From Trueperaceae bacterium (GTDB lineage: Bacteria; Deinococcota; Deinococci; Deinococcales; Trueperaceae), in NCBI GenBank assembly GCA_965215565.1, contig CBDCDZ010000004.1, positions 3,488,001 through 3,552,000 on the forward strand: a DNA stretch of 64,000 nucleotides. The letters run 5' to 3'. The notes below the pieces were generated by a model that was not told the DNA's origin, did not search any database, and was given only the letters and a program-made list of their open reading frames with translations. Below, piece after piece: positions 1 to 64,000 of the stretch (position 1 is its first letter; every line of letters starts with the position of its first letter). The position numbers were made by a program, and so were the translations under genes.

Positions 1-963
1 CCCTGTAAGCCCTGCGATGGTGACCACGTCGCCTACCCCGAACTGGTCTTCTACGAGGATGAAAAAGCCCGTGATCACGTCCTTGACGAGCGACTGTGCG
101 CCGAACGAGACGGCTAAACCCAAGATACTCACACCTGCTAAGAGCGCGGTGATATTCGTGCCGAGCTGTCCCAAAACGAAGAGGATAAAGAGGGTGACGA
201 GCACGATGCGCGCCGCCGACTCGACGACGCTGCGGATCGTTGCCGCCCGCGCCACCTGCCTTTCGAAGCGCTGTCCCTCGGTAGGCGTGAGCGCCCGCGC
301 CGTCTTGCGCACGACGCGCAGCAGTGTCCAGATGATGAGCCCGACGACGAGGATGCTCAAAACGCGCCCGATACCGCCGTCCGCCAGCCAGTCGCGCACC
401 GCCACCGCTATGCCGCGCAAGATAGGCACGTTGTAGCGAAAGGCGAAGAGACCTAAAAAGAGCGCCGCGCCGAGCCCCGCCGCCGCCGTCTCGAGGTAGC
501 GCCGCAAGAGCACCGTGCGGACGCGCTCGGCGTCCCTGCGCTCTTGGTCCCACAGTTCGCGCTGTTCGATGGTGCGCAGCGAGGAGCGGCTCCAACGTGA
601 GACGATAAAGTAGAGCATCAAAAAGAGCACCAAGGCGATGCCCGCGTCCGCCACAACTTGCAGCGTAAAGGCGACTGGATCGCTGCTCACCGTCGTCCCT
701 AATTCGGTGATCCAGGTGGTGTCTTCGATCTCGTCGAACCAGGTGGGGTCACTGAACCAGGTGGACGCGGGGTCTGTCCCCGGTTCCGCCTCGCCGCCGA
801 AGCCCGGCAAGCCTAATCCGTTTGTATCGCCCGCCGAACCGGACCCGGCTACGTCTGACCCGGCTGCGTCTGAGCTTGCCTCTGGCGTCGCATTGGAGAG
901 TGGCGCTTCTGTTGTCGCCTCTGGTGGCGTTGCTTCTGGTGTTGTGGACGGTGTTACTGACAT
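1..963 (-). CDS. Mechanosensitive ion channel MscS family protein (3' end runs off window)
   Basis: Not in ORF track because it has no stop in the window. Manual translation from ATG at 963 (preceded by GAGGTG) gives a T/P/E/S-rich N-terminus, TM helices, then LAVSFGAQSLVKDVITGFFILVEDQFGVGDVVTI, the MscS TM3/beta-domain signature. Confidence 0.85.
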   Translation of the reverse strand, partial: MSVTPSTTPEATPPEATTEAPLSNATPEASSDAAGSDVAGSGSAGDTNGLGLPGFGGEAEPGTDPASTWFSDPTWFDEIEDTTWITELGTTVSSDPVAFTLQVVADAGIALVLFLMLYFIVSRWSRSSLRTIEQRELWDQERRDAERVRTVLLRRYLETAAAGLGAALFLGLFAFRYNVPILRGIAVAVRDWLADGGIGRVLSILVVGLIIWTLLRVVRKTARALTPTEGQRFERQVARAATIRSVVESAARIVLVTLFILFVLGQLGTNITALLAGVSILGLAVSFGAQSLVKDVITGFFILVEDQFGVGDVVTIAGLTG

Positions 964-1021
964 GCCTTCACCTCAACCTTAGCGACTATGATGATCGCTT
1001 TAACTACGCACTTCTACCTCT

Positions 1022-1092
1022 TATACGGATTCCGGGTGAATCCACTACAAAATGCATTCGCAGGATGGCGTTACTCACCGGAATCCGTCGCT
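1022..1092. repeat. Dispersed repeat family F, hairpin copy
   Basis: ACGGATTCCGG (1025-1035) is inverted with CCGGAATCCGT (1078-1088); shares TACTCACCGGAATYCGT with 44392-44408. Confidence 0.6.
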
Positions 1093-1195
1093 GTTTCTAC
1101 TCGCTAGAGAGCCATCAGCAGGGCGTATCATGCCGTCAGCACTACCCATTGCGTCTATGATCAGATGCTACCTGCTGCTGAAGGCTCTTTGCTCG

Positions 1196-1219
1196 GGTTA
1201 ATTCTTTTAGGAATTAACC
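1196..1219. terminator. AT-rich inverted repeat downstream of plsX (terminator or operator)
   Basis: GGTTAATTC-N6-GAATTAACC. Confidence 0.35.
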
Positions 1220-1295
1220 GGAAAGGGTATTACACACCAAGCGTATAATGCGCATTTGAGGATTCACTGTGAAAGGGCTATCTTTCCCCTTTAGC

Positions 1296-2312
1296 CTACT
1301 CGCCCATGTGCGCGACTTCACGCTTAGACGCGCTCAGCACCTCCAGCCCGGCGGCAATCTTCTCGGCGAGCTGCGCGTCCACGGCTCGCCGCGCCGTATG
1401 GAGTGCGCTTAGTACCGCTTTCGCGTCGGCGGAGCCGTGACCGATGAAAGCGTGACCACGGATGCCCAAAAGAGGTTGCGCGCCGTACTCGGAGGGGTCA
1501 AGCCGCGCCGCCACCCCTTTAAGTGCAGGTTTGACCAGAGCCGCGCCGAGCTTCGTGAAGAGGTTGCCGCCCGTAAGCCCCTCGCGCAACCAGCCGAAAA
1601 TCGCCTTCGCCTCACCCTCCGCTAGCTTGAGCATAACGTTGCCCGTGAAGCCGTCCGTCACGACGACGTCGGTAGTGCCCTGCAAGAGGTCGCGCCCCTC
1701 GACGTTGCCGTGAAAATTGATGTTGGGCGTCTCTTTGAGGAGCCCGTGGGCTGCGCGGGTGAGTTCGTTGCCCTTCTCCTCCTCTTCGCCAATCGACATG
1801 AGCCCCACACTCGGCTCCGCTTTGTTGTAAAAAGCGCGTGCATAAACCGAACCCATCACCGCAAACTGTTGAAGGTGCGCCGGACGGCAGTCGGCGTTCG
1901 CGCCCGCGTCTACGAGCGCCGAAAAGCCGTCGCCTGCCGGAATATTGGCGAGAATCGCCGGGCGCTCCACCCCTTTGAGACGCCCCAAGACGAGCAGCGC
2001 CGCCGCCATCGTCGCGCCGGAATGCCCCATCGAGACGCACGCCGACGCCTCGCCCTCTTTGACCAGAGTCACCGCTTTCATGATGCTCGAGTCCCTTCTC
2101 CGCCGCACGTCGGACGCCGCGTCGTTCATCGTCATCACGTCGCCCGCGTGGTGAACCGGCAACTCGCCGCGCCCACCTAAGACCTCTCGCAACTTCGCCT
2201 CATCGCCCACTAAAACAACAGGAATACCCGCCTCGTGCGCTGCAAGCGCCCCATCTACGGCCGCCTCCGGCATTGCGTCCCCGCCCATCGCATCTAACGC
2301 TATCGGTTTCAT
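1296..2312 (-). CDS. plsX: Phosphate acyltransferase PlsX
   Basis: IALDAMGGD, RPAI, DAGANAD, DVVVTDGFTGNV motifs. Confidence 0.95.
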   Translation of the reverse strand: MKPIALDAMGGDAMPEAAVDGALAAHEAGIPVVLVGDEAKLREVLGGRGELPVHHAGDVMTMNDAASDVRRRRDSSIMKAVTLVKEGEASACVSMGHSGATMAAALLVLGRLKGVERPAILANIPAGDGFSALVDAGANADCRPAHLQQFAVMGSVYARAFYNKAEPSVGLMSIGEEEEKGNELTRAAHGLLKETPNINFHGNVEGRDLLQGTTDVVVTDGFTGNVMLKLAEGEAKAIFGWLREGLTGGNLFTKLGAALVKPALKGVAARLDPSEYGAQPLLGIRGHAFIGHGSADAKAVLSALHTARRAVDAQLAEKIAAGLEVLSASKREVAHMGE

Positions 2313-2355
2313 TGCGTCTCAGTATAAATGGAGTGGGTGGGGTTTGGCTATCAGG

Positions 2356-2437
2356 GAGCAATGAGCAACGAGCAATGAGTTGAAAGTAGAAAGACTTTGA
2401 TTTTCACTCATTGCTCGTTGCTCGGAACTCATTGCTA
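2356..2437. repeat. Family D heptamer-based (GAGCAAT) hairpin repeat
   Basis: GAGCAACGAGCAATGAGT...ACTCATTGCTCGTTGCTC inverted arms; related copies at 28574-28690 and 63538-63596. Confidence 0.8.
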
Positions 2438-2493
2438 CTTCATCCGCCGCTGCTTTTCACCGTTTTTCACCCTTTCGCGGTAGACTCGCTTCA

Positions 2494-3441
2494 ATGGACT
2501 TTCGTGTTTTCGAAGCGCCCGCAGGGGAACGGCTGGACGTGGCGATTTCTTTAGAGCTAGAAACGAGCCGCACCTACGCCAAAGAACTCGTCAACGAGGG
2601 CTACGTGCAACTGAACGGGCAACCCGTCGCCAAACCCGCCACCAAACTCTCAGGCGCAGAACTCGTCTCGGTGATGCTGCCGCCTCCCAAGCCGATGATG
2701 GTCGAGCCCGAAGAGGTTGACTTGGACATCATCTACGAAGACGACGACCTCATCGCCATCAACAAGCCCCCCGGTATGACCGCGCACCCCACCGCCTCAC
2801 TGCGCACGGGCACCGTGGTCAACGCCCTTCTGGGCCGCGTCGAACTCGCAAAAGATAAGTCCTTTGACCCCGAAGCCGAAGACTACCGCCCCGGCATCGT
2901 CCACCGCTTAGACAAAGAGACTTCGGGCGTCATGGTCATCGCCAAGCGCGACGAAGCGCATCGCCATATCTCCAAATCATTCAAAAAGCGTTTGACGGAG
3001 AAAGAGTACATCGCCATCGCCATAGGTAAGCTGGACGATGACCTCTATATGGACGGACCCATCGGAAGGCATCCCGTCCACGGGCGCAAGATGATGGTCG
3101 GGGGCAACAACCCGAGGAGCGCGACGACGTACTTTCGGGTGTTGGCTAGGGCGAACAACTACCTCTTGGTGAGGGCGAAGCCGCATACAGGACGAACCCA
3201 TCAAATCCGCGTGCATTTGGCGCACTTAGGCGCACCCATCTTAGGGGACGGTGTTTACGGAAAGGGGGCGTCTTACATCTCCCGCCACGCCCTGCACGCG
3301 CACCGCCTTACGCTGCCGCACCCGCAGGACAATCAAGCGATCACCTTTTCCGCGCAGGTCCCGCCCGACATGGTCGAGGCGTGGCTTAGGGTGGGCGGCA
3401 CGTGGCCGCCCACCGAAGAGGTTGCTGAAGATATCCTCTAA
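2494..3441 (+). CDS. rluD: RluA/RluD family 23S rRNA pseudouridine synthase
   Basis: N-terminal S4 domain, NKPPG, HRLDKETSG, TGRTHQIRVH, LHA motifs. Confidence 0.9.
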   Translation: MDFRVFEAPAGERLDVAISLELETSRTYAKELVNEGYVQLNGQPVAKPATKLSGAELVSVMLPPPKPMMVEPEEVDLDIIYEDDDLIAINKPPGMTAHPTASLRTGTVVNALLGRVELAKDKSFDPEAEDYRPGIVHRLDKETSGVMVIAKRDEAHRHISKSFKKRLTEKEYIAIAIGKLDDDLYMDGPIGRHPVHGRKMMVGGNNPRSATTYFRVLARANNYLLVRAKPHTGRTHQIRVHLAHLGAPILGDGVYGKGASYISRHALHAHRLTLPHPQDNQAITFSAQVPPDMVEAWLRVGGTWPPTEEVAEDIL

Positions 3442-3552
3442 GGCTCACGCTGCGGCTCAGCGACACGTTCGTAACCTGCAAAGGGAGAAGAGTGCTATGC
3501 GGTGCTCGTTTGGGTGATGAGGCTGGCTAGCTCGAGCGTTGCACTAGGAGCG

Positions 3553-4110
3553 CTAGCTACGCAACCACGCCTCTGAGTCACCGGGAAATGCGAGCGGACT
3601 CAGTGGTTCGCTGAAGTTTAGGGCGAATGAGGTTTTGTACGCGCCCGCGCCCGGTTCGCGGTAGACCTCGAGCAACTCTCCGTTAAGGTCAACAATCCAC
3701 ACCTCTTGCACACCGTTACGGGCGTAGATAGCAAGCTTAGCGCGGTCATACGCTAGAGAGGTTTGCGCCACCTCGACGACGAGCAAGATGTCTTCTGGTT
3801 CAGGATTTGCGTTTGCGTAGTAGTCAGCTTTAGGCACTAGAAGCGCTAAGTCGGGTTCCGGCATAGACGCGCCTAAGCGTACCGAGGACTGGTTCCAGAC
3901 GAGTGCGCGTGAGTCAAACGTCAATACAAAACGTCGATTGAGGCGAGCTACCGCTGCGCCGTGAGAAGGTCCAGTAGGCGACATATGGTAAATCTCCCCC
4001 TCGAGGAGTTCGACGCGCTCATCCTCGCCGAAGAAGTCAAGCTCCACAAGACGCAGAAATTCATTGGTTGTGAAGGTGTGTTTGGGTGCGCCTACTACCA
4101 TAGATTCCAT
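3553..4110 (-). CDS. Uma2 family (DUF820) endonuclease
   Basis: ELLEGEI..M, PEPDLAL, LVVEVA..S..YDR.KL.IYA..GV.EVWIVD. Confidence 0.9.
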   Translation of the reverse strand: MESMVVGAPKHTFTTNEFLRLVELDFFGEDERVELLEGEIYHMSPTGPSHGAAVARLNRRFVLTFDSRALVWNQSSVRLGASMPEPDLALLVPKADYYANANPEPEDILLVVEVAQTSLAYDRAKLAIYARNGVQEVWIVDLNGELLEVYREPGAGAYKTSFALNFSEPLSPLAFPGDSEAWLRS

Positions 4111-4111
4111 T

Positions 4112-4556
4112 CTACTTCATCAAAGACTCGAGCCTACCCCCAAGCCAGTGCACCTCTAACCCGACAGCTCGAGCCAACTGCGCCTGCTGCTTATCGTTCG
4201 TTACAAAACCGCGTGTCCCGTAGCGTAAACAGCTTGCGACGTGCAATGCGTCAAGTGTGCGGCTCGGCTTACTTGTACTGCTCAGAATTCGGATCGTCTC
4301 ATTGAGCACATCTTGACTTAGCTCCAAACGTCGCGGCGTTTGAGAAAGGTCAGTACGCGCCCGCTCAAAAATACGCGCCGCTTGTTCAGCGCTGAGAACT
4401 CCCTCTCGCTCGTACCTAGAGAGCCCGGAACGCAGTTCGACGAGTAACGGAAGTAACGAGTTGTCCGAAGTCTCGAGCCAAAGCCGCTTGCGCCGCTTCG
4501 GAAGCTGGCTCGCTGAGATAGAGCGGCAAAATAGCGCTCGTATCAAAGTACCTAAT
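4112..4556 (-). pseudogene. vapC: VapC/PIN toxin, frameshifted
   Basis: The PIN N-terminal motif IRYFDTSAILPLYLSE (from 4556) is in a different frame from the C-terminal LVELRSGL...LDALHVA...FVTND; the shift is at about 4445-4460. Confidence 0.75.
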
Positions 4557-4773
4557 AACGCTCGCCTTGTCGCGCTTCTAAAACTACGCTCGTCTCGACT
4601 TGCACGCCTAGCGAGTTTCTAAAGGACTCTAACCCTTCAATGTCAATCGCCTCAACGTTAGCGGCGTCTTCCGGTGGGATGCGTTCGACTAGGCGGAGGA
4701 GGGTCTCTAACGCCTTATCGTCCAAAGCGTGCAGGTGTTCGGTGAGTTTCTCGAGGGTTTGTTGGCGGGTCAT
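4552..4773 (-). CDS. Putative VapB-type antitoxin
   Basis: 73 aa ORF with RBS (AAGGA), overlapping the start of the PIN gene, ending ..EARQGERY. Confidence 0.65.
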   Translation of the reverse strand: MTRQQTLEKLTEHLHALDDKALETLLRLVERIPPEDAANVEAIDIEGLESFRNSLGVQVETSVVLEARQGERY

Positions 4774-4798
4774 GAGGTCCTTTCCAGGCTTTTAGTTT

Positions 4799-5482
4799 TC
4801 AGTTCGTTAGTCCAGGAATCTTTATATTGGAGAGCAAAGGAATTTTATCCATAACGAACTTCCACACATCGCTTACGTTCTCAGGGCTGATAACTTGACG
4901 CAGAATCAGATTTGCAATTGCTCCCCCGATTGCTCGGACAAACACGCCCTTTTTTGTGTCTGCAACAGCCTCTTTCAATAACGATAGCTCCGCCTCGACT
5001 TCCGCTAATCGCTCAGCTAAATTATCGGTAGCTTCCTCGTTACTACTCTCAAGTTCAAAGATACGTGCTTGAATATCCTCTAAAATCTGAACTGCTTTAT
5101 CTTGTTCTTCTTGTGCTAATGGTTCGTTATCGGTTGCTTCTAAAATGTAAGTATCTTGTTGCTTCGAGAATTCTTCCCATAGGTCAGGTTCGTTTTTCTC
5201 TTCTATTAGGGCAGGTATCCAGTCTTTTATGTAGTTAAATGTAGCTTCGAAATCATCTACAGACTTGTTGTCTCTGATTGAATCTTTTCCTGGATAGAAT
5301 CCTATTACGTGATTATACGAAGATGACCTTACTTCAAAGAAATACGCAGAACCTTTATAGCGAATGGTGTAGTGATTTTCGTAACGAGTGAACGAACTTG
5401 AGAAATTGTTAAAGTTCAAGTAATGCGAATCGCAAACTTCTTTTAATACTGCGGCTATCTGGTTTCTGTGCTTTTGCCTCAC
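4799..5482 (-). CDS. Hypothetical protein (AT-rich, coiled-coil C-terminal half)
   Basis: 227 aa ORF, GTG start with GAGG RBS; visibly lower GC than its neighbours. Confidence 0.7.
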   Translation of the reverse strand: MRQKHRNQIAAVLKEVCDSHYLNFNNFSSSFTRYENHYTIRYKGSAYFFEVRSSSYNHVIGFYPGKDSIRDNKSVDDFEATFNYIKDWIPALIEEKNEPDLWEEFSKQQDTYILEATDNEPLAQEEQDKAVQILEDIQARIFELESSNEEATDNLAERLAEVEAELSLLKEAVADTKKGVFVRAIGGAIANLILRQVISPENVSDVWKFVMDKIPLLSNIKIPGLTN

Positions 5483-5504
5483 AACGCTACTTTACCTCAA
5501 TATT

Positions 5505-6944
5505 TCAAACCGCCACCAACCCCTCCTCCACTTCCTCCTCCGGCACCCCCGCCGGATACGCCCCACTAAAACAAGCCAAACAGGTCCGCGTCAGCCCAAT
5601 CGCCCTCGAGAGACCCGCTTCGGAGATAAACGCCAGCGAATCCGCCCCGATGCGCTCACAAATTTCCTCCACGCTCATCGTCGCCGCCGCAAGCTCTTTA
5701 CGCGCCGCCGTGTCAATGCCGTAGTAGCAGGGGTATTTGATGGGCGGCGAGGAGACGCGGAAATGAACCTCTTTCGCCCCGGCGTCACGCAAAAGCTGAA
5801 CGATGCGCCCCGAGGTCGTCCCGCGCACGATGGAGTCGTCTACCAGGACGACGCGCTTACCTCTTACTGAGGCAGTGGGCGCGAGCTTGAGTTTGACCTT
5901 GAGGTCGCGTAGCCTTTGGGTGGGGTTGATAAAGGTGCGCCCCGCGTAAGGGGATTTGTAGAGCCCCAAGTCGAAGGGGATGCCGGACGCGCGAGCGTAC
6001 CCAATCGCCGCTGGTAAGCCCGACTCCGGCACGCCAACCACAACGTCGGCGTCGGTGGGGGACTCGGCAGCTAAGACTTCGCCCATGCGGACCCTCGAGG
6101 CGTGAACGTCCGCCCCGTCAAGCGCCCCGTCCCCTCTCGCAAAGTAAATCCACTCGAAGGCGCAGGGCGTCGGAACAGGCTCTAAAACCTGCTTTGAATG
6201 CAAGCCCGCGTCGTCCGCCACGACGAGTTCACCCGGTCTCACGTCGCGCAGGTATGACGCGCCGATGACATGCAGCGCCGAGACCTCCGAGGCGAAGACG
6301 TAGCCGCCGTCTAGTTCACCGATAACAAGAGGTCGCACCCCGTTGGCGTCGCGCAGCCCGATGATTTTGGTCTTGTCCATGATGACGACGGCAAAGCCAC
6401 CCTCGAGTTCCTCCATCACCTGCGCGGTGGCATCTTCCAAAGAGAGTTGGCTGTAGCGGGCGATAAGGTTGATCATCACCTCGCTGTCGTTGGTGGTCTG
6501 AAAGACCGCACCCGCGTCCAACATCTCGGCGCGAATCCGCTTGGCGTTGGTAAAGTTGCCGTTGTGGGCGAGCGCAAGGAGCCCTTTGTTCGAGCGCACC
6601 GTCAGCGGTTGGGCGTTGAAGCGGAGGGATGAGCCCGTTGTTGAATATCGCGTGTGTCCAATGCCTGTGCGCATGTCAGGTAGCCGCAACTTCTCGATGC
6701 GCTCCTCCGTGAAGACCTCTGCGACGAGCCCCATGTCCTTCTCGATGACGATGTCCTCACCGTTCGAGACGCAGATGCCGCACGATTCCTGACCTCTATG
6801 TTGCAGCGCGAAAACCCCCAAGTGACAAAGCGCGGCGACGTCGGCGGGCTCGGGCAAATGGACGGCGAAGACGCCGCACTCTTCGCGGGGCTTGTCACCA
6901 TCAATATCTGGGTCTATACCGTCATAAATATCAAGGGGAATCAT
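5505..6944 (-). CDS. purF: Amidophosphoribosyltransferase
   Basis: EECGVF, LQHRGQE, GHTRYSTTG, VDDSIVRGTTS, PCYYGID. Confidence 0.97.
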   Translation of the reverse strand: MIPLDIYDGIDPDIDGDKPREECGVFAVHLPEPADVAALCHLGVFALQHRGQESCGICVSNGEDIVIEKDMGLVAEVFTEERIEKLRLPDMRTGIGHTRYSTTGSSLRFNAQPLTVRSNKGLLALAHNGNFTNAKRIRAEMLDAGAVFQTTNDSEVMINLIARYSQLSLEDATAQVMEELEGGFAVVIMDKTKIIGLRDANGVRPLVIGELDGGYVFASEVSALHVIGASYLRDVRPGELVVADDAGLHSKQVLEPVPTPCAFEWIYFARGDGALDGADVHASRVRMGEVLAAESPTDADVVVGVPESGLPAAIGYARASGIPFDLGLYKSPYAGRTFINPTQRLRDLKVKLKLAPTASVRGKRVVLVDDSIVRGTTSGRIVQLLRDAGAKEVHFRVSSPPIKYPCYYGIDTAARKELAAATMSVEEICERIGADSLAFISEAGLSRAIGLTRTCLACFSGAYPAGVPEEEVEEGLVAV

Positions 6945-9151
6945 GCGAGGGCCTCCTCGAGCGGCCTGCTGTACGTTTCCGTTAAGAGGTCAAGAGGTAG
7001 GGTCAAGGTTTGTTTTGGTATATCAATCTCGAGCCTATCGCCACCGACTTCACCGAGGGTTTGAAAAGGGAGCTTATGACTTGTCAAGAGAGTTTGCACG
7101 GGGATGACATCATCTTCTTTGAGCGCTAAGAGGACTCTTGACTGCGCCTCGCCGAAGAGCAGAGCGTCAGCCCGCACCTCATCGTTCAGCGTCACTTTAA
7201 CACCCTTTTGTCCCGTGATAGCCATTTCAGCTAGCGCAACCGCGAGGCCCCCTTCGGAGAGGTCGTGAGCGGTGTCACAAAGCCCTTGCTGAATAACGGC
7301 AGAGACAGCATCTTGGAGGGCTTCGGCGCGTTCCAAATTCAACGCGGGCGGACGCCCGATTTCCAAATTATGCCACTGCGCTAGATACTCCGATGCGCCG
7401 AGTTCAGCCGTGTTCTCACCAACGAGGAGCACGGTGTCCCTATCACGCTTAAACCCTTGCATTGCACGCTTCGAAATATCCGGCAGCACACCAACCATCC
7501 CGACGTTCGGTGTGGGATGAACCGCTCGTAAATCTTCACCTGCGCGGTATTGATTGTAGAGGCTGACGTTGCCGCCAGTGACAGGTGTTGCGAGCGCGAG
7601 GCACGCATCTTTCAACCCCTCGACGGCGCGTTCCATCTGGTAGTAAACGTCCGCCCTGGTCGGATTCCCGAAGTTGAGGTTATCCGTAATCGCAAGCGGC
7701 GTTGCGCCAACACAGGCGAGGTTGCGGGCGGCTTCGGCGACAGCGAGTTTTGCGCCCTCGTAAGGGTCCAAGTAGCAGTAGCGCGGGTTGCAGTCTACCG
7801 TCATAGCGATACCACGAGAGGTTCCCTTAACGCGCAACACAGCGGCGTCCGCTTGACCGGGTAAGACCACCGTATTCGTCATCACCTGATGATCGTACTG
7901 TTCAAAAACAGGGCGTTTCGAGGCGATGGTGGGGCTCGAGAGCAAGCTCAGCAATACCTCTTCCAAATTTTCGGGAACATCTATATCAATACACTGCTCA
8001 CGCTTGGCGCGGACCTCTTCATCCTCAACGCCTTCGCGGGTGTAGGTCGGCGCTTCGTTCAGCGCGGCGACGGGCATGTCCCCAACAACCTCACCGTTTT
8101 CTATAATCCGAAACATACCGTGATCTGCCACTTCACCTACGATGACGGCCTCGAGTTCCCACTTCCCTAGCAGTTCTAAAAGTGCATCCTCTTGACCCGG
8201 TTTCGGCACCAAAACCATGCGCTCTTGCGATTCGGAGAGCAGCACTTCTAAAGGCGTCATCCCCGTCTCGCGGCGCGGCACCTCATCTACGAAAAAGTCT
8301 ATCCCTTGCCCTGCCCGGTACGCCATCTCCGCCACCGAAGAGGTCAGACCCGCCGCGCCCATATCCTGCACGCCGATGACGAGGTCTTCTTCAATCGCTT
8401 CTAGGCACGCCTCGAGTAGTAACTTCTCCATAAACGGGTCGCCGACTTGTACAGCGGGTCTATCCGCGCCACTCTGCTCCGAGAGGTCAGCCGAGGCGAA
8501 GACCGCGCCGCCCAGCCCATCGCGTCCCGTCTTCGAACCCACATAAATCAGCGTATTCCCTACCTCGCCCACCGTCCCCGACTGAAGCTGTTCGTGGCGC
8601 ATGAGCCCCACTGCCATCACGTTGACTAAAGGGTTTTCCTGATAACAAGGGTGAAAGGCGATGTCGCCGCCGACAGTGGGCACGCCGATGGCGTTGCCGT
8701 AGAGCGAGATACCGTGAACGACGCCGTTCAAGAGGTATTTCGTTCGGTCATTATCCAGTTCACCGAAGTGGAGCGAGTCCAAGACCGCCACCGGACGCGC
8801 CCCCATCGCGAAGATGTCGCGTAAAATCCCGCCCACGCCCGTCGCCGCGCCCTGCACGGGCTCCACAGCGGAGGGGTGGTTGTGCGACTCCATCTTGAAA
8901 GCGACAGCGTACCCGCCGCCGATGTCCACGACGCCTGCGTTTTCGCCCGGACCCTGGAGGACTTGCGGTCCTCCAGTTGGTAAGCGTTTTAAGAGGGGTC
9001 TCGAGTTTTTATAGCCGCAGTGCTCGCTCCAGAGTGCGCCGAACATGGCGGCCTCGAGCGCGTTCGGCTCGCGCCCTAGCGCCCCTATAACGCCGTCGAA
9101 CTCTTCGTTGGAAAGGCCAAAGGTAGCGGCGCGGTCGCGGAGGCTCATCAC
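6941..9151 (-). CDS. purL: Phosphoribosylformylglycinamidine synthase subunit PurL
   Basis: WSEHCGYK, ESHNHPS, QDMGAAG, SESQERM, GGNVSLYN. Confidence 0.97.
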   Translation of the reverse strand: MMSLRDRAATFGLSNEEFDGVIGALGREPNALEAAMFGALWSEHCGYKNSRPLLKRLPTGGPQVLQGPGENAGVVDIGGGYAVAFKMESHNHPSAVEPVQGAATGVGGILRDIFAMGARPVAVLDSLHFGELDNDRTKYLLNGVVHGISLYGNAIGVPTVGGDIAFHPCYQENPLVNVMAVGLMRHEQLQSGTVGEVGNTLIYVGSKTGRDGLGGAVFASADLSEQSGADRPAVQVGDPFMEKLLLEACLEAIEEDLVIGVQDMGAAGLTSSVAEMAYRAGQGIDFFVDEVPRRETGMTPLEVLLSESQERMVLVPKPGQEDALLELLGKWELEAVIVGEVADHGMFRIIENGEVVGDMPVAALNEAPTYTREGVEDEEVRAKREQCIDIDVPENLEEVLLSLLSSPTIASKRPVFEQYDHQVMTNTVVLPGQADAAVLRVKGTSRGIAMTVDCNPRYCYLDPYEGAKLAVAEAARNLACVGATPLAITDNLNFGNPTRADVYYQMERAVEGLKDACLALATPVTGGNVSLYNQYRAGEDLRAVHPTPNVGMVGVLPDISKRAMQGFKRDRDTVLLVGENTAELGASEYLAQWHNLEIGRPPALNLERAEALQDAVSAVIQQGLCDTAHDLSEGGLAVALAEMAITGQKGVKVTLNDEVRADALLFGEAQSRVLLALKEDDVIPVQTLLTSHKLPFQTLGEVGGDRLEIDIPKQTLTLPLDLLTETYSRPLEEALA

Positions 9152-9220
9152 CGGAGTATTGTAAAGGAAACGGGCGGAGCATGTGCAGCTTGCGTATAAC
9201 GGAGTGAGCGGCGCTATCTT

Positions 9221-9297
9221 GAAGAGAAAAGGTTAAAGGACTGAGGTGAAAGTAAAACCCTCTTTCCTCTCAGCCCTTTTCTCTTTAACCTCTCTTC
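9221..9297. repeat. Purine/pyrimidine-skewed imperfect hairpin (family E)
   Basis: GA-rich left arm and TC-rich right arm; similar structures at 18355-18425 and 51140-51213. Confidence 0.5.
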
Positions 9298-9358
9298 TAT
9301 CCTTCCCAAACGATTCCCCGAGCAGTGACAGCAGCTCAACCAGTTATACAAATGAGGT

Positions 9359-9856
9359 TTAGAGCAACCTGCGCACGCCGCGCCGCGTCAAGTCGGCGGC
9401 GACGCCGTAGAAAAAGTGCGTGGTCAGTTCGTTCGCTTGTCGTCCTAAGGGAACCTTAAATGGTCCGCCTTCTAAGCCTAGAAGGGGCAGCGCGGTTCCG
9501 TGCGTCAGGGTAAAGAGGGCTGCGCCAAAAGGTACGCCGTAGCCCCTGCTCGCGGCGGGCGCAACTTCGGCGAGTGCGCCGTACGCGCTCCCGGTGAGTG
9601 CCCCGAAGGTCCAGTGAATAGCCTCCTCGAACTCGTCCTCGCGCCCCTCAACTCGCTCGTCGCCCCACACTTTTTTAGCAGCGATGACGGGCGGCGACGT
9701 CGCCTCGGGTGGACGTGGCGGGAACACCTCTTCGGCGAGCGTCTTCACGCCCGTCGCGACGATGCCCCCGATGAGCCCCGCTAACGCTCCTCTAAGAACG
9801 TCCTCTATGTGCACTTCTGGTTGATTTGAACGCTCGTTCACGCTCTCCTCCTTCAC
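9359..9856 (-). CDS. DUF1440-like membrane protein
   Basis: G.LAGLIGG, PPR P..TSPP, IHW.FG, LP.LGL pattern. Confidence 0.7.
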   Translation of the reverse strand: MKEESVNERSNQPEVHIEDVLRGALAGLIGGIVATGVKTLAEEVFPPRPPEATSPPVIAAKKVWGDERVEGREDEFEEAIHWTFGALTGSAYGALAEVAPAASRGYGVPFGAALFTLTHGTALPLLGLEGGPFKVPLGRQANELTTHFFYGVAADLTRRGVRRLL

Positions 9857-10072
9857 ACTGTCTTTCTTGGGTCAAGCTTAACAAAAGGAAAAAGAAGTAG
9901 AGACATCTTTACCTCCCATTCTTCTTTTCGCTCGAGGCTGAATGAAAAATCGGTTGAGCCGTGAGATACGCGCCGTTAGAAGGGCGAATGAAACTCAGTT
10001 CGTATTCTGCCTTCTGTGTTCTCTCCACGTGATTAAGTCTACTCAACCAACTCTTGGGGGTGCCTCTTTCGG

Positions 10073-10279
10073 TCAGTTGAGTTCGCGCTCGCTCTGCAAA
10101 TTCGCGGGCGGCACCTCTTCATCTTCTAAATAGAGGTAGTCGTCAATGGTCTCCAAGAGGTCGCGCAGCCTGGGGTCGTCTACGAGGGCGTCGCAGAGTT
10201 CTAAGCGCTCCGGCTCTTCAAGTGCCGCGAGTGCGTCGATGAGGTCTTGAAGGGTAAGGTCAAAGTTGAGTTTGGTCAT
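10073..10279 (-). CDS. Small acidic hypothetical protein
   Basis: 68 aa ORF with GGAG RBS. Confidence 0.55.
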   Translation of the reverse strand: MTKLNFDLTLQDLIDALAALEEPERLELCDALVDDPRLRDLLETIDDYLYLEDEEVPPANLQSERELN

Positions 10280-10326
10280 AGGGACTCCGTTAAAATGAGC
10301 AGTGGTCTATTCTAAGCGGATTAGTT

Positions 10327-10437
10327 TAGCAATTCCAAATCACACTGAGACGGATGAGCGCAGGTATCATCCCTTAAAATACGTGCTAGACATCGTTTTA
10401 CAAAGTGAGAGTATCTCTGACCAGATAATACCTGCTA
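10327..10437 (-). repeat. Family A 111-bp TA-bounded structured repeat
   Basis: TAGCAATTCC...CCTGCTA, 111 bp, aligns with copies at 15363, 44530, 44928 and 54213. Confidence 0.9.
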
Positions 10438-10441
10438 CTTT

Positions 10442-10855
10442 ATGAATAATGCAGTAAACCCTACCGCCTTGCGGCTCGCACCGGGCGCAGACCTTAAAGG
10501 TGCGCTGCTCGAGCTTACCAAGGCGCGTGCGCTAAGAGCGGGCATCGTCTTGACGTGCGTCGGTAGCTTGGCGGAGGCGTCGTTGCGCTTTGCAGGACAA
10601 GATGAGACGACGACGCTGCTGGGTCCTTTTGAAATCCTGTCGCTCGTCGGGACGCTCTCCCCCGAGGGCGTCCACCTGCACATCGCCTTAGCGGACAAGG
10701 AGGGTAGAACGGTAGGCGGACACGTGCAAGGAGGCTGCCTGGTCTACACAACCGCAGAACTCGTCGTTGGTGAACTGAGCGGGATGACGTTTTTGCGCAC
10801 CTTTGATACCGTGACGGGCTACGAAGAATTAGAGGTGCGGGGCGGAAAAGCGTGA
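10442..10855 (+). CDS. PPC domain (DUF296) protein
   Basis: LRL.PG.DL, TCVGSL, FEILSLVGT, HLH, GGH, TTAE. Confidence 0.9.
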   Translation: MNNAVNPTALRLAPGADLKGALLELTKARALRAGIVLTCVGSLAEASLRFAGQDETTTLLGPFEILSLVGTLSPEGVHLHIALADKEGRTVGGHVQGGCLVYTTAELVVGELSGMTFLRTFDTVTGYEELEVRGGKA

Positions 10856-11877
10856 AGGTCAACTTTGGGTAGGGAGAGCTTGATCTCCTCCCCTGGGGCG
10901 AGACCAGAGCGGCGCACCTCCGTTTCGGGCAGAAGAACCTCTATAGCACCGCACCCTCGAACTCGGCAGGTGAGCAGCGCGTCTTTGCCCTGCAAAGAGG
11001 TCTGCAAAAGCGTTGCGTTCAAAACGTTATCGCGCGCATCTTCTCCTCGAGCCACCACCCGCACCCGCTCGGGGCGGATGCCGAGAGAAGAGGTCTGAGC
11101 GGGCTGGGAAAGCGCTAAGACCGCCTCGCCCCACTTGACCCGCGTTCCGCCCAACGGTTCGACCTCTAAAAGGTTGCCCATTCCGACGAGTTTAGCGACG
11201 CTCTCGCTCACAGGATGGTGCATGACCTCTTGCGCACTGCCAAGTTGCACCACGCGCCCTGCCTCGTAGACCGCGAGCGTATCGGCGAGCATTGTCGCTT
11301 CGCTGAGGTCGTGGGTGACCAAAACGAGCGGCATGTCCAGATGGCTCAAGAGGTCTGACACGCGGCGGCGCAAGGTGGCGCGGACGAGGTCATCCAAGGC
11401 GGCGAAAGGTTCGTCTAAAAGTAAAAGGCGCGGCTCCGAAGCGAGGGCGCGCGCTAACGCCACGCGCTGCTGCTGTCCGCCGGAGAGTTCGTGCGGATAG
11501 CGCGAGGAGAGGTTGGAGAGTTCCATCTGGCTGAGCCAGTCTTGCGCGCGCCCCCGCCCCAACCTCTTGTTGCGAAAGCTGTACGCCACGTTATGCAGCG
11601 CCGTGAGGTGTGGGAAGAGGTGGTAGCCCTGCGCGACGTAGCCGATGCGCCGCCGCTGCGGTTTGAGGTCTATCTTCTGTGACGAATCGAAAAGGGATAC
11701 GCCGTTTATACGAATTACCCCGCGCTCCGGTGTGAGCAGCCCAGCGATCGCCTCCAACGTCAAACTCTTGCCCGAGCCTGACGCGCCGAAGAGCGCCAAG
11801 CGAGAACTTGTCGTGCGAAACGAGGGCCCTAACCTAAACCCCTCTAACGTGGCGCGGATATCTAGCTCTAAGCTCAT
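10819..11877 (-). CDS. modC: Molybdate ABC transporter ATP-binding protein
   Basis: Walker A GASGSGKS, LSGGQQQRV, LLLLDEP, TOBE tail; start taken at the ATG overlapping the modB stop. Confidence 0.85.
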   Translation of the reverse strand: MSLELDIRATLEGFRLGPSFRTTSSRLALFGASGSGKSLTLEAIAGLLTPERGVIRINGVSLFDSSQKIDLKPQRRRIGYVAQGYHLFPHLTALHNVAYSFRNKRLGRGRAQDWLSQMELSNLSSRYPHELSGGQQQRVALARALASEPRLLLLDEPFAALDDLVRATLRRRVSDLLSHLDMPLVLVTHDLSEATMLADTLAVYEAGRVVQLGSAQEVMHHPVSESVAKLVGMGNLLEVEPLGGTRVKWGEAVLALSQPAQTSSLGIRPERVRVVARGEDARDNVLNATLLQTSLQGKDALLTCRVRGCGAIEVLLPETEVRRSGLAPGEEIKLSLPKVDLHAFPPRTSNSS

Positions 11878-12644
11878 GACCGCATCACGTAGCTTCTGCG
11901 AATGAAGAGCCGAAAGAGAAAGAGGAGCAAAAACGCGCTCACCGTGAGGACGGCTGAGAGGGCTAGTGCTGCGTCTAAGTCGCTCTCCAACGCTGCATAA
12001 ATCGCCAGCGGCATCGTGCGCGTGCGCCCTGCGAACGAGCCCGCGAAGACCACCGTCGCGCCGAACTCGCCTAATGCCCGCGCCCACGCCAGCACGATTC
12101 CTTCGATCAAATACGGAACGACTAAAGGCAGCGTCACCCGCACGAACGTCTCGTAGCGGCTCATCCCGAGCGTCAGCGAGACGGCTTCCAACCTCTTGGG
12201 TACGGACGTAAAACCCGCTTTCATCGCGCGGATGAAAAGGGGTGAGGCGCTGAAAAGTTGCGCCAGAACCACCGCCGAGGCGGAGAAGGCGACGCTCAGC
12301 TCGAGTTCCGCCAACACGCCGCCCAATAGCCCACGCCGTCCGAACACAAGGAGTAACCCGACGCCCGCCACCACGGGCGGCAACACAAGCGGTAAATCCA
12401 AAAGCGTATCCAAAAGCCGGTGCCCCGGAAAGCGGTAACGCGCCAAAAGGTACGCGGTTGGCGTGCCCAAAAGGAGCGTGAGGAGGAGGCTGATACTCGT
12501 CGTGACGAGGCTGAGCCGTAAGGCCTGCAGCGCGGCGGGCTCTAAAAGTGCGCCCATCAGCGCGGGGTTAAGGGCGCGTAAAAGCAGCGCGAGCGTCGGT
12601 AGAACGAGGAGCGCCCCCATCACCACGCTCGCTACAGTAGGCAA
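11874..12644 (-). CDS. modB: Molybdate ABC transporter permease
   Basis: LPLVLPPVVAG, WARALGEFGAT, T.TMPLAIY. Confidence 0.9.
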   Translation of the reverse strand: MPTVASVVMGALLVLPTLALLLRALNPALMGALLEPAALQALRLSLVTTSISLLLTLLLGTPTAYLLARYRFPGHRLLDTLLDLPLVLPPVVAGVGLLLVFGRRGLLGGVLAELELSVAFSASAVVLAQLFSASPLFIRAMKAGFTSVPKRLEAVSLTLGMSRYETFVRVTLPLVVPYLIEGIVLAWARALGEFGATVVFAGSFAGRTRTMPLAIYAALESDLDAALALSAVLTVSAFLLLFLFRLFIRRSYVMRS

Positions 12645-12657
12645 AAGGGGCGGGAGG

Positions 12658-13404
12658 TTAGGGCTGCGCAGGGGAGAAGCCTCGCTCTGCTAAAATTCCT
12701 TGAGCGCTCGTCTGGACGAATTCGGCGAACGCCGAGGCTAACTCGGGTTGCTTACTATCCTCTAAAACCGCAATAGGATAACGCGCTGCAACGTTGTAGG
12801 CGGCTGGAATCTCGAGCACCTCAACCCCTCTCAGCGCCGCCGCGTCCGTCGCGTAGACGAGCGCCGCGTCCGCCTCGCCGAGTCCTACTTTCGCTGCGAC
12901 TTGCCGCACGTTCGTCTCCTCGGAGACGAGGTTCGCCAAAACGCGCTCCGAAAAGTCCGCGCCGTACCTTTCGTTCAAGTTTTCTAAAACGCTAAGCGCG
13001 TAGCGCCCCGCCGGTACGTTCGGTCCTGCCAGAACGAGCAACGCCCCTGGCTCGGCGAGGTCTTGGAGCGTTTCGACGGGCGAATCTTTTGGCGTAACTA
13101 CGACCAAACGGTTCTGCGCGAAGGTCTGCGGCGCACCGCTCAGCAGCCCCGCTTCTGCCACCACCTCCATCTGCGCTTCGTCCGCGCTGGCAAAGACGTC
13201 GGCGGGTGCGCCCTGCACAATCTGTGTGCTCAAGGTGGACGAGCCCGCGAAGTTGAGAATAACGTCCACGTCATGTTCTGCCGCAAACGCTGCCGCAACC
13301 TCTTCAAATGACTCGGTGAGGCTCGAGGCGGCAAACACCACCAACTCTTGCGCGTGAGTCAAATGAGTTGATAAGAGCAGGAGAATCAAGAGGATGAAAC
13401 GCAC
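12658..13404 (-). CDS. modA: Molybdate ABC transporter substrate-binding protein
   Basis: Signal peptide, VFAASSL, FAGSSTL..QI.QGAPADVFASAD, VPAGRYA. Confidence 0.92.
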   Translation of the reverse strand: MRFILLILLLLSTHLTHAQELVVFAASSLTESFEEVAAAFAAEHDVDVILNFAGSSTLSTQIVQGAPADVFASADEAQMEVVAEAGLLSGAPQTFAQNRLVVVTPKDSPVETLQDLAEPGALLVLAGPNVPAGRYALSVLENLNERYGADFSERVLANLVSEETNVRQVAAKVGLGEADAALVYATDAAALRGVEVLEIPAAYNVAARYPIAVLEDSKQPELASAFAEFVQTSAQGILAERGFSPAQP

Positions 13405-13443
13405 AACCGACTATATCAAGCTGTTCTAAAAGAAGCGGCTCAG

Positions 13444-13465
13444 GTTTGACACGAGTTTGACACGA
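13444..13465. promoter_or_regulatory. Tandem 11-bp direct repeat upstream of modA
   Basis: GTTTGACACGA x2, 40 bp from the modA start. Confidence 0.4.
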
Positions 13466-13470
13466 AGAGG

Positions 13471-13980
13471 TTAAGACTCCTCCACGTCGCTTTGAGGGAC
13501 GCGGTTTTGCTCGGGCCTACCTAGCAGTCCCATCAGGTTGTCCATACCCAAGAGGAGCCCCAAACCTAGCGTGAGCCTCACCGCTCCGCTGACGGGCCGT
13601 ACGAAGCTATTCGTGAAGCCTGCCGGTGCGAACAGACCGTCCGCGATGACCTGCAACACGTCGGCGGCTCCTTGCACTGCAAAAATAAGCCCGACCACCG
13701 AAAAGGCTAAACGCTGCACCTGCTGAAACGAGAGCGCGCCGATGTTTACGTCGCTAGGGTTGGGCGTGAGCCAGGTGGCAATGCGGGGCGCGTAACGCCA
13801 CAGCGTGAACGCAACGCCGAGGGTAACGAGAGTGTTCACGGCGTAAGAGGTGACGAAAAGAAGCGCCTCTTCCGTGCCGAAAAGCGAAGGAATCATCCAG
13901 GTGAGAGAGGTCAGCGTAATGAGAACGAAGTAGAGCGCTAGAACGCGGCAGGAGAGGGCGGAGAGGTCTCGCGTGTCCAT
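13471..13980 (-). CDS. Hypothetical membrane protein (4 TM)
   Basis: Hydrophobic ORF; start placed at ATG 13980, 6 nt after CATAAT. Confidence 0.7.
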   Translation of the reverse strand: MDTRDLSALSCRVLALYFVLITLTSLTWMIPSLFGTEEALLFVTSYAVNTLVTLGVAFTLWRYAPRIATWLTPNPSDVNIGALSFQQVQRLAFSVVGLIFAVQGAADVLQVIADGLFAPAGFTNSFVRPVSGAVRLTLGLGLLLGMDNLMGLLGRPEQNRVPQSDVEES

Positions 13981-13987
13981 ACCTCGA

Positions 13988-14254
13988 TTATGGTGCAGAG
14001 GGCGGTTTAGAAACAACTCGAGCCGCTAGAAAGTCTGCCTTGCGCCAAAGTAATGAAATCGCCACAAGGTAGATGACGATATTGGTGCCGAGGAGCGCAA
14101 GCGCGACGAGCACCGTGCTATCAAGTTCTGTCCCCGTCAATGATAGAGGAAGCAAAGATGCTGCAATCATGCTAGGCAGAGATAAGGCAAGTTGAACGAA
14201 AAAGTAGAGCGCTAGGAGCCGACAGGCGGTTTTGGCAAAGGTATAGATGTCCAC
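13988..14254 (-). CDS. Hypothetical membrane protein (2 TM), paralog of the N-terminal half of 13471-13980
   Basis: MDIYTFAKTACRLLALYF versus MDTRDLSALSCRVLALYF; both carry LWR.A..[IL]A. Confidence 0.6.
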   Translation of the reverse strand: MDIYTFAKTACRLLALYFFVQLALSLPSMIAASLLPLSLTGTELDSTVLVALALLGTNIVIYLVAISLLWRKADFLAARVVSKPPSAP

Positions 14255-14310
14255 CTTCCAATTTTAGGAAAGGTGGGTAGACAAAGTTGAGAATTATTCC
14301 CTGTGTGCTC

Positions 14311-15342
14311 TCACTCCCCAAACATCATCCGCACGGGCACAGGCTCGCGGTTCTTTTCGCTCACATCCGCCCACGTCCAGCCCGCGCACCGCAGCATGGT
14401 GTGGAGTCTGGCGCGGCGCTCTGCGTAGCGCGCCAACCGCTCGTTGGCCTCTTCGCCATAGGTATCTAAAGGGTTATCCACAGACTTATCCACAGGCTTA
14501 TCCACAAGCGAAAAATCAGGTAGAGGCGGCGTTTCGTGCGTGAATTCCACAAAGACCTCTTCTAAGCTCGAGACAAAACCCGCCACCGCCCGCCTCGAGA
14601 CTGTAAAGTGCTCGTCTCGTTGGACAGTGTCGGTGCATTCGAGCAGCGTTAAAACCTCGTCCAACATCGCCACCGCTAAAACGAGCGCGTAAGCGGGTTC
14701 TTTCGCACCTGAAAAGTGCAGCGCGGGGTAGCGGCGGTGGGTGTGCTCCAAGGTCACGAGCATCGGGGCGAGCGTGCTCAAGATGGGAACTGTCTTATCC
14801 TCTTTGCGCCAGATGCGGTCTAGTAACCTCTCCGGCGTATCCCCTAAGTGGTGAATGTAGAGCGCCAAGCGCCGCCGCTGCATCTCGCCCTGGACCATCG
14901 GCACGAAGAACGAGATGATGAGCGTGATCAAAAAGAAGCTGCTCAAAGAGGCGAAGGCGGTCAAGACCTGGTAGAACTGCGTGCCCGGTTGGTAGTCGCC
15001 GATGCCCAACGTTGAGAGGGTGTAGCCGCTGAAGTAGACGCGCGACCAGAAGGGCGCGGGGTTGCCGGAGGAGCCTTCTAGGACAGCTTGGGGTGAACTG
15101 GTGAAGATGATGAGCCAGCCCAGCCAAAGGACCAAAAACCAAGCGGCGACGGTGCATAGAATCGTGACCATGCCGAGTTGCGGAAGAGGTTGCTCTAAGC
15201 CTCCCTTACGCTGCACCAAGCGGCTCGCACACCAGGTCACAGCCATCGCGACGGGCCCGCCGCCCGTCATGGTGATGGTGGCAACCATCTCCACGGCGAT
15301 AGCGAGGACGACGCTTAAACCTACGAGAACGCCTAGTATCAT
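14311..15342 (-). CDS. Potassium channel family protein (Ion_trans_2)
   Basis: Pore helix/filter YFSGYTLSTLGIGD between TM helices. Confidence 0.85.
   Translation of the reverse strand: MILGVLVGLSVVLAIAVEMVATITMTGGGPVAMAVTWCASRLVQRKGGLEQPLPQLGMVTILCTVAAWFLVLWLGWLIIFTSSPQAVLEGSSGNPAPFWSRVYFSGYTLSTLGIGDYQPGTQFYQVLTAFASLSSFFLITLIISFFVPMVQGEMQRRRLALYIHHLGDTPERLLDRIWRKEDKTVPILSTLAPMLVTLEHTHRRYPALHFSGAKEPAYALVLAVAMLDEVLTLLECTDTVQRDEHFTVSRRAVAGFVSSLEEVFVEFTHETPPLPDFSLVDKPVDKSVDNPLDTYGEEANERLARYAERRARLHTMLRCAGWTWADVSEKNREPVPVRMMFGE
14474..14506 (+). promoter_or_regulatory. Three tandem consensus DnaA boxes inside the K+ channel CDS
   Basis: TTATCCACA at 14474, 14486 and 14498 (12-bp period). Confidence 0.5.
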
Positions 15343-15362
15343 CTCGGCATTATAGGGTGTAG

Positions 15363-15473
15363 TAGCAGTTCTAAGACATACTGAGACGGATGAGCGCAGA
15401 TATCATCTCCGAATGTGCGTGCTAGACACCGCTTTGCATAGTGAGAGTGTCTCAAACCAGATGATACCTGCTA
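15363..15473 (-). repeat. Family A 111-bp repeat
   Basis: TAGCAGTTCTAAGAC...GATGATACCTGCTA. Confidence 0.9.
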
Positions 15474-15490
15474 TAGCAAGGAAGGGCGCG

Positions 15491-16072
15491 CTAGACAAGC
15501 CCCTTAGCTAAAACGCTCACCGCCCGCGCCACTACCTCTTCACGCTGCGCCGAGTCGGTGAGCTTAGGCACCTGTTTTTCAATCGTCAGCTTAGCGAGTC
15601 CGTGCAGCGCCGCCCAAACGACGGCGCTGTCCACATACGAATCGCCGTCCAAGCGCTCAACACTCTGCAAGAGCGCCCCGTAAGCCCGTTTCGACGCAGC
15701 GTAGAGCCCTTCGTTTTTCATCCGCGCCTCAGCCGGGATGAGTGCGAACATGACGCGGGTCAGCTCGGGATTCTCGAGCGCAAAGCCGATATAAGCGTCG
15801 GCTAAAGAGCGAAGTTTAGACTCTAAGCCGCCTTCACCTCTTTCAATATTCCCGTGCAGCGCGTTCGCAAGTTCCTCAAACCCTTCTCGCGCGACAGCCT
15901 CGAGTAATACCTTTTTGCTCGCGAAGTGCCGATACACTGCCGGATGCGTCACGCCGACCTCTCGAGCTAACGCTCGCAGGTTGAGTGCCGCCGCACCCCC
16001 TTTTGCAATCTGCGCCCGCGCCGCACGCACAAGTGCATTTTTCAAATCTCCATGATGATAGTCGCCGCTCAA
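15491..16072 (-). CDS. TetR/AcrR family regulator (WHG-type C-terminus)
   Basis: YHHGDL, LR.LAREVGVT..AVYRHF, WAALHG. Confidence 0.92.
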   Translation of the reverse strand: MSGDYHHGDLKNALVRAARAQIAKGGAAALNLRALAREVGVTHPAVYRHFASKKVLLEAVAREGFEELANALHGNIERGEGGLESKLRSLADAYIGFALENPELTRVMFALIPAEARMKNEGLYAASKRAYGALLQSVERLDGDSYVDSAVVWAALHGLAKLTIEKQVPKLTDSAQREEVVARAVSVLAKGLV

Positions 16073-16101
16073 AATTCAGACCTCTTGTCTTCCAGGATAC
16101 A

Positions 16102-16151
16102 ATGTTACCGTCGGTTACATAAGATACTCAGCATTAGTTACCAAAGGTAAC
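16102..16151. promoter_or_regulatory. Two putative TetR operators
   Basis: ATGTTACC-GTC-GGTTACAT (16102-16120) and GTTACC-AAA-GGTAAC (16137-16151) between divergent tetR and SDR. Confidence 0.65.
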
Positions 16152-16198
16152 ATGTTCGAGAGGTCACGTGGAATCTCTTGAAAGTTCTCGAGAGGTAG

Positions 16199-17098
16199 GT
16201 GCGTATGCAGGGCAAGACGGTTGTGGTAACAGGTGCGACGAACGGTATCGGTGAGGCGATTGCGGAGGATTTGGCGGGCAAGGGTGCAAATCTCGTCATC
16301 GTCAGTCGGAACGAGGCGAAGTGCGCTGAAACAGCGAAGCGTATCAGCGAGAGGACGGGAAACCCGAACGTCACCTACTACATCGCTGACTTATCCGCGC
16401 AGGGAGAGGTACGCGACCTCGCGGATAAGCTGAACGACAACCTTGCGCGGCTCGATGTCCTCGTCAACAACGCGGGCGCATGGTTCACGGAACGCAAACT
16501 CAGCGCTGACGGTATCGAGATGACTTGGGCGCTCAATTACCTCAACTATTTTTTACTGACGCACGAGTTGACCGACCTCTTGAAGCGAACAGCGAAAGCG
16601 CACGGCGAAGCGCGAATCATCAACCAAGCCTCGAGTTCTCACTTGGAGGGCGAGATGCACTGGGATGACCTCGAGTTCGAAGCGGGTTGGGACACAAAAG
16701 GCAAAGGCAGCGTCGGGCCGGGTTGGGGCGTCTACAGCCAGAGCAAGCTGGCGAACGTCATGCACGCTTTTGCGCTAGCGCGTCGCTTAGAAGGTACGGG
16801 CGTTGTCGCTAACGCAGTTCACCCTGGCGTGGTGGTGACGGGTTTCGCTGCAAACAATGGTCTCTTCTATAAGCTGATGGCTCCCATGAGGCGGCTGTAC
16901 AACCGGAGCAGACCTCGAGACGGGGCAGAACCCGCAATTTATTTGGCTTCCGCACCCGAAGCCGCTACCATCACGGGCGCGTACTACGGACCGCCTCGTC
17001 AGCACGAAGAGGTCAATCCTATTGCGAACGATTCAAAGGCGCAAGAGCGGTTGTGGAACGTCTCTTTGGATTGTGTTGGCGCTGCTAAAGTCGCCTGA
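16199..17098 (+). CDS. SDR family oxidoreductase (retinol dehydrogenase-like)
   Basis: TGATNGIG, NNAG, YSQSK, VHPG. Confidence 0.92.
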   Translation: MRMQGKTVVVTGATNGIGEAIAEDLAGKGANLVIVSRNEAKCAETAKRISERTGNPNVTYYIADLSAQGEVRDLADKLNDNLARLDVLVNNAGAWFTERKLSADGIEMTWALNYLNYFLLTHELTDLLKRTAKAHGEARIINQASSSHLEGEMHWDDLEFEAGWDTKGKGSVGPGWGVYSQSKLANVMHAFALARRLEGTGVVANAVHPGVVVTGFAANNGLFYKLMAPMRRLYNRSRPRDGAEPAIYLASAPEAATITGAYYGPPRQHEEVNPIANDSKAQERLWNVSLDCVGAAKVA

Positions 17099-17186
17099 TG
17101 ACGTTTTTAGTGGTGAGGCTCGAGCTACTACTCGTCACCCGCTACCGCCACGTGTTCGCGCCCTTTTTCCAAGCAAAGGAGAAACT

Positions 17187-17591
17187 ATGAAACGCGGCTT
17201 ACAAGTTTTGCTCGGTATGCTCAGCCTTATTCCGCTCCTAGTCGCCTCTTTGGGCTTACTTTTCGGCGCGGGCAGGTTCGTACCCGAAGAGGTCATCACG
17301 CCAGATTTTGACAGCCACTACCGCTACATCACCGGGTACTACCTCTCGCTGACGCTGTTCGCCTGGTGGGTCATCCCTAGTATCGAAAGACACGTGGTCC
17401 CGCTACGCATCGTCAGCGCTGCTATTTTTACGGGCGGCGTCGGGCGGCTCGTATCGATGCTCGAGGTAGGGTTGCCTAGCTCGGTTGATATCGGTTTTAC
17501 GGCGCTCGAGCTGCTCTTTCCGCTGCTGCTCATCTGGCAAGCGAGGCTGCCCGAGAGGAGAGTGGAGCGGTCCCTTTCAGCTCGAGCGTAG
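17187..17591 (+). CDS. DUF4345-like membrane protein
   Basis: AAGGAG RBS; DSHYRY, GG.GRL.S, ELL.P. Confidence 0.75.
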   Translation: MKRGLQVLLGMLSLIPLLVASLGLLFGAGRFVPEEVITPDFDSHYRYITGYYLSLTLFAWWVIPSIERHVVPLRIVSAAIFTGGVGRLVSMLEVGLPSSVDIGFTALELLFPLLLIWQARLPERRVERSLSARA

Positions 17592-17649
17592 ACCCTTTAG
17601 GAGAGTAGACTGGACGCTCGGGCGGGCGAATTCAGAAGAGGAGTCATCT

Positions 17650-18357
17650 ATGAGCACCATCACGGATACTATCGCACTCGTCACGGGTGGCAATAGAGGT
17701 ATCGGCCTCGAGGTCTGCCGCCAACTCGCCCAAAAGGACTACGCCGTCATCCTCGGCTCGAGGGACGCTGCAAGAGGTGAAGAGGCCGCGAAGAGGTTGC
17801 GGGATGAAGGTTTGGACGTTACCGCCAAACAACTCGATGTGACGGATGAAAGCACGTTGCAAGACCTTTATAGGTGGCTTGAAGAAGAGTACGGACGTTT
17901 AGACGTGCTCGTCAACAACGCAGGTATCGACTACGACACCGCTCAAAACGTCCTGAGCGCTGACTTGGACAGAGTGCGACACGTTTTCAACGTGAACACG
18001 CTCGGACCTTGGCGCGTGGCGCAAGTCTTCGTACCTCTTCTTAAAAAGAGCGAGCACGCTCGGCTCGTCAACGTCTCCTCCGGTGCGGGTGCACTTCAAG
18101 GTATGTCGGGCGGCGCGCCTGCCTGTAGCCTGTCCAAAGCAGCTTTGAACGCCCTCACGCTGATGCTCTCCGCTGAGCTTAAAAGTAGCGGCGTGTTGGT
18201 CAACGCGGCGGGTCCGGGCTGGGTGGCAACTGACATGGGCGGCTCGGGCGGACGCCCCATCCAGGACGGCGGCGCGAGCGTCGTATGGGTCGCCACCTTG
18301 CCCGATGATGGACCGACGGGGGGCTTTTTCCGGGATGGGAAGCGGGTAGAGTGGTGA
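17650..18357 (+). CDS. SDR family carbonyl reductase-like protein (catalytic Tyr replaced by Cys)
   Basis: TGGNRGIG, NNAG, CSLSK in place of YxxxK, PGWVATDMGG, GPTGGFF. Confidence 0.88.
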   Translation: MSTITDTIALVTGGNRGIGLEVCRQLAQKDYAVILGSRDAARGEEAAKRLRDEGLDVTAKQLDVTDESTLQDLYRWLEEEYGRLDVLVNNAGIDYDTAQNVLSADLDRVRHVFNVNTLGPWRVAQVFVPLLKKSEHARLVNVSSGAGALQGMSGGAPACSLSKAALNALTLMLSAELKSSGVLVNAAGPGWVATDMGGSGGRPIQDGGASVVWVATLPDDGPTGGFFRDGKRVEW

Positions 18358-18426
18358 AAGGCGAGAGAAAAGGATAAAGAGAAAAGTTTATACTTTCACC
18401 TTTATCCTTTTCTCTTTCACCTTCTT

Positions 18427-18996
18427 TTAGGGAACGACTTGCCCTCCCTGCCACTCACCTTTCTCGAGCCACCAGATAAACCTCTCTTGCGGGTCGCCGA
18501 GTTTCAGGTAATCCACGTGCTTAGGATACAAAATCATCAGCGCGAAGTGCTCGGGCGGTTTGGTCTGGTCCTCTACGTCCGTTGGCGTTTCCTCTACGGG
18601 TGTGCCGGGGGGCTGGCGCAAGAAGAGGCGGCGGTTCCCTTCGCCCTGCGACCACCACAGCTCTTGGCGGCGCTGACCCCAGGGGTGGTCCTCGCTCTGG
18701 ACGGTTTCGACTTCACCGCGCAAGCGGAACTGTTCGCTCGTGGGCTTCCACCAACTATGCAGCGACATCTGCGAGCCTGCTCTCAAAGCGCGGTGCTTAG
18801 CGCTTCTGGTGTCGCTAAAGAAGTAGGGGAAACCCGTTTCGTCCGCCAGACCTCTTAGTACAACCGTGCGCACCTCGGGCAGACCATCCGGCGAGACGGT
18901 GGCAAGTTGGATGAAGCGGTCTTTGTTTTTGTGAAAGGCGGTGCGCCATAAGGAGAGCCAGGGAGGGGTCATCTCTTTAGCATGGCGCTTACTCAC
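18427..18996 (-). CDS. Pyridoxamine 5'-phosphate oxidase family FMN-binding protein
   Basis: QLATV...G.P..RTVVLRG, D.RS.K, QFRLRG, VDYL.L. Confidence 0.85.
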   Translation of the reverse strand: MSKRHAKEMTPPWLSLWRTAFHKNKDRFIQLATVSPDGLPEVRTVVLRGLADETGFPYFFSDTRSAKHRALRAGSQMSLHSWWKPTSEQFRLRGEVETVQSEDHPWGQRRQELWWSQGEGNRRLFLRQPPGTPVEETPTDVEDQTKPPEHFALMILYPKHVDYLKLGDPQERFIWWLEKGEWQGGQVVP

Positions 18997-19176
18997 GGGC
19001 GGAGCAGCGCGCTAGCTGACACTTCAAAAGGTCCACCTGTAGCCTACGCCTAAGCGGAAGAATACGGGAATGACTGGACCTGAATCGCCCGGCTCGAGCC
19101 TCTCGAGCAAAAGGAACGGTTTTGAGCGGAATGCGCACCGAAAACCGCGTGACCTTGACAAAGGTATAATCCTTCT

Positions 19177-19779
19177 ATGAACCCACGCACAGTCGGCATC
19201 CTCATTTTTGACGAGGTGGAAGTTTTAGATTTTTGCGGACCTTTCGAAGTTTTCTCCGTCTCGCGTCCCGAGGGCGTCAAGGACGACGAGTCGCGCCTCT
19301 TCGAAGTTTTCACCATTGCCGAAGAGGAAAAAACGGTGCGCTGCCGTGGCGGGTTGCTCGTGCAGCCTCACCACACGCTCGAGAACGCACCGCCTCTCGA
19401 TATCGTTATCGTTCCTGGCGGTCAGGGGACGCGGCGCGAGCGGCACAATCAGACACTTCTAGATTGGCTCGAGGCGCAAAACGAGCAGACCGAACTCACG
19501 CTGAGCGTCTGCACGGGCGCGTTTTTGCTCGCCGAAAGAGGTCTTTTAGACGGCAAGAAAGCCACGACGCATTGGGGCAGTGTGGGCTTCATGCGCGAGA
19601 CATATCCAAAGGTGGAGATGTTGGAAGAGGTGCGCTACGTGGACGAAGGGCGCATCGTGACCTCGGCGGGGATTTCGGCAGGCATTGATATGTCGCTCCA
19701 TGTTGTTGAGAAGCTGCATGGGCGAGCGGTGGCGCAGTGGACGGCGCGGCGTATGGAATACGAGTGGAATCGAGCCTGA
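19177..19779 (+). CDS. DJ-1/PfpI family protein
   Basis: EVLDFCGPFEVF, SVCTGA, ATTHW, TSAGISAGID. Confidence 0.92.
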   Translation: MNPRTVGILIFDEVEVLDFCGPFEVFSVSRPEGVKDDESRLFEVFTIAEEEKTVRCRGGLLVQPHHTLENAPPLDIVIVPGGQGTRRERHNQTLLDWLEAQNEQTELTLSVCTGAFLLAERGLLDGKKATTHWGSVGFMRETYPKVEMLEEVRYVDEGRIVTSAGISAGIDMSLHVVEKLHGRAVAQWTARRMEYEWNRA

Positions 19780-20822
19780 ACTACTTCAACCACCGCGTCC
19801 ACAAGGCTAAAACTCGCTGGCAGCGCCGCGAATTTATCGGCAAGTGGCGGCGTATCGTCGCCAAAGACCCGCGCTGGGTCGCGCCACACGGAGCGAGCTT
19901 GCGGCGCGAACTGCGCGATTCGTCTACGCACCTCATCTACGTGGACGCCTTGCCCCGAGACCCAAGCTTCAGGGGCTCAAGCTTGGAGTCCGCCGTCGCC
20001 GCTGCCATCATCCGCCCCAATCCGCTCAAAAGAGATACGGGCTATCTGAGTTTTCTGCACACCATCAACCATAGGGACACGCTCTCAGTGCTGCTCGAGT
20101 CCCTGCCTGAGTACCTCCGCCCGCACGGAATCCGCACCCTCCTCGGACCGGCGCACCTCTTTCCGCATCTGGGAAGTGGCGTGTTGGCGAGCCACTGGCA
20201 CCTCACGCCGCCCCTCCACACGCCTTACAACCCGCCCTACTTTTCTGAACTCTGCCAGAGCCTGATGAAACCTGCCGAAACGTTGCAGCTTTATCACCTC
20301 TCTGCGGACGTTTCTGCGGACCTTCGACCTCTTGGCGGCTCGCCCGCGACGCTCTCGCCTTTGGAACCGGCGCGGTTGGCTCAGGATTTGCTCCCCCTCT
20401 TGCAAGTTGCGTGCGCCGTGAATCCTTCGTTCTCGCCGCCTAGCGCGGAAGAGGCAGTGAGGATGCTGAAGTGGCTTGCAACCTCACCTCTTTACGGTTG
20501 GCTCGCCGAGGTTGAGGGACAGGGTGTGGGGTTTGTCCTCATGCAGGCTGACCTGCCGGGAAGGAGAAGAGGCTTGCGCCTTAGAAGACGAGAGGTCTCG
20601 AGCGGACGCCTTCTCTTTTTAGGCGTATCGCCCGACTTTAGAGGGCGCGGAATCGCGCATCACCTCTTGTCGCAAGCTTTGAACGTTGCTTGTGAGAGGG
20701 GGTGGGAGTCGCTCAGCGTTGGACCCCTGCCGCGCAACACGGGCGAGTTTTTGCACAAGGTTTCACAAGGGTGGGGCGCAGAGCCGGTTCAAAACTACGT
20801 CCTCTACCGCTACGCTTTATAG
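19764..20822 (+). CDS. GNAT-fold hypothetical protein
   Basis: TPYNPPY motif and C-terminal LGVSPDFRGRGIA acetyl-CoA motif; GTG start overlaps the upstream gene. Confidence 0.7.
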   Translation: MESSLNYFNHRVHKAKTRWQRREFIGKWRRIVAKDPRWVAPHGASLRRELRDSSTHLIYVDALPRDPSFRGSSLESAVAAAIIRPNPLKRDTGYLSFLHTINHRDTLSVLLESLPEYLRPHGIRTLLGPAHLFPHLGSGVLASHWHLTPPLHTPYNPPYFSELCQSLMKPAETLQLYHLSADVSADLRPLGGSPATLSPLEPARLAQDLLPLLQVACAVNPSFSPPSAEEAVRMLKWLATSPLYGWLAEVEGQGVGFVLMQADLPGRRRGLRLRRREVSSGRLLFLGVSPDFRGRGIAHHLLSQALNVACERGWESLSVGPLPRNTGEFLHKVSQGWGAEPVQNYVLYRYAL

Positions 20823-20920
20823 TCATCCTCTGCTTGCAACCATCCTCTGTGAGTTCTTGGCAACAGTAAAAGCATTAGTCAATACATTGCTCGGGGCGCG
20901 CACTCGCTAGAGTCAGGAAC

Positions 20921-21038
20921 TAAAGCTCTGAACATGGCGTTGAGACCGAGCTTGTATCACGCAGATATCATCTCCAAACGTGCGTACTCGTCTATGTTTT
21001 TTCCGGTGAGGGCGTCTCTGACCGGATGATACCTGCTG
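20921..21038 (-). repeat. Family A repeat, degenerate copy abutting the fbp RBS
   Basis: GCAGATATCATCT...GTCTCTGACCGGATGATACCTGCT. Confidence 0.8.
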
Positions 21039-21052
21039 TAAAAGGAGGACAG

Positions 21053-22048
21053 ATGGCATCACCTCAAAGTAGGTACGTCACACTCGACCGTTTTTTGGTC
21101 GAGCAGCAGCGTAAGTACCCCGAAGCGTCGGGCAGGTTCACGCGCTTCATGGGGCAGATCGGTACGGTGGCGAAGATCATCTCGAACTACATGAGCCGCG
21201 CCGCCTTGGACGGGCTCTTAGGCACGACGGGCGAGGAGAACGTGCAGGGCGAGCAGGTCAAGCAACTAGACGAACTCGGCAACCGCGTCTTCGTTGAGGC
21301 GTTTGAATACGTGGACATCGTGGGGATGCTCGTCTCAGAGGAGATGAGTGAAGCGCGGAGTTTCCGGGAGCACGACACGTCGGGCGGCTACGCCATCATG
21401 GTGGACCCCGTGGACGGCTCCTCGAACGTGGACACGAACGGCATCATCGGCTCGATCTTTTCAGTCCACGACATCGAAGGGTCACTAGAGGAGTCTTTGA
21501 AGCAGCGCGGCAGCGAGCAGATCGCGGCGGGCTACATCATGTACGGTCCCTCCACGACGCTTGTCTATACCGCTAAAGACGGCGTTCACTCCTTTGTACT
21601 AGACCATCAAATCGGCGAGTTTGTGCTCGTAGACCCCGACATCAAGATGCCCGAGCGGGGCGAAACCTTCAGCGCGAACTTGGGGCGCTACAACTTCTGG
21701 AGTGCGCCCGCGAAAAAGTTTTCTGACCATTTCATGGCGGTGGATAACGGACCCTATTCGCTCAGGTATTCGGGCGCACTGCTCGCGGACTTGCACCGCA
21801 TCTTGTTCGAGGGCGGCGTCTACTACTACCCCGAAGATGAGGAGAAGCCGGACGGCAAGCTGCGCCTCCTCTACGAGTGCGCCCCCTTAGCCCTCATCGC
21901 CGAAGAAGCGGGCGGCGCGGCGACAAGCGGCAAGGAACGCATTTTGGACATCGACCCCGCCGAGATTCACCAGCGCGTCCCCCTCATCATCGGCAGCAAA
22001 CACGAAGTCGAATTGTACCGAGAACTCAGCCAGGCGCAGACCGCCTAG
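21053..22048 (+). CDS. fbp: Class 1 fructose-1,6-bisphosphatase
   Basis: NVQGE.VK.LD, SEE, DPVDGSSN, RYSG, GKLRLLYECAP. Confidence 0.95.
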   Translation: MASPQSRYVTLDRFLVEQQRKYPEASGRFTRFMGQIGTVAKIISNYMSRAALDGLLGTTGEENVQGEQVKQLDELGNRVFVEAFEYVDIVGMLVSEEMSEARSFREHDTSGGYAIMVDPVDGSSNVDTNGIIGSIFSVHDIEGSLEESLKQRGSEQIAAGYIMYGPSTTLVYTAKDGVHSFVLDHQIGEFVLVDPDIKMPERGETFSANLGRYNFWSAPAKKFSDHFMAVDNGPYSLRYSGALLADLHRILFEGGVYYYPEDEEKPDGKLRLLYECAPLALIAEEAGGAATSGKERILDIDPAEIHQRVPLIIGSKHEVELYRELSQAQTA

Positions 22049-22090
22049 ACGGAGCCGTTTTAGGATACATACCGGGAGGCAACTAAAAGT

Positions 22091-23032
22091 ATGAAACAAG
22101 AAGTCAAGAAAATCTTAGACAACTACGCGGGCGAGAATCCCGGCGTGCTCACCAACTTGGCGCGCCTTCTCAACCACGGGACGCTCGGCGGCACGGGCAA
22201 AATGGTCATCTTACCTGTCGATCAAGGCTTCGAGCACGGTCCGACGCGCTCGTTCGCGGACAACCCCGACGGGTATGACCCGGCGTATCACTACCAACTC
22301 GCGGTTGACGCGGGCTGCAACGCTTACGCTGCGCCCTTGGGCTCGCTGGAAGCGGCGGCGGCGGAGTTCGTGGGCGACGTGCCCCTCATCTTGAAGCTCA
22401 ACAACCACGACTCGATGGCTGCGGACGGCGATGACCCTATTCCTTCGGTAACTGCCTCGGTAGAGGACGCCCTGCGGCTCGGCTGCAGCGCCGTAGGCTA
22501 CACCATCTATCCGGGCTCGGCGCACTTCAAGTCGATGTACGAGGAAATTCGCGCCATCGGTCAAGACGCGAAGCGGCACGGCCTGGCGGTGGTCATCTGG
22601 TCTTACCCGCGCGGCTCGTCGCTCTCTAAAGAGGGCGAAACCGCCGTGGACGTGGCGGCGTACGCCGCGCAGATCGCCGCGCAGTTGGGCGCGAACATCA
22701 TTAAGGTAAAGCTGCCGACCGAGCATTTGGAGCTAGACAAGGATAAAGACAAGTTCGAGGAGCAGGGTATCCCTATCAGTTCCGTTGCCGAGCGCGTCCG
22801 CTACGTGATGAGAAGCGCCTTTAACGGACGGCGCATCGTCGTCTTTTCGGGCGGCTCCAAAGCGAGCGAGGAGAGCTTTTTAGAGGATATTCGCGGCATC
22901 TACCAGGGCGGCGGCAACGGCTCGATCATCGGGCGCAACTCGTTTCAGCGTCCCAAGGATGACGCGGTGCGCTTTTTGGGCAACGTGATGGATATCTACC
23001 AGGGCAAAGGGGAAGAGGTTTTCTCGAGCTAG
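22091..23032 (+). CDS. fbaB: Class I fructose-bisphosphate aldolase
   Basis: ILPVDQGFEHGP, WSYPRG, ANIIKVK, GRNSFQR. Confidence 0.93.
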   Translation: MKQEVKKILDNYAGENPGVLTNLARLLNHGTLGGTGKMVILPVDQGFEHGPTRSFADNPDGYDPAYHYQLAVDAGCNAYAAPLGSLEAAAAEFVGDVPLILKLNNHDSMAADGDDPIPSVTASVEDALRLGCSAVGYTIYPGSAHFKSMYEEIRAIGQDAKRHGLAVVIWSYPRGSSLSKEGETAVDVAAYAAQIAAQLGANIIKVKLPTEHLELDKDKDKFEEQGIPISSVAERVRYVMRSAFNGRRIVVFSGGSKASEESFLEDIRGIYQGGGNGSIIGRNSFQRPKDDAVRFLGNVMDIYQGKGEEVFSS

Positions 23033-23062
23033 CCGGCTGAGCCCCTTCTGTCTACCAAACAC

Positions 23063-23089
23063 GTAGGGGGGATTCATGAATCCCCCTAC
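23063..23089. repeat. GTAG-type REP palindrome
   Basis: GTAGGGGGGATTCATGAATCCCCCTAC. Confidence 0.8.
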
Positions 23090-23110
23090 AACATTTGCCT
23101 AGCTCTCTAT

Positions 23111-24196
23111 CTACACGTTGAACAAGAAGTTCATCACGTCGCCGTCTTTCACGACGTAATCTTTCCCTTCCGTGCGCAGCCAGCCTTTGGAGCGCGCCGC
23201 AACGTTGCCGCCCGCCTCCACGAGCTTGTCCCAGTCGATGACCTCCGCGCGGATAAAACCCCGCTCGAAGTCCGTGTGGATTTCGCCCGCCGCTTGCGGG
23301 GCGCGGTTGCCCTCCTTAACCGTCCAGGCGCGGACCTCTTTCTCGCCCGCCGTTAAAAAGGTGATGAGCCCCAAAGCCTTGTAGCCTTTGCGGATGAGGC
23401 GGTTTAAGCCTGGCTCCTCCAAGCCGTAATCGCGCAAAAACTCCATCGCCTCCTCTTCGTCTAACTCGGCGAGTTCGCCTTCAATCTTCGCCGAGATGAC
23501 GACGACCTCCGCGCCCTCTTTGTCCGCGTACTCGCGCACCTCTTCGACTAGGGCGTTGCCCGTCGCCGCGTCCTCTTCGGAGACGTTGCAGACGTAGATG
23601 ACGGGCTTCGCGGTCAAGAGGTTGAAGTCTTTGGGAAGTTCGATGTCGGTTTGCCGCGCCGGAATTCCTTCGGAGAGCCTTTCAATCATCTTCTCGGTTG
23701 CTTCGACGACTAAAGCGTCCTCTTTATTGGAACGGGCGCTGCGGCGGAGTTTCTCGAGCCTCTTTTCCAAACTCGTAATATCCGCCAACGCAAGCTCTGT
23801 GTTGATGATTTCGATATCGCCAATCGGGTCCACTTTCCCGGCGACGTGCACCACGTTCGGGTCTTCGAAGCAGCGCACGACGTGGGCGATGGCGGAGACC
23901 TCGCGGATGTTCGCTAAAAACTGATTGCCTAAACCCTCGCCCTGACTCGCCCCCTTAACCAAACCCGCGATGTCCACGAATTCAACCGTGGTTGGCACGA
24001 CGGGCGGCACGCGCTCGCCCTTGACGTAGACCTGTTTAAGCGCCTCCAAGCGCTCGTCGGGCACGGGGACGACGCCGACGTTTTTGTCGATGGTGGCGAA
24101 GGGGTAATTCGCCGCCTCGACGCCCGCTTTGGTAATCGCGTTAAAGAGGGTGCTCTTGCCGACGTTCGGCAGTCCTACAATTCCTATTCCTAGCAT
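23111..24196 (-). CDS. ychF: Redox-regulated ATPase YchF
   Basis: GLPNVGKST, NYPFATI, DIAGLV.GAS.GEGLGNQFL, GKDYVV.DGD. Confidence 0.97.
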   Translation of the reverse strand: MLGIGIVGLPNVGKSTLFNAITKAGVEAANYPFATIDKNVGVVPVPDERLEALKQVYVKGERVPPVVPTTVEFVDIAGLVKGASQGEGLGNQFLANIREVSAIAHVVRCFEDPNVVHVAGKVDPIGDIEIINTELALADITSLEKRLEKLRRSARSNKEDALVVEATEKMIERLSEGIPARQTDIELPKDFNLLTAKPVIYVCNVSEEDAATGNALVEEVREYADKEGAEVVVISAKIEGELAELDEEEAMEFLRDYGLEEPGLNRLIRKGYKALGLITFLTAGEKEVRAWTVKEGNRAPQAAGEIHTDFERGFIRAEVIDWDKLVEAGGNVAARSKGWLRTEGKDYVVKDGDVMNFLFNV

Positions 24197-24319
24197 CTAT
24201 TTCCTAACTTAACTCGAAAATCTTTGATTCTTTCTGCGCGCCGCTGCCTTCGCATAGATACGGCTCAGAACCTCTTTGAATTTTGTACAGTCAGCTTTCT
24301 CGGTGAGGGAGTGTGCGGC

Positions 24320-24347
24320 GTAGGGGCGATTCATGAATCGCCCCTAC
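24320..24347. repeat. GTAG-type REP palindrome
   Basis: Perfect 28-bp palindrome GTAGGGGCGATTCATGAATCGCCCCTAC. Confidence 0.85.
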
Positions 24348-24465
24348 ATTTGCCTCTTTCTGTGACGTTTTCAGCGTGGTTTACTCATACGAATATATAG
24401 AGGAAACGCACAGTCCTACCCAAAGGAGCAGTATAGCAAGGCGTCATCATGTTATCCTCACCCTC

Positions 24466-25488
24466 ATGACACGAGGCGCAAAGCGTATTGGACTGCTCGG
24501 GGCGGGCACGGTAGGAACGGCGTTGGCGAAACTTTTGCAGGAGCGCATTCATGCGTGTGAAGTCGAGGCGGAGTTGGGCAAGGTGCTCGTGAGGGATACG
24601 GGTAGGGCTCGAGGCACAATCCCCACTGACAAACTCACCACCGACGCGCAAGAGGTTCTCCAGGACGCCGACATCGTCGTTGAACTCATCGGTGGCACGG
24701 ACCTCGCGGGCGACGCCATGCTGCAAGCGCTCAAAGAGGGTAAGCGCGTCGTCACCGCGAACAAAGCGGTACTCGCCGAGAGGTGGGCTGAGTTTAAGCC
24801 CTACTTGGAAGCGGGAACGCTCTATTTCGAGGCGGCGGTGATGGCGGGCACGCCCATCATCGGTCCGTTAACCAATGCGCTACGCGGCTCTAAACCCCTG
24901 GAGATGCACGCCCTTTTGAACGGAACGTGTAACTATATTTTGAGCGAGATGGAAGCGGGCAAGGACTTTAAGACCGCCCTAGACGAAGCGCAGCGGCTCG
25001 GTTACGCCGAAGCCGACCCGACCCTAGACATCGAAGGCTTCGACGCCGCGCACAAGCTCACCCTCTTAGCGCGGCTCACGGTTCTGCCTGACCTTGCTTG
25101 GGATGAGGTCAAGGCGCGCACGATTGGCATCTCGCACCTTACCGACACGCACATCACCGAGGCGATGGAGGACGGCGGGCGCGTGCGCTTAGTCGGCAGC
25201 GTCTACCCGAAAGAGGGCGCGTGGCGCGTGGAGGTGCGTCCGGCTTACTTGGCGGCGTCGCATCCCTTGGCGGGCTCGGCGAGCAACCGCAACGGGCTAC
25301 TTTTCAAAGGCGACGCCATCGGCGACGTGCTCATTACAGGCGCGGGCGCAGGCGCGGAACCTACCGCAAGCGCCGTACTCGCCGATGTACTCTGCGCGGT
25401 GGCGGAGCGTCCAGGTCCGAGGTTGCTCTCTCAGGCGGCAGCTCTACCCGAGAATTATGAAGTTTTAGAGCTAGGTCCGGTAGGCTAG
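24466..25488 (+). CDS. hom: Homoserine dehydrogenase
   Basis: G.GTVG, VVTANK, EAAV..G.P, NGTCNYIL, GYAEADP..D..G.DAAHK. Confidence 0.95.
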   Translation: MTRGAKRIGLLGAGTVGTALAKLLQERIHACEVEAELGKVLVRDTGRARGTIPTDKLTTDAQEVLQDADIVVELIGGTDLAGDAMLQALKEGKRVVTANKAVLAERWAEFKPYLEAGTLYFEAAVMAGTPIIGPLTNALRGSKPLEMHALLNGTCNYILSEMEAGKDFKTALDEAQRLGYAEADPTLDIEGFDAAHKLTLLARLTVLPDLAWDEVKARTIGISHLTDTHITEAMEDGGRVRLVGSVYPKEGAWRVEVRPAYLAASHPLAGSASNRNGLLFKGDAIGDVLITGAGAGAEPTASAVLADVLCAVAERPGPRLLSQAAALPENYEVLELGPVG

Positions 25489-25492
25489 CCTT

Positions 25493-25768
25493 ATGCAGTG
25501 GGACTATCTAGCACTCCGCTTCGGCTTCAAAGGGCTCGGCGTCACCCAGGAGCTGAGTTCACTCGATCACAATGGAGAGCGCCTGGGCGATACCTGGACG
25601 AGTGCGCGCGGGTACGACGCTGCGACGCTCCCCGAGCTTCTCACGCTCGCAGGTGAGGACGGTTGGGAACTCGTCACGCACGCCGTTCAGACCTCACAGT
25701 CGTCGGGTATGCCGGAGCACTACCTGACCTTTAAGCGCCCCAAAGAAGATGCGCCGGTTTTAGGATAA
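25493..25768 (+). CDS. DUF4177-like small protein
   Basis: QWDY, G.DGWELV, FKRP. Confidence 0.7.
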   Translation: MQWDYLALRFGFKGLGVTQELSSLDHNGERLGDTWTSARGYDAATLPELLTLAGEDGWELVTHAVQTSQSSGMPEHYLTFKRPKEDAPVLG

Positions 25769-25772
25769 AAGA

Positions 25773-27083
25773 ATGTCAATTCGCTACTACAGCACGAGAG
25801 ATAAAGAGAAGCACAAGGTTTCCTTCGCAGACGCTTTACTCAAAGGTCTTGCGCCAGACGGTGGGCTCTACATTCCCGACTGCATCCCCCAAGTTCCTAG
25901 TGAAGTGTGGCAGAGCGCAACCTCTTTAAGCGAACTCGGCGGGGCGGTGCTGAAGCGTTGGTTAGGGTCCGAAGTAGATGAAGCGAGCCTCACCGACCTT
26001 GTGGACGACGCACTCAACTTCCCCGTGCCCGTCGTGCCGCTAGGAGACGGGGTGTTCGTGCTCGAGCTGTTCCACGGTCCCACCCTCTCCTTCAAAGACG
26101 TGGGCGCGCGCACAATGGCGCGGCTCATGAGCCGCTTTCTAGCCGAGCGGGGTGAGCGGCGCACAATTCTAGTGGCGACTTCGGGCGATACGGGCAGCGC
26201 GGTGGCGGACGGGTTTGCCGGACAAGACAATATCGACGTAGTGCTCCTCTACCCCAAGGGCAAAGTGAGTGAGGTGCAAGAGCGCCAGCTTATCGCGAAG
26301 CGTGAGGGTGTCCGCGCCTTCGCTGTTGAGGGTGACTTCGACGACTGTCAGCGTTTGGTTAAAGAGGCGTTTGTCTCGCCAGAACTGAGTCACTTACCTC
26401 TTTCGTCGGCGAACTCCATCAACATCGGGCGACTCTTGCCGCAGTCCTTGTACTACTTCTGGGCGAGCGTTCAGGTATCTTTTCAGCTAGATAAGAGCGG
26501 AGTAGCGCCTGTCTTCTGCATTCCGAGTGGGAATCTAGGCAACCTCACAGGTGGGGTTTTGGCGGCTCGAGCCGGTCTCAGCGTCGCCAAATTCATCGCC
26601 GCGCATAATGCCAACGACTTCTTCCCCAACTACCTGCACAAGCTCCGCGAGGCGTACGCCTTTAGCCCGACGGTTGCGACCGTCTCCAACGCGATGGACG
26701 TGGGCGCGCCTAGCAACTTTGAGCGGCTCTACGCGCTCCTTGATGGTGAAATGATGGGGTTGATTTGGGGCTCCTCTGTGACGGATGACGTTACCAAAAC
26801 GCGGATGAAAGAGGTCTATGAGCGCACAGGTTATGTGGCGTGTCCGCATACGGCGGTTGGCTTAGAAGCTGTTTACCGCTACCGCACAGAAACGGGCAAT
26901 ACGTCACCTACTATCGTTTTAGCGACAGCGCATCCTGCAAAGTTTCCTGATGTAGTCTCAGAGGCGTTAGGTATTGCTACGCCAAAGGAAGAGAAGCTAG
27001 AGAAGCTGTGGGATGAGGAGACGCGGGTGGAGGGCCTCGAGCCGAATTCGGAAGCGTTGAGTAAGGCGCTGCTTATAGAATGA
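25773..27083 (+). CDS. thrC: Threonine synthase
   Basis: GLAPDGGLY, ELFHGPT.SFKD, ATSGDTG, NSINIGR, PSGN.GN, TAHPAKF. Confidence 0.96.
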   Translation: MSIRYYSTRDKEKHKVSFADALLKGLAPDGGLYIPDCIPQVPSEVWQSATSLSELGGAVLKRWLGSEVDEASLTDLVDDALNFPVPVVPLGDGVFVLELFHGPTLSFKDVGARTMARLMSRFLAERGERRTILVATSGDTGSAVADGFAGQDNIDVVLLYPKGKVSEVQERQLIAKREGVRAFAVEGDFDDCQRLVKEAFVSPELSHLPLSSANSINIGRLLPQSLYYFWASVQVSFQLDKSGVAPVFCIPSGNLGNLTGGVLAARAGLSVAKFIAAHNANDFFPNYLHKLREAYAFSPTVATVSNAMDVGAPSNFERLYALLDGEMMGLIWGSSVTDDVTKTRMKEVYERTGYVACPHTAVGLEAVYRYRTETGNTSPTIVLATAHPAKFPDVVSEALGIATPKEEKLEKLWDEETRVEGLEPNSEALSKALLIE

Positions 27084-27496
27084 TGTTGGACGATCAGATT
27101 CATGCGGAAGTCGTCAAACTCAGCAAAGAGGGTGACGAATTAGCAGAAGTTGGAAAGTACCTTCAGGCTATCGAAAAGTACGGTGAAGCCCTTGAACTAT
27201 TACCGAAACCGCTCGAGGACTGGGAAGCATCGACATGGCTAGTTGGCACGATTGGTAACGCTTACTTTTTGAACCGGAATTATCCTGAAGCATATTCCAA
27301 GATGCGCGAATGTCTGAAATATCCTAGGGCAGTTGGAAATCCTTTTGTTCACCTTAGATTAGGGCAGGCTTGCTATGAACTCGAGAAGTTCGACTGTGCT
27401 AAAGACAATTTGATGCGTGCCTACATGGGTGCTGACGAAGAAATTTTCAGCCATGACCATCCTAAGTATTGGCAGTACATCAGAGAATTCATCTAA
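27080..27496 (+). CDS. TPR-like protein
   Basis: Helical repeats, NPFVHLRLGQ, RAYMG; overlaps the thrC stop (ATGA). Confidence 0.75.
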   Translation: MMLDDQIHAEVVKLSKEGDELAEVGKYLQAIEKYGEALELLPKPLEDWEASTWLVGTIGNAYFLNRNYPEAYSKMRECLKYPRAVGNPFVHLRLGQACYELEKFDCAKDNLMRAYMGADEEIFSHDHPKYWQYIREFI

Positions 27497-27517
27497 AATG
27501 TTCTGTAGGAGGTATAG

Positions 27518-27724
27518 ATGCCCGTCTGCAAGTTTCGCACCTTTGAAGAGGCTCGAGAAGCGCTCTGGGTTGATGAGGTGGACGACGCCTACATTGACCG
27601 CGTTGAAGCGCTTTGGCAGCGGGCGCATGAACTCGTGGGACGGCGGTATAAACCGGGCGTCTACAAATACAGGTTTATTGAAGAGGCGCAAGCAGACCTG
27701 GAGAACCTCATTATAGAAGAATAA
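27518..27724 (+). CDS. Small hypothetical protein with internal repeat
   Basis: AGGAGG RBS; VCKFRTFEEA and VYKYRFIEEA. Confidence 0.65.
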   Translation: MPVCKFRTFEEAREALWVDEVDDAYIDRVEALWQRAHELVGRRYKPGVYKYRFIEEAQADLENLIIEE

Positions 27725-27725
27725 A

Positions 27726-28568
27726 TTAGCGCCGCACCGCGTACGGTCCCGCCTCATCCTCCCCAAGATGCACGACGCGCATCTCCGCCATCAGCTTCTT
27801 GAGGTGCGCTAGCACGCTCCCCTCCACGAGTTTCGTCATGCGCTCGGGCACTTGCGGATAGATGCGAGTGCGCAGTTCATCCAAGCTGAGCTGTTCGCTT
27901 CCGAGCGTGTCTAAAACTTGTTGCTCCCGCTCCAAGCGGTGCGCTTTAGACTCGTCTAACCTCTTGCGCGGATTCGCGATGACTTCGCCGTGTCCGGGTC
28001 CGATGAGGTCTGCGTCAAGGTCTCGCAACCTCTCTAACGTCGCTAGATAGTCCGCCACATCGCCTTCAGGTAAGCCTACCCACGTCGAGCCTCGGTTTGC
28101 GACAACATCCCCCGCCAAAATCGTGCGCGTATCGGGCAAGTGAAAACTCAGATGACCGGGGCTGTGACCGGGCGTGTGCAGGGCGCGGACCTCTTTGTCG
28201 CCGACGGTCAAGACGCGCTCGTCCTGTAAGGAGATGACCTCTCCTGTTGGCTCGTACTTTTCTTCAAAACGGGGACGCTCTAATGGATGCACGTATATAG
28301 GCACATCGAAGTGGTCTTGCAACTTCTTCGCGCCCGCGCAGTGGTCGGGGTGCGTGTGGGTGAGGAGGAGGGCTTTGAAGAGGTTGACTTTCTCTTGGAG
28401 TGTTTTCTCGAGCACCCCCAAAGCCTCACCCTCTTCGCTCCCCATATCAACCAAGACGCCGACGCCGCGACTCTCGATGAGATAGCTGTTCGTGTGGTCA
28501 AAAGGGGGCAGCGTGTCGCTGGGGAGGGGGAGGCGGTGGACGCCGTCGGCAACGGTTTCAGAGGTCAT
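27726..28568 (-). CDS. MBL-fold metallo-hydrolase with C-terminal winged helix (LACTB2-like)
   Basis: THTHPDH, TPGHSPGH, AGD, PGHG. Confidence 0.9.
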   Translation of the reverse strand: MTSETVADGVHRLPLPSDTLPPFDHTNSYLIESRGVGVLVDMGSEEGEALGVLEKTLQEKVNLFKALLLTHTHPDHCAGAKKLQDHFDVPIYVHPLERPRFEEKYEPTGEVISLQDERVLTVGDKEVRALHTPGHSPGHLSFHLPDTRTILAGDVVANRGSTWVGLPEGDVADYLATLERLRDLDADLIGPGHGEVIANPRKRLDESKAHRLEREQQVLDTLGSEQLSLDELRTRIYPQVPERMTKLVEGSVLAHLKKLMAEMRVVHLGEDEAGPYAVRR

Positions 28569-28573
28569 GAAAA

Positions 28574-28690
28574 TAGCAATGAGTTAAAAGCAATCCAGTC
28601 GAGCTGGTGTACGTAAGTCCTCACGTAGTGGACGAACGGTGAGCAATGAGTTGAAAATAAAAAGCCTTTGGTTTTTACTCATTAGCTCAC
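28574..28690. repeat. Family D hairpin repeat
   Basis: AGCAATGAGTT twice, then GAGCAATGAGTTGAAA...TTTTTACTCATTAGCTC. Confidence 0.7.
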
Positions 28691-29628
28691 TGCTCGGTAC
28701 TCGTTGCTGTCAAAAACGCAATTGCCTCATCTAAGGCTTCATCCGACGCGACCTCCACGTCTGGCACCACGCCGCGCCCTTCCCACGTCGGTGCGCCGAT
28801 GGGCGCTAAGACGCCTGTTGCGATCCACGCCTGCGAGCCGTCGCGGAGGCAGAAAGGTAAAACCGCTTCGACGTTGCCCGCGCTCGTTTCACCGATGACC
28901 GTGGCGCGTCCGTTCGCCTGGAGTGCGCCCGCCAAGCCCTCGGCGGCGCTATTGACGCCGCCGTCAATTAAGATAACAAGCGGCAACTCGGTAATTGTGT
29001 TGCCAACCGCGGGGTAGGGAAGAGGGAGTGTCCAGCGGGTCAGCGTGCGCCACAAGAAGCCGCCCGTGAAAACGCCCGCCGCCTGCATCATCTCGATGAG
29101 TCTGCCGCCGGGGTTGCCGCGTAAATCGAGGATGAAGCTCTCTGCGCCGCTCAGGTTTTGCACCGCGCCGCGCAAGTCGCCCGCCGTACCTACTAAGTCG
29201 GGGACGCGGACATAACCGATGTTGTTCTCCAGGAGTTTGTAGCTGACCCGCCCGCGCTGCTCGGTGCCTTGCGGCTCCAAGACCTGTCCGAATACGCCTA
29301 AGCAGGGCAAATCGCCGTATTCAGCGCGAATCTCATTGACGCGGTCAGGCGGCACGAAGACCGAGTGGTTGTCACCGAGTTCTTCGTACATGTCCGCCAG
29401 AACGCTGTAGAACTCGCCCTCGTTCTCAGCTTCCAAAGCTCTCGGCTCGTACTCGCTGCGAATCTCGTCCCAACTCATACCGCCGAAGTCGCGGTCCCAG
29501 TAGCGCTCCTCGACGAGCCGCCAAGCGGTGTCGAAGCGCGTTTCGAAGTTTTGAGCAGCTTGGGCAGACGCCGCCATAAAGAGGACGGCGGCGCAGGTGG
29601 TGCAGAGGACGAGCCAGAGTTTGTTCAC
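28687..29628 (-). CDS. S41 family (C-terminal processing) peptidase, no evident PDZ domain
   Basis: Signal peptide, DLRGNPGG, SAAE, IGE.SAG, GV.PD. Confidence 0.88.
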   Translation of the reverse strand: MNKLWLVLCTTCAAVLFMAASAQAAQNFETRFDTAWRLVEERYWDRDFGGMSWDEIRSEYEPRALEAENEGEFYSVLADMYEELGDNHSVFVPPDRVNEIRAEYGDLPCLGVFGQVLEPQGTEQRGRVSYKLLENNIGYVRVPDLVGTAGDLRGAVQNLSGAESFILDLRGNPGGRLIEMMQAAGVFTGGFLWRTLTRWTLPLPYPAVGNTITELPLVILIDGGVNSAAEGLAGALQANGRATVIGETSAGNVEAVLPFCLRDGSQAWIATGVLAPIGAPTWEGRGVVPDVEVASDEALDEAIAFLTATSTEQ

Positions 29629-29631
29629 GCC

Positions 29632-30621
29632 TCAATGTACCGCGCGTTTGAGGGTTCCTTGGTTGGCTGTCTGCGCTGCGCCCAGTTCTTGCGCGCCCTC
29701 CTGGGCGTGAGACTCGAGCGCCTTTGCGTCAAAGACGCAGCTTTGCGCGCCTACCGAGGTCACGTTAAGTGCGCCCGCGATGTTGCCGAGTTTCGCCGCG
29801 TAGTAGATGTCGTAGCCCGCCATAATGCCGTGCGCGAAGGCGGCGGTGTAGTAGTCGCCTGCGCCCGTCGATTCGACGACTTCGTCTATCTCTAGCGCCT
29901 CGATGAGTTCGGTCAGCTCCGGGGTGATGACCATCGAGCCCATCTCGCCGAGTTTGACCAGGATGCGCTCGACGCCGCGCTCGGCAAGCTCCGCCACCGC
30001 TTCGGAGATCGAGCTTTCGTCGGTCAGCGTATAGAGTTCTTGTTGGTTCATGATGAGGTAGTCCACGCCCTGCACGGTAGGGATGAGCTGCTCTTTAAGC
30101 GCGTTGACCGCGCCCGAGCCCATGTCGATAAAAGTGGTCAGACGAGCCTTTTTAGCCGCTCTCAGCGCCCGCACCGCGTACTCGCGTTGTGGACCGCTAA
30201 TAAGGCTGTAGGCGCTGACGACGAGCGCGTCACACGCTGCGATCTGGTCTTCGCTGAACGCTCCAACGTCTAGGTCGCGGCTCGCGCCGCCCGCGCTGAT
30301 CATGGTGCGCTGGGTGTCAGGGGTGACGAGTAGCGTCACGCTGCTCGTTTGCAGCGCCTTGTCGAGTTGGACGAGATGCGTGTCCACGCCCGCCTCTTTC
30401 ACGTACTTGAGCGCGAGGTCGGAGAAAGGACCTTCGCCTACGCGAGCCGCTAAGGACACCTCATTGCCGAGCCGCGCGAGTACCGCCGCCACTGTACCGC
30501 CTGCGCCGCCCGGCTCCATGCGGGCGCGCTCCGCTGAGACCTCACCGCCCAGCTCGGGCAAGCCCTCGACGAAGTACATCTGGTCAACGCTCACGTCGCC
30601 GATCACGAAAAACTTAGCCAT
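29632..30621 (-). CDS. PfkB family carbohydrate kinase
   Basis: GGAG, N..E, VKLG..GS, STGAGD. Confidence 0.9.
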   Translation of the reverse strand: MAKFFVIGDVSVDQMYFVEGLPELGGEVSAERARMEPGGAGGTVAAVLARLGNEVSLAARVGEGPFSDLALKYVKEAGVDTHLVQLDKALQTSSVTLLVTPDTQRTMISAGGASRDLDVGAFSEDQIAACDALVVSAYSLISGPQREYAVRALRAAKKARLTTFIDMGSGAVNALKEQLIPTVQGVDYLIMNQQELYTLTDESSISEAVAELAERGVERILVKLGEMGSMVITPELTELIEALEIDEVVESTGAGDYYTAAFAHGIMAGYDIYYAAKLGNIAGALNVTSVGAQSCVFDAKALESHAQEGAQELGAAQTANQGTLKRAVH

Positions 30622-30848
30622 TCACCTCTCCCACATCCGCTCTCGCATTCACCTTGAAACGCTCGGAGACCGCCGTCCCCACATGTGCCCCCCTGAGCCT
30701 AACCGCGCAGTTCGCCGCGCCGTTTAACCCGCTCAGCGTCTAACGTGCAGTGTAACGCACGAAAGCGAGCCTGGGGTACCCTCTAAGCCGTTCGTCTAAA
30801 TCTTGCTTACGTGCAGTATAGCTTAAATTGGCGGGGCTGCCCAGCACC

Positions 30849-31682
30849 CTAAGACGGGCTGCGGCTAAGCGCACGGTGTAGCGCGGTGAATTGTGAGATA
30901 TCTAGCGCCTCAGCTCTCGTGCGTGGGTCTAGGATGAGCGCCTCGAGCGCGGCGTCCACACGCGCTTTCTCGAAGCCCGCCATGAGCAGATTTTTCTTCA
31001 AGGTCTTGCGGCGGTGGCGAAAGGCGTGGTGAATGAGTGAGAACAGTTCGGGATCGCGCACCGTATTCGTCACCTCCAAGCGCACCACGCTGCTCGTCAC
31101 TTCGGGCGGCGGAAAGAAGGCGGAGGGCTTGACGTCGCGAATGATTTCGGCCTTCGCGAAGTGCGCCACGATCAAACTGAGCGCACCGTACGCGCCCCCA
31201 CCCGGCGCGGCGCGGAGCCGCTGCGCGACCTCTTTTTGCACCAGGAAGACGAGCCGTTTGAAGCGCCCCGACTCCAAAGCCCGAACGAGAATCGGCGTAG
31301 CGACGTTGTAAGGAAGATTGGCGACGAGCAGGCTTCCCTGGGGGAGCGTCTGCAAGTCGAAGGTGAGTCCGTCGCCGTGAATAAGCGCGACGTTGCTCGT
31401 TTCCGCCAGGGTTTCTCTTAACGCGGGCAGGAGCCGCGCGTCGAGTTCGACACTCACGACCTCTTTGGCTTTAAGCGCCAATTCGCGGGTCAAGACGCCC
31501 AACCCCGGACCGATCTCTAAAACCATGTTGTCCGGTGAGAGACTTGCCGCTTCGACAATAGCCCGGAGCGCGTTACCGTCCACTAAGAAGTTCTGGCCGA
31601 AGCTCTTGTCCGCCCGTAAGCCGTAGCGCGTGAGCAGGTCTTTCACAGCGCTCGGGGTAGAGAGGGTTGACGGGCTGCTCAC
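30849..31682 (-). CDS. rsmA: 16S rRNA m6,2A dimethyltransferase RsmA/KsgA
   Basis: FGQNFL, EIGPG.G.LT, ANLPYN, QKEVA.R, F.PPP.V.S. Confidence 0.95.
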   Translation of the reverse strand: MSSPSTLSTPSAVKDLLTRYGLRADKSFGQNFLVDGNALRAIVEAASLSPDNMVLEIGPGLGVLTRELALKAKEVVSVELDARLLPALRETLAETSNVALIHGDGLTFDLQTLPQGSLLVANLPYNVATPILVRALESGRFKRLVFLVQKEVAQRLRAAPGGGAYGALSLIVAHFAKAEIIRDVKPSAFFPPPEVTSSVVRLEVTNTVRDPELFSLIHHAFRHRRKTLKKNLLMAGFEKARVDAALEALILDPRTRAEALDISQFTALHRALSRSPS

Positions 31683-31813
31683 GCTCGGTTGGTCATATCT
31701 GCTGCTTTCGTGCTCACTATCTTTGGGCTAGGGTCTCTGGGCTAAAACCTTTGTGCGGGTGTCACGTGTCATACCTATAGGCACCGGCGCGCCTTTGCGC
31801 GGGAAGCATCCTC

Positions 31814-32314
31814 CTAAGCGTTCGCTTCGATATGCGCCTCGATGGTCTCTTCGATGCTGCGGCTCGCCTGGGTGAGCGTTGTCCCCTGCACCACAGCAAA
31901 TTCCGAAGCGAGCATCGTTTTGGCGTTCTCCATGACTTCGCGCTCGGTAGCGGCTAAGCCCTTCTCCAAGTCGCGCTCGGCTAGGACGCCAATCAGACGC
32001 GCCAACTCGTAAGCGTCGCCGCCCGACAAAATGTCTTGCTCGGCGCGGTAGCGCGGCGGCCACTGCGTGGGCAAAGACAGGTCAGACGAGGCGATTTCGC
32101 CGTGCAGCCGCTCGACTTCGTCCTCGCCAACCGTGTGGCGCAAGCCTACCTCTTGCCCTTTTTTTAGGGGAACCAAAACCTCCATGTCGCCCCGGATAAA
32201 GCTGATGCGCAAATACTCGTGGGTTTCGCCCAGCACTTCGCGCTCAGTTTTCTCTTCGACAGTGCCGGCACCCTGCGAAGGGTAGACCACGCGGTCGCCA
32301 ACTTTGAATGTCAC
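31814..32314 (-). CDS. carD: CarD family transcriptional regulator
   Basis: FKVGD.VVYP..G.G, VGLR, conserved Trp. Confidence 0.9.
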   Translation of the reverse strand: MTFKVGDRVVYPSQGAGTVEEKTEREVLGETHEYLRISFIRGDMEVLVPLKKGQEVGLRHTVGEDEVERLHGEIASSDLSLPTQWPPRYRAEQDILSGGDAYELARLIGVLAERDLEKGLAATEREVMENAKTMLASEFAVVQGTTLTQASRSIEETIEAHIEANA

Positions 32315-32348
32315 AGGTGCGTCCTCCTATGGGTAAGACTACCATTAA

Positions 32349-32596
32349 TAGCAGGTCTCAGCCGTTAGGCTAGCGGGGCTTCATCTGGTCTGAGTGCGCA
32401 AAGCGATGCGAAGCAACACTCCTACTACGAAGAACATTGTTTGCTTCGCGAAAACTCCGTCCCTACGGGCTTTCAGACTGCTCGCTCACGCGAAGCAGCT
32501 TTCAGAAATGTAGCGCGCACTTGATTGTGATGAGGTTCCGTTACAGCAAGCTGTGAAATCTGCGTTCGTTTGTCTCAGTATGTCGTAGAACTGCCG
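32349..32596 (+). repeat. Family A long form (248 bp)
   Basis: Starts TAGCAGGT, contains TCATCTGGTCTGAG and TAGCGCGCAC, ends GTCTCAGTATGTCGTAGAACTGC; has extended stem arms. Confidence 0.8.
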
Positions 32597-32598
32597 TG

Positions 32599-32753
32599 AT
32601 AAGGAGTCTCAGCCGTCAAGCTAGCAAAACCTCTGCCGAGTGCGAGAGGGCGCAAGGACGAACGCAAAGGCAAATGAGGTCAGGAGGTCTTGAGTCAAAC
32701 ACGTTAAGCACGTTTCTATCAGGGTGCTCCGCTACGAGTAAGGGCTCGAGACC
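32599..32753 (+). repeat. Degenerate second long-form-related hairpin
   Basis: GTCTCAGCCGTCAAGCTAGC resembles 32355-32374; distal GCTCCGCTA...GGCTCGAGACC is a partial complement. Confidence 0.5.
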
Positions 32754-32776
32754 CAACGCGCTCTTTTCAGCGACGT

Positions 32777-32813
32777 AGACCCCTCTACGTCATCCTACGT
32801 AGGGAGTCTTTTT
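32777..32813 (+). terminator. Putative intrinsic terminator
   Basis: AGACCCCTCTACGT-N6-ACGTAGGGAGTCT followed by a T run. Confidence 0.45.
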
Positions 32814-32928
32814 CACGTCGTAGACGGCTTGCGTAAGCTAATTGACCCATGCGCCGTTCCCACTTTGCGCGCTATGCTTGGGCGCAGGACATGAGACAAC
32901 GTTCGACGACTTGTTAAAGGAGCACCGC

Positions 32929-33174
32929 ATGGTTCAGTCTGCCCCTAAAATCCCTTCCTCCACTTCGTTCTCCCTACGCCCCGACAGCTTGACCTCGCGC
33001 GAGTACGAAGTGCTGAAGCTCATCGCGGAAGGGATGACGAACAAGCGCGTGGCGAGCGTGCTCGACATCTCACCGCGCACTGTGAGCACCCACCTCACGC
33101 GCATTTACGGCAAGCTCTGGGTGAGAGGGCGAACAGCGGCAGTGGTCAAAGCGGCGCGGTTAGGGTTGGTCTAG
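32929..33174 (+). CDS. Stand-alone LuxR-type HTH regulator
   Basis: AAGGAG RBS; LT.RE.EVL.LIAEG.TNK.VA..L.IS..TV..H. Confidence 0.88.
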   Translation: MVQSAPKIPSSTSFSLRPDSLTSREYEVLKLIAEGMTNKRVASVLDISPRTVSTHLTRIYGKLWVRGRTAAVVKAARLGLV

Positions 33175-33218
33175 GAAGGTTCGGATGTAGGTACTTCTTC
33201 ATACGCTACACTGCGTTC

Positions 33219-33740
33219 ATGGTGAGAGCTGCGACACAAGCGGATGTTCCCAGTGTTGCCCGTGTCCACGTGCAGGCGTGGCGCGAAACCTATACAGGGC
33301 TCATCCCGCAAGAGGTATTGGACAACCTCTCGGAGGACGAACGAGCGGCGATGTGGCGCGGGGCACTGAGCGAGGGGAGCGCCACCCCTCTACTCGTCTA
33401 CGAACATGAAGGAGAGGTCATCGGTTTTGCCGCTACCGGACCGGAGCGGGAGAAGCACGCGCGCTACACGGGCGAACTCTACGCGATTTATCTTTTGCGA
33501 GAGTTTCACGGGTACGGCTACGGTAAGGCGCTCTTTCAGGAAGCAGTGCATTTGTTAGAAGCAGTGGGATATGACGCCATGCGGCTCTGGGTTTTGGAGG
33601 ACAATCCGGCGAGAGGCTTTTACGAACATCTAGGCGGCGAACTCCACGAGCGCAAAACCATCACGATGATGGGCGCAACCTTGAGCGAAGTCGCGTATAG
33701 CTGGTCCGAACTTCCTGCTTTGCCCCCGAATGAGCCGTGA
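33219..33740 (+). CDS. GNAT family N-acetyltransferase
   Basis: ELYAIYL...HG.GYG, LWVLEDN.ARGFYE..GG. Confidence 0.9.
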   Translation: MVRAATQADVPSVARVHVQAWRETYTGLIPQEVLDNLSEDERAAMWRGALSEGSATPLLVYEHEGEVIGFAATGPEREKHARYTGELYAIYLLREFHGYGYGKALFQEAVHLLEAVGYDAMRLWVLEDNPARGFYEHLGGELHERKTITMMGATLSEVAYSWSELPALPPNEP

Positions 33741-33778
33741 CGCTAAAGAGGTTGTAGGAAGGGGTCTTCTCGAGCCCC

Positions 33779-34378
33779 TTAAAGCTCAACCCGAAAGCTC
33801 AGCCCCTGGTCCACCCCTTCGGTATAGACGAGCGAAAAATTGTCGATGGTTGCGGTCCACGCGAAGGTGTCCTCGTTCAAGAAGCGCACTACGTTGGGGA
33901 GCAATTCTGGCGTGAGGTCGCCGTGGGCGAGCGTGATATGCGGGAGCCACCTTTCGGGGTGGTAGAGCGGATTAGGCTTGACGGCGAGGTCGGAGAGGGA
34001 ACTATAGAGCGAGCAGTGATAGTGAACGAGCTTGGGGCTACGCACGACAGGGATGTAGATAATCGGCTTAGGACCGGGGAAGATACCGAGCCCGGCGGTG
34101 CGAATGTGAAAGGGACGCCCCTCGTCGGCAACGCGCGCTAGGAGCGAGTGAACGCCTTCGTCGTCGAAGTCATTCGCGCCGTGATACGAAAAGTGCGGAA
34201 AGGGCGCGCTGTAGATGCTGCGCAGCCCGAACTCGCGTTCTAGCGCCGCCCATATCCCCCTCACCTTCTCGTCGTGCTTAGCGTCGAGTAACGAGACCAC
34301 CGCCTCGATGCCCGCGTCACCCCGTTTGCCTGCGGGTGTCTTAGGTTTCGGTCCGGCTAGTTCTCGGTCTAGGCTCAT
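33779..34378 (-). CDS. 2H phosphoesterase / 2'-5' RNA ligase family protein
   Basis: Two HxS/T motifs: PHFS and PHITL. Confidence 0.85.
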   Translation of the reverse strand: MSLDRELAGPKPKTPAGKRGDAGIEAVVSLLDAKHDEKVRGIWAALEREFGLRSIYSAPFPHFSYHGANDFDDEGVHSLLARVADEGRPFHIRTAGLGIFPGPKPIIYIPVVRSPKLVHYHCSLYSSLSDLAVKPNPLYHPERWLPHITLAHGDLTPELLPNVVRFLNEDTFAWTATIDNFSLVYTEGVDQGLSFRVEL

Positions 34379-34539
34379 CAGAGTATCACTGTACCAGGTT
34401 GATGTACCGTAATACTAGGGGAATGAGGAACATTTCATTGCGATGTGAAGTCGTTTTGTGTAAGCGTCGTCCACATTCAATGTGACAGAGGCGCTTTTTT
34501 GCTCTCCAAATGGAAGAGGTGTTCTGGGCTTTCGGTTCC

Positions 34540-34965
34540 TCAGAGCATCTTTCTGTAGACGATTTCCCCCACGTTGTCATCGGCGATGTTCTCAATGATG
34601 CCGTTTGTGTGAAAACCCATGTGTACGTGCCAGCGTTGCGGGTCTAGCTCGTCGGTCTGGCTCGAGGACAAGAGCGCCACGTAACCGCGTTCTTTAAGTT
34701 CAGCCTCTAAAAAGCTCAGAAGAAGCCGCGACACACCTCTTCGGCGGTGTTCGGTTGAAACGAAGATCATGGCGAGAAAGGGTACGGTGCTCCACAGCAC
34801 GTCGAAGCGGAGATGACCGACAGTCAAGGTGGATTCTTCTAGCACCGCAACGATGACCTCCGAAGCGCTGATTTTGTGCTGCCAATCTTGCTCTCTAGTC
34901 CAGGGGTCAACCTCTTGAAGAAATGGGGTGTCGTCTCTTTGAGCGTAGCGAATAGTACAAGACAT
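34540..34965 (-). CDS. GNAT family N-acetyltransferase
   Basis: V..EHRRRGV, SSQ.DE, WH..MGF. Confidence 0.85.
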   Translation of the reverse strand: MSCTIRYAQRDDTPFLQEVDPWTREQDWQHKISASEVIVAVLEESTLTVGHLRFDVLWSTVPFLAMIFVSTEHRRRGVSRLLLSFLEAELKERGYVALLSSSQTDELDPQRWHVHMGFHTNGIIENIADDNVGEIVYRKML

Positions 34966-35032
34966 AGTGACCTCTTAATAATGGTGACCCCTTGATAGAT
35001 GAGTAATGCAGTTTGGCCCACCAACTCCGCGC

Positions 35033-37114
35033 TCAGTCCTCTTCACGCTGCACGAGCGTCAGAATCGTGTAGAGCGCCACTGCCTCCCCGTGCTGATTGG
35101 TGAGCCGCACGTCCCACGCCACCACGCCCGCCGCATATTTGTCGTCGTCGCGTTTGTCCTTTTTGATCTTCTGCTTCACGGTGAGTTGTGCCTGGATGGT
35201 GTCGCCGATGCCGACGGGTTCAACGAAACGCAAGTTATCTAAGCCGTAATTCGCCAAAACGGGCCCCGGTCTTGGGTCGACGAATAGACCCGCCGCCATT
35301 GACACCAAGAAGTAGCCATGCGCCACGCGCTTTTCAAACAAGGAGTCTTTTGCAGCAATTTCGTCTACGTGCGCGTAGAAATAGTCACCGCTCACGTTGG
35401 CGAAGTTCACGATGTCCGCTTCTGTCACGGTGCGGCGGTGGGTGAGGTAGGTTTCACCGATGGAGAGGTCTTCGAACCGCTTGCGGAAGGGATGGACCTC
35501 ATCGTGCGTTGTTTGTGCGCCTGCCACGTACTCCTTCGTCACGCTCATGAGTGTCGTCGGGTCCGCTTGAACGGCGGTGCGCTGCATGAAGTGTTTGATG
35601 GAGCGCGCGCCGCCCAGTTCTTCGCCGCCGCCCGCGCGTCCGGGTCCGCCGTGGACGAGGTAGGGTAAGGGCGAGCCGTGTCCAGTAGACGAGGCGGCGT
35701 TCTCGCGGTTGAGGACCAAGATTCGTCCGTGATGCGACGCTGCACCCAGCACGAGCCGCCGCGCCTCTTCGCGGTCATGCGTAATGGCGGAGGCGACGAG
35801 CGAGCCGCGTCCGCGCTTGGCGAGTGCGCCCGCCTCTTCTAATGTTTCATAAGGCATGAGCGTGGCGACGGGTCCGAAGGCCTCGACCTCATGAGGTTCT
35901 AGGGCGTTTAGCGGGTCCTCACAGAGGAGTAGCGTCGGCGGGTAAAAGCCGCCCTTCTCAGCGTCGCCGCCGTGAAGCTCGAGCCTGCCCTCGAACACCA
36001 CTTCACAAGAGGTGCGCAGCCTCTTTACGCTCCGCCCCACCGCGTCGCGCTGTTCCGCGCTTACTAAGGGACCCATGCGCACCTCGTCGCATTCAGGGTC
36101 GCCCATCGTCACGCTATTAAGGCGCTGGCTCAACGCTTCTGTCACCGCCTCCACCTTATCTTTCGGTACAATGACGCGGCGAATCGCGGTGCACTTCTGT
36201 CCCGCCTTGACCGTCATCTCCCTCGAGACCTCTTTGATGAACAGTCCAAATTCCTCATCGCCAGGCTGGACGCTCTCGCCCAAGATGCAGGCGTTTAAGG
36301 AATCTGCCTCGAGCGTAAAGGGCACCGCCTTATCTATGATATTTGGATGCGCCTTCAGCTTCTTGCCCGTTTCAGCGGAGCCTGTAAAGGTCACGGCGTC
36401 CTGTTCATTGAGATGCGGCAAGAAGTCTACGATGTCGCCCGCGAGGAGTTGTATGGACCCCTCCGGCAAAAGGTTCGTCCGCACCATCTCCTGAAACATC
36501 GCCACCGCCAAATAAGAGGTCTGCGGCGCAGGTTTAATCACTGCTGATACGCCAGCGAGAAAGGTGGGCGCGAGCTTTTCCAGCATCCCCCAACAGGGAA
36601 AGTTGAAGGCGTTGATATGGACCGCCACGCCCTCTTTCGGCGTCAAGAGGTGACGCGCTGTAAAGGTGCCGTCTTTAGAAAGAGGGAGCGCCAGACCCTC
36701 GGTCAAAAAGGTCTCATTGGGGAATTCGCGGCGGACGAGGCTCGAGTAGGCGAAGAGCGTCCCGATGCCCCCCTCGATGTCGATCCAGCCGCCCCGCCGC
36801 GTCGTTCCCGTTTTGAATGAAACTTCGTAAAAGCGCTCTTTGACGCTCATGAGGTGTTTAGCGAGTTCTTTGAGAATAAGGGCGCGTTCGTGGAAGGTCT
36901 GTCTGCGCAAGTTGGGACCGCCGACGTCCCTGGCGTAGTGCAGTGCGCCTGCAATGTCGAGACCGTCTGTCGTGAGGTGGGTGATAGGTTTGCCGTAGAC
37001 GGCGTCTACAACCTCTACGCCGTCACCCGCGCCCTCTTGCCACTCGCCTGTGATGAAACTCGGGAGTTTGCTTGTGAGCGCTGAATCTAAAGGATGTCCG
37101 CTGAGTTGAGCCAT
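35033..37114 (-). CDS. paaZ: Phenylacetate degradation bifunctional protein PaaZ
   Basis: ALDH domain (INAFNFP.WG.LEK, EADSLN, GQKCTAIRR) plus MaoC hydratase C-terminus. Confidence 0.95.
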   Translation of the reverse strand: MAQLSGHPLDSALTSKLPSFITGEWQEGAGDGVEVVDAVYGKPITHLTTDGLDIAGALHYARDVGGPNLRRQTFHERALILKELAKHLMSVKERFYEVSFKTGTTRRGGWIDIEGGIGTLFAYSSLVRREFPNETFLTEGLALPLSKDGTFTARHLLTPKEGVAVHINAFNFPCWGMLEKLAPTFLAGVSAVIKPAPQTSYLAVAMFQEMVRTNLLPEGSIQLLAGDIVDFLPHLNEQDAVTFTGSAETGKKLKAHPNIIDKAVPFTLEADSLNACILGESVQPGDEEFGLFIKEVSREMTVKAGQKCTAIRRVIVPKDKVEAVTEALSQRLNSVTMGDPECDEVRMGPLVSAEQRDAVGRSVKRLRTSCEVVFEGRLELHGGDAEKGGFYPPTLLLCEDPLNALEPHEVEAFGPVATLMPYETLEEAGALAKRGRGSLVASAITHDREEARRLVLGAASHHGRILVLNRENAASSTGHGSPLPYLVHGGPGRAGGGEELGGARSIKHFMQRTAVQADPTTLMSVTKEYVAGAQTTHDEVHPFRKRFEDLSIGETYLTHRRTVTEADIVNFANVSGDYFYAHVDEIAAKDSLFEKRVAHGYFLVSMAAGLFVDPRPGPVLANYGLDNLRFVEPVGIGDTIQAQLTVKQKIKKDKRDDDKYAAGVVAWDVRLTNQHGEAVALYTILTLVQREED

Positions 37115-37240
37115 GCCTTATGGTACTCGTATGAACTCTTGCAGATACCGCGCTGTAGGTTGAAGGGGACACTGCTCGAGTCGCTAAGTTGGTGCGCCTC
37201 TACGAAATAAGAGGTTGCAAGCTCACCTTGCAACCTTCCG

Positions 37241-37352
37241 TAGTGGTTCTAAGTCGAGTGCTGCTGTGTACTCCCTCCGCTGTCTCAACGTAGTGAACAA
37301 GGGGTTGAAACCCCTTGCTTTGACACTAGCGTCATTCCAAATAGAACCACTA
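37241..37352 (+). mobile_element. Family B 112-bp MITE-like element
   Basis: TIR TAGTGGTTCTA / TAGAACCACTA; internal hairpin CAAGGGGTTGAAACCCCTTG. Confidence 0.8.
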
Positions 37353-37409
37353 CCCAACCTCTTATAGTTCGTTTTGTTGCCTTTCAACCGCTCGAGGCGC
37401 ACTAAACGG

Positions 37410-40073
37410 TTACGTCAAACTAACCAGTACAGAGAAAGGAAGAGGTAAGTCGTTGGGACTAAGGTCTTCTCCTATCTGAATGTCTGCGCCAGAGAGCGCG
37501 TCGCGCCAACCTCTTCCGCGCATGTCCTCGGGTATGGCAATTTTAACGCCGCTCAAATCCCTCTCCGCCCTAACCGCTGGAAAACGCGGCACGACGACTA
37601 AGAGTGCGTTGTCCTCGGCTTCGCGCGTGAATGCTAGGAAGAACTCGCAGCCTTCGCCCGTCACCTCCAAGTCTCGGTAATCGCCTCTGAAAAGCGAATC
37701 CTGTTCTCCTCGGAGTTTGAGAAGTTGCGCCATGACGTAGAGCTTAGCCCTGGGCTTCTGCTCAGAAAGCCAACCGCTCAGCGTATCCGCGTCCGGGTTC
37801 TCGAAGAGCGGAGCCATCTCATCTAAGAGGGCGTTCCTCTCCTCGTAATCCACCGGGCGGCGGTTGTCGGGGTCCACGAGCGAGAGGTCTAGGAGTTCGG
37901 TCCCCTGGTAGAAGTCGGGGACGCCGGGCGTGGTGAGTTTCAAGATGAGTTGCGACACGCCGTTCAAAAAGCCGTCTTTGGCGAGGTCCTGGGCGAGCGG
38001 CTCGACGATTTGCGCCACCTCTTCGTCCGTGGTCATCTCCCGCACAAAGGTTTTGAGTTCTTCCTCGTACTCGCCGTTCGGGTTGAGCCACGACGAGTTG
38101 ACCTTGGCTTCGCGCACAGCTTTCTCCATGTACGCTTCTAGGCGTTCCGCGAGCGAGTTCGGCTCTTCGCCCACCCACAGCGCCACGAGCAGTTGATAGA
38201 ACAAGTAGGCGTCGTTTTTCGTGACCGACTGCTGAAAGGGCGTGGTTTCGGTTCGTTTTTGCCGTAAAACCTGCGCTCTATCGTCCAGCTTGCCCAAGAC
38301 CTCTTCCCAAGCGTCGGTGTGTTCGGCTAGCGCGATGAGGCGCATCCGCGTGTCCTCGCCGCGTTTGTGGTCGTGCGTCGCCGTTGCCAAGAGGTTGTCG
38401 GGGTAGCGGTAGGCGCGAAATCTCGCCCTCGAGTGAAAGCCGTGCGCGTCCGTCCCGAAGTGCTCGGGCTCGCCGCCGACTTCGTTAAGCGCAACCAGCG
38501 GAATGTAGCGGTAGAAGGTGGTGTCCTCGATGCCTTTTGCAGTGACGGGCGCGGTGTACTGCTGGAAGCGTCCAATAAAGGCATCTTGCGCGCCGCGCAA
38601 GTCCTCCTTGACGTCCCCGATGAGGCTGCGCTCGATGAAGTCGTAGACGGACAGCTCGGCGGCTAGGTTGCGGCGTTTGGCGGCTTGAACGGCTTCGCGC
38701 ACGATCTCTTTCGCCTCGTCCTTATCGAAAGGTAGATACGTCCGGTAGCGCGGGAAGGCGGCGATGACCTCGGCTAGCGCCTCTTGGAGCGAGTCTAAAG
38801 TGAAATCCCTAGTGTGATAATCTGCTTCGGAAAGCTCGTTGAGTTCGCCCGCTAAGCGCGTCAACTCGCCCGTCAAGCTCGTCTCCATCACTAAGCGTTT
38901 GGCGTCGTGGACCTCTTCTTCGAAGGGCGTGTAGTCGCCTAAAAAGCGGCGGTACGCCCGCGTGACGGGTAACTCACCCTCCTGATATAAGAGCACGCCC
39001 ATCGCGTCGTTCATGAATTCGTAGCCCGAGGTTCCCTCGACGGGCCACGCTTCGGGCAAGACCTCGCCGTGCGCTAAGATTTTCTCCACCCAGACGTTTC
39101 TCGAGCCCAACGCTTTAAGCTGCTCCAAGTAGCCGTGCGGGTCGAAAAGTCCATCTACGTGGTCGATGCGGACGCCGTCCATGCCCTCTTTGACCAGGAG
39201 TTCGCCCAGGGTGCGGTGCGCGTCCCAGAAGACCTCGGGCGACTCCATGCGCAGACCCACCAACTCGTTGATGTCGAAGAAGCGGCGGTAGTTGATTTCG
39301 CTCCCGGCGGTCTGCCAGTAGGAAAGCCGGAAGAACTGCCCCTCCAAGAGGGCGTGCATGTCCTCAGTTTCCAGCGTCGGCAAGTTCGATGCTAAGTCGA
39401 TCTGCTCTCCTAAGGCCAAGAGGCGTGTGCGCAAGCCTTCCGCCCGGTCGCGTTGGCTCGGCTCCAAGGAGGCGTAATCGTCCGTCAAGTCCTTGAGGTC
39501 AAAGTAGCGCTCGGTGCGCTCGAAAGAGGGCAGCATCCGCTCCAAAATCTGCGCGTACGAGCCGGGGTAGAGTGCGAAGAGGTTGTCGTAATAGGTGGCG
39601 TAGAAGCGTCCGTCGTCATAGGCTAACCCAAGTTCGCCGCCGTCCAGCACGTTCCCGTAAGGACCCCCCAAAAAGGGCAGCAAGACCTTATTTTGTAATT
39701 CCGGTTTGACGGGCGTCCAGTCGATGTCGAAAAAGTCCGCGTGCGCGGAGTTGGGCCCGTACGCCAAGACGTCTTGCCAGTAGACGTTGCGCGGCCCGAC
39801 GCCCGCGTGGTTCGGGACGTAGTCGAGGATGAAGGAGAGCCCGTGCGCCTGCGCCTCTTCGCGCAAACGCTCAAAGCCCTCCGCCCCGCCGAACGCCTCA
39901 CGGACCTGGTTGTGGTTGATCACGTCGTAGCCGTGCGTGCTGCCTTCCCTCGCTTCGGTAATAGGGGAGAGGTAAAGGTGCGAGACGCCGAGCTTTTGGA
40001 AGTAGGGCAAGAGGGCGCGGACGTCGTCAAACGCGAAGTCCGGGGTGAGTTGCAAGCGGTACGAAGCGTTCAC
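37410..40073 (-). CDS. treY: Malto-oligosyltrehalose synthase
   Basis: YRLQL, GSTHGYDV, NYRRFFD, RIDHVDGL, THD.KRGED.R, VDPDNRRPVD. Confidence 0.96.
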   Translation of the reverse strand: MNASYRLQLTPDFAFDDVRALLPYFQKLGVSHLYLSPITEAREGSTHGYDVINHNQVREAFGGAEGFERLREEAQAHGLSFILDYVPNHAGVGPRNVYWQDVLAYGPNSAHADFFDIDWTPVKPELQNKVLLPFLGGPYGNVLDGGELGLAYDDGRFYATYYDNLFALYPGSYAQILERMLPSFERTERYFDLKDLTDDYASLEPSQRDRAEGLRTRLLALGEQIDLASNLPTLETEDMHALLEGQFFRLSYWQTAGSEINYRRFFDINELVGLRMESPEVFWDAHRTLGELLVKEGMDGVRIDHVDGLFDPHGYLEQLKALGSRNVWVEKILAHGEVLPEAWPVEGTSGYEFMNDAMGVLLYQEGELPVTRAYRRFLGDYTPFEEEVHDAKRLVMETSLTGELTRLAGELNELSEADYHTRDFTLDSLQEALAEVIAAFPRYRTYLPFDKDEAKEIVREAVQAAKRRNLAAELSVYDFIERSLIGDVKEDLRGAQDAFIGRFQQYTAPVTAKGIEDTTFYRYIPLVALNEVGGEPEHFGTDAHGFHSRARFRAYRYPDNLLATATHDHKRGEDTRMRLIALAEHTDAWEEVLGKLDDRAQVLRQKRTETTPFQQSVTKNDAYLFYQLLVALWVGEEPNSLAERLEAYMEKAVREAKVNSSWLNPNGEYEEELKTFVREMTTDEEVAQIVEPLAQDLAKDGFLNGVSQLILKLTTPGVPDFYQGTELLDLSLVDPDNRRPVDYEERNALLDEMAPLFENPDADTLSGWLSEQKPRAKLYVMAQLLKLRGEQDSLFRGDYRDLEVTGEGCEFFLAFTREAEDNALLVVVPRFPAVRAERDLSGVKIAIPEDMRGRGWRDALSGADIQIGEDLSPNDLPLPFSVLVSLT

Positions 40074-41890
40074 GAATTCACCTTGAAGAGCACCGCGCCG
40101 GGTGTGGAGAAGCGGACCTCTTGACCTGTGACTTCGGGGGGGTCGGGCTCCACAGCGTAGTCCTCACTCTGCCAAAGAGGTTGCGCACCTTCGGGAAGAG
40201 GTAGCTGGACGTTTTCGCGTAAAGCGACTGCTAATACGTGGCTGTCCCGCCGCATCACGAGCCCTCCTTCGCTCACGTGCTCACGCCGAATGTTGCCCTC
40301 GAAGTCGGGGCGCATCGTCAGAAGCTCTTGGACCATTTTGTGAATATTGGCGTGCTCAGGTTGCTCGAGTTCACTCCAGTCGAGCTTGCTCCGCGTAAAC
40401 GTCTCCGGGTCCTGCGGGTCCGGCACGTCGCCCTGGAAGTCGGGGAAGTCCTTGAACTCCTCCTTGCGCCCTTCGCTGACGAGCTTGCCCAACTCCTCGT
40501 TGTGGTCGGTGAAGTACTGGAAGGGCGTCTTTGTCGCCCACTCTTGCCCCATGAACAGCAGCGGAAGTTGCGGCGCGAAGAGTAGAAGCGCGCTCGCCGC
40601 CCGAAAGCCGCCCGGCGAGGCTTCGTCGCTGAGGCGGTTGCCGCGCGGACGGTTGCCGATCTGGTCGTGGTTTTGGATGGTGAGAGTGAAGTTCTCGGGG
40701 ACGAGACCTTCGGTGGTCGTCCCCCGCGCTTCACCCTCGTTTTCGGAGTGCTGTCCGGTGTAGTACCAGCCTTGCTCTAAGGTCGTTGCCATCTCCTCCG
40801 TCGTACCTTCAAAGTCACTGAAGTACCCGTAGCGGTCGCCCGCCAAATTGACCCGGACGATATGGTGAAAGTCGTCCGCCCAGATGCCGTCTAAGCCGTA
40901 GCCGCCCCCCTCGCGCGGCTCGACTAACGTGCGGTAGTTGCGCGGGTCCTCCGCAATCAAAAAGCGCCGCCAGCCCGGTACACCCTCGCACGCTTCGGTT
41001 AGTTCGGCTAAGAAGTGCTTGGGCGAGTCGTCGATGATGGCGAAAACGGCGTCTAGGCGGAAGCCGTCGAAGTGGTACTCGGTGAGCCAGTGCACCGCGT
41101 TCTCCAAGAAAAACTGCCGCACGTGTTCCGAGCCCTCGTCGTCCATGTTGATGGCTTGACCCCAGGGCGTGTGGTGACGGTCCGTAAACATCTGCGGGTT
41201 GATGCCCACGACGTACGCGCCGTCCGGTCCGAAGTGGTTGTAGACGACGTCTAAGTAAACCGCCAAGCCGAGTTTGTGCGCCTCGTCAACCAGCGCGCGC
41301 AGCTCGTCGGGTGTACCATAAGCGTGTGCGGGGGCAAATTGTGCAGCGGGGTCGTAGCCCCAGTTGCGCTCGCCGGGAAAGTCGGAGACGGGTAGGAGTT
41401 CAACCGCTGTAATACCTAGGTCCTTGAGGTAAGGGAGTTTTTCTTTGGCGGCGTTGTAGGTTCCTTCTTGCGTGAATGTACCGACGTGGAGTTCGTAAAA
41501 GACTAAATCCTTATGCGGGACGCCCTCCCAACCGTCGTCGCTCCATCCGAACGTACTCGGGTCCACCACCTCGGAGGGACCGTGGACGCCCTCGGGTTGA
41601 AAGCGTGAGGCGGGGTCGGGGAAGAGGCTGTCCCCACCGGATTTGTCGGCAAAGCGGTAGCGGTAGCGCGTGCCCGCGCCGATATTCTCCACGAACGCTT
41701 CGAAGAGGTCGCCCTCTTGGGTCATCGCGTAGCTCTCGCCCCCCTCCAAAACAACCTCGACTTTTTCGGAAGGGGGCGACACAACGCGGAAGCGCACGCC
41801 CCCTTCTTCCACCGTTGCGCCGAGATAGGGGTACTTGACGCTACTTTCGGTCTCCGTTTGCATATTTGTTTGCGCAGATGATTGGGTCAT
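40070..41890 (-). CDS. treZ: Malto-oligosyltrehalose trehalohydrolase
   Basis: DPASRFQPEGVHGPS, YELHVGTFT, NWGYD, DVVYNHFGP, QNHDQIGNR. Confidence 0.96.
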   Translation of the reverse strand: MTQSSAQTNMQTETESSVKYPYLGATVEEGGVRFRVVSPPSEKVEVVLEGGESYAMTQEGDLFEAFVENIGAGTRYRYRFADKSGGDSLFPDPASRFQPEGVHGPSEVVDPSTFGWSDDGWEGVPHKDLVFYELHVGTFTQEGTYNAAKEKLPYLKDLGITAVELLPVSDFPGERNWGYDPAAQFAPAHAYGTPDELRALVDEAHKLGLAVYLDVVYNHFGPDGAYVVGINPQMFTDRHHTPWGQAINMDDEGSEHVRQFFLENAVHWLTEYHFDGFRLDAVFAIIDDSPKHFLAELTEACEGVPGWRRFLIAEDPRNYRTLVEPREGGGYGLDGIWADDFHHIVRVNLAGDRYGYFSDFEGTTEEMATTLEQGWYYTGQHSENEGEARGTTTEGLVPENFTLTIQNHDQIGNRPRGNRLSDEASPGGFRAASALLLFAPQLPLLFMGQEWATKTPFQYFTDHNEELGKLVSEGRKEEFKDFPDFQGDVPDPQDPETFTRSKLDWSELEQPEHANIHKMVQELLTMRPDFEGNIRREHVSEGGLVMRRDSHVLAVALRENVQLPLPEGAQPLWQSEDYAVEPDPPEVTGQEVRFSTPGAVLFKVNS

Positions 41891-42098
41891 AAGACTCCTT
41901 CAATTTTTGGTGGTTCATGGACGCCGAGTTGATGCTGAATCAGAATGCTGCCCACAGGTTGCGTGTTGCGTCAACCTATTACAGAAATATACATACCAAA
42001 TGCGCTACCGAAAGATTGTCCGGTAGCGCGAATAGCAGGTCTGATCGCAGACTCGGTTGGTAGGTGCAGCGCTGCTAAAGTTGTCGCTCTATAAAATA

Positions 42099-42233
42099 TA
42101 GCAAGTATCATTTGGTTTGAGCCAGTCTCACGTTAGAGAACTTGGGCGAACACGCACATTCTTAAATGAGATCCCGCTAGTTCTTCGAACTGAGACTTGC
42201 GCTATTTCAATTCAGTACTTCTGTGAATTGCTT
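42099..42233 (+). repeat. Family A subfamily 2 copy with a 24-bp extension (135 bp)
   Basis: TAGCAAGTATCATTTGG...; closely similar to 44771-44881 plus 24 bp in the inner stem arm. Confidence 0.85.
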
Positions 42234-42679
42234 TAGTGTCCATGGTGTCCAGAAACTAGTTAAGGCTCGGCTGTAGGGCGCGAAGCTCTAAACTGTTTGG
42301 GTGGTCGTGGCGGGCCCAGCTCGAGATAACCACCTCGAGCCTCTTCCACGAGGTGCAGTGCGTCACTTCGTTGTAAACGCAGCCGCAGTACAGTACACTC
42401 GCTTGACTCTGGTAAAGGCTGTGGAGCTTGGTGTAAAGGTGCGGACACCCCGCTTCGGCTCGCCAATAGCCCGAGATGCGCCCTGGCCGAACCATGAGCA
42501 AACCCAGACCCATAGAGCCTGACAAAGTCGCTTTTTCCCCCTGCATACGTTCCCCCTTTTGTTCCGCTAAACCTTACGTTCAGTATAAAAGATGTGGGGT
42601 TATGAGAAGGGCGTCGGCTTTACAGAGCGAATTGAGCGAAATGTTGAGGGGTGTCGGTTCTACCTCATGCCGATTCTGG

Positions 42680-42791
42680 TAGTGGTTTCAAGTCGAATGC
42701 TGCCATGTGCTCCTTCTGCTATCTCTATGTAAGGAATAAGGGGTTGAAACCCCTTGCTTTGACATCAGCATCATTCTAGATAAAGCCACTA
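42680..42791 (+). mobile_element. Family B 112-bp MITE-like element
   Basis: TAGTGGTTT...AAAGCCACTA; collinear with 37241-37352; its end coincides with the stop codon of the methyltransferase. Confidence 0.8.
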
Positions 42792-43433
42792 CCCCGATTC
42801 TTTCTGTAGGACCTGACTGTAAAGCATTCCCAAGCGCCTACGGTGAGTCTGGCGAGGGCTTAGCGCCTGTTTTTCAAAGTGAGGTGCCGGGTCAACGAGC
42901 GCACGAGCTTGCATATCGGTCTGCCAGTTGAAAAAGCCGTAGAGCAAGCGGAGCCAGAGCAAACTGTGGAGGCGTCGAAGAGGGTCTTGCGGAATGCAAA
43001 AGTCGGCGGTGTACCAGACGCCTCCCGGCTCCAAGCGCTGCGCGAGTTTAGGGATGAGGTAACCTAGCTGCGTTTCCGTAAAAACGTCCAAAAAGAAGAG
43101 TGTGACGATGAGGTCATAGCGCCGCGCGGGGTAGTCGAAGGTGAGGGCGTCGGCGTGATGAAAGGTGACTTGGGACTGTGCGCGCAAGTTCGAGCTTCGC
43201 TTCTGCGCCAGCTTCAACATCTCCAAGCTCTTATCCACACAGTCGATCTGAGCGTAAGGATTGACCTCCAAAAGCTGCGCCAAAAAACGCCCGTCCCCTT
43301 CGCCTAAGATAAGTACACGCTCCGCATCTGTAAGTTCATCCAAAAAGGCGGTGCGGGTGCGCGTGAGGTCAAAGCCGAAGGCTAGGCGCTCGAGCAGCCG
43401 ATAAGGTCGCGCTAAGCGGTCGAAGCTCCTCAC
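42789..43433 (-). CDS. Class I SAM-dependent methyltransferase
   Basis: VLILGEGDGRF, VD.S..ML, T.FFLD.F, L.PGG. Confidence 0.88.
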   Translation of the reverse strand: MRSFDRLARPYRLLERLAFGFDLTRTRTAFLDELTDAERVLILGEGDGRFLAQLLEVNPYAQIDCVDKSLEMLKLAQKRSSNLRAQSQVTFHHADALTFDYPARRYDLIVTLFFLDVFTETQLGYLIPKLAQRLEPGGVWYTADFCIPQDPLRRLHSLLWLRLLYGFFNWQTDMQARALVDPAPHFEKQALSPRQTHRRRLGMLYSQVLQKESG

Positions 43434-43441
43434 GTCTTCGC

Positions 43442-44311
43442 TTAGATGAGCCAGAACACTACGAGGAGCGGCGCGGGCGTGAGCAGGGCAGCGTCGCCCA
43501 GCACGCGCAGGGCGGCGGGACCGAGGTGGGTGCGCTCTAATTCAAATAAAGCTAAGGCGCTCCCGGCGACGGCACCGTAGAGGGGCGCGGCACCGGAAAA
43601 GGCGAAGGTGAAGAGCGCTGCGGTACACGTGAGCGCGAGCGCAACATGTAAGAGCCGCCTTTCCAAGTGTGAATAGCGCAAGAGGGACAGGTGTTGCTGC
43701 GTATCCGTCGCCGCTTCCCAGTGGCTGATAAACGCGCAGTTGAGGGCGCAGAGCAGCGTAAAGAGCGCTAGCGGTATGATTATATGCCAGGGGGTAGCCC
43801 AAGAGAGTGGAAGGTTCGGGACGAGAAAGAGCGCGACGCCCGCGCCGAAGAGGAGCGCAACCTGAACCTCTTTAGGAACGATGAGTTTCGTTCCCGGAGA
43901 GAGGTGAAGGCGCGCGAGATATCCGAGCGTCGCGCCGAGGACTAAGAGCCCGCCTAAAAGCTCTATTGGGCGCAAGGTGAGGAGCGCGGCGAGTAGGCTG
44001 AGCGCGAGAACCGCGAGCCATACCCCTACAACCTCTTTGCGGTACACGATGTAGAAGCGGTGGCGGCGGGTTTGCGCGTCCTCGGGGTGGCGCTGCCAAC
44101 CGTCGAAAAGGCGGTCCGCGCTGTAGACGAGCCAGACGGGTGCGGCTAAAAGGAAGACGTGGTACCACGCCAAAGACACGCCGAAAACTTGTGCAAAGAG
44201 CGCCTGCCAGAGCACCGCGATGAGCGGCGCGTCTAGGGAGAGTACGGTGGGCCACTCCCAAAGTTTTGTCTTCGTCTGCGCTACGTTACGGGCTCGGACG
44301 CCGCTATCCAC
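43442..44311 (-). CDS. Polytopic membrane protein, possibly UbiA prenyltransferase-like
   Basis: 8-9 TM helices; LSLDAP, VYSADRLFD, PKE motifs. Confidence 0.65.
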   Translation of the reverse strand: MDSGVRARNVAQTKTKLWEWPTVLSLDAPLIAVLWQALFAQVFGVSLAWYHVFLLAAPVWLVYSADRLFDGWQRHPEDAQTRRHRFYIVYRKEVVGVWLAVLALSLLAALLTLRPIELLGGLLVLGATLGYLARLHLSPGTKLIVPKEVQVALLFGAGVALFLVPNLPLSWATPWHIIIPLALFTLLCALNCAFISHWEAATDTQQHLSLLRYSHLERRLLHVALALTCTAALFTFAFSGAAPLYGAVAGSALALFELERTHLGPAALRVLGDAALLTPAPLLVVFWLI

Positions 44312-44377
44312 CCCCCGGTTATACCCGCTTTCGGGGCAGAGAAAACCGCCTCACCTTGCAAAGGTTTGAAGGGGTGT

Positions 44378-44413
44378 GATGCGGATTCCGCTACTCACCG
44401 GAATTCGTAGCTA
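44378..44413. repeat. Family F fragment
   Basis: GATGCGGATTCCGCTACTCACCGGAATTCGTAGCT. Confidence 0.5.
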
Positions 44414-44529
44414 TTGATGCAAGGCTACGCGCCGCTTGGTTCGCGTCAGCACCTTGAGAGGAGACCGCGTCAATGCGTTCCCACTATTGACTTCGTGAAC
44501 GCATCCGTTCAGGTTAAACATAAATGAAA

Positions 44530-44640
44530 TAGCAGTTCCATAACCTATTGAGACAGATAAGCGCAGATATCATCTCTGAAAGTGCGTGCCAAACAATAAC
44601 TTACTTAGTGAGCGTGTCTCTGACCAGATGATACCTGCTA
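44530..44640 (-). repeat. Family A 111-bp repeat
   Basis: TAGCAGTTCC...GATGATACCTGCTA. Confidence 0.9.
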
Positions 44641-44770
44641 AAAGTATGTTTAACCTAATAGGAAGTACGCCACGGATAACCTTTCTTCGCTGCTTTCTGC
44701 TTGCTCAACCCATGTGCTCGGGTGGCGCTTCTAATTCCGTCGGTTGACGCTGGCTGTCTCTAGCTGAATA

Positions 44771-44881
44771 TAGCAAGTATCATTTGGTTTGAGCCAGTCT
44801 CACGCTGGAGAACATCGACGAGCACGCACACTCTTAAATGATACTTGCGCTATTCCAATTCAGTACTTCTGTAAATTGCTT
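44771..44881 (+). repeat. Family A subfamily 2, 111 bp
   Basis: Stem GCAAGTATCATTT / AAATGATACTTGC with the same 50-nt spacing as subfamily 1. Confidence 0.85.
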
Positions 44882-44927
44882 TATTTCGTGCTTCTTTCCA
44901 AAAGGAAGTTTTGTTCGCCCCATATTT

Positions 44928-45038
44928 TAGCAGTTCCGAGACATACTGAGACGGATGAGCGCAGGTATCATCATCGAATGTGCGTGCTAGACGTCGTTTT
45001 ATCTAGTGGGCGTGTCTCAAACCAGATGATACCTGCTA
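44928..45038 (-). repeat. Family A 111-bp repeat
   Basis: TAGCAGTTCCGAGAC...GATGATACCTGCTA. Confidence 0.9.
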
Positions 45039-45073
45039 TTTGTTATAATCGTTCAGGGGTGTGCCATGCTTGA

Positions 45074-46171
45074 TTGGAACTGTTCGTGCTGACGCCGCTA
45101 CCGTTAGCTTACGGAGCTTCGCCGCCGCGCCACGCGCTGCAGCGCGGTTTGGCGCTCGTCAGTCTCGTTATGAGCGGCCTATGGTTCGTATTCTACGAGC
45201 TTCTGGGGCTCGCGTTTCCGCTTAACCGCAGCCTTTACGCGCTGCTCATCATTGCGAGCGCCGCCGCGTTTTTTGCGCCGCCCCGCCTGCGCGAAAGAGC
45301 GGTAGAGCTAGGCGCGTTCGTCTACTTAGCAGTGCTGCTCGTAGCTTGGCTCGAGGCGTTCTACTACTCTTACGGCTCGCTCAGCGCGCAGTTCTCGGTT
45401 CTTAAAGTCACCCTTTGGCTGCCTGCTGTTTGCGGCGCATTTTTTTTGGTGTACAGCCCGAGAACCGCGCTCAACGTCTCTTCGTTGGCGCTTAGCGCGT
45501 TCATCATGACGAGTGTGCCGCACGCGCTCGCGACATCGGGCGACAGAGGGGTTTTCAGCGGGTTTTTGCTGCCGCTAGCGCTCCTCGTCGGTCACGGGGC
45601 GTGTGTGGCGGCGCTCCACGCTTTGACGCGCCCCGCCCTGCCCACCTCCGGCGTCAGCGACAACGTCGAGCAGCTCCAGAAGCTCGCCTACTACGACACG
45701 CTTACGGGCGTCCCCAACCGGCGGCAGATGAACTTGCTCCTTCAGGATGCGTTCATAGGCGCGCGCAAAGGGGATGCGTTAGCTGTCATGATGATCGACT
45801 TCGACTACTTCAAGCAGATCAACGACGCTTTCGGTCACAACGTCGGTGACATGGTCCTCTCCACTGCCGTTCAGAGGCTCGCCGAGCAGCTTCGCAGCAA
45901 CGACACCCTTGGGCGTTGGGGCGGCGAGGAATTTATCGTATTAGCGCGGCACGCGGGTGAGCAAGGCGCGCTGCGCCGCGCCGAACGGCTGCGCGAGGCG
46001 GTAGAAGCGAGACCTCTTTTCGGCGACTACAAGGTCACGGTGAGCTGTGGCGTCGCACTCTACAAGCCAGGGGACACGCCCGAGCTGCTCATTAAACGCG
46101 CCGACAAAGCGCTCTACCGCGCTAAGCGCAACGGACGCAACCGCGTCGAAGCGGTTGCGGGACCCGAGTAA
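45074..46171 (+). CDS. Membrane-bound diguanylate cyclase
   Basis: 6 TM helices; D.LTG.PNRR, FKQIND.FGH..GD, RxxD I-site, GGEEF; exact start uncertain. Confidence 0.92.
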   Translation: MELFVLTPLPLAYGASPPRHALQRGLALVSLVMSGLWFVFYELLGLAFPLNRSLYALLIIASAAAFFAPPRLRERAVELGAFVYLAVLLVAWLEAFYYSYGSLSAQFSVLKVTLWLPAVCGAFFLVYSPRTALNVSSLALSAFIMTSVPHALATSGDRGVFSGFLLPLALLVGHGACVAALHALTRPALPTSGVSDNVEQLQKLAYYDTLTGVPNRRQMNLLLQDAFIGARKGDALAVMMIDFDYFKQINDAFGHNVGDMVLSTAVQRLAEQLRSNDTLGRWGGEEFIVLARHAGEQGALRRAERLREAVEARPLFGDYKVTVSCGVALYKPGDTPELLIKRADKALYRAKRNGRNRVEAVAGPE

Positions 46172-46248
46172 AGCGCCGCAGCTCGAGCAGGGCTCCCACT
46201 GTTCAGCCTCGCTACCCGTTAGGGAAACAAGGTTGTAGCAGGTGTCAG

Positions 46249-46365
46249 TAGACCTCTTGCAAAAGTTCCCCTTTCTCTGCCCGTTGCGTCTGCTCATACT
46301 CGTTCTACTCGGCAAAAGCGCGAGCCGGGCATTCTCACCTGTCTCCCACTTTCGCAAAAGGTCTA
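46249..46365. mobile_element. 117-bp MITE-like element (family G) nested in a family A remnant
   Basis: TIR TAGACCTCTTGCAAAAGT / ACTTTCGCAAAAGGTCTA (16 of 18 match). Confidence 0.8.
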
Positions 46366-46411
46366 GTGTGTCGTGGAAGTGCTGATGAGCTAGAAAAGAA
46401 CGTGTAGGCAC

Positions 46412-46468
46412 AAAAAAAGCGCTCGCCTATAAATAACTTGGGCAGCGCGTCTCTTTCAATTGGTTATA
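46412..46468 (-). ncRNA. Candidate ~57-nt small RNA
   Basis: Lies between a consensus promoter and a GC hairpin plus T7 terminator, with no ORF. Confidence 0.5.
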
Positions 46469-46474
46469 AAACCT

Positions 46475-46503
46475 AGTATACACCCGTATGCGCTATTCGT
46501 CAA
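46475..46503 (-). promoter_or_regulatory. Sigma70-type promoter
   Basis: TTGACG-N17-TATACT. Confidence 0.7.
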
Positions 46504-46643
46504 GAGGTTGCACTGAACCTCGGACGAAATTCCGCACAACTCTCGCCCGCACGCCTAAAGTACTTTGCTTGGTATAGAAAAACCGTTTGACAGCAGTGCG
46601 ACTGGAGAGGTTGCTGCGCTGGATAGAGACGGACGGTTCTAAA

Positions 46644-46892
46644 TCATACCAATTCCGATTGTTTCGCTAACATAGCGAATCAATCCGAGCGGAAAAGAGT
46701 CTTCAACCGGTGGTAACATCAACGAATAGCCAATATGAGCAGCAATCAACGGCATGATACGCCCGGTTGAGGACTCTCCTGCGAGTGGGAGCAAAGATTT
46801 ACATAGTTTTCGCCTTCGCGAAACGGATGGAGTGTATGAACTATCATCGAACGCATTTCTCGGTGATAGGGAATTGAACGGAATTCGTATCA
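46644..46892. mobile_element. ~249-bp MITE-like element (family F)
   Basis: Imperfect TIR TCATACCAATTCCG / CGGAATTCGTATCA. Confidence 0.55.
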
Positions 46893-47024
46893 GATGCTGC
46901 TACGTACTCCTTCTCCTTTCTCGGAATGATGAACACAACCCCTCGCTTTGACCTCGGTGTTGTTCCAGACTATCCCCGCAACTCGGTTCACCGCAGCGCC
47001 TCATCTATCGTAAACTACCTCTCT

Positions 47025-47777
47025 ATGACTCACCCACGTTCGGACGAGCACCTACCCTCTCTACCTCTCAGAATAGAACGGCTCGGCGTCGTCACCTCTA
47101 CACAAGACCTGATGAAAGCGCGGCTCGCTGAGGGGAGGCGCGTTCACGGGCTGGTGCTGCGCGCCGAGGTGCAGACATCTGGGCGCGGGCGCGGCGCGCG
47201 AGCTTGGCGGAGCGCCGAGGGTGGCAGCTACCAGACGCTCGCGGTCTATGCGCCCGACTATCTGCCTGCCCATCTGCTCGAGGGGAAGCACCTGAGCCCG
47301 AGGGTGTCCGTCGCCGTCGCGGTAGGGCTCGCACAAACCTTGCCGCGTTATGGGGTCAAAGTCGGCGTCAAGTGGCCCAATGACCTCTTCTACCGCCATA
47401 AGAAGTTGGCGGGGATACTGCTCGACTATACCCGCGCCCATCTGCTCATCGGCGTCGGCATGAATGTGAATAACGAGACCCCGGCAGGCGCGGTGGGGCT
47501 CAGAGGGTGGGACCTGGCGGGGGCGCACGCGGTTGTACTGGAGGGTATACAGGTTGGACTGGGGTTGCTCTCTGCGCCCGCTTTGGCGGCAGCCTACGCC
47601 CCGTATGACTTACTAGCTGAACAAGAGGTCAGCATCTTGCACCGGAGCGAAGTGACGACGGGCGTCGCGCTTGGTATCAGTGAGCGCGGCTGCTTACGGC
47701 TGAATATACCCGGCGCGGCTGAGGGGCTCGAGGTCTGCCAAGGGCATCTGGAACGCTTCACGCTGCGTAAAGACTAG
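47025..47777 (+). CDS. birA: Biotin-[acetyl-CoA-carboxylase] ligase (no N-terminal HTH)
   Basis: STQ, QT.GRGR...W.S, KWPNDL, KLAGIL, GVG.NV. Confidence 0.9.
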   Translation: MTHPRSDEHLPSLPLRIERLGVVTSTQDLMKARLAEGRRVHGLVLRAEVQTSGRGRGARAWRSAEGGSYQTLAVYAPDYLPAHLLEGKHLSPRVSVAVAVGLAQTLPRYGVKVGVKWPNDLFYRHKKLAGILLDYTRAHLLIGVGMNVNNETPAGAVGLRGWDLAGAHAVVLEGIQVGLGLLSAPALAAAYAPYDLLAEQEVSILHRSEVTTGVALGISERGCLRLNIPGAAEGLEVCQGHLERFTLRKD

Positions 47778-48058
47778 GGGTAAGGGGTGCGTTTGGTGCC
47801 CACTTATGTCACTGGTGTTCACTTACGTCAAACGCAACGCGCCTAAGCTAGAGAAACCAGGTAAGATAGTGTAGAAATACTGCATTTTTGTTAAATTATA
47901 GCATTTCTCAAAATTGTTCTTGTGTCACGCAGATATTGCCGTTAGGCGTGCGCTCGATGATGTTCAGGGAAGTGAGGTTGGCGCAAAACAGATGACTATA
48001 GTGACCCAGTGTACTAAAGGTATACTTACTACACTTAACGGCGCGTACGAGGAGAGTC

Positions 48059-48697
48059 ATGGCTGAGACGATACAGGTACTGCTCGCAGACGATCATCCG
48101 CTGGTGCGGTCTGGCATTCGCGCGACGCTCGCGAACGAGTCGAGGATCGAGTTGGTGGGCGAAGCGACTGACGGCGACGAAGCCCAGCAGATGGGTTTAG
48201 CGCTGCGCCCCGACGTCATGCTGCTCGACTTGGGTATGCCGGGACCCTCCCCGCTAGAAACCATCGCCTACATACGCGAGCACTGTCCCGGAACCAGAGT
48301 CCTGATCCTCACCGCTTACGACGATGACACCTACATCCGCGGGCTCACGGGCGCAGGTATCGACGGGTATCTGCTCAAAGACGAAGCTACCGAAGCCTTG
48401 ATGAACGCAATCGTTACGCTGCACGGGGGCGGCACCTGGTTCAGCCACGCCATCGCCCAGAAGATGTTCGAATGGCGCTCGGGCGAAAGGAGCGCCGCGT
48501 TTGACCTCACGCGCCGCGAGGAGGAGATGCTTTCAGGCATCGCGCAGGGCTGGGACAACAAGCGCATCGCCGACGAGTACACGCTCGCCGAACAAACAGT
48601 GCGTAACTACATCAGCCGCATCTACGACAAGCTCAACTTGCATTCGAGGGCTGAAGTTGTGGTGTGGGCGCGGCAGCAGGGGTTCGCGAAGGACTAA
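48059..48697 (+). CDS. NarL/LuxR family response regulator
   Basis: DDHPLVR.G, LLDL.MP, GYLLK, LT.RE. Confidence 0.93.
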   Translation: MAETIQVLLADDHPLVRSGIRATLANESRIELVGEATDGDEAQQMGLALRPDVMLLDLGMPGPSPLETIAYIREHCPGTRVLILTAYDDDTYIRGLTGAGIDGYLLKDEATEALMNAIVTLHGGGTWFSHAIAQKMFEWRSGERSAAFDLTRREEEMLSGIAQGWDNKRIADEYTLAEQTVRNYISRIYDKLNLHSRAEVVVWARQQGFAKD

Positions 48698-48709
48698 TAC
48701 CCTTTCCTA

Positions 48710-48841
48710 TAGCAGGTATCATCTGGTCAGCTACACTCTTACTGAAAAGAACATCGCCTAGCACGCACTTTCAAAGATGATATCTGCGGAGAAGTGTTGC
48801 TTCGCATAACTTCGTTCAAGCAATGACAAGTGGAACTACTA
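48710..48841 (+). repeat. Family A chimeric copy
   Basis: The first 79 bp match family A; the distal part differs but ends TGGAACTACTA. Confidence 0.75.
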
Positions 48842-48845
48842 CTAG

Positions 48846-48909
48846 AAGGTGTCCCGTTCCGTGTGTATCCAAAATGCAAGGTGTCCCGTTCCGTGTGTAT
48901 CCAAAATGC
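48846..48909. repeat. Perfect 32-bp tandem duplication
   Basis: AAGGTGTCCCGTTCCGTGTGTATCCAAAATGC x2. Confidence 0.9.
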
Positions 48910-48942
48910 AACTCGCGTCTCGCACGGGTTTTGCGCAACTCC

Positions 48943-49053
48943 TAGCAGGTATCATCTGGTCTAAGACACTCTCACTGTAGAAAACACTGTTCAGTACGCA
49001 CATTCAGAGATGATACCTGCGACACTCTGTCTCAGTATGTTTTGGAAGTGCTA
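48943..49053 (+). repeat. Family A 111-bp repeat
   Basis: TAGCAGGTATCATCT...TTGGAAGTGCTA. Confidence 0.9.
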
Positions 49054-49090
49054 TCCATACACAAAACGTGGTATACCGCCTTTCCTATCG

Positions 49091-50329
49091 CTACGTCGAG
49101 ACCAGTTCGGCGCTCGGGCGCACTTGCGCAGGCTGTTCCAGCGGAAGCGCCACGCGGAAGACCGCGCCGCCCGCATCTTGGTTTGAGGCGGAGACCTGTC
49201 CGCCGTGCAACTCGACTAAGGCGCGCACGATAGCGAGTCCTAAACCGCTGCCGCCCGTCGCGCGCCCTCGGCTCAGATCAGCGCGGTAGAAGCGGTTAAA
49301 AATCCGCGCCAAGGCGTCCTCGGAGAGCCCCGGTCCTGAGTCGGCGACGGTGAGTACGGTGCTCGCCGCACCGTTTCTCCCACCTGTTCGAGCCTCGAGC
49401 CTCAGCACCACCTCGCCCCCCGGCGGCGTGTGACGCAGCGCGTTGCTGAGCAAATTGCCCAATACTTGCGAGAGCCTGTCGGGGTCCGCGTAGACGTGCA
49501 GCGCGCCGGGTAGCTCGAGCCGAATCGTCACCTCTTTCGCCCTGGCGCTCCCGGCGAAGGCAGCGCTACACGCCCTGACGATTTCCGTGAGATTAGTGGG
49601 ACGGCGCTCCAACGAGAGCCTGCCCGCGTCGGCGAGCGAGAGCGTGCGCAGGTCTTGGACGAGCCTCGAAAGAAGTTGCGTCTGTTTGGTCAGCGTTTGC
49701 AGCGAGTCGCCGTCTAGGGGCAAGACGCCGTCCTCCATCGCGTCAATATGCCCTTGCAAGATGGTCAGCGGGGTGCGGAGTTCGTGTGCGATATCGGCGA
49801 TCATCGCCTGGCGCTCACGCTCCAAACGCTCTAGCGACTCCGCCATCGCGTTGAAGTTGTGCGTCAGCTCGCCGATCTCGCCGTGCTTTGTACGCGCAGG
49901 GGGGACGACGCGCGCGCTCAAGTCGCCGTGGGCCACGCGGCGCGCGGCGTGCGACACGTTCGTAATAGGTTTGGAGATGTGCCGCGCGATGAGGAGCGCC
50001 ACAAGCACGCCGAAAGGGACGGCGATGAGCGCCGCGATGAGCAGTGAGCGCAGCCGCCCATTGAGGATGTTGAGGAGTGCGGTGAGAAAGCGTTCGAAAT
50101 TCTCGTCCGAACTGATCAGGTCTCGGAAGAGCGCTTTGATGAGGGGTAGTTGCTCTTCTCTCGAGAGTTCTGGGTCATCTACAACCTCATCGATACCGTT
50201 GCGAAAGTTGGCGGGTAAGTTTTCGTACTGCCGCGACATGCTGTACATCTCGGTGACCACGAGGAGCGCGATCGTGCTCGCGATTGCGCTGACGATAAAG
50301 ACGGTGAGGCGGACGGCGAGGCGGTTCAT
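49091..50329 (-). CDS. HAMP-domain sensor histidine kinase (BaeS-like)
   Basis: AHELRTPL, NLLSNA, D.GPG, RFYR, GSGLGL. Confidence 0.93.
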   Translation of the reverse strand: MNRLAVRLTVFIVSAIASTIALLVVTEMYSMSRQYENLPANFRNGIDEVVDDPELSREEQLPLIKALFRDLISSDENFERFLTALLNILNGRLRSLLIAALIAVPFGVLVALLIARHISKPITNVSHAARRVAHGDLSARVVPPARTKHGEIGELTHNFNAMAESLERLERERQAMIADIAHELRTPLTILQGHIDAMEDGVLPLDGDSLQTLTKQTQLLSRLVQDLRTLSLADAGRLSLERRPTNLTEIVRACSAAFAGSARAKEVTIRLELPGALHVYADPDRLSQVLGNLLSNALRHTPPGGEVVLRLEARTGGRNGAASTVLTVADSGPGLSEDALARIFNRFYRADLSRGRATGGSGLGLAIVRALVELHGGQVSASNQDAGGAVFRVALPLEQPAQVRPSAELVST

Positions 50330-50333
50330 AGGG

Positions 50334-51098
50334 TCAGCCGGGTAGCTCCGCCAAGCGGTAGCCCACCCCGCGCACGGTCTGCAACAGTCCCTCCGCGCCC
50401 TGCTCGCCGAGCTTGCGCCGCAAGTTGCGTAGGTGAACGTCCACGACGCGCTCGAGCGCGTCGCTTTCGGGCAGCGCCGCCTCTAAGAGTTCGGCGCGGC
50501 TAAAGGTGCGCCCCTCAGCGCACGCCATGTGGTAGAGCAGCCGGAATTCGGTGGCGGTTAAGGGGAGCACCGCGCCGCGAACAGACGCGGTGGTGCGCCT
50601 CGGGTCTACTTCTAAAGTGCCTACGCGCGCGGGCATCTCACCTTGTGCGTTCTGGGCTTGAGTGTGGGTGCGGCGCAGCACCGCCTTGACGCGCGCCATG
50701 ACCTCGCGCGGGCGAAAGGGCTTGGTGACGTAGTCGTCCGCGCCTAGCTCGAGCCCTAAAAGTTTATCGAGTTCTTCCGTCCGCGCGGAGAGCATGATCA
50801 CGGGCGTCGTGCTCTCCGCGCGAATGACTTTAAGCACCTCGACGCCGTCTAACTCGGGCAGCATAATGTCCAAAAGGACCAAGTCCGGGCGAGTTGCCCG
50901 GAAGAGCGTCAGCGCCGCCCTGCCGTCTTTCGCCCGCTCGGTGCGGTAGCCCGAGCGTTGCAAATACCCCTCCAACACCTTGGCGATGTCCAGTTCGTCC
51001 TCAACCACCAACACGAGCGCCATGCCCTCCACTGTAGCGCTTTGACGCATCCCTGTCATCTTTTGCTGTACCGGTTTCTGTTGTGTCGGCTTCTGCAT
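50334..51098 (-). CDS. OmpR family response regulator
   Basis: LLDIMLP, GADDYVTKPF, TVRGVGYRL; start may be downstream (ATG 51023). Confidence 0.93.
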   Translation of the reverse strand: MQKPTQQKPVQQKMTGMRQSATVEGMALVLVVEDELDIAKVLEGYLQRSGYRTERAKDGRAALTLFRATRPDLVLLDIMLPELDGVEVLKVIRAESTTPVIMLSARTEELDKLLGLELGADDYVTKPFRPREVMARVKAVLRRTHTQAQNAQGEMPARVGTLEVDPRRTTASVRGAVLPLTATEFRLLYHMACAEGRTFSRAELLEAALPESDALERVVDVHLRNLRRKLGEQGAEGLLQTVRGVGYRLAELPG

Positions 51099-51212
51099 TG
51101 GTACTAGCTTAGTGGACGCTTATTAAGGTCTGGCGAAGAGGGTGGAGAGGCGGAAGGGAGAATAAAGAATAGAAGCGCCTCTTCTTCCTTCTGTATTCTG
51201 CCTCCTGCATCT

Positions 51213-52151
51213 TCAAGGCAGCGACTCGAAGAACGTCATGATCGCCTCGCCTGTTCCGCCTGGCCAATTGTGCGGGTAGTAGCGCCCGCTATAGCCGTAG
51301 TCTTGAGTGTGCGGACACCACACGACGGGGTGCCGCTCGTCCGCGCCGCCGTAGCGCTCGCAGTTTAGGGAGCGCGGTTGAGCTGGAACAGGCGGGCTCG
51401 AGATGCCGTTCTGCCGCAAGAAGTGGTTCGCCACCTCTGCGCCGTAGTCCACGTCCACCAGGCGGTCGTTAGGATTATGCAGAACCATTGCGGCGGTAGG
51501 CGCGACACACTCTTCCGCGACGATAGAGCCGCCGAGCGTGCCGACGCCGCGCACCTGGCTCCCCCTCGCGCAGCCCAAAGCGTTCGCGAAGTACGCCCCC
51601 AGCGAGTGCCCCACCGCGAAGACCTTATCTAAGTTGAGGCAGTAGTACTGCGCGTGTAGCCCCAACATCACGTCGAAAAAGGCGTAGTCGCGCAGCGCGT
51701 CTGCAGGGTCGCCGGGGTCGGACCAGGTGAAGGTGCCGTCGCCTTGGCTGAGCCCGTTCGGATAGACGAAAATCGTATTCGCGGCGTGCGGCTCCAGGTC
51801 GTAGTAGCGCCTGACCTCTTCGTTCGGGCTGGTACGCCCGTGAAAGGCGAAGACGAGCGTCTGGGGAACGTCGGGGTCATAGTTTGCCGGAATGACGGTG
51901 ATAAAGGAGCGGATGCGCCCGTCCACCTCTACCCTCGAGGGCGCAACCGCCGGGGCGTCTCGTGAGCAGCCAGCGGAGCGGCTCGAGTTGCTGACCTGAA
52001 CTCGCCGCGTTTGATTCGGGACCTGAGTCTCCCGAGATACTTGCGCAGAAACGGCGGGCGGTCCGGCGCACGCCACGCTCAAGAGCGTCACGCAGAGCAT
52101 AAAGACAACAAATAGAAAGGCGGAGGGTAGACAGCGCTTGAATTGTCGCAT
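51213..52151 (-). CDS. Secreted/lipoprotein alpha/beta hydrolase (PHB depolymerase/feruloyl esterase-like)
   Basis: Lipobox-like VAC, FHG, VYP.G, GHSLG nucleophile. Confidence 0.8.
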   Translation of the reverse strand: MRQFKRCLPSAFLFVVFMLCVTLLSVACAGPPAVSAQVSRETQVPNQTRRVQVSNSSRSAGCSRDAPAVAPSRVEVDGRIRSFITVIPANYDPDVPQTLVFAFHGRTSPNEEVRRYYDLEPHAANTIFVYPNGLSQGDGTFTWSDPGDPADALRDYAFFDVMLGLHAQYYCLNLDKVFAVGHSLGAYFANALGCARGSQVRGVGTLGGSIVAEECVAPTAAMVLHNPNDRLVDVDYGAEVANHFLRQNGISSPPVPAQPRSLNCERYGGADERHPVVWCPHTQDYGYSGRYYPHNWPGGTGEAIMTFFESLP

Positions 52152-52239
52152 CTTTCAGAGCTTACCCCGTCAAGGTTAGAGGTTGAGGAAGCGGCAGTGA
52201 AGAATCCATGAAAGAGGTAGAGAAGGCGTAAACTAGTCC

Positions 52240-53931
52240 ATGGCTCGCTTTAACTTGAAATCCGGTTTAGATAGTGACGTACTCAAGAACCTCCAGCCCA
52301 GCCCGCAGACGCTGCAAAACCTCCTAGCGAACGCGCGCGTGACGCTACAAAACGCGCTCGCTATGCTTCCCGGCGAACGTCCTGAATACTTGGTGGTGGA
52401 ACTCTCCGGCTCCTATCCTGCACGGAAGCAGAAGCGCAAGCTCTTTCCCCCGCAACTTGGCGCTCAAGAGACCTCGTTAGAGGCGTTCAGTGAGCAGATC
52501 GAGGCGTTGGCGCGCGCCGACTGGCTCAAGGGCGTCGTCTTCCGCCTGAATGACCTCAGTGTGGACCTCACCACGGCGCGGAGCTTGCGCGAAGAGGTCG
52601 TGAAACTCAAAAAGGCTGGTAAGCATACGACGCTCTACGCGCCGCAACTCGACTTACCCAGTTACTACCTCGCTACGGCTGCCGACGAGGTCATCATGCC
52701 GGACGGGGGCGAGCTGTTCGTGCTCGGGCTGGCCGTGCAAATCACCTTTATGCGTGACGCGCTGGCGCGTTTCGGTGTGTCGTTCGACAAGCTCGCCATT
52801 GACGAATACAAAAACGCGGGCGACAACTTCGCGCGCCAAGAGATGAGCGACGCGCAGCGCGAGCAGTACGGGGCGCTCTTGGACAGCCTCGAGGCCACCT
52901 TCTTAAACGACGTCGCCGAGGCTAGAAAGGTGACGCCCGGACAGGTCCAAGGCTGGATCGACGAAGGCGTGAGTTCACCGCAGCACGCCCTGGAACTGGG
53001 CATGATCGACCGCGTCGCCTATGAAGACGAGGTGCTACATAGGGCGCACAAGCCGCTTCGCGCCGGAGCGCGGTTTCTCACTCAAAAGCCGCGCCCCCTA
53101 AACACGAAGCGCGTCGCTGTGATTTCGCTGTCGGGCATCATCGTCCCCGGCAAGTCGCGGCGCACGCCCTTTCCACTGCCCTTAATCGGCTCCTTGCAAG
53201 CGGGCTCCGAGACCTTGTTGCGCGCCTTTCGCGCCGCCGCCGCTGACGAGAGCACCGCCGCTATCGTCTTCCTGGTTGACTCGGGTGGCGGTTCCGCGCT
53301 TGCGAGCGACCTCATCTGGCGCGAGGTGACGCGCGTACGCCGCGACAAACCCGTCGTGGCGGTGATGGGCGGCGTGGCGGCGAGCGGCGGTTACTACGTC
53401 CTCACACACGCGGACCACGTCGTCGCTGCGCCCACCACGCTCACGGGCTCCATCGGCGTGTTGACGAGCAAGTTCGTATTTGAAGACTTCAACGCGCGTT
53501 ACGGCTTCCACCCGCAAGCGCTGAGCCGAGGGCGCTACATCCTCGCGTTTAACTCGGCGCGTTCTTTTGACGACGAGGAGCGCGCGCTCGTACAGCGTTT
53601 CATCGGTGAGGTCTACGAGCGCTTCACGGACCGCGTCGCCGAGGGGCGCAACCTCTCTAAAGCGCGCGTGAACGAGATCGGACGCGGGCATATCTGGTCA
53701 GGGAAGGACGCTTTAGAGATCGGTCTAGTGGATGAACTCGGCGGCGTGACGCTCGGAATCCGGCGAGCGAAAGAGATTGCCGGGTTGCACGCGGACGCTC
53801 CGACGTGGAACGTGGATGCGCCCTCTAAGATGCTCTTACCGACACAGGAAGACCCGAGCACGCTGCTAAGGGCGCTAGCGCCGCTGCGCCGCGAGAAGGC
53901 GCTCTTGCTCGAGCCTGCGCACCTAATGTGA
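52240..53931 (+). CDS. sppA: Signal peptide peptidase SppA (67K type)
   Basis: Two S49 domains; YK.A, DS.GGS, AASGGYY, TGSIGV. Confidence 0.92.
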   Translation: MARFNLKSGLDSDVLKNLQPSPQTLQNLLANARVTLQNALAMLPGERPEYLVVELSGSYPARKQKRKLFPPQLGAQETSLEAFSEQIEALARADWLKGVVFRLNDLSVDLTTARSLREEVVKLKKAGKHTTLYAPQLDLPSYYLATAADEVIMPDGGELFVLGLAVQITFMRDALARFGVSFDKLAIDEYKNAGDNFARQEMSDAQREQYGALLDSLEATFLNDVAEARKVTPGQVQGWIDEGVSSPQHALELGMIDRVAYEDEVLHRAHKPLRAGARFLTQKPRPLNTKRVAVISLSGIIVPGKSRRTPFPLPLIGSLQAGSETLLRAFRAAAADESTAAIVFLVDSGGGSALASDLIWREVTRVRRDKPVVAVMGGVAASGGYYVLTHADHVVAAPTTLTGSIGVLTSKFVFEDFNARYGFHPQALSRGRYILAFNSARSFDDEERALVQRFIGEVYERFTDRVAEGRNLSKARVNEIGRGHIWSGKDALEIGLVDELGGVTLGIRRAKEIAGLHADAPTWNVDAPSKMLLPTQEDPSTLLRALAPLRREKALLLEPAHLM

Positions 53932-53984
53932 GGCGTCGGCTGCATAGTTATGAACTAGAGAAGCGCGAAGTGTGAAGTGAGAGG

Positions 53985-54086
53985 TGGCGGCTCTACCCGA
54001 AATGACATTGATGTCCGAGCAAGGGGTTTCAACCCCTTGTTCACCGTACCAAGATAGCAGAAGGAGCAAGCAGCTTAGAACTGCTA
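53985..54086 (-). mobile_element. Family B element, degenerate (102 bp)
   Basis: Reverse copy with CAAGGGGTTTCAACCCCTTG; ends TTAGAACTGCTA. Confidence 0.7.
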
Positions 54087-54130
54087 CTAAGTAAGAATAC
54101 GGAATTTTTCTCCTTGCTTCTTGTTCTCGA

Positions 54131-54172
54131 ATAGGGATAAGGCTCGAGTCTGGACTCGAGCCTTATCCCTAT
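54131..54172. repeat. Perfect 20-bp-arm palindrome (REP-like)
   Basis: ATAGGGATAAGGCTCGAGTC-TG-GACTCGAGCCTTATCCCTAT. Confidence 0.85.
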
Positions 54173-54212
54173 CAAGAGGTCGCGCTAAGCTTGTAGCGTT
54201 CCGTCGTACCTA

Positions 54213-54323
54213 TAGCACTTCCAAAACATACTGAGACAGAGTGTCGCAGGTATCACCTCACAACGTGCGTGCTAAACAGTGTTTTCTACAGTGAGGGTGT
54301 CTCAGACCAGATGATACCTGCTA
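54213..54323 (-). repeat. Family A 111-bp repeat
   Basis: TAGCACTTCC...GATGATACCTGCTA; closest to the 48943 copy. Confidence 0.9.
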
Positions 54324-54526
54324 CTAGCAGCGTGGTTCGCGGCGGCGATCTGTAAGTCGCCCAATCTTTCTAAGAGGTCGGCGCGCTGCGCGCTCGTTAA
54401 ACGCGAGAACTCCCGCTCCTCTTCGATGCGCTCTGCGATTGCTTTGAGTTCGCTGAAGCTGTGGTGGGCGCGGTGATTGATGACCTCGAGCCACTCTCTA
54501 TACGTGGGACCTGAATTAAACGCCAT
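54302..54526 (-). CDS. Small helical hypothetical protein
   Basis: AAGGAGG RBS and own promoter; last codons lie in the family A repeat. Confidence 0.7.
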   Translation of the reverse strand: MAFNSGPTYREWLEVINHRAHHSFSELKAIAERIEEEREFSRLTSAQRADLLERLGDLQIAAANHAASSRYHLV

Positions 54527-54565
54527 GTTGTTACGCCTCCTTCGTTCTTGACTAGAATAGATATG

Positions 54566-54677
54566 AGTATAGACGATGCTCGAAATTTTGGCAATATATC
54601 TGCCAACGTTGTACTTTCCGCATTTACAAATTTAGCATGGACACTCTAAAACTGAAATCTTGGCAAAAATTTTGCCA
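54566..54677 (-). promoter_or_regulatory. Promoter with two TGGCA-N7-TGCCA palindromes
   Basis: TTGCCA-N17-TATACT (54594-54566); palindromes at 54589-54605 and 54661-54677. Confidence 0.65.
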
Positions 54678-54760
54678 CTAGATCGATTTGAGACGATTCG
54701 AACTTTCACGAAAAAGCCTCACCGTCAGCAAGAGGTGAGGCGAGTTGGGAGGTGTACCGG

Positions 54761-55240
54761 TTAGAGATTGGGCAGGACGCTCGGGAAGTCTGGGAAGAGG
54801 TCGGAGCGCTCCACCTTGCCGTAGTGGTTGAAAAAGCTCACTTCTCCCTCTAAGGTGCACGTCCACACCTCTTTTGCGCCTCTGGAGAAATAGAGGTCGC
54901 GCTTTTGTACCATCTCTGCTTCAGAGTTTGAAGGCGAAACGACTTCGGCGCAGAGTTCTGGTGCAACGTCGAAAGGCGTTTTCATCTCGTTTTTAGCTAA
55001 GAAAGCGGCTGAAGCCCAGGCTACATCTGCTACCTTGACCCCTTTTAGTGTCTTTACAGAACACTCCGAGAAGACTTTTCCTTCGAGCTTCAACTGAATG
55101 AGAAGGGCTCCAATCGCTATCTGCACAGCGCCGTGTACATTGGACGCAGGACTCATAACAACGTGACCCCATTCGTTAAGCTCGATCTTGAAAGGGAGAT
55201 TTTGCAAGATTTCGTTTTCAATAACCTCTGACCATTCCAT
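54761..55240 (-). CDS. Uma2 family endonuclease
   Basis: LPFKIELN..G..VMSPA, VKVADVAW, APELC.EV.SPSN, GAKEVW. Confidence 0.88.
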   Translation of the reverse strand: MEWSEVIENEILQNLPFKIELNEWGHVVMSPASNVHGAVQIAIGALLIQLKLEGKVFSECSVKTLKGVKVADVAWASAAFLAKNEMKTPFDVAPELCAEVVSPSNSEAEMVQKRDLYFSRGAKEVWTCTLEGEVSFFNHYGKVERSDLFPDFPSVLPNL

Positions 55241-55263
55241 ACAACTATTCTACTCGAGACGGT

Positions 55264-56076
55264 TCATTTGAGTCCTGCAAAGAGGTCATCTACGGGCATC
55301 TCAGGAAAAGCGCCGCGCAAGCCGCCCAATGTAAAGGTCTCCTGGGTAAACATCGCCTCCCATACCTCTTTCTCGCGCTCGTCCGACATCCCCGCAAAGG
55401 ATGAGGACGGCCCCACCTGCGAGCGGTGCGCCCGGACTGCCGCCTCTTTCTGCTCGCGGTAGTGTGATGTGTCTATCACGACCGCAAACGAATCTTCGGA
55501 GACGCCGTACAGCTCGGGGTCGAGTTTCGAAAGAGGTGAGTTTTCGCGCATCGCCTGCATCTGCTTCATGCGCTCTGCCGCCATCACACTGTAAAAGAGG
55601 CGCTTGGGCGCAGGGTTCATGACCTTGCCCGCTGACCAAAAGGCGGCGGTGACAGCGCGGTGCATCTTGACGTGGTCGATGTGTCCGTAAATGCCGTGCG
55701 GATCGAAAGTGAGGATGACCTCGGGTCTGACCTCGCCGATGTGGGGCAAGAGCGCCTCCTCGATATCCGCTTCGTCCACGTTCATGAGCGCTTTGGGGTC
55801 ATCGTAGCGCGTGCGCTCTTGCCTGCCCGAGTCGTGGAAGTCCAAGAAGATAGGCGCGTCTAAACCCATCGCCCGGCACGCCTCCCTGAGTTCTTGCTCA
55901 CGCAACTTGGCGACATCTGAGGCGGCGTCAATCTCGGGATCGGTGATTTTGCCCGACTCACCTCTTGTGGCGCAGATGAGCTTTACCGTGTGACCTTGGG
56001 CGGCGTAGCGCGTGAGTGCGCCGCCGGTGCCGAAGGCTTCGTCGTCGGGGTGGGCGAAGATAGCGAGAAGGGTCAT
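55264..56076 (-). CDS. PIG-L family deacetylase
   Basis: AHPDDE, TRGE.G, R..EL..A, GIYGH.DH, H.SQ. Confidence 0.92.
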   Translation of the reverse strand: MTLLAIFAHPDDEAFGTGGALTRYAAQGHTVKLICATRGESGKITDPEIDAASDVAKLREQELREACRAMGLDAPIFLDFHDSGRQERTRYDDPKALMNVDEADIEEALLPHIGEVRPEVILTFDPHGIYGHIDHVKMHRAVTAAFWSAGKVMNPAPKRLFYSVMAAERMKQMQAMRENSPLSKLDPELYGVSEDSFAVVIDTSHYREQKEAAVRAHRSQVGPSSSFAGMSDEREKEVWEAMFTQETFTLGGLRGAFPEMPVDDLFAGLK

Positions 56077-56222
56077 GGCGCTATCATATGAGGAGAGGGG
56101 CACAAGGCAACGTGCGCTGCAGGTCATTCGCTCTTCGAATTTACAAATGAAGCCACCTAAGCCAAGATGGGAAGATTCTTGCCCTGTCTGGCACACCGCG
56201 CCTGAGTGCGGTATAACGCGCT

Positions 56223-58169
56223 ATGGCAAAGCTCAAAGCTGAGAGCCTCTTTGACCTCACTTTCATCTCTGACCCCCAGCTCAGCCCGGACGGGAAACGC
56301 GCCGCCGCTGTGCACACCGTGATCAAACCAGCCGACGAGGAAGATAAGCCACCGCGCTACGTCAGCCACCTCTTCCTCTACGACACGAGCACAGGAGAAG
56401 CGGTGCAACTCACGCATTCAGGTGACGCGAACACACGCCCACGTTTCTCCCCGGACGCCTCACAACTCGCCTTTTTATCCAAGCGAAGCGGGGACGATAA
56501 GGCGCAGCTCTACACGATGCCCCTCACGGGCGGCGAGGCGCGGCGGCTCACCGACTTTAAGGCGGGCGTGTCCGAATTCGTTTGGCATCCGGGTGGGGAC
56601 ATCGCGTTCGTCTCGAGGGGCGACGATGAGGACGCGCGGCAGAAGAAGGGTCTACCTCTTACCGTCAAACAGATGACCTATAAGTTCGATGGGGCGGGCT
56701 TCTTGCCGTCAGAGCCCGCTCAGATTTACCTCTACCGTTTCGGCAAAGATAAGAGTAAAAAGCTCAGCAAGCTTAAAAGCAACCCGAGCAGCCTAGCGTT
56801 CAGCCCGGACGGGGAGACGCTCTACTTCAGCGGCGCGAAAAACCCGGACGAAGTGGACGCCTGGCGGAGTAACATCTGGCGGATGCCGGCGAGTGGCGGC
56901 AAGGCGAAGTCGCTCGCGGAGAACATCAACATGGCGTTCCTGCCGAGCCCTAGCCCGGACGGAGCGCACGTCGCCTTCTTCGGTCCCGTTGACCAAGCCG
57001 TCTTCGCCAGCCCGACGGGACTCTGGCTCGTCGCGGCTGAGGGCGGTGAGGCGACGCTGCTCACCCCTGACTTGGAGGCGCTGCCCTCCATCGGCGGCGA
57101 CAGCAAGTACGGGGCACTCCCCAACGCGCCCGTGTGGTCCGAGGACAGCAAAACCCTCTTTTTCAACGCCAACCGCGAGGGACGGAGCGGTTTGACGAAG
57201 CTCGAGTTGGACACGCGCAAGCTCAGGCAGCTTCACAAAGAGGACCGCGTCATGACGAGCTTTGCGGGCGCGGACGGGCGCTTCGTCTTCACCGCCGAGA
57301 CGCCTGACACACCTGGCGAACTCTTTTTCCGGGACGGGCGTGGCAAGGAGACGAAGCTGAGCAACGTCAATGCGACGTTTTTAGAGACGTACCGCATCAC
57401 CCAGGCGAGCAAACCCCAACGCGCCAAAGCGAAGGGCGGACCCCGCCTCACCTACTGGACTATGGAGCCGGAGAAGCCGCGCAAAGACAACGCGCTCGTC
57501 TTGCAAGTACATGGCGGACCCCACACAAACTACGGCTACGGCTTCTACTTCGAATTTCAACTGCTCGCCTCGGCGGGCTACACCGTCGTCTACGGCAACC
57601 CGAGAGGCTCGTCGAGTTACGGCGCGGACTTCGGCGGCGCGATGTTGGGCGGCTACGGCACTGTGGACGCCGACGACGTGCTCGCCATCGCCCACGCTGC
57701 TAAAAACCATACAGACCCCGACGCGCCCATGCACCTCACGGGCGGCTCGTACGGCGGCTTCATGACGAACTGGCTCGTGGGTCACACGGACGAGTTTAGC
57801 TCAGCCGTGACCCAGCGCAGCATCAGCAACTGGCTGTCGTTCTACGGTACCTCGGACATCGGCTACAAGTTCAGCGACGTCGAGGTGGCGGGCAATCCGT
57901 GGGAACACACCGACAAGCTCTGGGCGCAGAGCCCCATAAAGTACGTCGCTGAGGTCAACACGCCGCTCCTCATCCTCCACGCCGAAGAGGACCACCGCTG
58001 CCCCGTCGAGCAAGCCGAACAGCTCTACATCGCGCTCAAAACACTCGGCAAGGAAACGAAGTTCATCCGCTTCCCAGACGAAGGACACGAGCTGTCGCGC
58101 TCGGGCAGACCGGACAGGCGGGTGGCGCGTTTAGAGGCGATTTTAGCGTGGTTCGAGGAACACGCTTAG
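56223..58169 (+). CDS. S9 family peptidase (acylaminoacyl-peptidase)
   Basis: Beta-propeller SPDG repeats, HGGP, GGSYGG, D.RCP, EGH. Confidence 0.95.
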   Translation: MAKLKAESLFDLTFISDPQLSPDGKRAAAVHTVIKPADEEDKPPRYVSHLFLYDTSTGEAVQLTHSGDANTRPRFSPDASQLAFLSKRSGDDKAQLYTMPLTGGEARRLTDFKAGVSEFVWHPGGDIAFVSRGDDEDARQKKGLPLTVKQMTYKFDGAGFLPSEPAQIYLYRFGKDKSKKLSKLKSNPSSLAFSPDGETLYFSGAKNPDEVDAWRSNIWRMPASGGKAKSLAENINMAFLPSPSPDGAHVAFFGPVDQAVFASPTGLWLVAAEGGEATLLTPDLEALPSIGGDSKYGALPNAPVWSEDSKTLFFNANREGRSGLTKLELDTRKLRQLHKEDRVMTSFAGADGRFVFTAETPDTPGELFFRDGRGKETKLSNVNATFLETYRITQASKPQRAKAKGGPRLTYWTMEPEKPRKDNALVLQVHGGPHTNYGYGFYFEFQLLASAGYTVVYGNPRGSSSYGADFGGAMLGGYGTVDADDVLAIAHAAKNHTDPDAPMHLTGGSYGGFMTNWLVGHTDEFSSAVTQRSISNWLSFYGTSDIGYKFSDVEVAGNPWEHTDKLWAQSPIKYVAEVNTPLLILHAEEDHRCPVEQAEQLYIALKTLGKETKFIRFPDEGHELSRSGRPDRRVARLEAILAWFEEHA

Positions 58170-59165
58170 ATGGACTCGAAAGCATCCGTGTCTGAAGTGG
58201 ATATTCTATACCACTACACCTCACTTGAGACCTTCTATGCGATTGCGGAAAACAAAGAAGTTTGGGCAAGCGATATCAAATACATGAATGATGCAACGGA
58301 ATTCCAATACGGTCTTGAGTTGGCTGAAGAGGTATTTCGCGATTTGAGCAGTAAAGGTAGTATTGCTGTTAGCGTAGAAGACGATGACGATTCAGTGAAA
58401 TCCGAAATAGAAGGATTTTTGAAGTATGTTTTGCGGGAAGGCTTCTCGAACTTGCAAGCGTACATCTTTTCGCTTACTCGAAGAGGTGATCTTCTTAGCT
58501 AGTGGCGTGCGTACTGTCCAAATGGAGGTGTAAGTATTGGTTTTAGCAGGAAGGCGCTTGAGCGACTAGCACAGCAGCAGAGATTCAAGCTGGTTGAGTG
58601 TGTTTATTTAGAAGCTGAGCAGAGGAAGAGGTTAGAAGAGATAATGAGGGGAGAAATCCCGCAGAGCAATGACCTTTCTTCGTTCTATCGCGTTTTCCTG
58701 GAAACCATTGCTACCTTTAAGGACAACTCATTTCGGGAAGAGGAAGAGTTTAGGTTAATTAGTGAACCACAGGAAATTGTACGGACAACTGATGCTCGTC
58801 CTACGTTAAACAACCATACTTTTGATACTCCTTACCCACCTAAATGGAGGGCGCAAGGCAGTATGTTCATTCCTTACACAAAGATTGCACTGTCTAATTT
58901 AGATAGTGAGAAGTTAGAGAAAAGACATCCAAGGTTATCTCCTCAAGAGAAAGGGCAAATGCGCTTACCGCTAAGTGATAGCGAGTGGATGTACGGAGAA
59001 TATCCATTTAGGAGAATTGTTGTTGGTCCTTCAACGCATCAAGGTTTAACAGTTGAGGCTCTTCAAGGCTATCTCGATGAGAATATGAGAGTTAAAGGGC
59101 ATGGCTTGGATGTAACAAGCCAAATTAGAGCTGATCCTTCTACCATCCCCTACAGAGCTAAATGA
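58170..59165 (+). pseudogene. DUF2971-like protein interrupted by an in-frame TAG
   Basis: LYHYTS, MND..E, DLLS*WRAY, GVSIGF, FK...F.EE.EFRL, IVVGP all in one frame with a single stop at 58500-58502. Confidence 0.8.
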
Positions 59166-59209
59166 CTTGCTGCGAGGAATAGATTTCGGTAAATTTCTCC
59201 AGTATCCTT

Positions 59210-61612
59210 TTAGTTGGAGGCAGGCTCGAGCCTCAACACCCCAATCATCCCCCGCTCAACCCCTTCTCGGTCGTTCGGGATAGAGATGTACTCAACGTCG
59301 CGCCAGCGTTTCGTGAAGTCGCGGTAGTGCTTTGAAAAGACGTTCCCCGACTGACCCGTGGTGTGCATGAACTGAGAGCGGTCAAGGTCCGCGAGGTCAT
59401 ACACCGCTCTATATCCCGGTCCGGCGGTCTGCTCATAACTTCCGCCGATATCGAAGCGCGCCGCGTTGACCGTGAAGGGGCCGCCGCCGTTCGGGATGGT
59501 GATGTTGAACAGCCTGCCGAGCGGCGTGTCACCCAAGACGGGATGGTCGTTGTCGGCGTAGTGCGCGTCGCCCCAGCGCCAAGCGTCCAAGTTATTACCG
59601 TAGCCCTCTTGTAGCGTGGACAGCGCGCGTTCAAACGCAGCCGCGCTCTGCGCCGAACACGTCTCTTTGACCTCGGTGCGGATGTCGTCGCACCACTCGG
59701 GTTTAGACCGAAACACCTCACGGATGACGAGCGGGCGAAAGCCCCAGTAGTCGTCAAAGAGGTCGCCCAACTCGTCCTCGTACACGAGCTGGGTCAGTTC
59801 CGCGTACCACGCTTCGAAGAGGAGGGGTTCGGGTGCGCCCCGCGCCATCGTTCCGTCCCAGCCGAGCAATCTGGCTTGCGCGTCCCTCAGGGTTTGGTCT
59901 TCTAGAGGCGTATTCAGGAGTATCTGCACGAATTCTCGAGCCATCAACGAGGTTTGGTCCGCCTGGATGCGGCGAAAGCTCTTTAAAGAGTGCGCGTCGG
60001 TGTTGTCTAACAGGGCGGTGATGCGCTCGGCGCGGTAGGGGTCCGCCCACTCGGAGGTCAGGAAGTAGGGGTAGTCGTCGCTGACGATCTTGTGGTTCGC
60101 CGTCATAATTTGATTTGATGTTGGATTAAAGGTGTGCGGCAACTCTTCGAAGGGGATAAAGCCCGTCCAGTCGTATTCGCCCGACCAACCGGGCACAGGG
60201 ACGAGACCGTCGCCCGAGGCGCGCACGGGCACGCGGGCGGGCGCGTAGAACCCGATATTACCCTCTACGTCGGCATAAACGACGTTTTGCTGCGGCGAGT
60301 GAAAGTCGCGCAGGGCGTTCTCGAACTCGTCCCAGTTGCGCGCGCGGTTGAGCGCCAAGCCTGCTTGCATGGAGAGGTCGTCATCTCTCAGCGTCGTCCA
60401 GGCGAAGGCGAGGGCGTAGCGTTCCCCTTCGGCTTCTTCGCCCTGTGTGGCTTGCGCTATCCTCTCCGCGTTCGCGTTCACGTCCGAAATAATGGGGCCG
60501 TGGCGGCTCTCGCGCACCTCTAAAAGTACGTCGTCGCCCCCCTTGACCTTGATGATTTCGCTGCGGCGGACGAATTCTTCGGTTCCATCTGGCGTTTCGT
60601 AAGCGTCCGGGTCCTCGTCGATACGCTCGATGAAGAGGTCTTGCGTGTCCGGTCCGGTGTTGGTGAAGCCCCACGCGACTTTGTCGGTGCGCCCGAGCAC
60701 CGCGATGGGCAGCCCCGGCAGCGTTGCGCCGCTCACCTCCAAGCCGGGCGCGCTCAAGTGCGCGAAGTACCACAGTGAAGGCGCTTGCAGTTGCAGGTGC
60801 GGGTCGTTCGCTAAGAGGGGCAGCCCCGTCACGCTCTTCTCGCCACTCACCACCCAGTTGTTCGAGCCGGTGCCGGGGGGTAGCGGCTTAGGCGACGTCG
60901 CCCACAGCTCGGCGAGCGGTAAATCTTCATCCATCTCTTTGTAGAGGGCGCGAAAGTCGGGCAGGGCGATGGGCGCGTCACCGGGATAGGGCGGGAAGAG
61001 GTCGGCGACTTGTTCACTAGATAGATGCGTGAGGAGCCGCGCCCGCAAAAGTTCGTCGTCCCAGTTGCCCGAGAGGTCCCACGACAACATCTTTTGCCAC
61101 ACGAGCGTGTCGGCAGGCAGCCAGGCTTCGGGTTCGTAACCGAGAATCAGAAATTCGGGCGGCAGCGGTCCGCGCCGCGTGTCCAGAAACGAATTGACGC
61201 CCGCTGTGTAGGCGAGGAGCGCCCCTTGCGTCTGCGCGTTGAGATTCTCAAAGGTGCGCTCCGCCGCGCGGTAGACGCCCAAGGTGCGCAAAAACTTATC
61301 TGTCTCCAAGGGTGCCTCGCCGAGCACCTCCGAAAGCCTACCCGCGCCCACGCGCCGCTGAAAGTCCATCTGCCAGAGCCTATCTTGCGCGTGGACGAAG
61401 CCGAGCGCGAAGTAGGCGTCTTCGGCTGACGCCGCGTAGATGTGCGGCACAGCGTTCGCGTCGCGCACGATGTCGACGGGCGCGTTCAACCCGGCTAGCG
61501 TCAGCTCGCCCGAGGTTTTGGGCAGCGAGCCCCTGAGCCAGATGAAGATGCCGAGCAGGACGATGAGGAGCGCCACCAGTACCCAGGCTGCGCCGCGCAA
61601 AAGATATGCCAT
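59210..61612 (-). CDS. Penicillin acylase family (Ntn hydrolase) protein
   Basis: PHIYA, AQDRLWQM, GSNNW, LANDPHL, GQSG. Confidence 0.95.
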   Translation of the reverse strand: MAYLLRGAAWVLVALLIVLLGIFIWLRGSLPKTSGELTLAGLNAPVDIVRDANAVPHIYAASAEDAYFALGFVHAQDRLWQMDFQRRVGAGRLSEVLGEAPLETDKFLRTLGVYRAAERTFENLNAQTQGALLAYTAGVNSFLDTRRGPLPPEFLILGYEPEAWLPADTLVWQKMLSWDLSGNWDDELLRARLLTHLSSEQVADLFPPYPGDAPIALPDFRALYKEMDEDLPLAELWATSPKPLPPGTGSNNWVVSGEKSVTGLPLLANDPHLQLQAPSLWYFAHLSAPGLEVSGATLPGLPIAVLGRTDKVAWGFTNTGPDTQDLFIERIDEDPDAYETPDGTEEFVRRSEIIKVKGGDDVLLEVRESRHGPIISDVNANAERIAQATQGEEAEGERYALAFAWTTLRDDDLSMQAGLALNRARNWDEFENALRDFHSPQQNVVYADVEGNIGFYAPARVPVRASGDGLVPVPGWSGEYDWTGFIPFEELPHTFNPTSNQIMTANHKIVSDDYPYFLTSEWADPYRAERITALLDNTDAHSLKSFRRIQADQTSLMAREFVQILLNTPLEDQTLRDAQARLLGWDGTMARGAPEPLLFEAWYAELTQLVYEDELGDLFDDYWGFRPLVIREVFRSKPEWCDDIRTEVKETCSAQSAAAFERALSTLQEGYGNNLDAWRWGDAHYADNDHPVLGDTPLGRLFNITIPNGGGPFTVNAARFDIGGSYEQTAGPGYRAVYDLADLDRSQFMHTTGQSGNVFSKHYRDFTKRWRDVEYISIPNDREGVERGMIGVLRLEPASN

Positions 61613-61762
61613 GATGAGGTTAGTCTAACAGTTGAGTTGTAGTTTAGGCGTGTAGATGCACGCGAAGATAGGCAAGCTGCACCGCTTTTTCTTCCACTAC
61701 ACCTCTCGCAACGCTCGAGTCTAGCCACAGTATTCTTCTACGTTCTACCTTACGCTTAGCCT

Positions 61763-62419
61763 ATGACTCCTCCCGACTTATCCAGAGGCTGGCGTGACGT
61801 CAGCGTCACCGTCCGCACCGGCTTACCCGTGTGGCCTGGCAACCCGAGCGTAGACCTCACGCCCGTCCAGTCCTTCCCGCAGGGCGACGAGGTCACGATT
61901 TCCAAGCTCTCGCTAGGAGCGCACACGGGCACGCACATGGACGCGCCTCTGCACTTCATCCAGGCGGGCAAGACCATTGACGAGGTGCCCCTAGAGATTG
62001 GCTTAGGCAGCGCGCGGGTCATCGAAATCGAAAACCAAGAGGTCATCACCGTAGAGGAGTTGGAGAAACACACTATTGGAGCAGGTGAACGCCTCCTGTT
62101 CAAAACGCACAACTCAGCGCGTGACCTCTTTGCGAAAGACGACTTTACCGAGGACTACGTTTACATCTCAACCGAAGCGGGCGAGTACCTCGCGGATAAG
62201 GGCGTGATGCTCGTCGGCGTGGACTATATCTCGGTGGGCGGCTACCAGAAGAACGCGCCCGAGGTGCACCGCGCCCTGCTCGGCAACGGTGTGTGGATTG
62301 TCGAGGGGTTGGGGCTATCCCAAATCTCACCCGGCGCGTACGACTTGCTCTGCTTGCCGCTCAAACTCAAAGGGCTCGAGGCGTCCCCCGTCCGCGCTCT
62401 ATTGCGTGCTCGAGGCTAG
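61763..62419 (+). CDS. Cyclase family protein (kynurenine formamidase-like)
   Basis: HTGTHMDAPLHF, VGVDYISV, IVEGL, SPVRA. Confidence 0.92.
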   Translation: MTPPDLSRGWRDVSVTVRTGLPVWPGNPSVDLTPVQSFPQGDEVTISKLSLGAHTGTHMDAPLHFIQAGKTIDEVPLEIGLGSARVIEIENQEVITVEELEKHTIGAGERLLFKTHNSARDLFAKDDFTEDYVYISTEAGEYLADKGVMLVGVDYISVGGYQKNAPEVHRALLGNGVWIVEGLGLSQISPGAYDLLCLPLKLKGLEASPVRALLRARG

Positions 62420-62570
62420 GTTCTGCGTAGCACGTTCCTTTGAGTTTCGTCGTGCTGGATGGAGAAGCAAGAAGAGGGGAAGCCGGACGTGCGGTTGGCT
62501 GCTCTTGTAAGAGGTCTAGTTACTCGTACAAGCTGCTGTGCCGCGTCGGAGGAGAACGGTAAGCTGTTCT

Positions 62571-63497
62571 ATGGATTTACCTCCCGTTCCGAAGGGCGTG
62601 GCTCGAGCCTTCACCCCCGCCCACGTTCCCTTGCCGCTACCCGAAGAACACCGCTTCCCTATCTCGAAGTACGCCCGGCTCGCCGAGAAGTTGCGCGCGT
62701 TGGGTTGGCAAGTCGATAACGCGCCGAGTGCGCCGCTAGAGGACCTTGAGCGCGTCCACACGAAAGACTATCTTCACGCGCTGAAAACGTGCACGCTGGA
62801 CCGCAAAGCCGAGCGCAAACTGGGCTTTCCGCAATCCGCAGCGCTGTGGCAGCGCTCCTTACATAGCGTCGGCGGCACGCTTGCGGCGTTTCACGACGCC
62901 CTAGAAAGAGGGTACGGCGTCAACTTAGCAGGCGGCACGCACCACGCCTATCCGGGTCACGGCGAGGGGTTCTGCGTCTTCAACGATTACGCCGTTGCGA
63001 TTCGCCGCGCGTTTCACTACGGTCTCGCGGAGAAGTTCTTCGTCATCGACTTAGACGTGCATCAGGGTAACGGTACGGCGAAGATATTTGGGGGCGACGA
63101 TAGCGTCTTCACGCTGAGCGTGCACGGCGCGCGCAACTATCCCTTTCAAAAGGAGCGGAGTAACCGCGATATTCCTCTAAGTGATGGGATAGAGGACGAA
63201 GAGTATCTCGAGCTGATCCGCGCCGAACTCCCGCCCCTCATGCAAGAGGTGGGACCGGACGTAATGCTTTACATCGGCGGCGTGGACGTACTAGCGAGTG
63301 ACCGCTTCGGGCGCATGGCGCTCTCTCAAGAGGGCGTAAAGCAGCGGGACCGCTTCGTGTTCGAACTCTGCAAAAGCGCGGACGTACCCCTCGTCTACAC
63401 GATGGGCGGCGGCTACCAAAAAGACATCGAGGTGACGCTAGCGGGGCATGTGGCGGGGCTGCAGGAGCTTAGAGAGGTGATGGTTGATGTCTCCTAG
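62571..63497 (+). CDS. Histone deacetylase family protein
   Basis: HRFP..KY, GGTHHA, GFCVFND, DLDVHQGNG, GGGY. Confidence 0.93.
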   Translation: MDLPPVPKGVARAFTPAHVPLPLPEEHRFPISKYARLAEKLRALGWQVDNAPSAPLEDLERVHTKDYLHALKTCTLDRKAERKLGFPQSAALWQRSLHSVGGTLAAFHDALERGYGVNLAGGTHHAYPGHGEGFCVFNDYAVAIRRAFHYGLAEKFFVIDLDVHQGNGTAKIFGGDDSVFTLSVHGARNYPFQKERSNRDIPLSDGIEDEEYLELIRAELPPLMQEVGPDVMLYIGGVDVLASDRFGRMALSQEGVKQRDRFVFELCKSADVPLVYTMGGGYQKDIEVTLAGHVAGLQELREVMVDVS

Positions 63498-63537
63498 AGG
63501 ATAGTCTGACTATCTGTTCCAATACCGAGAGGGAACC

Positions 63538-63596
63538 AGCAATGAGTTGAAAGTAGAAAACCTTACGCCTTTGCTCATTGCTTTCAACTCATTGCT
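63538..63596. repeat. Family D hairpin repeat
   Basis: 16-bp perfect inverted repeat AGCAATGAGTTGAAAG / CTTTCAACTCATTGCT between convergent genes. Confidence 0.8.
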
Positions 63597-63639
63597 TCCT
63601 TGCGCAATCGCCCGCCCATCAAGCTGCAAACTGCGCACC

Positions 63640-63999
63640 TCAGCTATTCAAGTTATACGTCAAAAACATCGCCGCTTCCTCCTCGCCGTAGTCCATCAAG
63701 TCGCGAATGAACCCCGGACGGCGGTCTAATTTGCTCGCGTAGTCGAGGTCGCGGTCCATGATGATGCGCCGGGTGCGGACTTGGCGGTAGCCGTCGCCTG
63801 TGAGACTACCTTCAGCGATGAGGTCGTTCATGCGCTCGATGAACTGCAGGTCGCGCTCCAAAGAGAGATTGCCGATGAGTTCGTTATGCCTGTCGGTGAT
63901 CTCCGCGAAGGAGCGCGGCGGCTCGGGGCGCGTTTTCGGGTTGATCTGCACCACCCATAGCTCGTCGGGGCGCGCGTCCAAGAGGCTCAAGAGGGGCGG
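63640..63999 (-). CDS. Patatin-like phospholipase family protein, C-terminal part (5' end outside window)
   Basis: VVQINP...P....EI.DR.NE...N.SL..., SKLD....F...L...G pattern; frame open to the window edge. Confidence 0.65.
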   Translation of the reverse strand, partial: PPLLSLLDARPDELWVVQINPKTRPEPPRSFAEITDRHNELIGNLSLERDLQFIERMNDLIAEGSLTGDGYRQVRTRRIIMDRDLDYASKLDRRPGFIRDLMDYGEEEAAMFLTYNLNS

Positions 64000-64000
64000 G

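Follow-up and report, generated by a model that had tools for sequence, protein, structure and literature searches.

The RUP element of Streptococcus pneumoniae is 107 bp long and targets TA (PMC2229807, PMC3049150). The Correia or NEMIS elements of Neisseria are reviewed as forms of 107 and 155 bp, the longer of which contains a site for the host protein IHF that has been suggested to aid transposition (PMC2229807). Within the IS630 family, ISTth6 of Thermus is described with a 2-bp direct repeat (PMC6352166), and ISPpu9 is reported as an IS110 element that targets REP sequences (PMC12288879). Here we analysed a window of 64,000 nucleotides from a Trueperaceae chromosome, in which a sequence-only reading had proposed a family of structured 111-base repeats. 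The repeat is a gene-less MITE, a new representative of a known type of element. It is short, non-coding, high in copy number and mostly intergenic, and its 332 end-to-end copies account for 1.1% of the length of the chromosome. Its terminal inverted repeats, TAGCA and a box at positions 21-25, are present but imperfect: positions 2-5 and the box pair in most of 113 copies. The family was analysed by HMM, PWM and tree counts in place of a covariance model. We consider it highly probable that the 332 full copies are non-autonomous and were moved in trans by IS630-family DDE transposases since lost from the host.

Copies in the window and their target duplications

All eleven copies previously listed for the window were found (Table 1), and the count of seven with exactly 111 bp was confirmed by measuring six intact copies and the one at 44771. 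The other four are not simply shorter or longer: those at 42099 (135 bp), 48710 (132 bp) and 32349 (248 bp) hold cassettes of 20-25 nt, and the copy at 20921 has a decayed right end.

Table 1. Positions of MITE copies and of parts of the reference copy in the window
Feature	Coordinates	Strand	Remarks
111-bp MITE copy	10327..10437	-	3-bp-duplication class; flanks AAG/AAC, one mismatch
111-bp MITE copy	15363..15473	-	duplication CTA
Older MITE copy	20921..21038	-	left end and inner arm intact; right end decayed
248-bp MITE copy	32349..32596	+	several nested 20-25-nt hairpin cassettes, one per dyad arm
135-bp subfamily B copy	42099..42233	+	TA duplication; 24-nt cassette in inner arm; orthologous locus of G001 without copy
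111-bp MITE copy	44530..44640	-	duplication TTT; missing in G001 and G002
111-bp subfamily B copy	44771..44881	+	TA duplication; dyad half-sites altered at 6, 14, 67, 75; missing in G001 and G002
111-bp MITE copy	44928..45038	-	duplication AAA; missing in G001 and G002
Probable twelfth MITE copy	46236..46384	+	149 bp; duplication no longer present; insert has ends like the genome's ISL2-type element
132-bp GCTAC-box copy	48710..48841	+	duplication CTA; 21-nt cassette inside right terminal box
111-bp reference copy	48943..49053	+	duplication TCC; missing in G001
Left-end 5-3-5 dyad of reference copy	48946..48958	+	element positions 4-16
Inner terminal-repeat box of reference copy	48963..48967	+	21-25 from left tip; partner 21-25 from right tip
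Inner inverted copy of left end, reference copy	49008..49020	+	element positions 66-78
36-bp right end of reference copy	49018..49053	+	resembles IS630 right end, transposase C-terminal CGY-motif Cys codon to tip
111-bp MITE copy	54213..54323	-	empty site in G001, 114 bp shorter

The remark that TA-bounded ends are typical of IS630-type MITEs is supported by the right end, which matches IS630 ends as set out below. TA as the target duplication holds for the subfamily B copies only, which lie between two TA dinucleotides; in most window copies the terminal TA is part of the element and a further 3 bp are duplicated outside TAGCA...TGCTA (CTA, TTT, AAA, TCC, TAG and CTA). In the 3-bp-duplicating class as a whole, 156 of 212 copies carry the duplication (6.3 on shuffling), and a separate count gave a target duplication for 95/148 copies (4.4 on shuffling). 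Within the TA class 85 of the 110 copies sit between duplicated TAs, as do none of the 212 in the 3-bp class. Empty paralogous sites confirm both types of duplication, the overlap being 3 bp for seven copies and 2 bp for three, with other offsets in 3/50 rows. Furthermore, two congeners lack the window's copies at the orthologous loci, with an empty site preserved in G001, and an IS630 pseudogene is interrupted by a MITE copy with duplication of CTA.

Right ends shared with IS630 elements

A tblastn search of the host gave no partner transposase (best E 0.26), so that the case for mobilisation rests on related genomes. There, the search for a transposase with matching ends proved successful: IS630 elements whose ends match the MITE are present in relatives, with none in the host. 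Their transposases match PF13358 over the cut-off as well as PF01710, that is, DDE_3 with HTH_Tnp_IS630. The partner elements have TAGCA ends, and 3 bp are duplicated in 8/10 copies; for one type from G066 this holds for six of the seven correctly delimited copies. A TA-duplicating IS630 type (L327, L328) occurs in the relatives as well. The sequence-only reading had itself said that a match to the ends of a known IS, with the inner arm as a transposase-binding subterminal repeat, would point to an ordinary MITE, and the right end largely supplies such a match. MITE right ends are identical at 27-29 of 36 bp to IS630 tips in G001, G002 and G066, the AAGTGC subfamily matching L118 at 29/36, the GCTAC subfamily (n=2 copies) matching L120 at 29/36 and the TA subfamily matching L327/8 at 27/36 and the other IS630 elements at no more than 19. 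The MITE left end reaches only 12-20/36 against IS630 tips, and no IS with this left end was found among the IS ends examined.

For every MITE right end there is a similar IS630 terminus that shares its type of duplication; the similarity covers the final 36 bp in the 111-bp class and the final 26 bp in the 101-bp class. BLASTN matches of L118 in the host end at base 36-37. Four IS ends have the transposase Cys codon 36 bp from the tip; in the G066 type it is 26 bp away, and in G066 14/37 pooled MITE copies are 101 bp long. A 75-bp core may have picked up its right ends at one and the same point from three or more IS630 variants. The point of acquisition would be the TGC/TGT Cys codon of the CGY motif, overlapping the end of the inner arm, and the Cys-codon junction would thus set the element length, at 75 + 36 = 111 bp, or 75 + 26 = 101 bp in G066. 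In the L321 IS end this codon lies 39 bp from the tip, and the 114-bp MITE class that it predicts was not seen. The MITE was probably cut and pasted in trans by IS630 DDE transposases, which have since disappeared from the host.

Other candidates were considered. ISL2/IS5-type partners (PF13359, PF01609) have ends that differ from those of the MITE, among the matches listed, and the ends of the host's own repeated IS elements are likewise different. ISAzo13 (PF07592) gave no match in five genomes, in a search whose control likewise matched nowhere. Helical phasing as the basis of the 111- and 101-bp lengths was set aside once the 10-bp difference could be explained by where the Cys codon lies, and a search of the literature for phasing as a cause of length turned up nothing. 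Our literature search also found no paper on 3-4 bp duplications by the TAGCA-ended IS630 group.

The stem and a possible role of the inner arm

The 13-bp stem around a fixed 50 nt stands as far as the pairing goes, positions 3-15 with 66-78 around a 50-nt loop, but the loop varies in length. Seven of the eight 110-bp copies form a 49-nt lineage and the six 112-bp copies a 51-nt lineage, both of which have spread; related genomes contain 101-bp copies and a loop of 58 nt. The left-end dyad is invariant, and an inverted copy of the left end lies inside the element. As had been noted for the copy at 44771, pairs 6/75 and 14/67 are altered together (subfamily B, comprising 44771 and 42099), but such double changes amount to one event. 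Because positions 6 and 14 mirror each other in the local dyad and pair in 111/113 copies, subfamily B can be read as one half-site change in four half-sites. The pair 14/67 ranks 36th by corrected mutual information, and covariation beyond shared descent was not seen, since the stem pairs do not exceed the subfamily signal and the double changes lie on one branch. No additional helix is conserved within the 50-nt loop. The GAGAC/GTCTC pairing, taken earlier for a pseudoknot, corresponds to the inner terminal-repeat box; it is compatible in 73% and 80% of 113 copies on the two strands, with no strand bias.

We tentatively favour, by analogy with the IHF site proposed for the 155-bp Correia element, a role for the left-end dyad and its inner copy as two putative sites for one dimeric DNA-binding protein that would aid the pairing of ends some 100 bp apart, the 13-bp RNA stem being a by-product. 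No protein binding the dyad was identified. The excess of one-strand G-U among shared inner-arm changes (see below) is not predicted by a plain binding-site model. In a sister MITE the same GT-ADC-AT core is likewise present twice, within two different flanking stems that are unable to pair with each other; these flanks vary as pairs, as would be expected of a local hairpin but equally of a protein site.

Possibly, though this seems to us rather unlikely, the inner arm of the same IS630 MITE is a functionless relic of an older element, whose 15-bp inverted repeats were perfect and which later received IS630 right ends; gene conversion or template switching would keep the arms similar. The right-end junction at a short GCA/TGC microhomology, the degenerate inner arm of copies in G054 and G064 and the frequent tandem duplication of the left end are consistent with such a history. 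However, no free 80-bp element with a duplication was seen, by eye, among 84 matches ending at model positions 70-86, and the left 18-mer is identical in 16/121 genomes of the family and 7/36 genera, in an exact-pattern search that is biased to invariance.

We are more doubtful that amplification of the same MITE requires a single-stranded DNA or RNA fold of the left end and inner arm on the TAGCAGG strand, for example in donor-site gap repair. Shared changes between Watson-Crick and wobble pairs in the host, 11 to G-U and 10 back, all fall on one strand, with none of the 21 on the other. Variants giving G-U at 66, 73, 74, 75 and 78 recur in two to six genomes, G-U intermediates exist for both double changes, and across genera the complementarity of the inner arm is broadly maintained as the loop diverges. 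The one-strand G-U bias stands for the common single variants at 66, 73 and 74, which give G-U on the TAGCAGG strand, but private mutations are unbiased (20 vs 17), the bias being confined to shared changes and resting on 4-5 positions. By position the test gave 4/7 vs 0/6 (one-sided p 0.049; pooled p 0.078), and recombination between copies may inflate the event counts. Counted as genome occurrences, shared inner-arm changes include 23 G-U on one strand vs 6 on the other, together with 14 other mismatches. The bias is leaky in sister genomes, with shared mismatches in G066, G005 and G002; the copies pooled as G066 (n=30) share breaks as G-G at 74 (12/30), A-G at 76 (7/30) and C-A at 67 (6/30). 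Also against a required fold, copies are spread evenly over the replichores (160 vs 172, where skew is weak), near-identical pairs of 136 bp, 201 bp and others with cassettes occur at separate loci, and folding z-scores of seven copies range from -0.01 to -3.05.

The undescribed structured RNA family proposed earlier, maintained by the host for its fold, is very improbable. The minimum-energy fold of the TAGCAGG strand does contain the 13-bp stem in 7/7 copies folded, but the target duplications, empty sites and pseudogene insertion, an unbiased orientation to genes (64 vs 74), the unbiased private mutations, covariation dominated by subfamily structure and copy positions that differ between congeners leave this reading unsupported. 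Rfam gave no match in the window at the gathering score; relaxing E to 10 left 1000-1300 without a match and gave a single chance match, of E 2.7, at 44450-45100. Least credible is an element of REPIN type, mobilised by an HUH enzyme (RAYT/TnpA) and with the two dyads as REP-like hairpins, as the two inverted imperfect palindromes at near-constant spacing might suggest. The duplications are of DDE type, contrary to HUH expectation, the ends match IS630, and the host yielded no stand-alone gene for RAYT or TnpA; its only PF01797 match lies inside a 1322-codon frame resembling, by its motifs and by eye, a restriction-modification enzyme.

Passengers of the dyad and comparison with described elements

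REP sequences are the target of IS621, an IS110 element. At other loci of the present host genome an IS110 element uses the MITE as its landing site (7/7 intact copies), and cassettes of 21-25 nt land in it as well, both inserting at the centre of the same left-end dyad. Speculatively, and with little confidence, we suggest that the 75-bp core could be a portable amplification module, in which the GT-ADC-AT dyad, found twice here and twice in the sister MITE, would as a single-strand hairpin or host-factor site let resident IS630 elements drive the core through right-end swaps at the Cys codon and would also serve as the common entry point of the RNA-guided IS110 recombinase and the 21-25-nt mobile cassettes. 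If true, the dyad would give a way into the mobility of elements this small. Tandem left-end arrays were considered separately as operators of one regulon and rejected, as their neighbours have no evident common function and the two arrays inspected run into decayed copies.

Recast as a MITE with named partner transposases, the former non-coding RNA candidate should be kept out of RNA-family pipelines, and its identity places the IS110 element and the tiny cassettes in their host setting. That one IS630 clade duplicates 3-4 bp outside the terminal TA, and not TA, should be useful to specialists in mobile DNA. A single MITE core goes with several transposases, and both its length class and its type of duplication follow the right end of the partner; these natural combinations offer ready-made material for tests of end recognition.

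Among described elements, the MITE resembles RUP as a high-copy intergenic element of about 110 bp with IS630-like ends, insertions in transposase genes and a predicted folded transcript (PMC2229807, PMC3049150). It differs in that the duplication is a degenerate 3 bp outside the terminal TA in one class and TA in another, and in that its right ends match several IS630 variants, the left-end dyad being absent from the IS ends examined. With the Correia elements it shares TA-bounded ends and length classes; as reviewed, those differ in their near-perfect 24-bp terminal repeats, in an IHF site that has been tested and in an effect proposed for RNase III (PMC2229807). CIR of Caulobacter is similar in its length of about 110 bp, its internal arms and a conserved DNA motif in the predicted loop, but the review's account of CIR lists neither a terminal repeat nor a known mobiliser (PMC2229807), whereas terminal repeats and probable mobilisers were found for the MITE. 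The partner elements share with ISTth6, as described, a two-frame HTH and DDE_3 transposase and a length of about 1 kb, and the TAGCA-ended group differs in duplicating 3, sometimes 4 bp (PMC6352166). Finally, the use of an abundant repeat as a landing site for IS110 or tiny cassettes recalls REP-targeting IS110 elements (ISPpu9, PMC12288879) and the Nostoc SDR elements (SDR5, PMC4390886). In contrast to the REP-targeting IS110 systems as described, the landing repeat here is an IS630 MITE, and both passengers use the centre of one dyad.

Insertion and distribution of the 111-bp repeat

All eleven copies picked out in the window by the sequence-only reading were recovered. When the host contigs were searched with a profile made from six of these copies, 555 matches were obtained, all of them chromosomal and 214 running end to end; the three small contigs contained no match to this profile. 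Matching left ends to right ends yielded 333 elements, of which 332 were kept; among the 141 copies that lack a large insert, 122 measure exactly 111 bp. Of 121 genomes of the family, 16 contain the exact 18-base left-end motif, representing 7 of 36 genera. In a scan of the collection, 55 of the 61 loci listed belong to Trueperaceae or Truepera, and in the remaining six the left-end match does not extend into the MITE.

The repeat is an inserted element. We observed a 3-bp duplication outside the tips in 95 of 148 copies with TAG...CTA tips (4.4 after shuffling). One subfamily class shows such a duplication in 156 of 212 copies (shuffle 6.3) and TA on both sides in none of the 212, whereas in the other TA flanks both sides in 85 of 110 copies, a fixed dinucleotide for which the shuffle control is uninformative; 10 of the 332 copies fall outside both classes. 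Ten copies are nested in other repeats with known empty versions, with an overlap of 3 bp (seven) or 2 bp (three), other offsets accounting for 3 of 50 rows in this comparison. In one case an IS630 pseudogene is interrupted by a copy that has duplicated CTA. At the orthologous loci fetched from two congeners (G001 and G002), 10 of 11 lack a copy and one has copies at other positions; the empty site of copy 54213, found in G001, is 114 bp shorter. The terminal TA therefore belongs to the MITE itself, contrary to the sequence-only reading.

IS630 ends and MITE length

Host ISL2, IS5 and other transposase groups were ruled out as partner since their ends differ. In G001, G002 and a further related genome, G066, there are IS630 elements about 1 kb long that carry TAGCA at start and end and encode an HTH frame together with a DDE_3 frame, whose D, D and E are invariant. 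A 3-bp duplication accompanies 8 of 10 copies of TAGCA-ended IS630, and three other copies have a 4-bp duplication. One G066 type shows 3 bp in six of seven correctly delimited copies (9 of the 20 G066 regions were undelimited by the script or had another end type), and TA is duplicated by another (L327, L328).

The right ends of the MITE subfamilies are nearest to IS630 ends of the matching duplication type (29/36, 27/36 and 29/36, the third figure from two MITE copies only). This likeness ends at base 36-37, the Cys codon of the transposase CGY motif; in a G066 IS630 type the distance from this codon to the tip is 26 bp. MITEs of 101 bp make up 14 of 37 pooled copies in G066, 11 having a 3-bp duplication, and share 19/26 identity with the tip of that type. 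We infer that the identity of the right end joined to the core would set the length class. The IS end at L321 predicts a 114-bp MITE class, which was not seen.

GAGAC occupies positions 21-25 counted from either MITE tip, as it does in IS630 ends. In one subfamily GCTAC replaces it at both ends, and one cassette family inserts into the box at either end. The GAGAC/GTCTC helix, which had been read as a pseudoknot, is compatible with at most 80% of copies and lacks strand bias; GAGAC is the terminal repeat's inner box. Because no matching IS630 transposase was found in the host today and no two identical copies were found there, the family is likely to be dormant in this genome.

Passengers and other repeats

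An IS110 element has seven intact copies, every one inserted at the same TC within the MITE's left dyad. In the 5' non-coding end of the IS110 element, guide-like stretches match the target to either side of TC and are assigned to loops on the bridge-RNA model; a junction promoter is predicted. Hairpin cassettes of 21-25 nt, site-specific and often nested, insert at about six fixed MITE sites; the centre of each dyad is one such site, and cassettes there replace the A of GT-A. The MITE's leftmost 19-32 bp often occur as tandem duplicates, up to six times. A third MITE family combines IS630-type tips (TAGCAATTCC/TAGCATTTCC) with a different hairpin core. Transposase pseudogenes hold inserts of 40-60 bp bounded by AGGT...ACCT. 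Also present are an IS1-type short repeat starting GGTAGTGGCTC and a tandem repeat (about 33 bp) that separates copies 48710 and 48943. A Y1_Tnp (HUH) domain lies within a frame of 1322 codons that has DNA methyltransferase motifs.

Locations of associated elements (G000:C4, host chromosome; L numbers, extracted regions)
Feature	Location	Remark
IS110, intact	G000:C4 639854, 682767, 1228151, 1292132, 2531339, 3106001, 4135797	
IS110, remnants	G000:C4 160057, 695868	
Hairpin cassettes	window 32349-32596, 42099-42233, 48710-48841	also genome-wide
Tandem left-end duplicates	G000:C4 179916-179943, 1994340-1994435; L067, L114, L231, L255	examples
Second IS630-type MITE family	window 1024-1229 (-), 46647-46889 (+)	~205-245 bp; TNA duplication
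Third MITE family	G000:C4 4280236, 1151739, 184426; L126	
AGGT...ACCT inserts	L002 244-302, 892-931; G000:C4 about 640450	
IS1-type short repeat	window about 37300-37350, 42740-42790, 53990-54040	
Y1_Tnp (HUH) frame	L005 (G000:C4 3784734-3788051)	
~33-bp tandem repeat	window about 48845-48920	

Stem changes and the nature of the arms

The 13-bp stem pairs the left end with an inner arm. Paired stem changes had been taken as covariation: two pairs do change together, but in a tree built from 113 uninterrupted copies both double changes map to a single branch of 22 copies. The proposed one-strand G-U bias stands in part. Shared changes on the TAGCAGG strand comprise 11 to G-U and 10 from G-U, against none on the opposite strand (21 vs 0), with three to mismatch at the stem edge, whereas private changes give G-U 20 times on the TAGCAGG strand and 17 on the opposite one, with seven other mismatches. 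Shared G-U changes occur only at positions 66, 73, 74 and 78, that is at 4 of 7 versus 0 of 6 possible positions (one-sided p 0.049). Shared variants of the sampled genomes, which are non-independent and were scored once per genome, gave 23 G-U on the TAGCAGG strand, 6 on the opposite strand and 14 other mismatches. A real though weak bias thus exists in lineages that spread, with none after insertion. This excludes host selection on RNA at individual loci and leaves room for a role in MITE amplification. Nor was there an orientation bias relative to the replichore or, among the 138 copies beside co-directional genes, to those genes (64 vs 74, 83 of the 332 being too far from a gene and 111 in divergent or convergent gaps). 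The structured non-coding RNA suggested earlier is not borne out by these results.

Both arms have a 5-3-5 dyad structure, one around position 10 and the other around position 71. Because position 6 is the mirror counterpart of position 14 in the dyad, subfamily B (changed at 6, 14, 67 and 75) carries the identical change in all four half-sites. The second MITE family, with TAC...GTA tips resembling the host IS630 at L003, has two GT-ADC-AT dyads inside a long stem that covaries. This core is common to both families, and its flanks in the second differ between the two sites and vary as pairs; since the core recurs with differing flanks, the recurring unit is the local dyad and not the long stem. 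The favoured, though tentative, reading of the arms is that they are candidate sites for a dimeric DNA-binding protein that would aid synapsis of so short a MITE. That the inner arm may be a relic seems rather unlikely, and that the arms are kept for a single-strand fold is somewhat less probable still.

Folded transcripts have been described for bacterial MITEs in general (PMC2229807; PMC10969869), and a 2-bp repeat is given for ISTth6 (PMC6352166). Within our partial coverage of the literature, we found no account of the 111-bp family or of 3-bp IS630 duplications. The 111-bp MITE works in like manner to RUP, a 107-bp repeat with IS630-Spn1 as proposed mobiliser (PMC2229807; PMC3049150).
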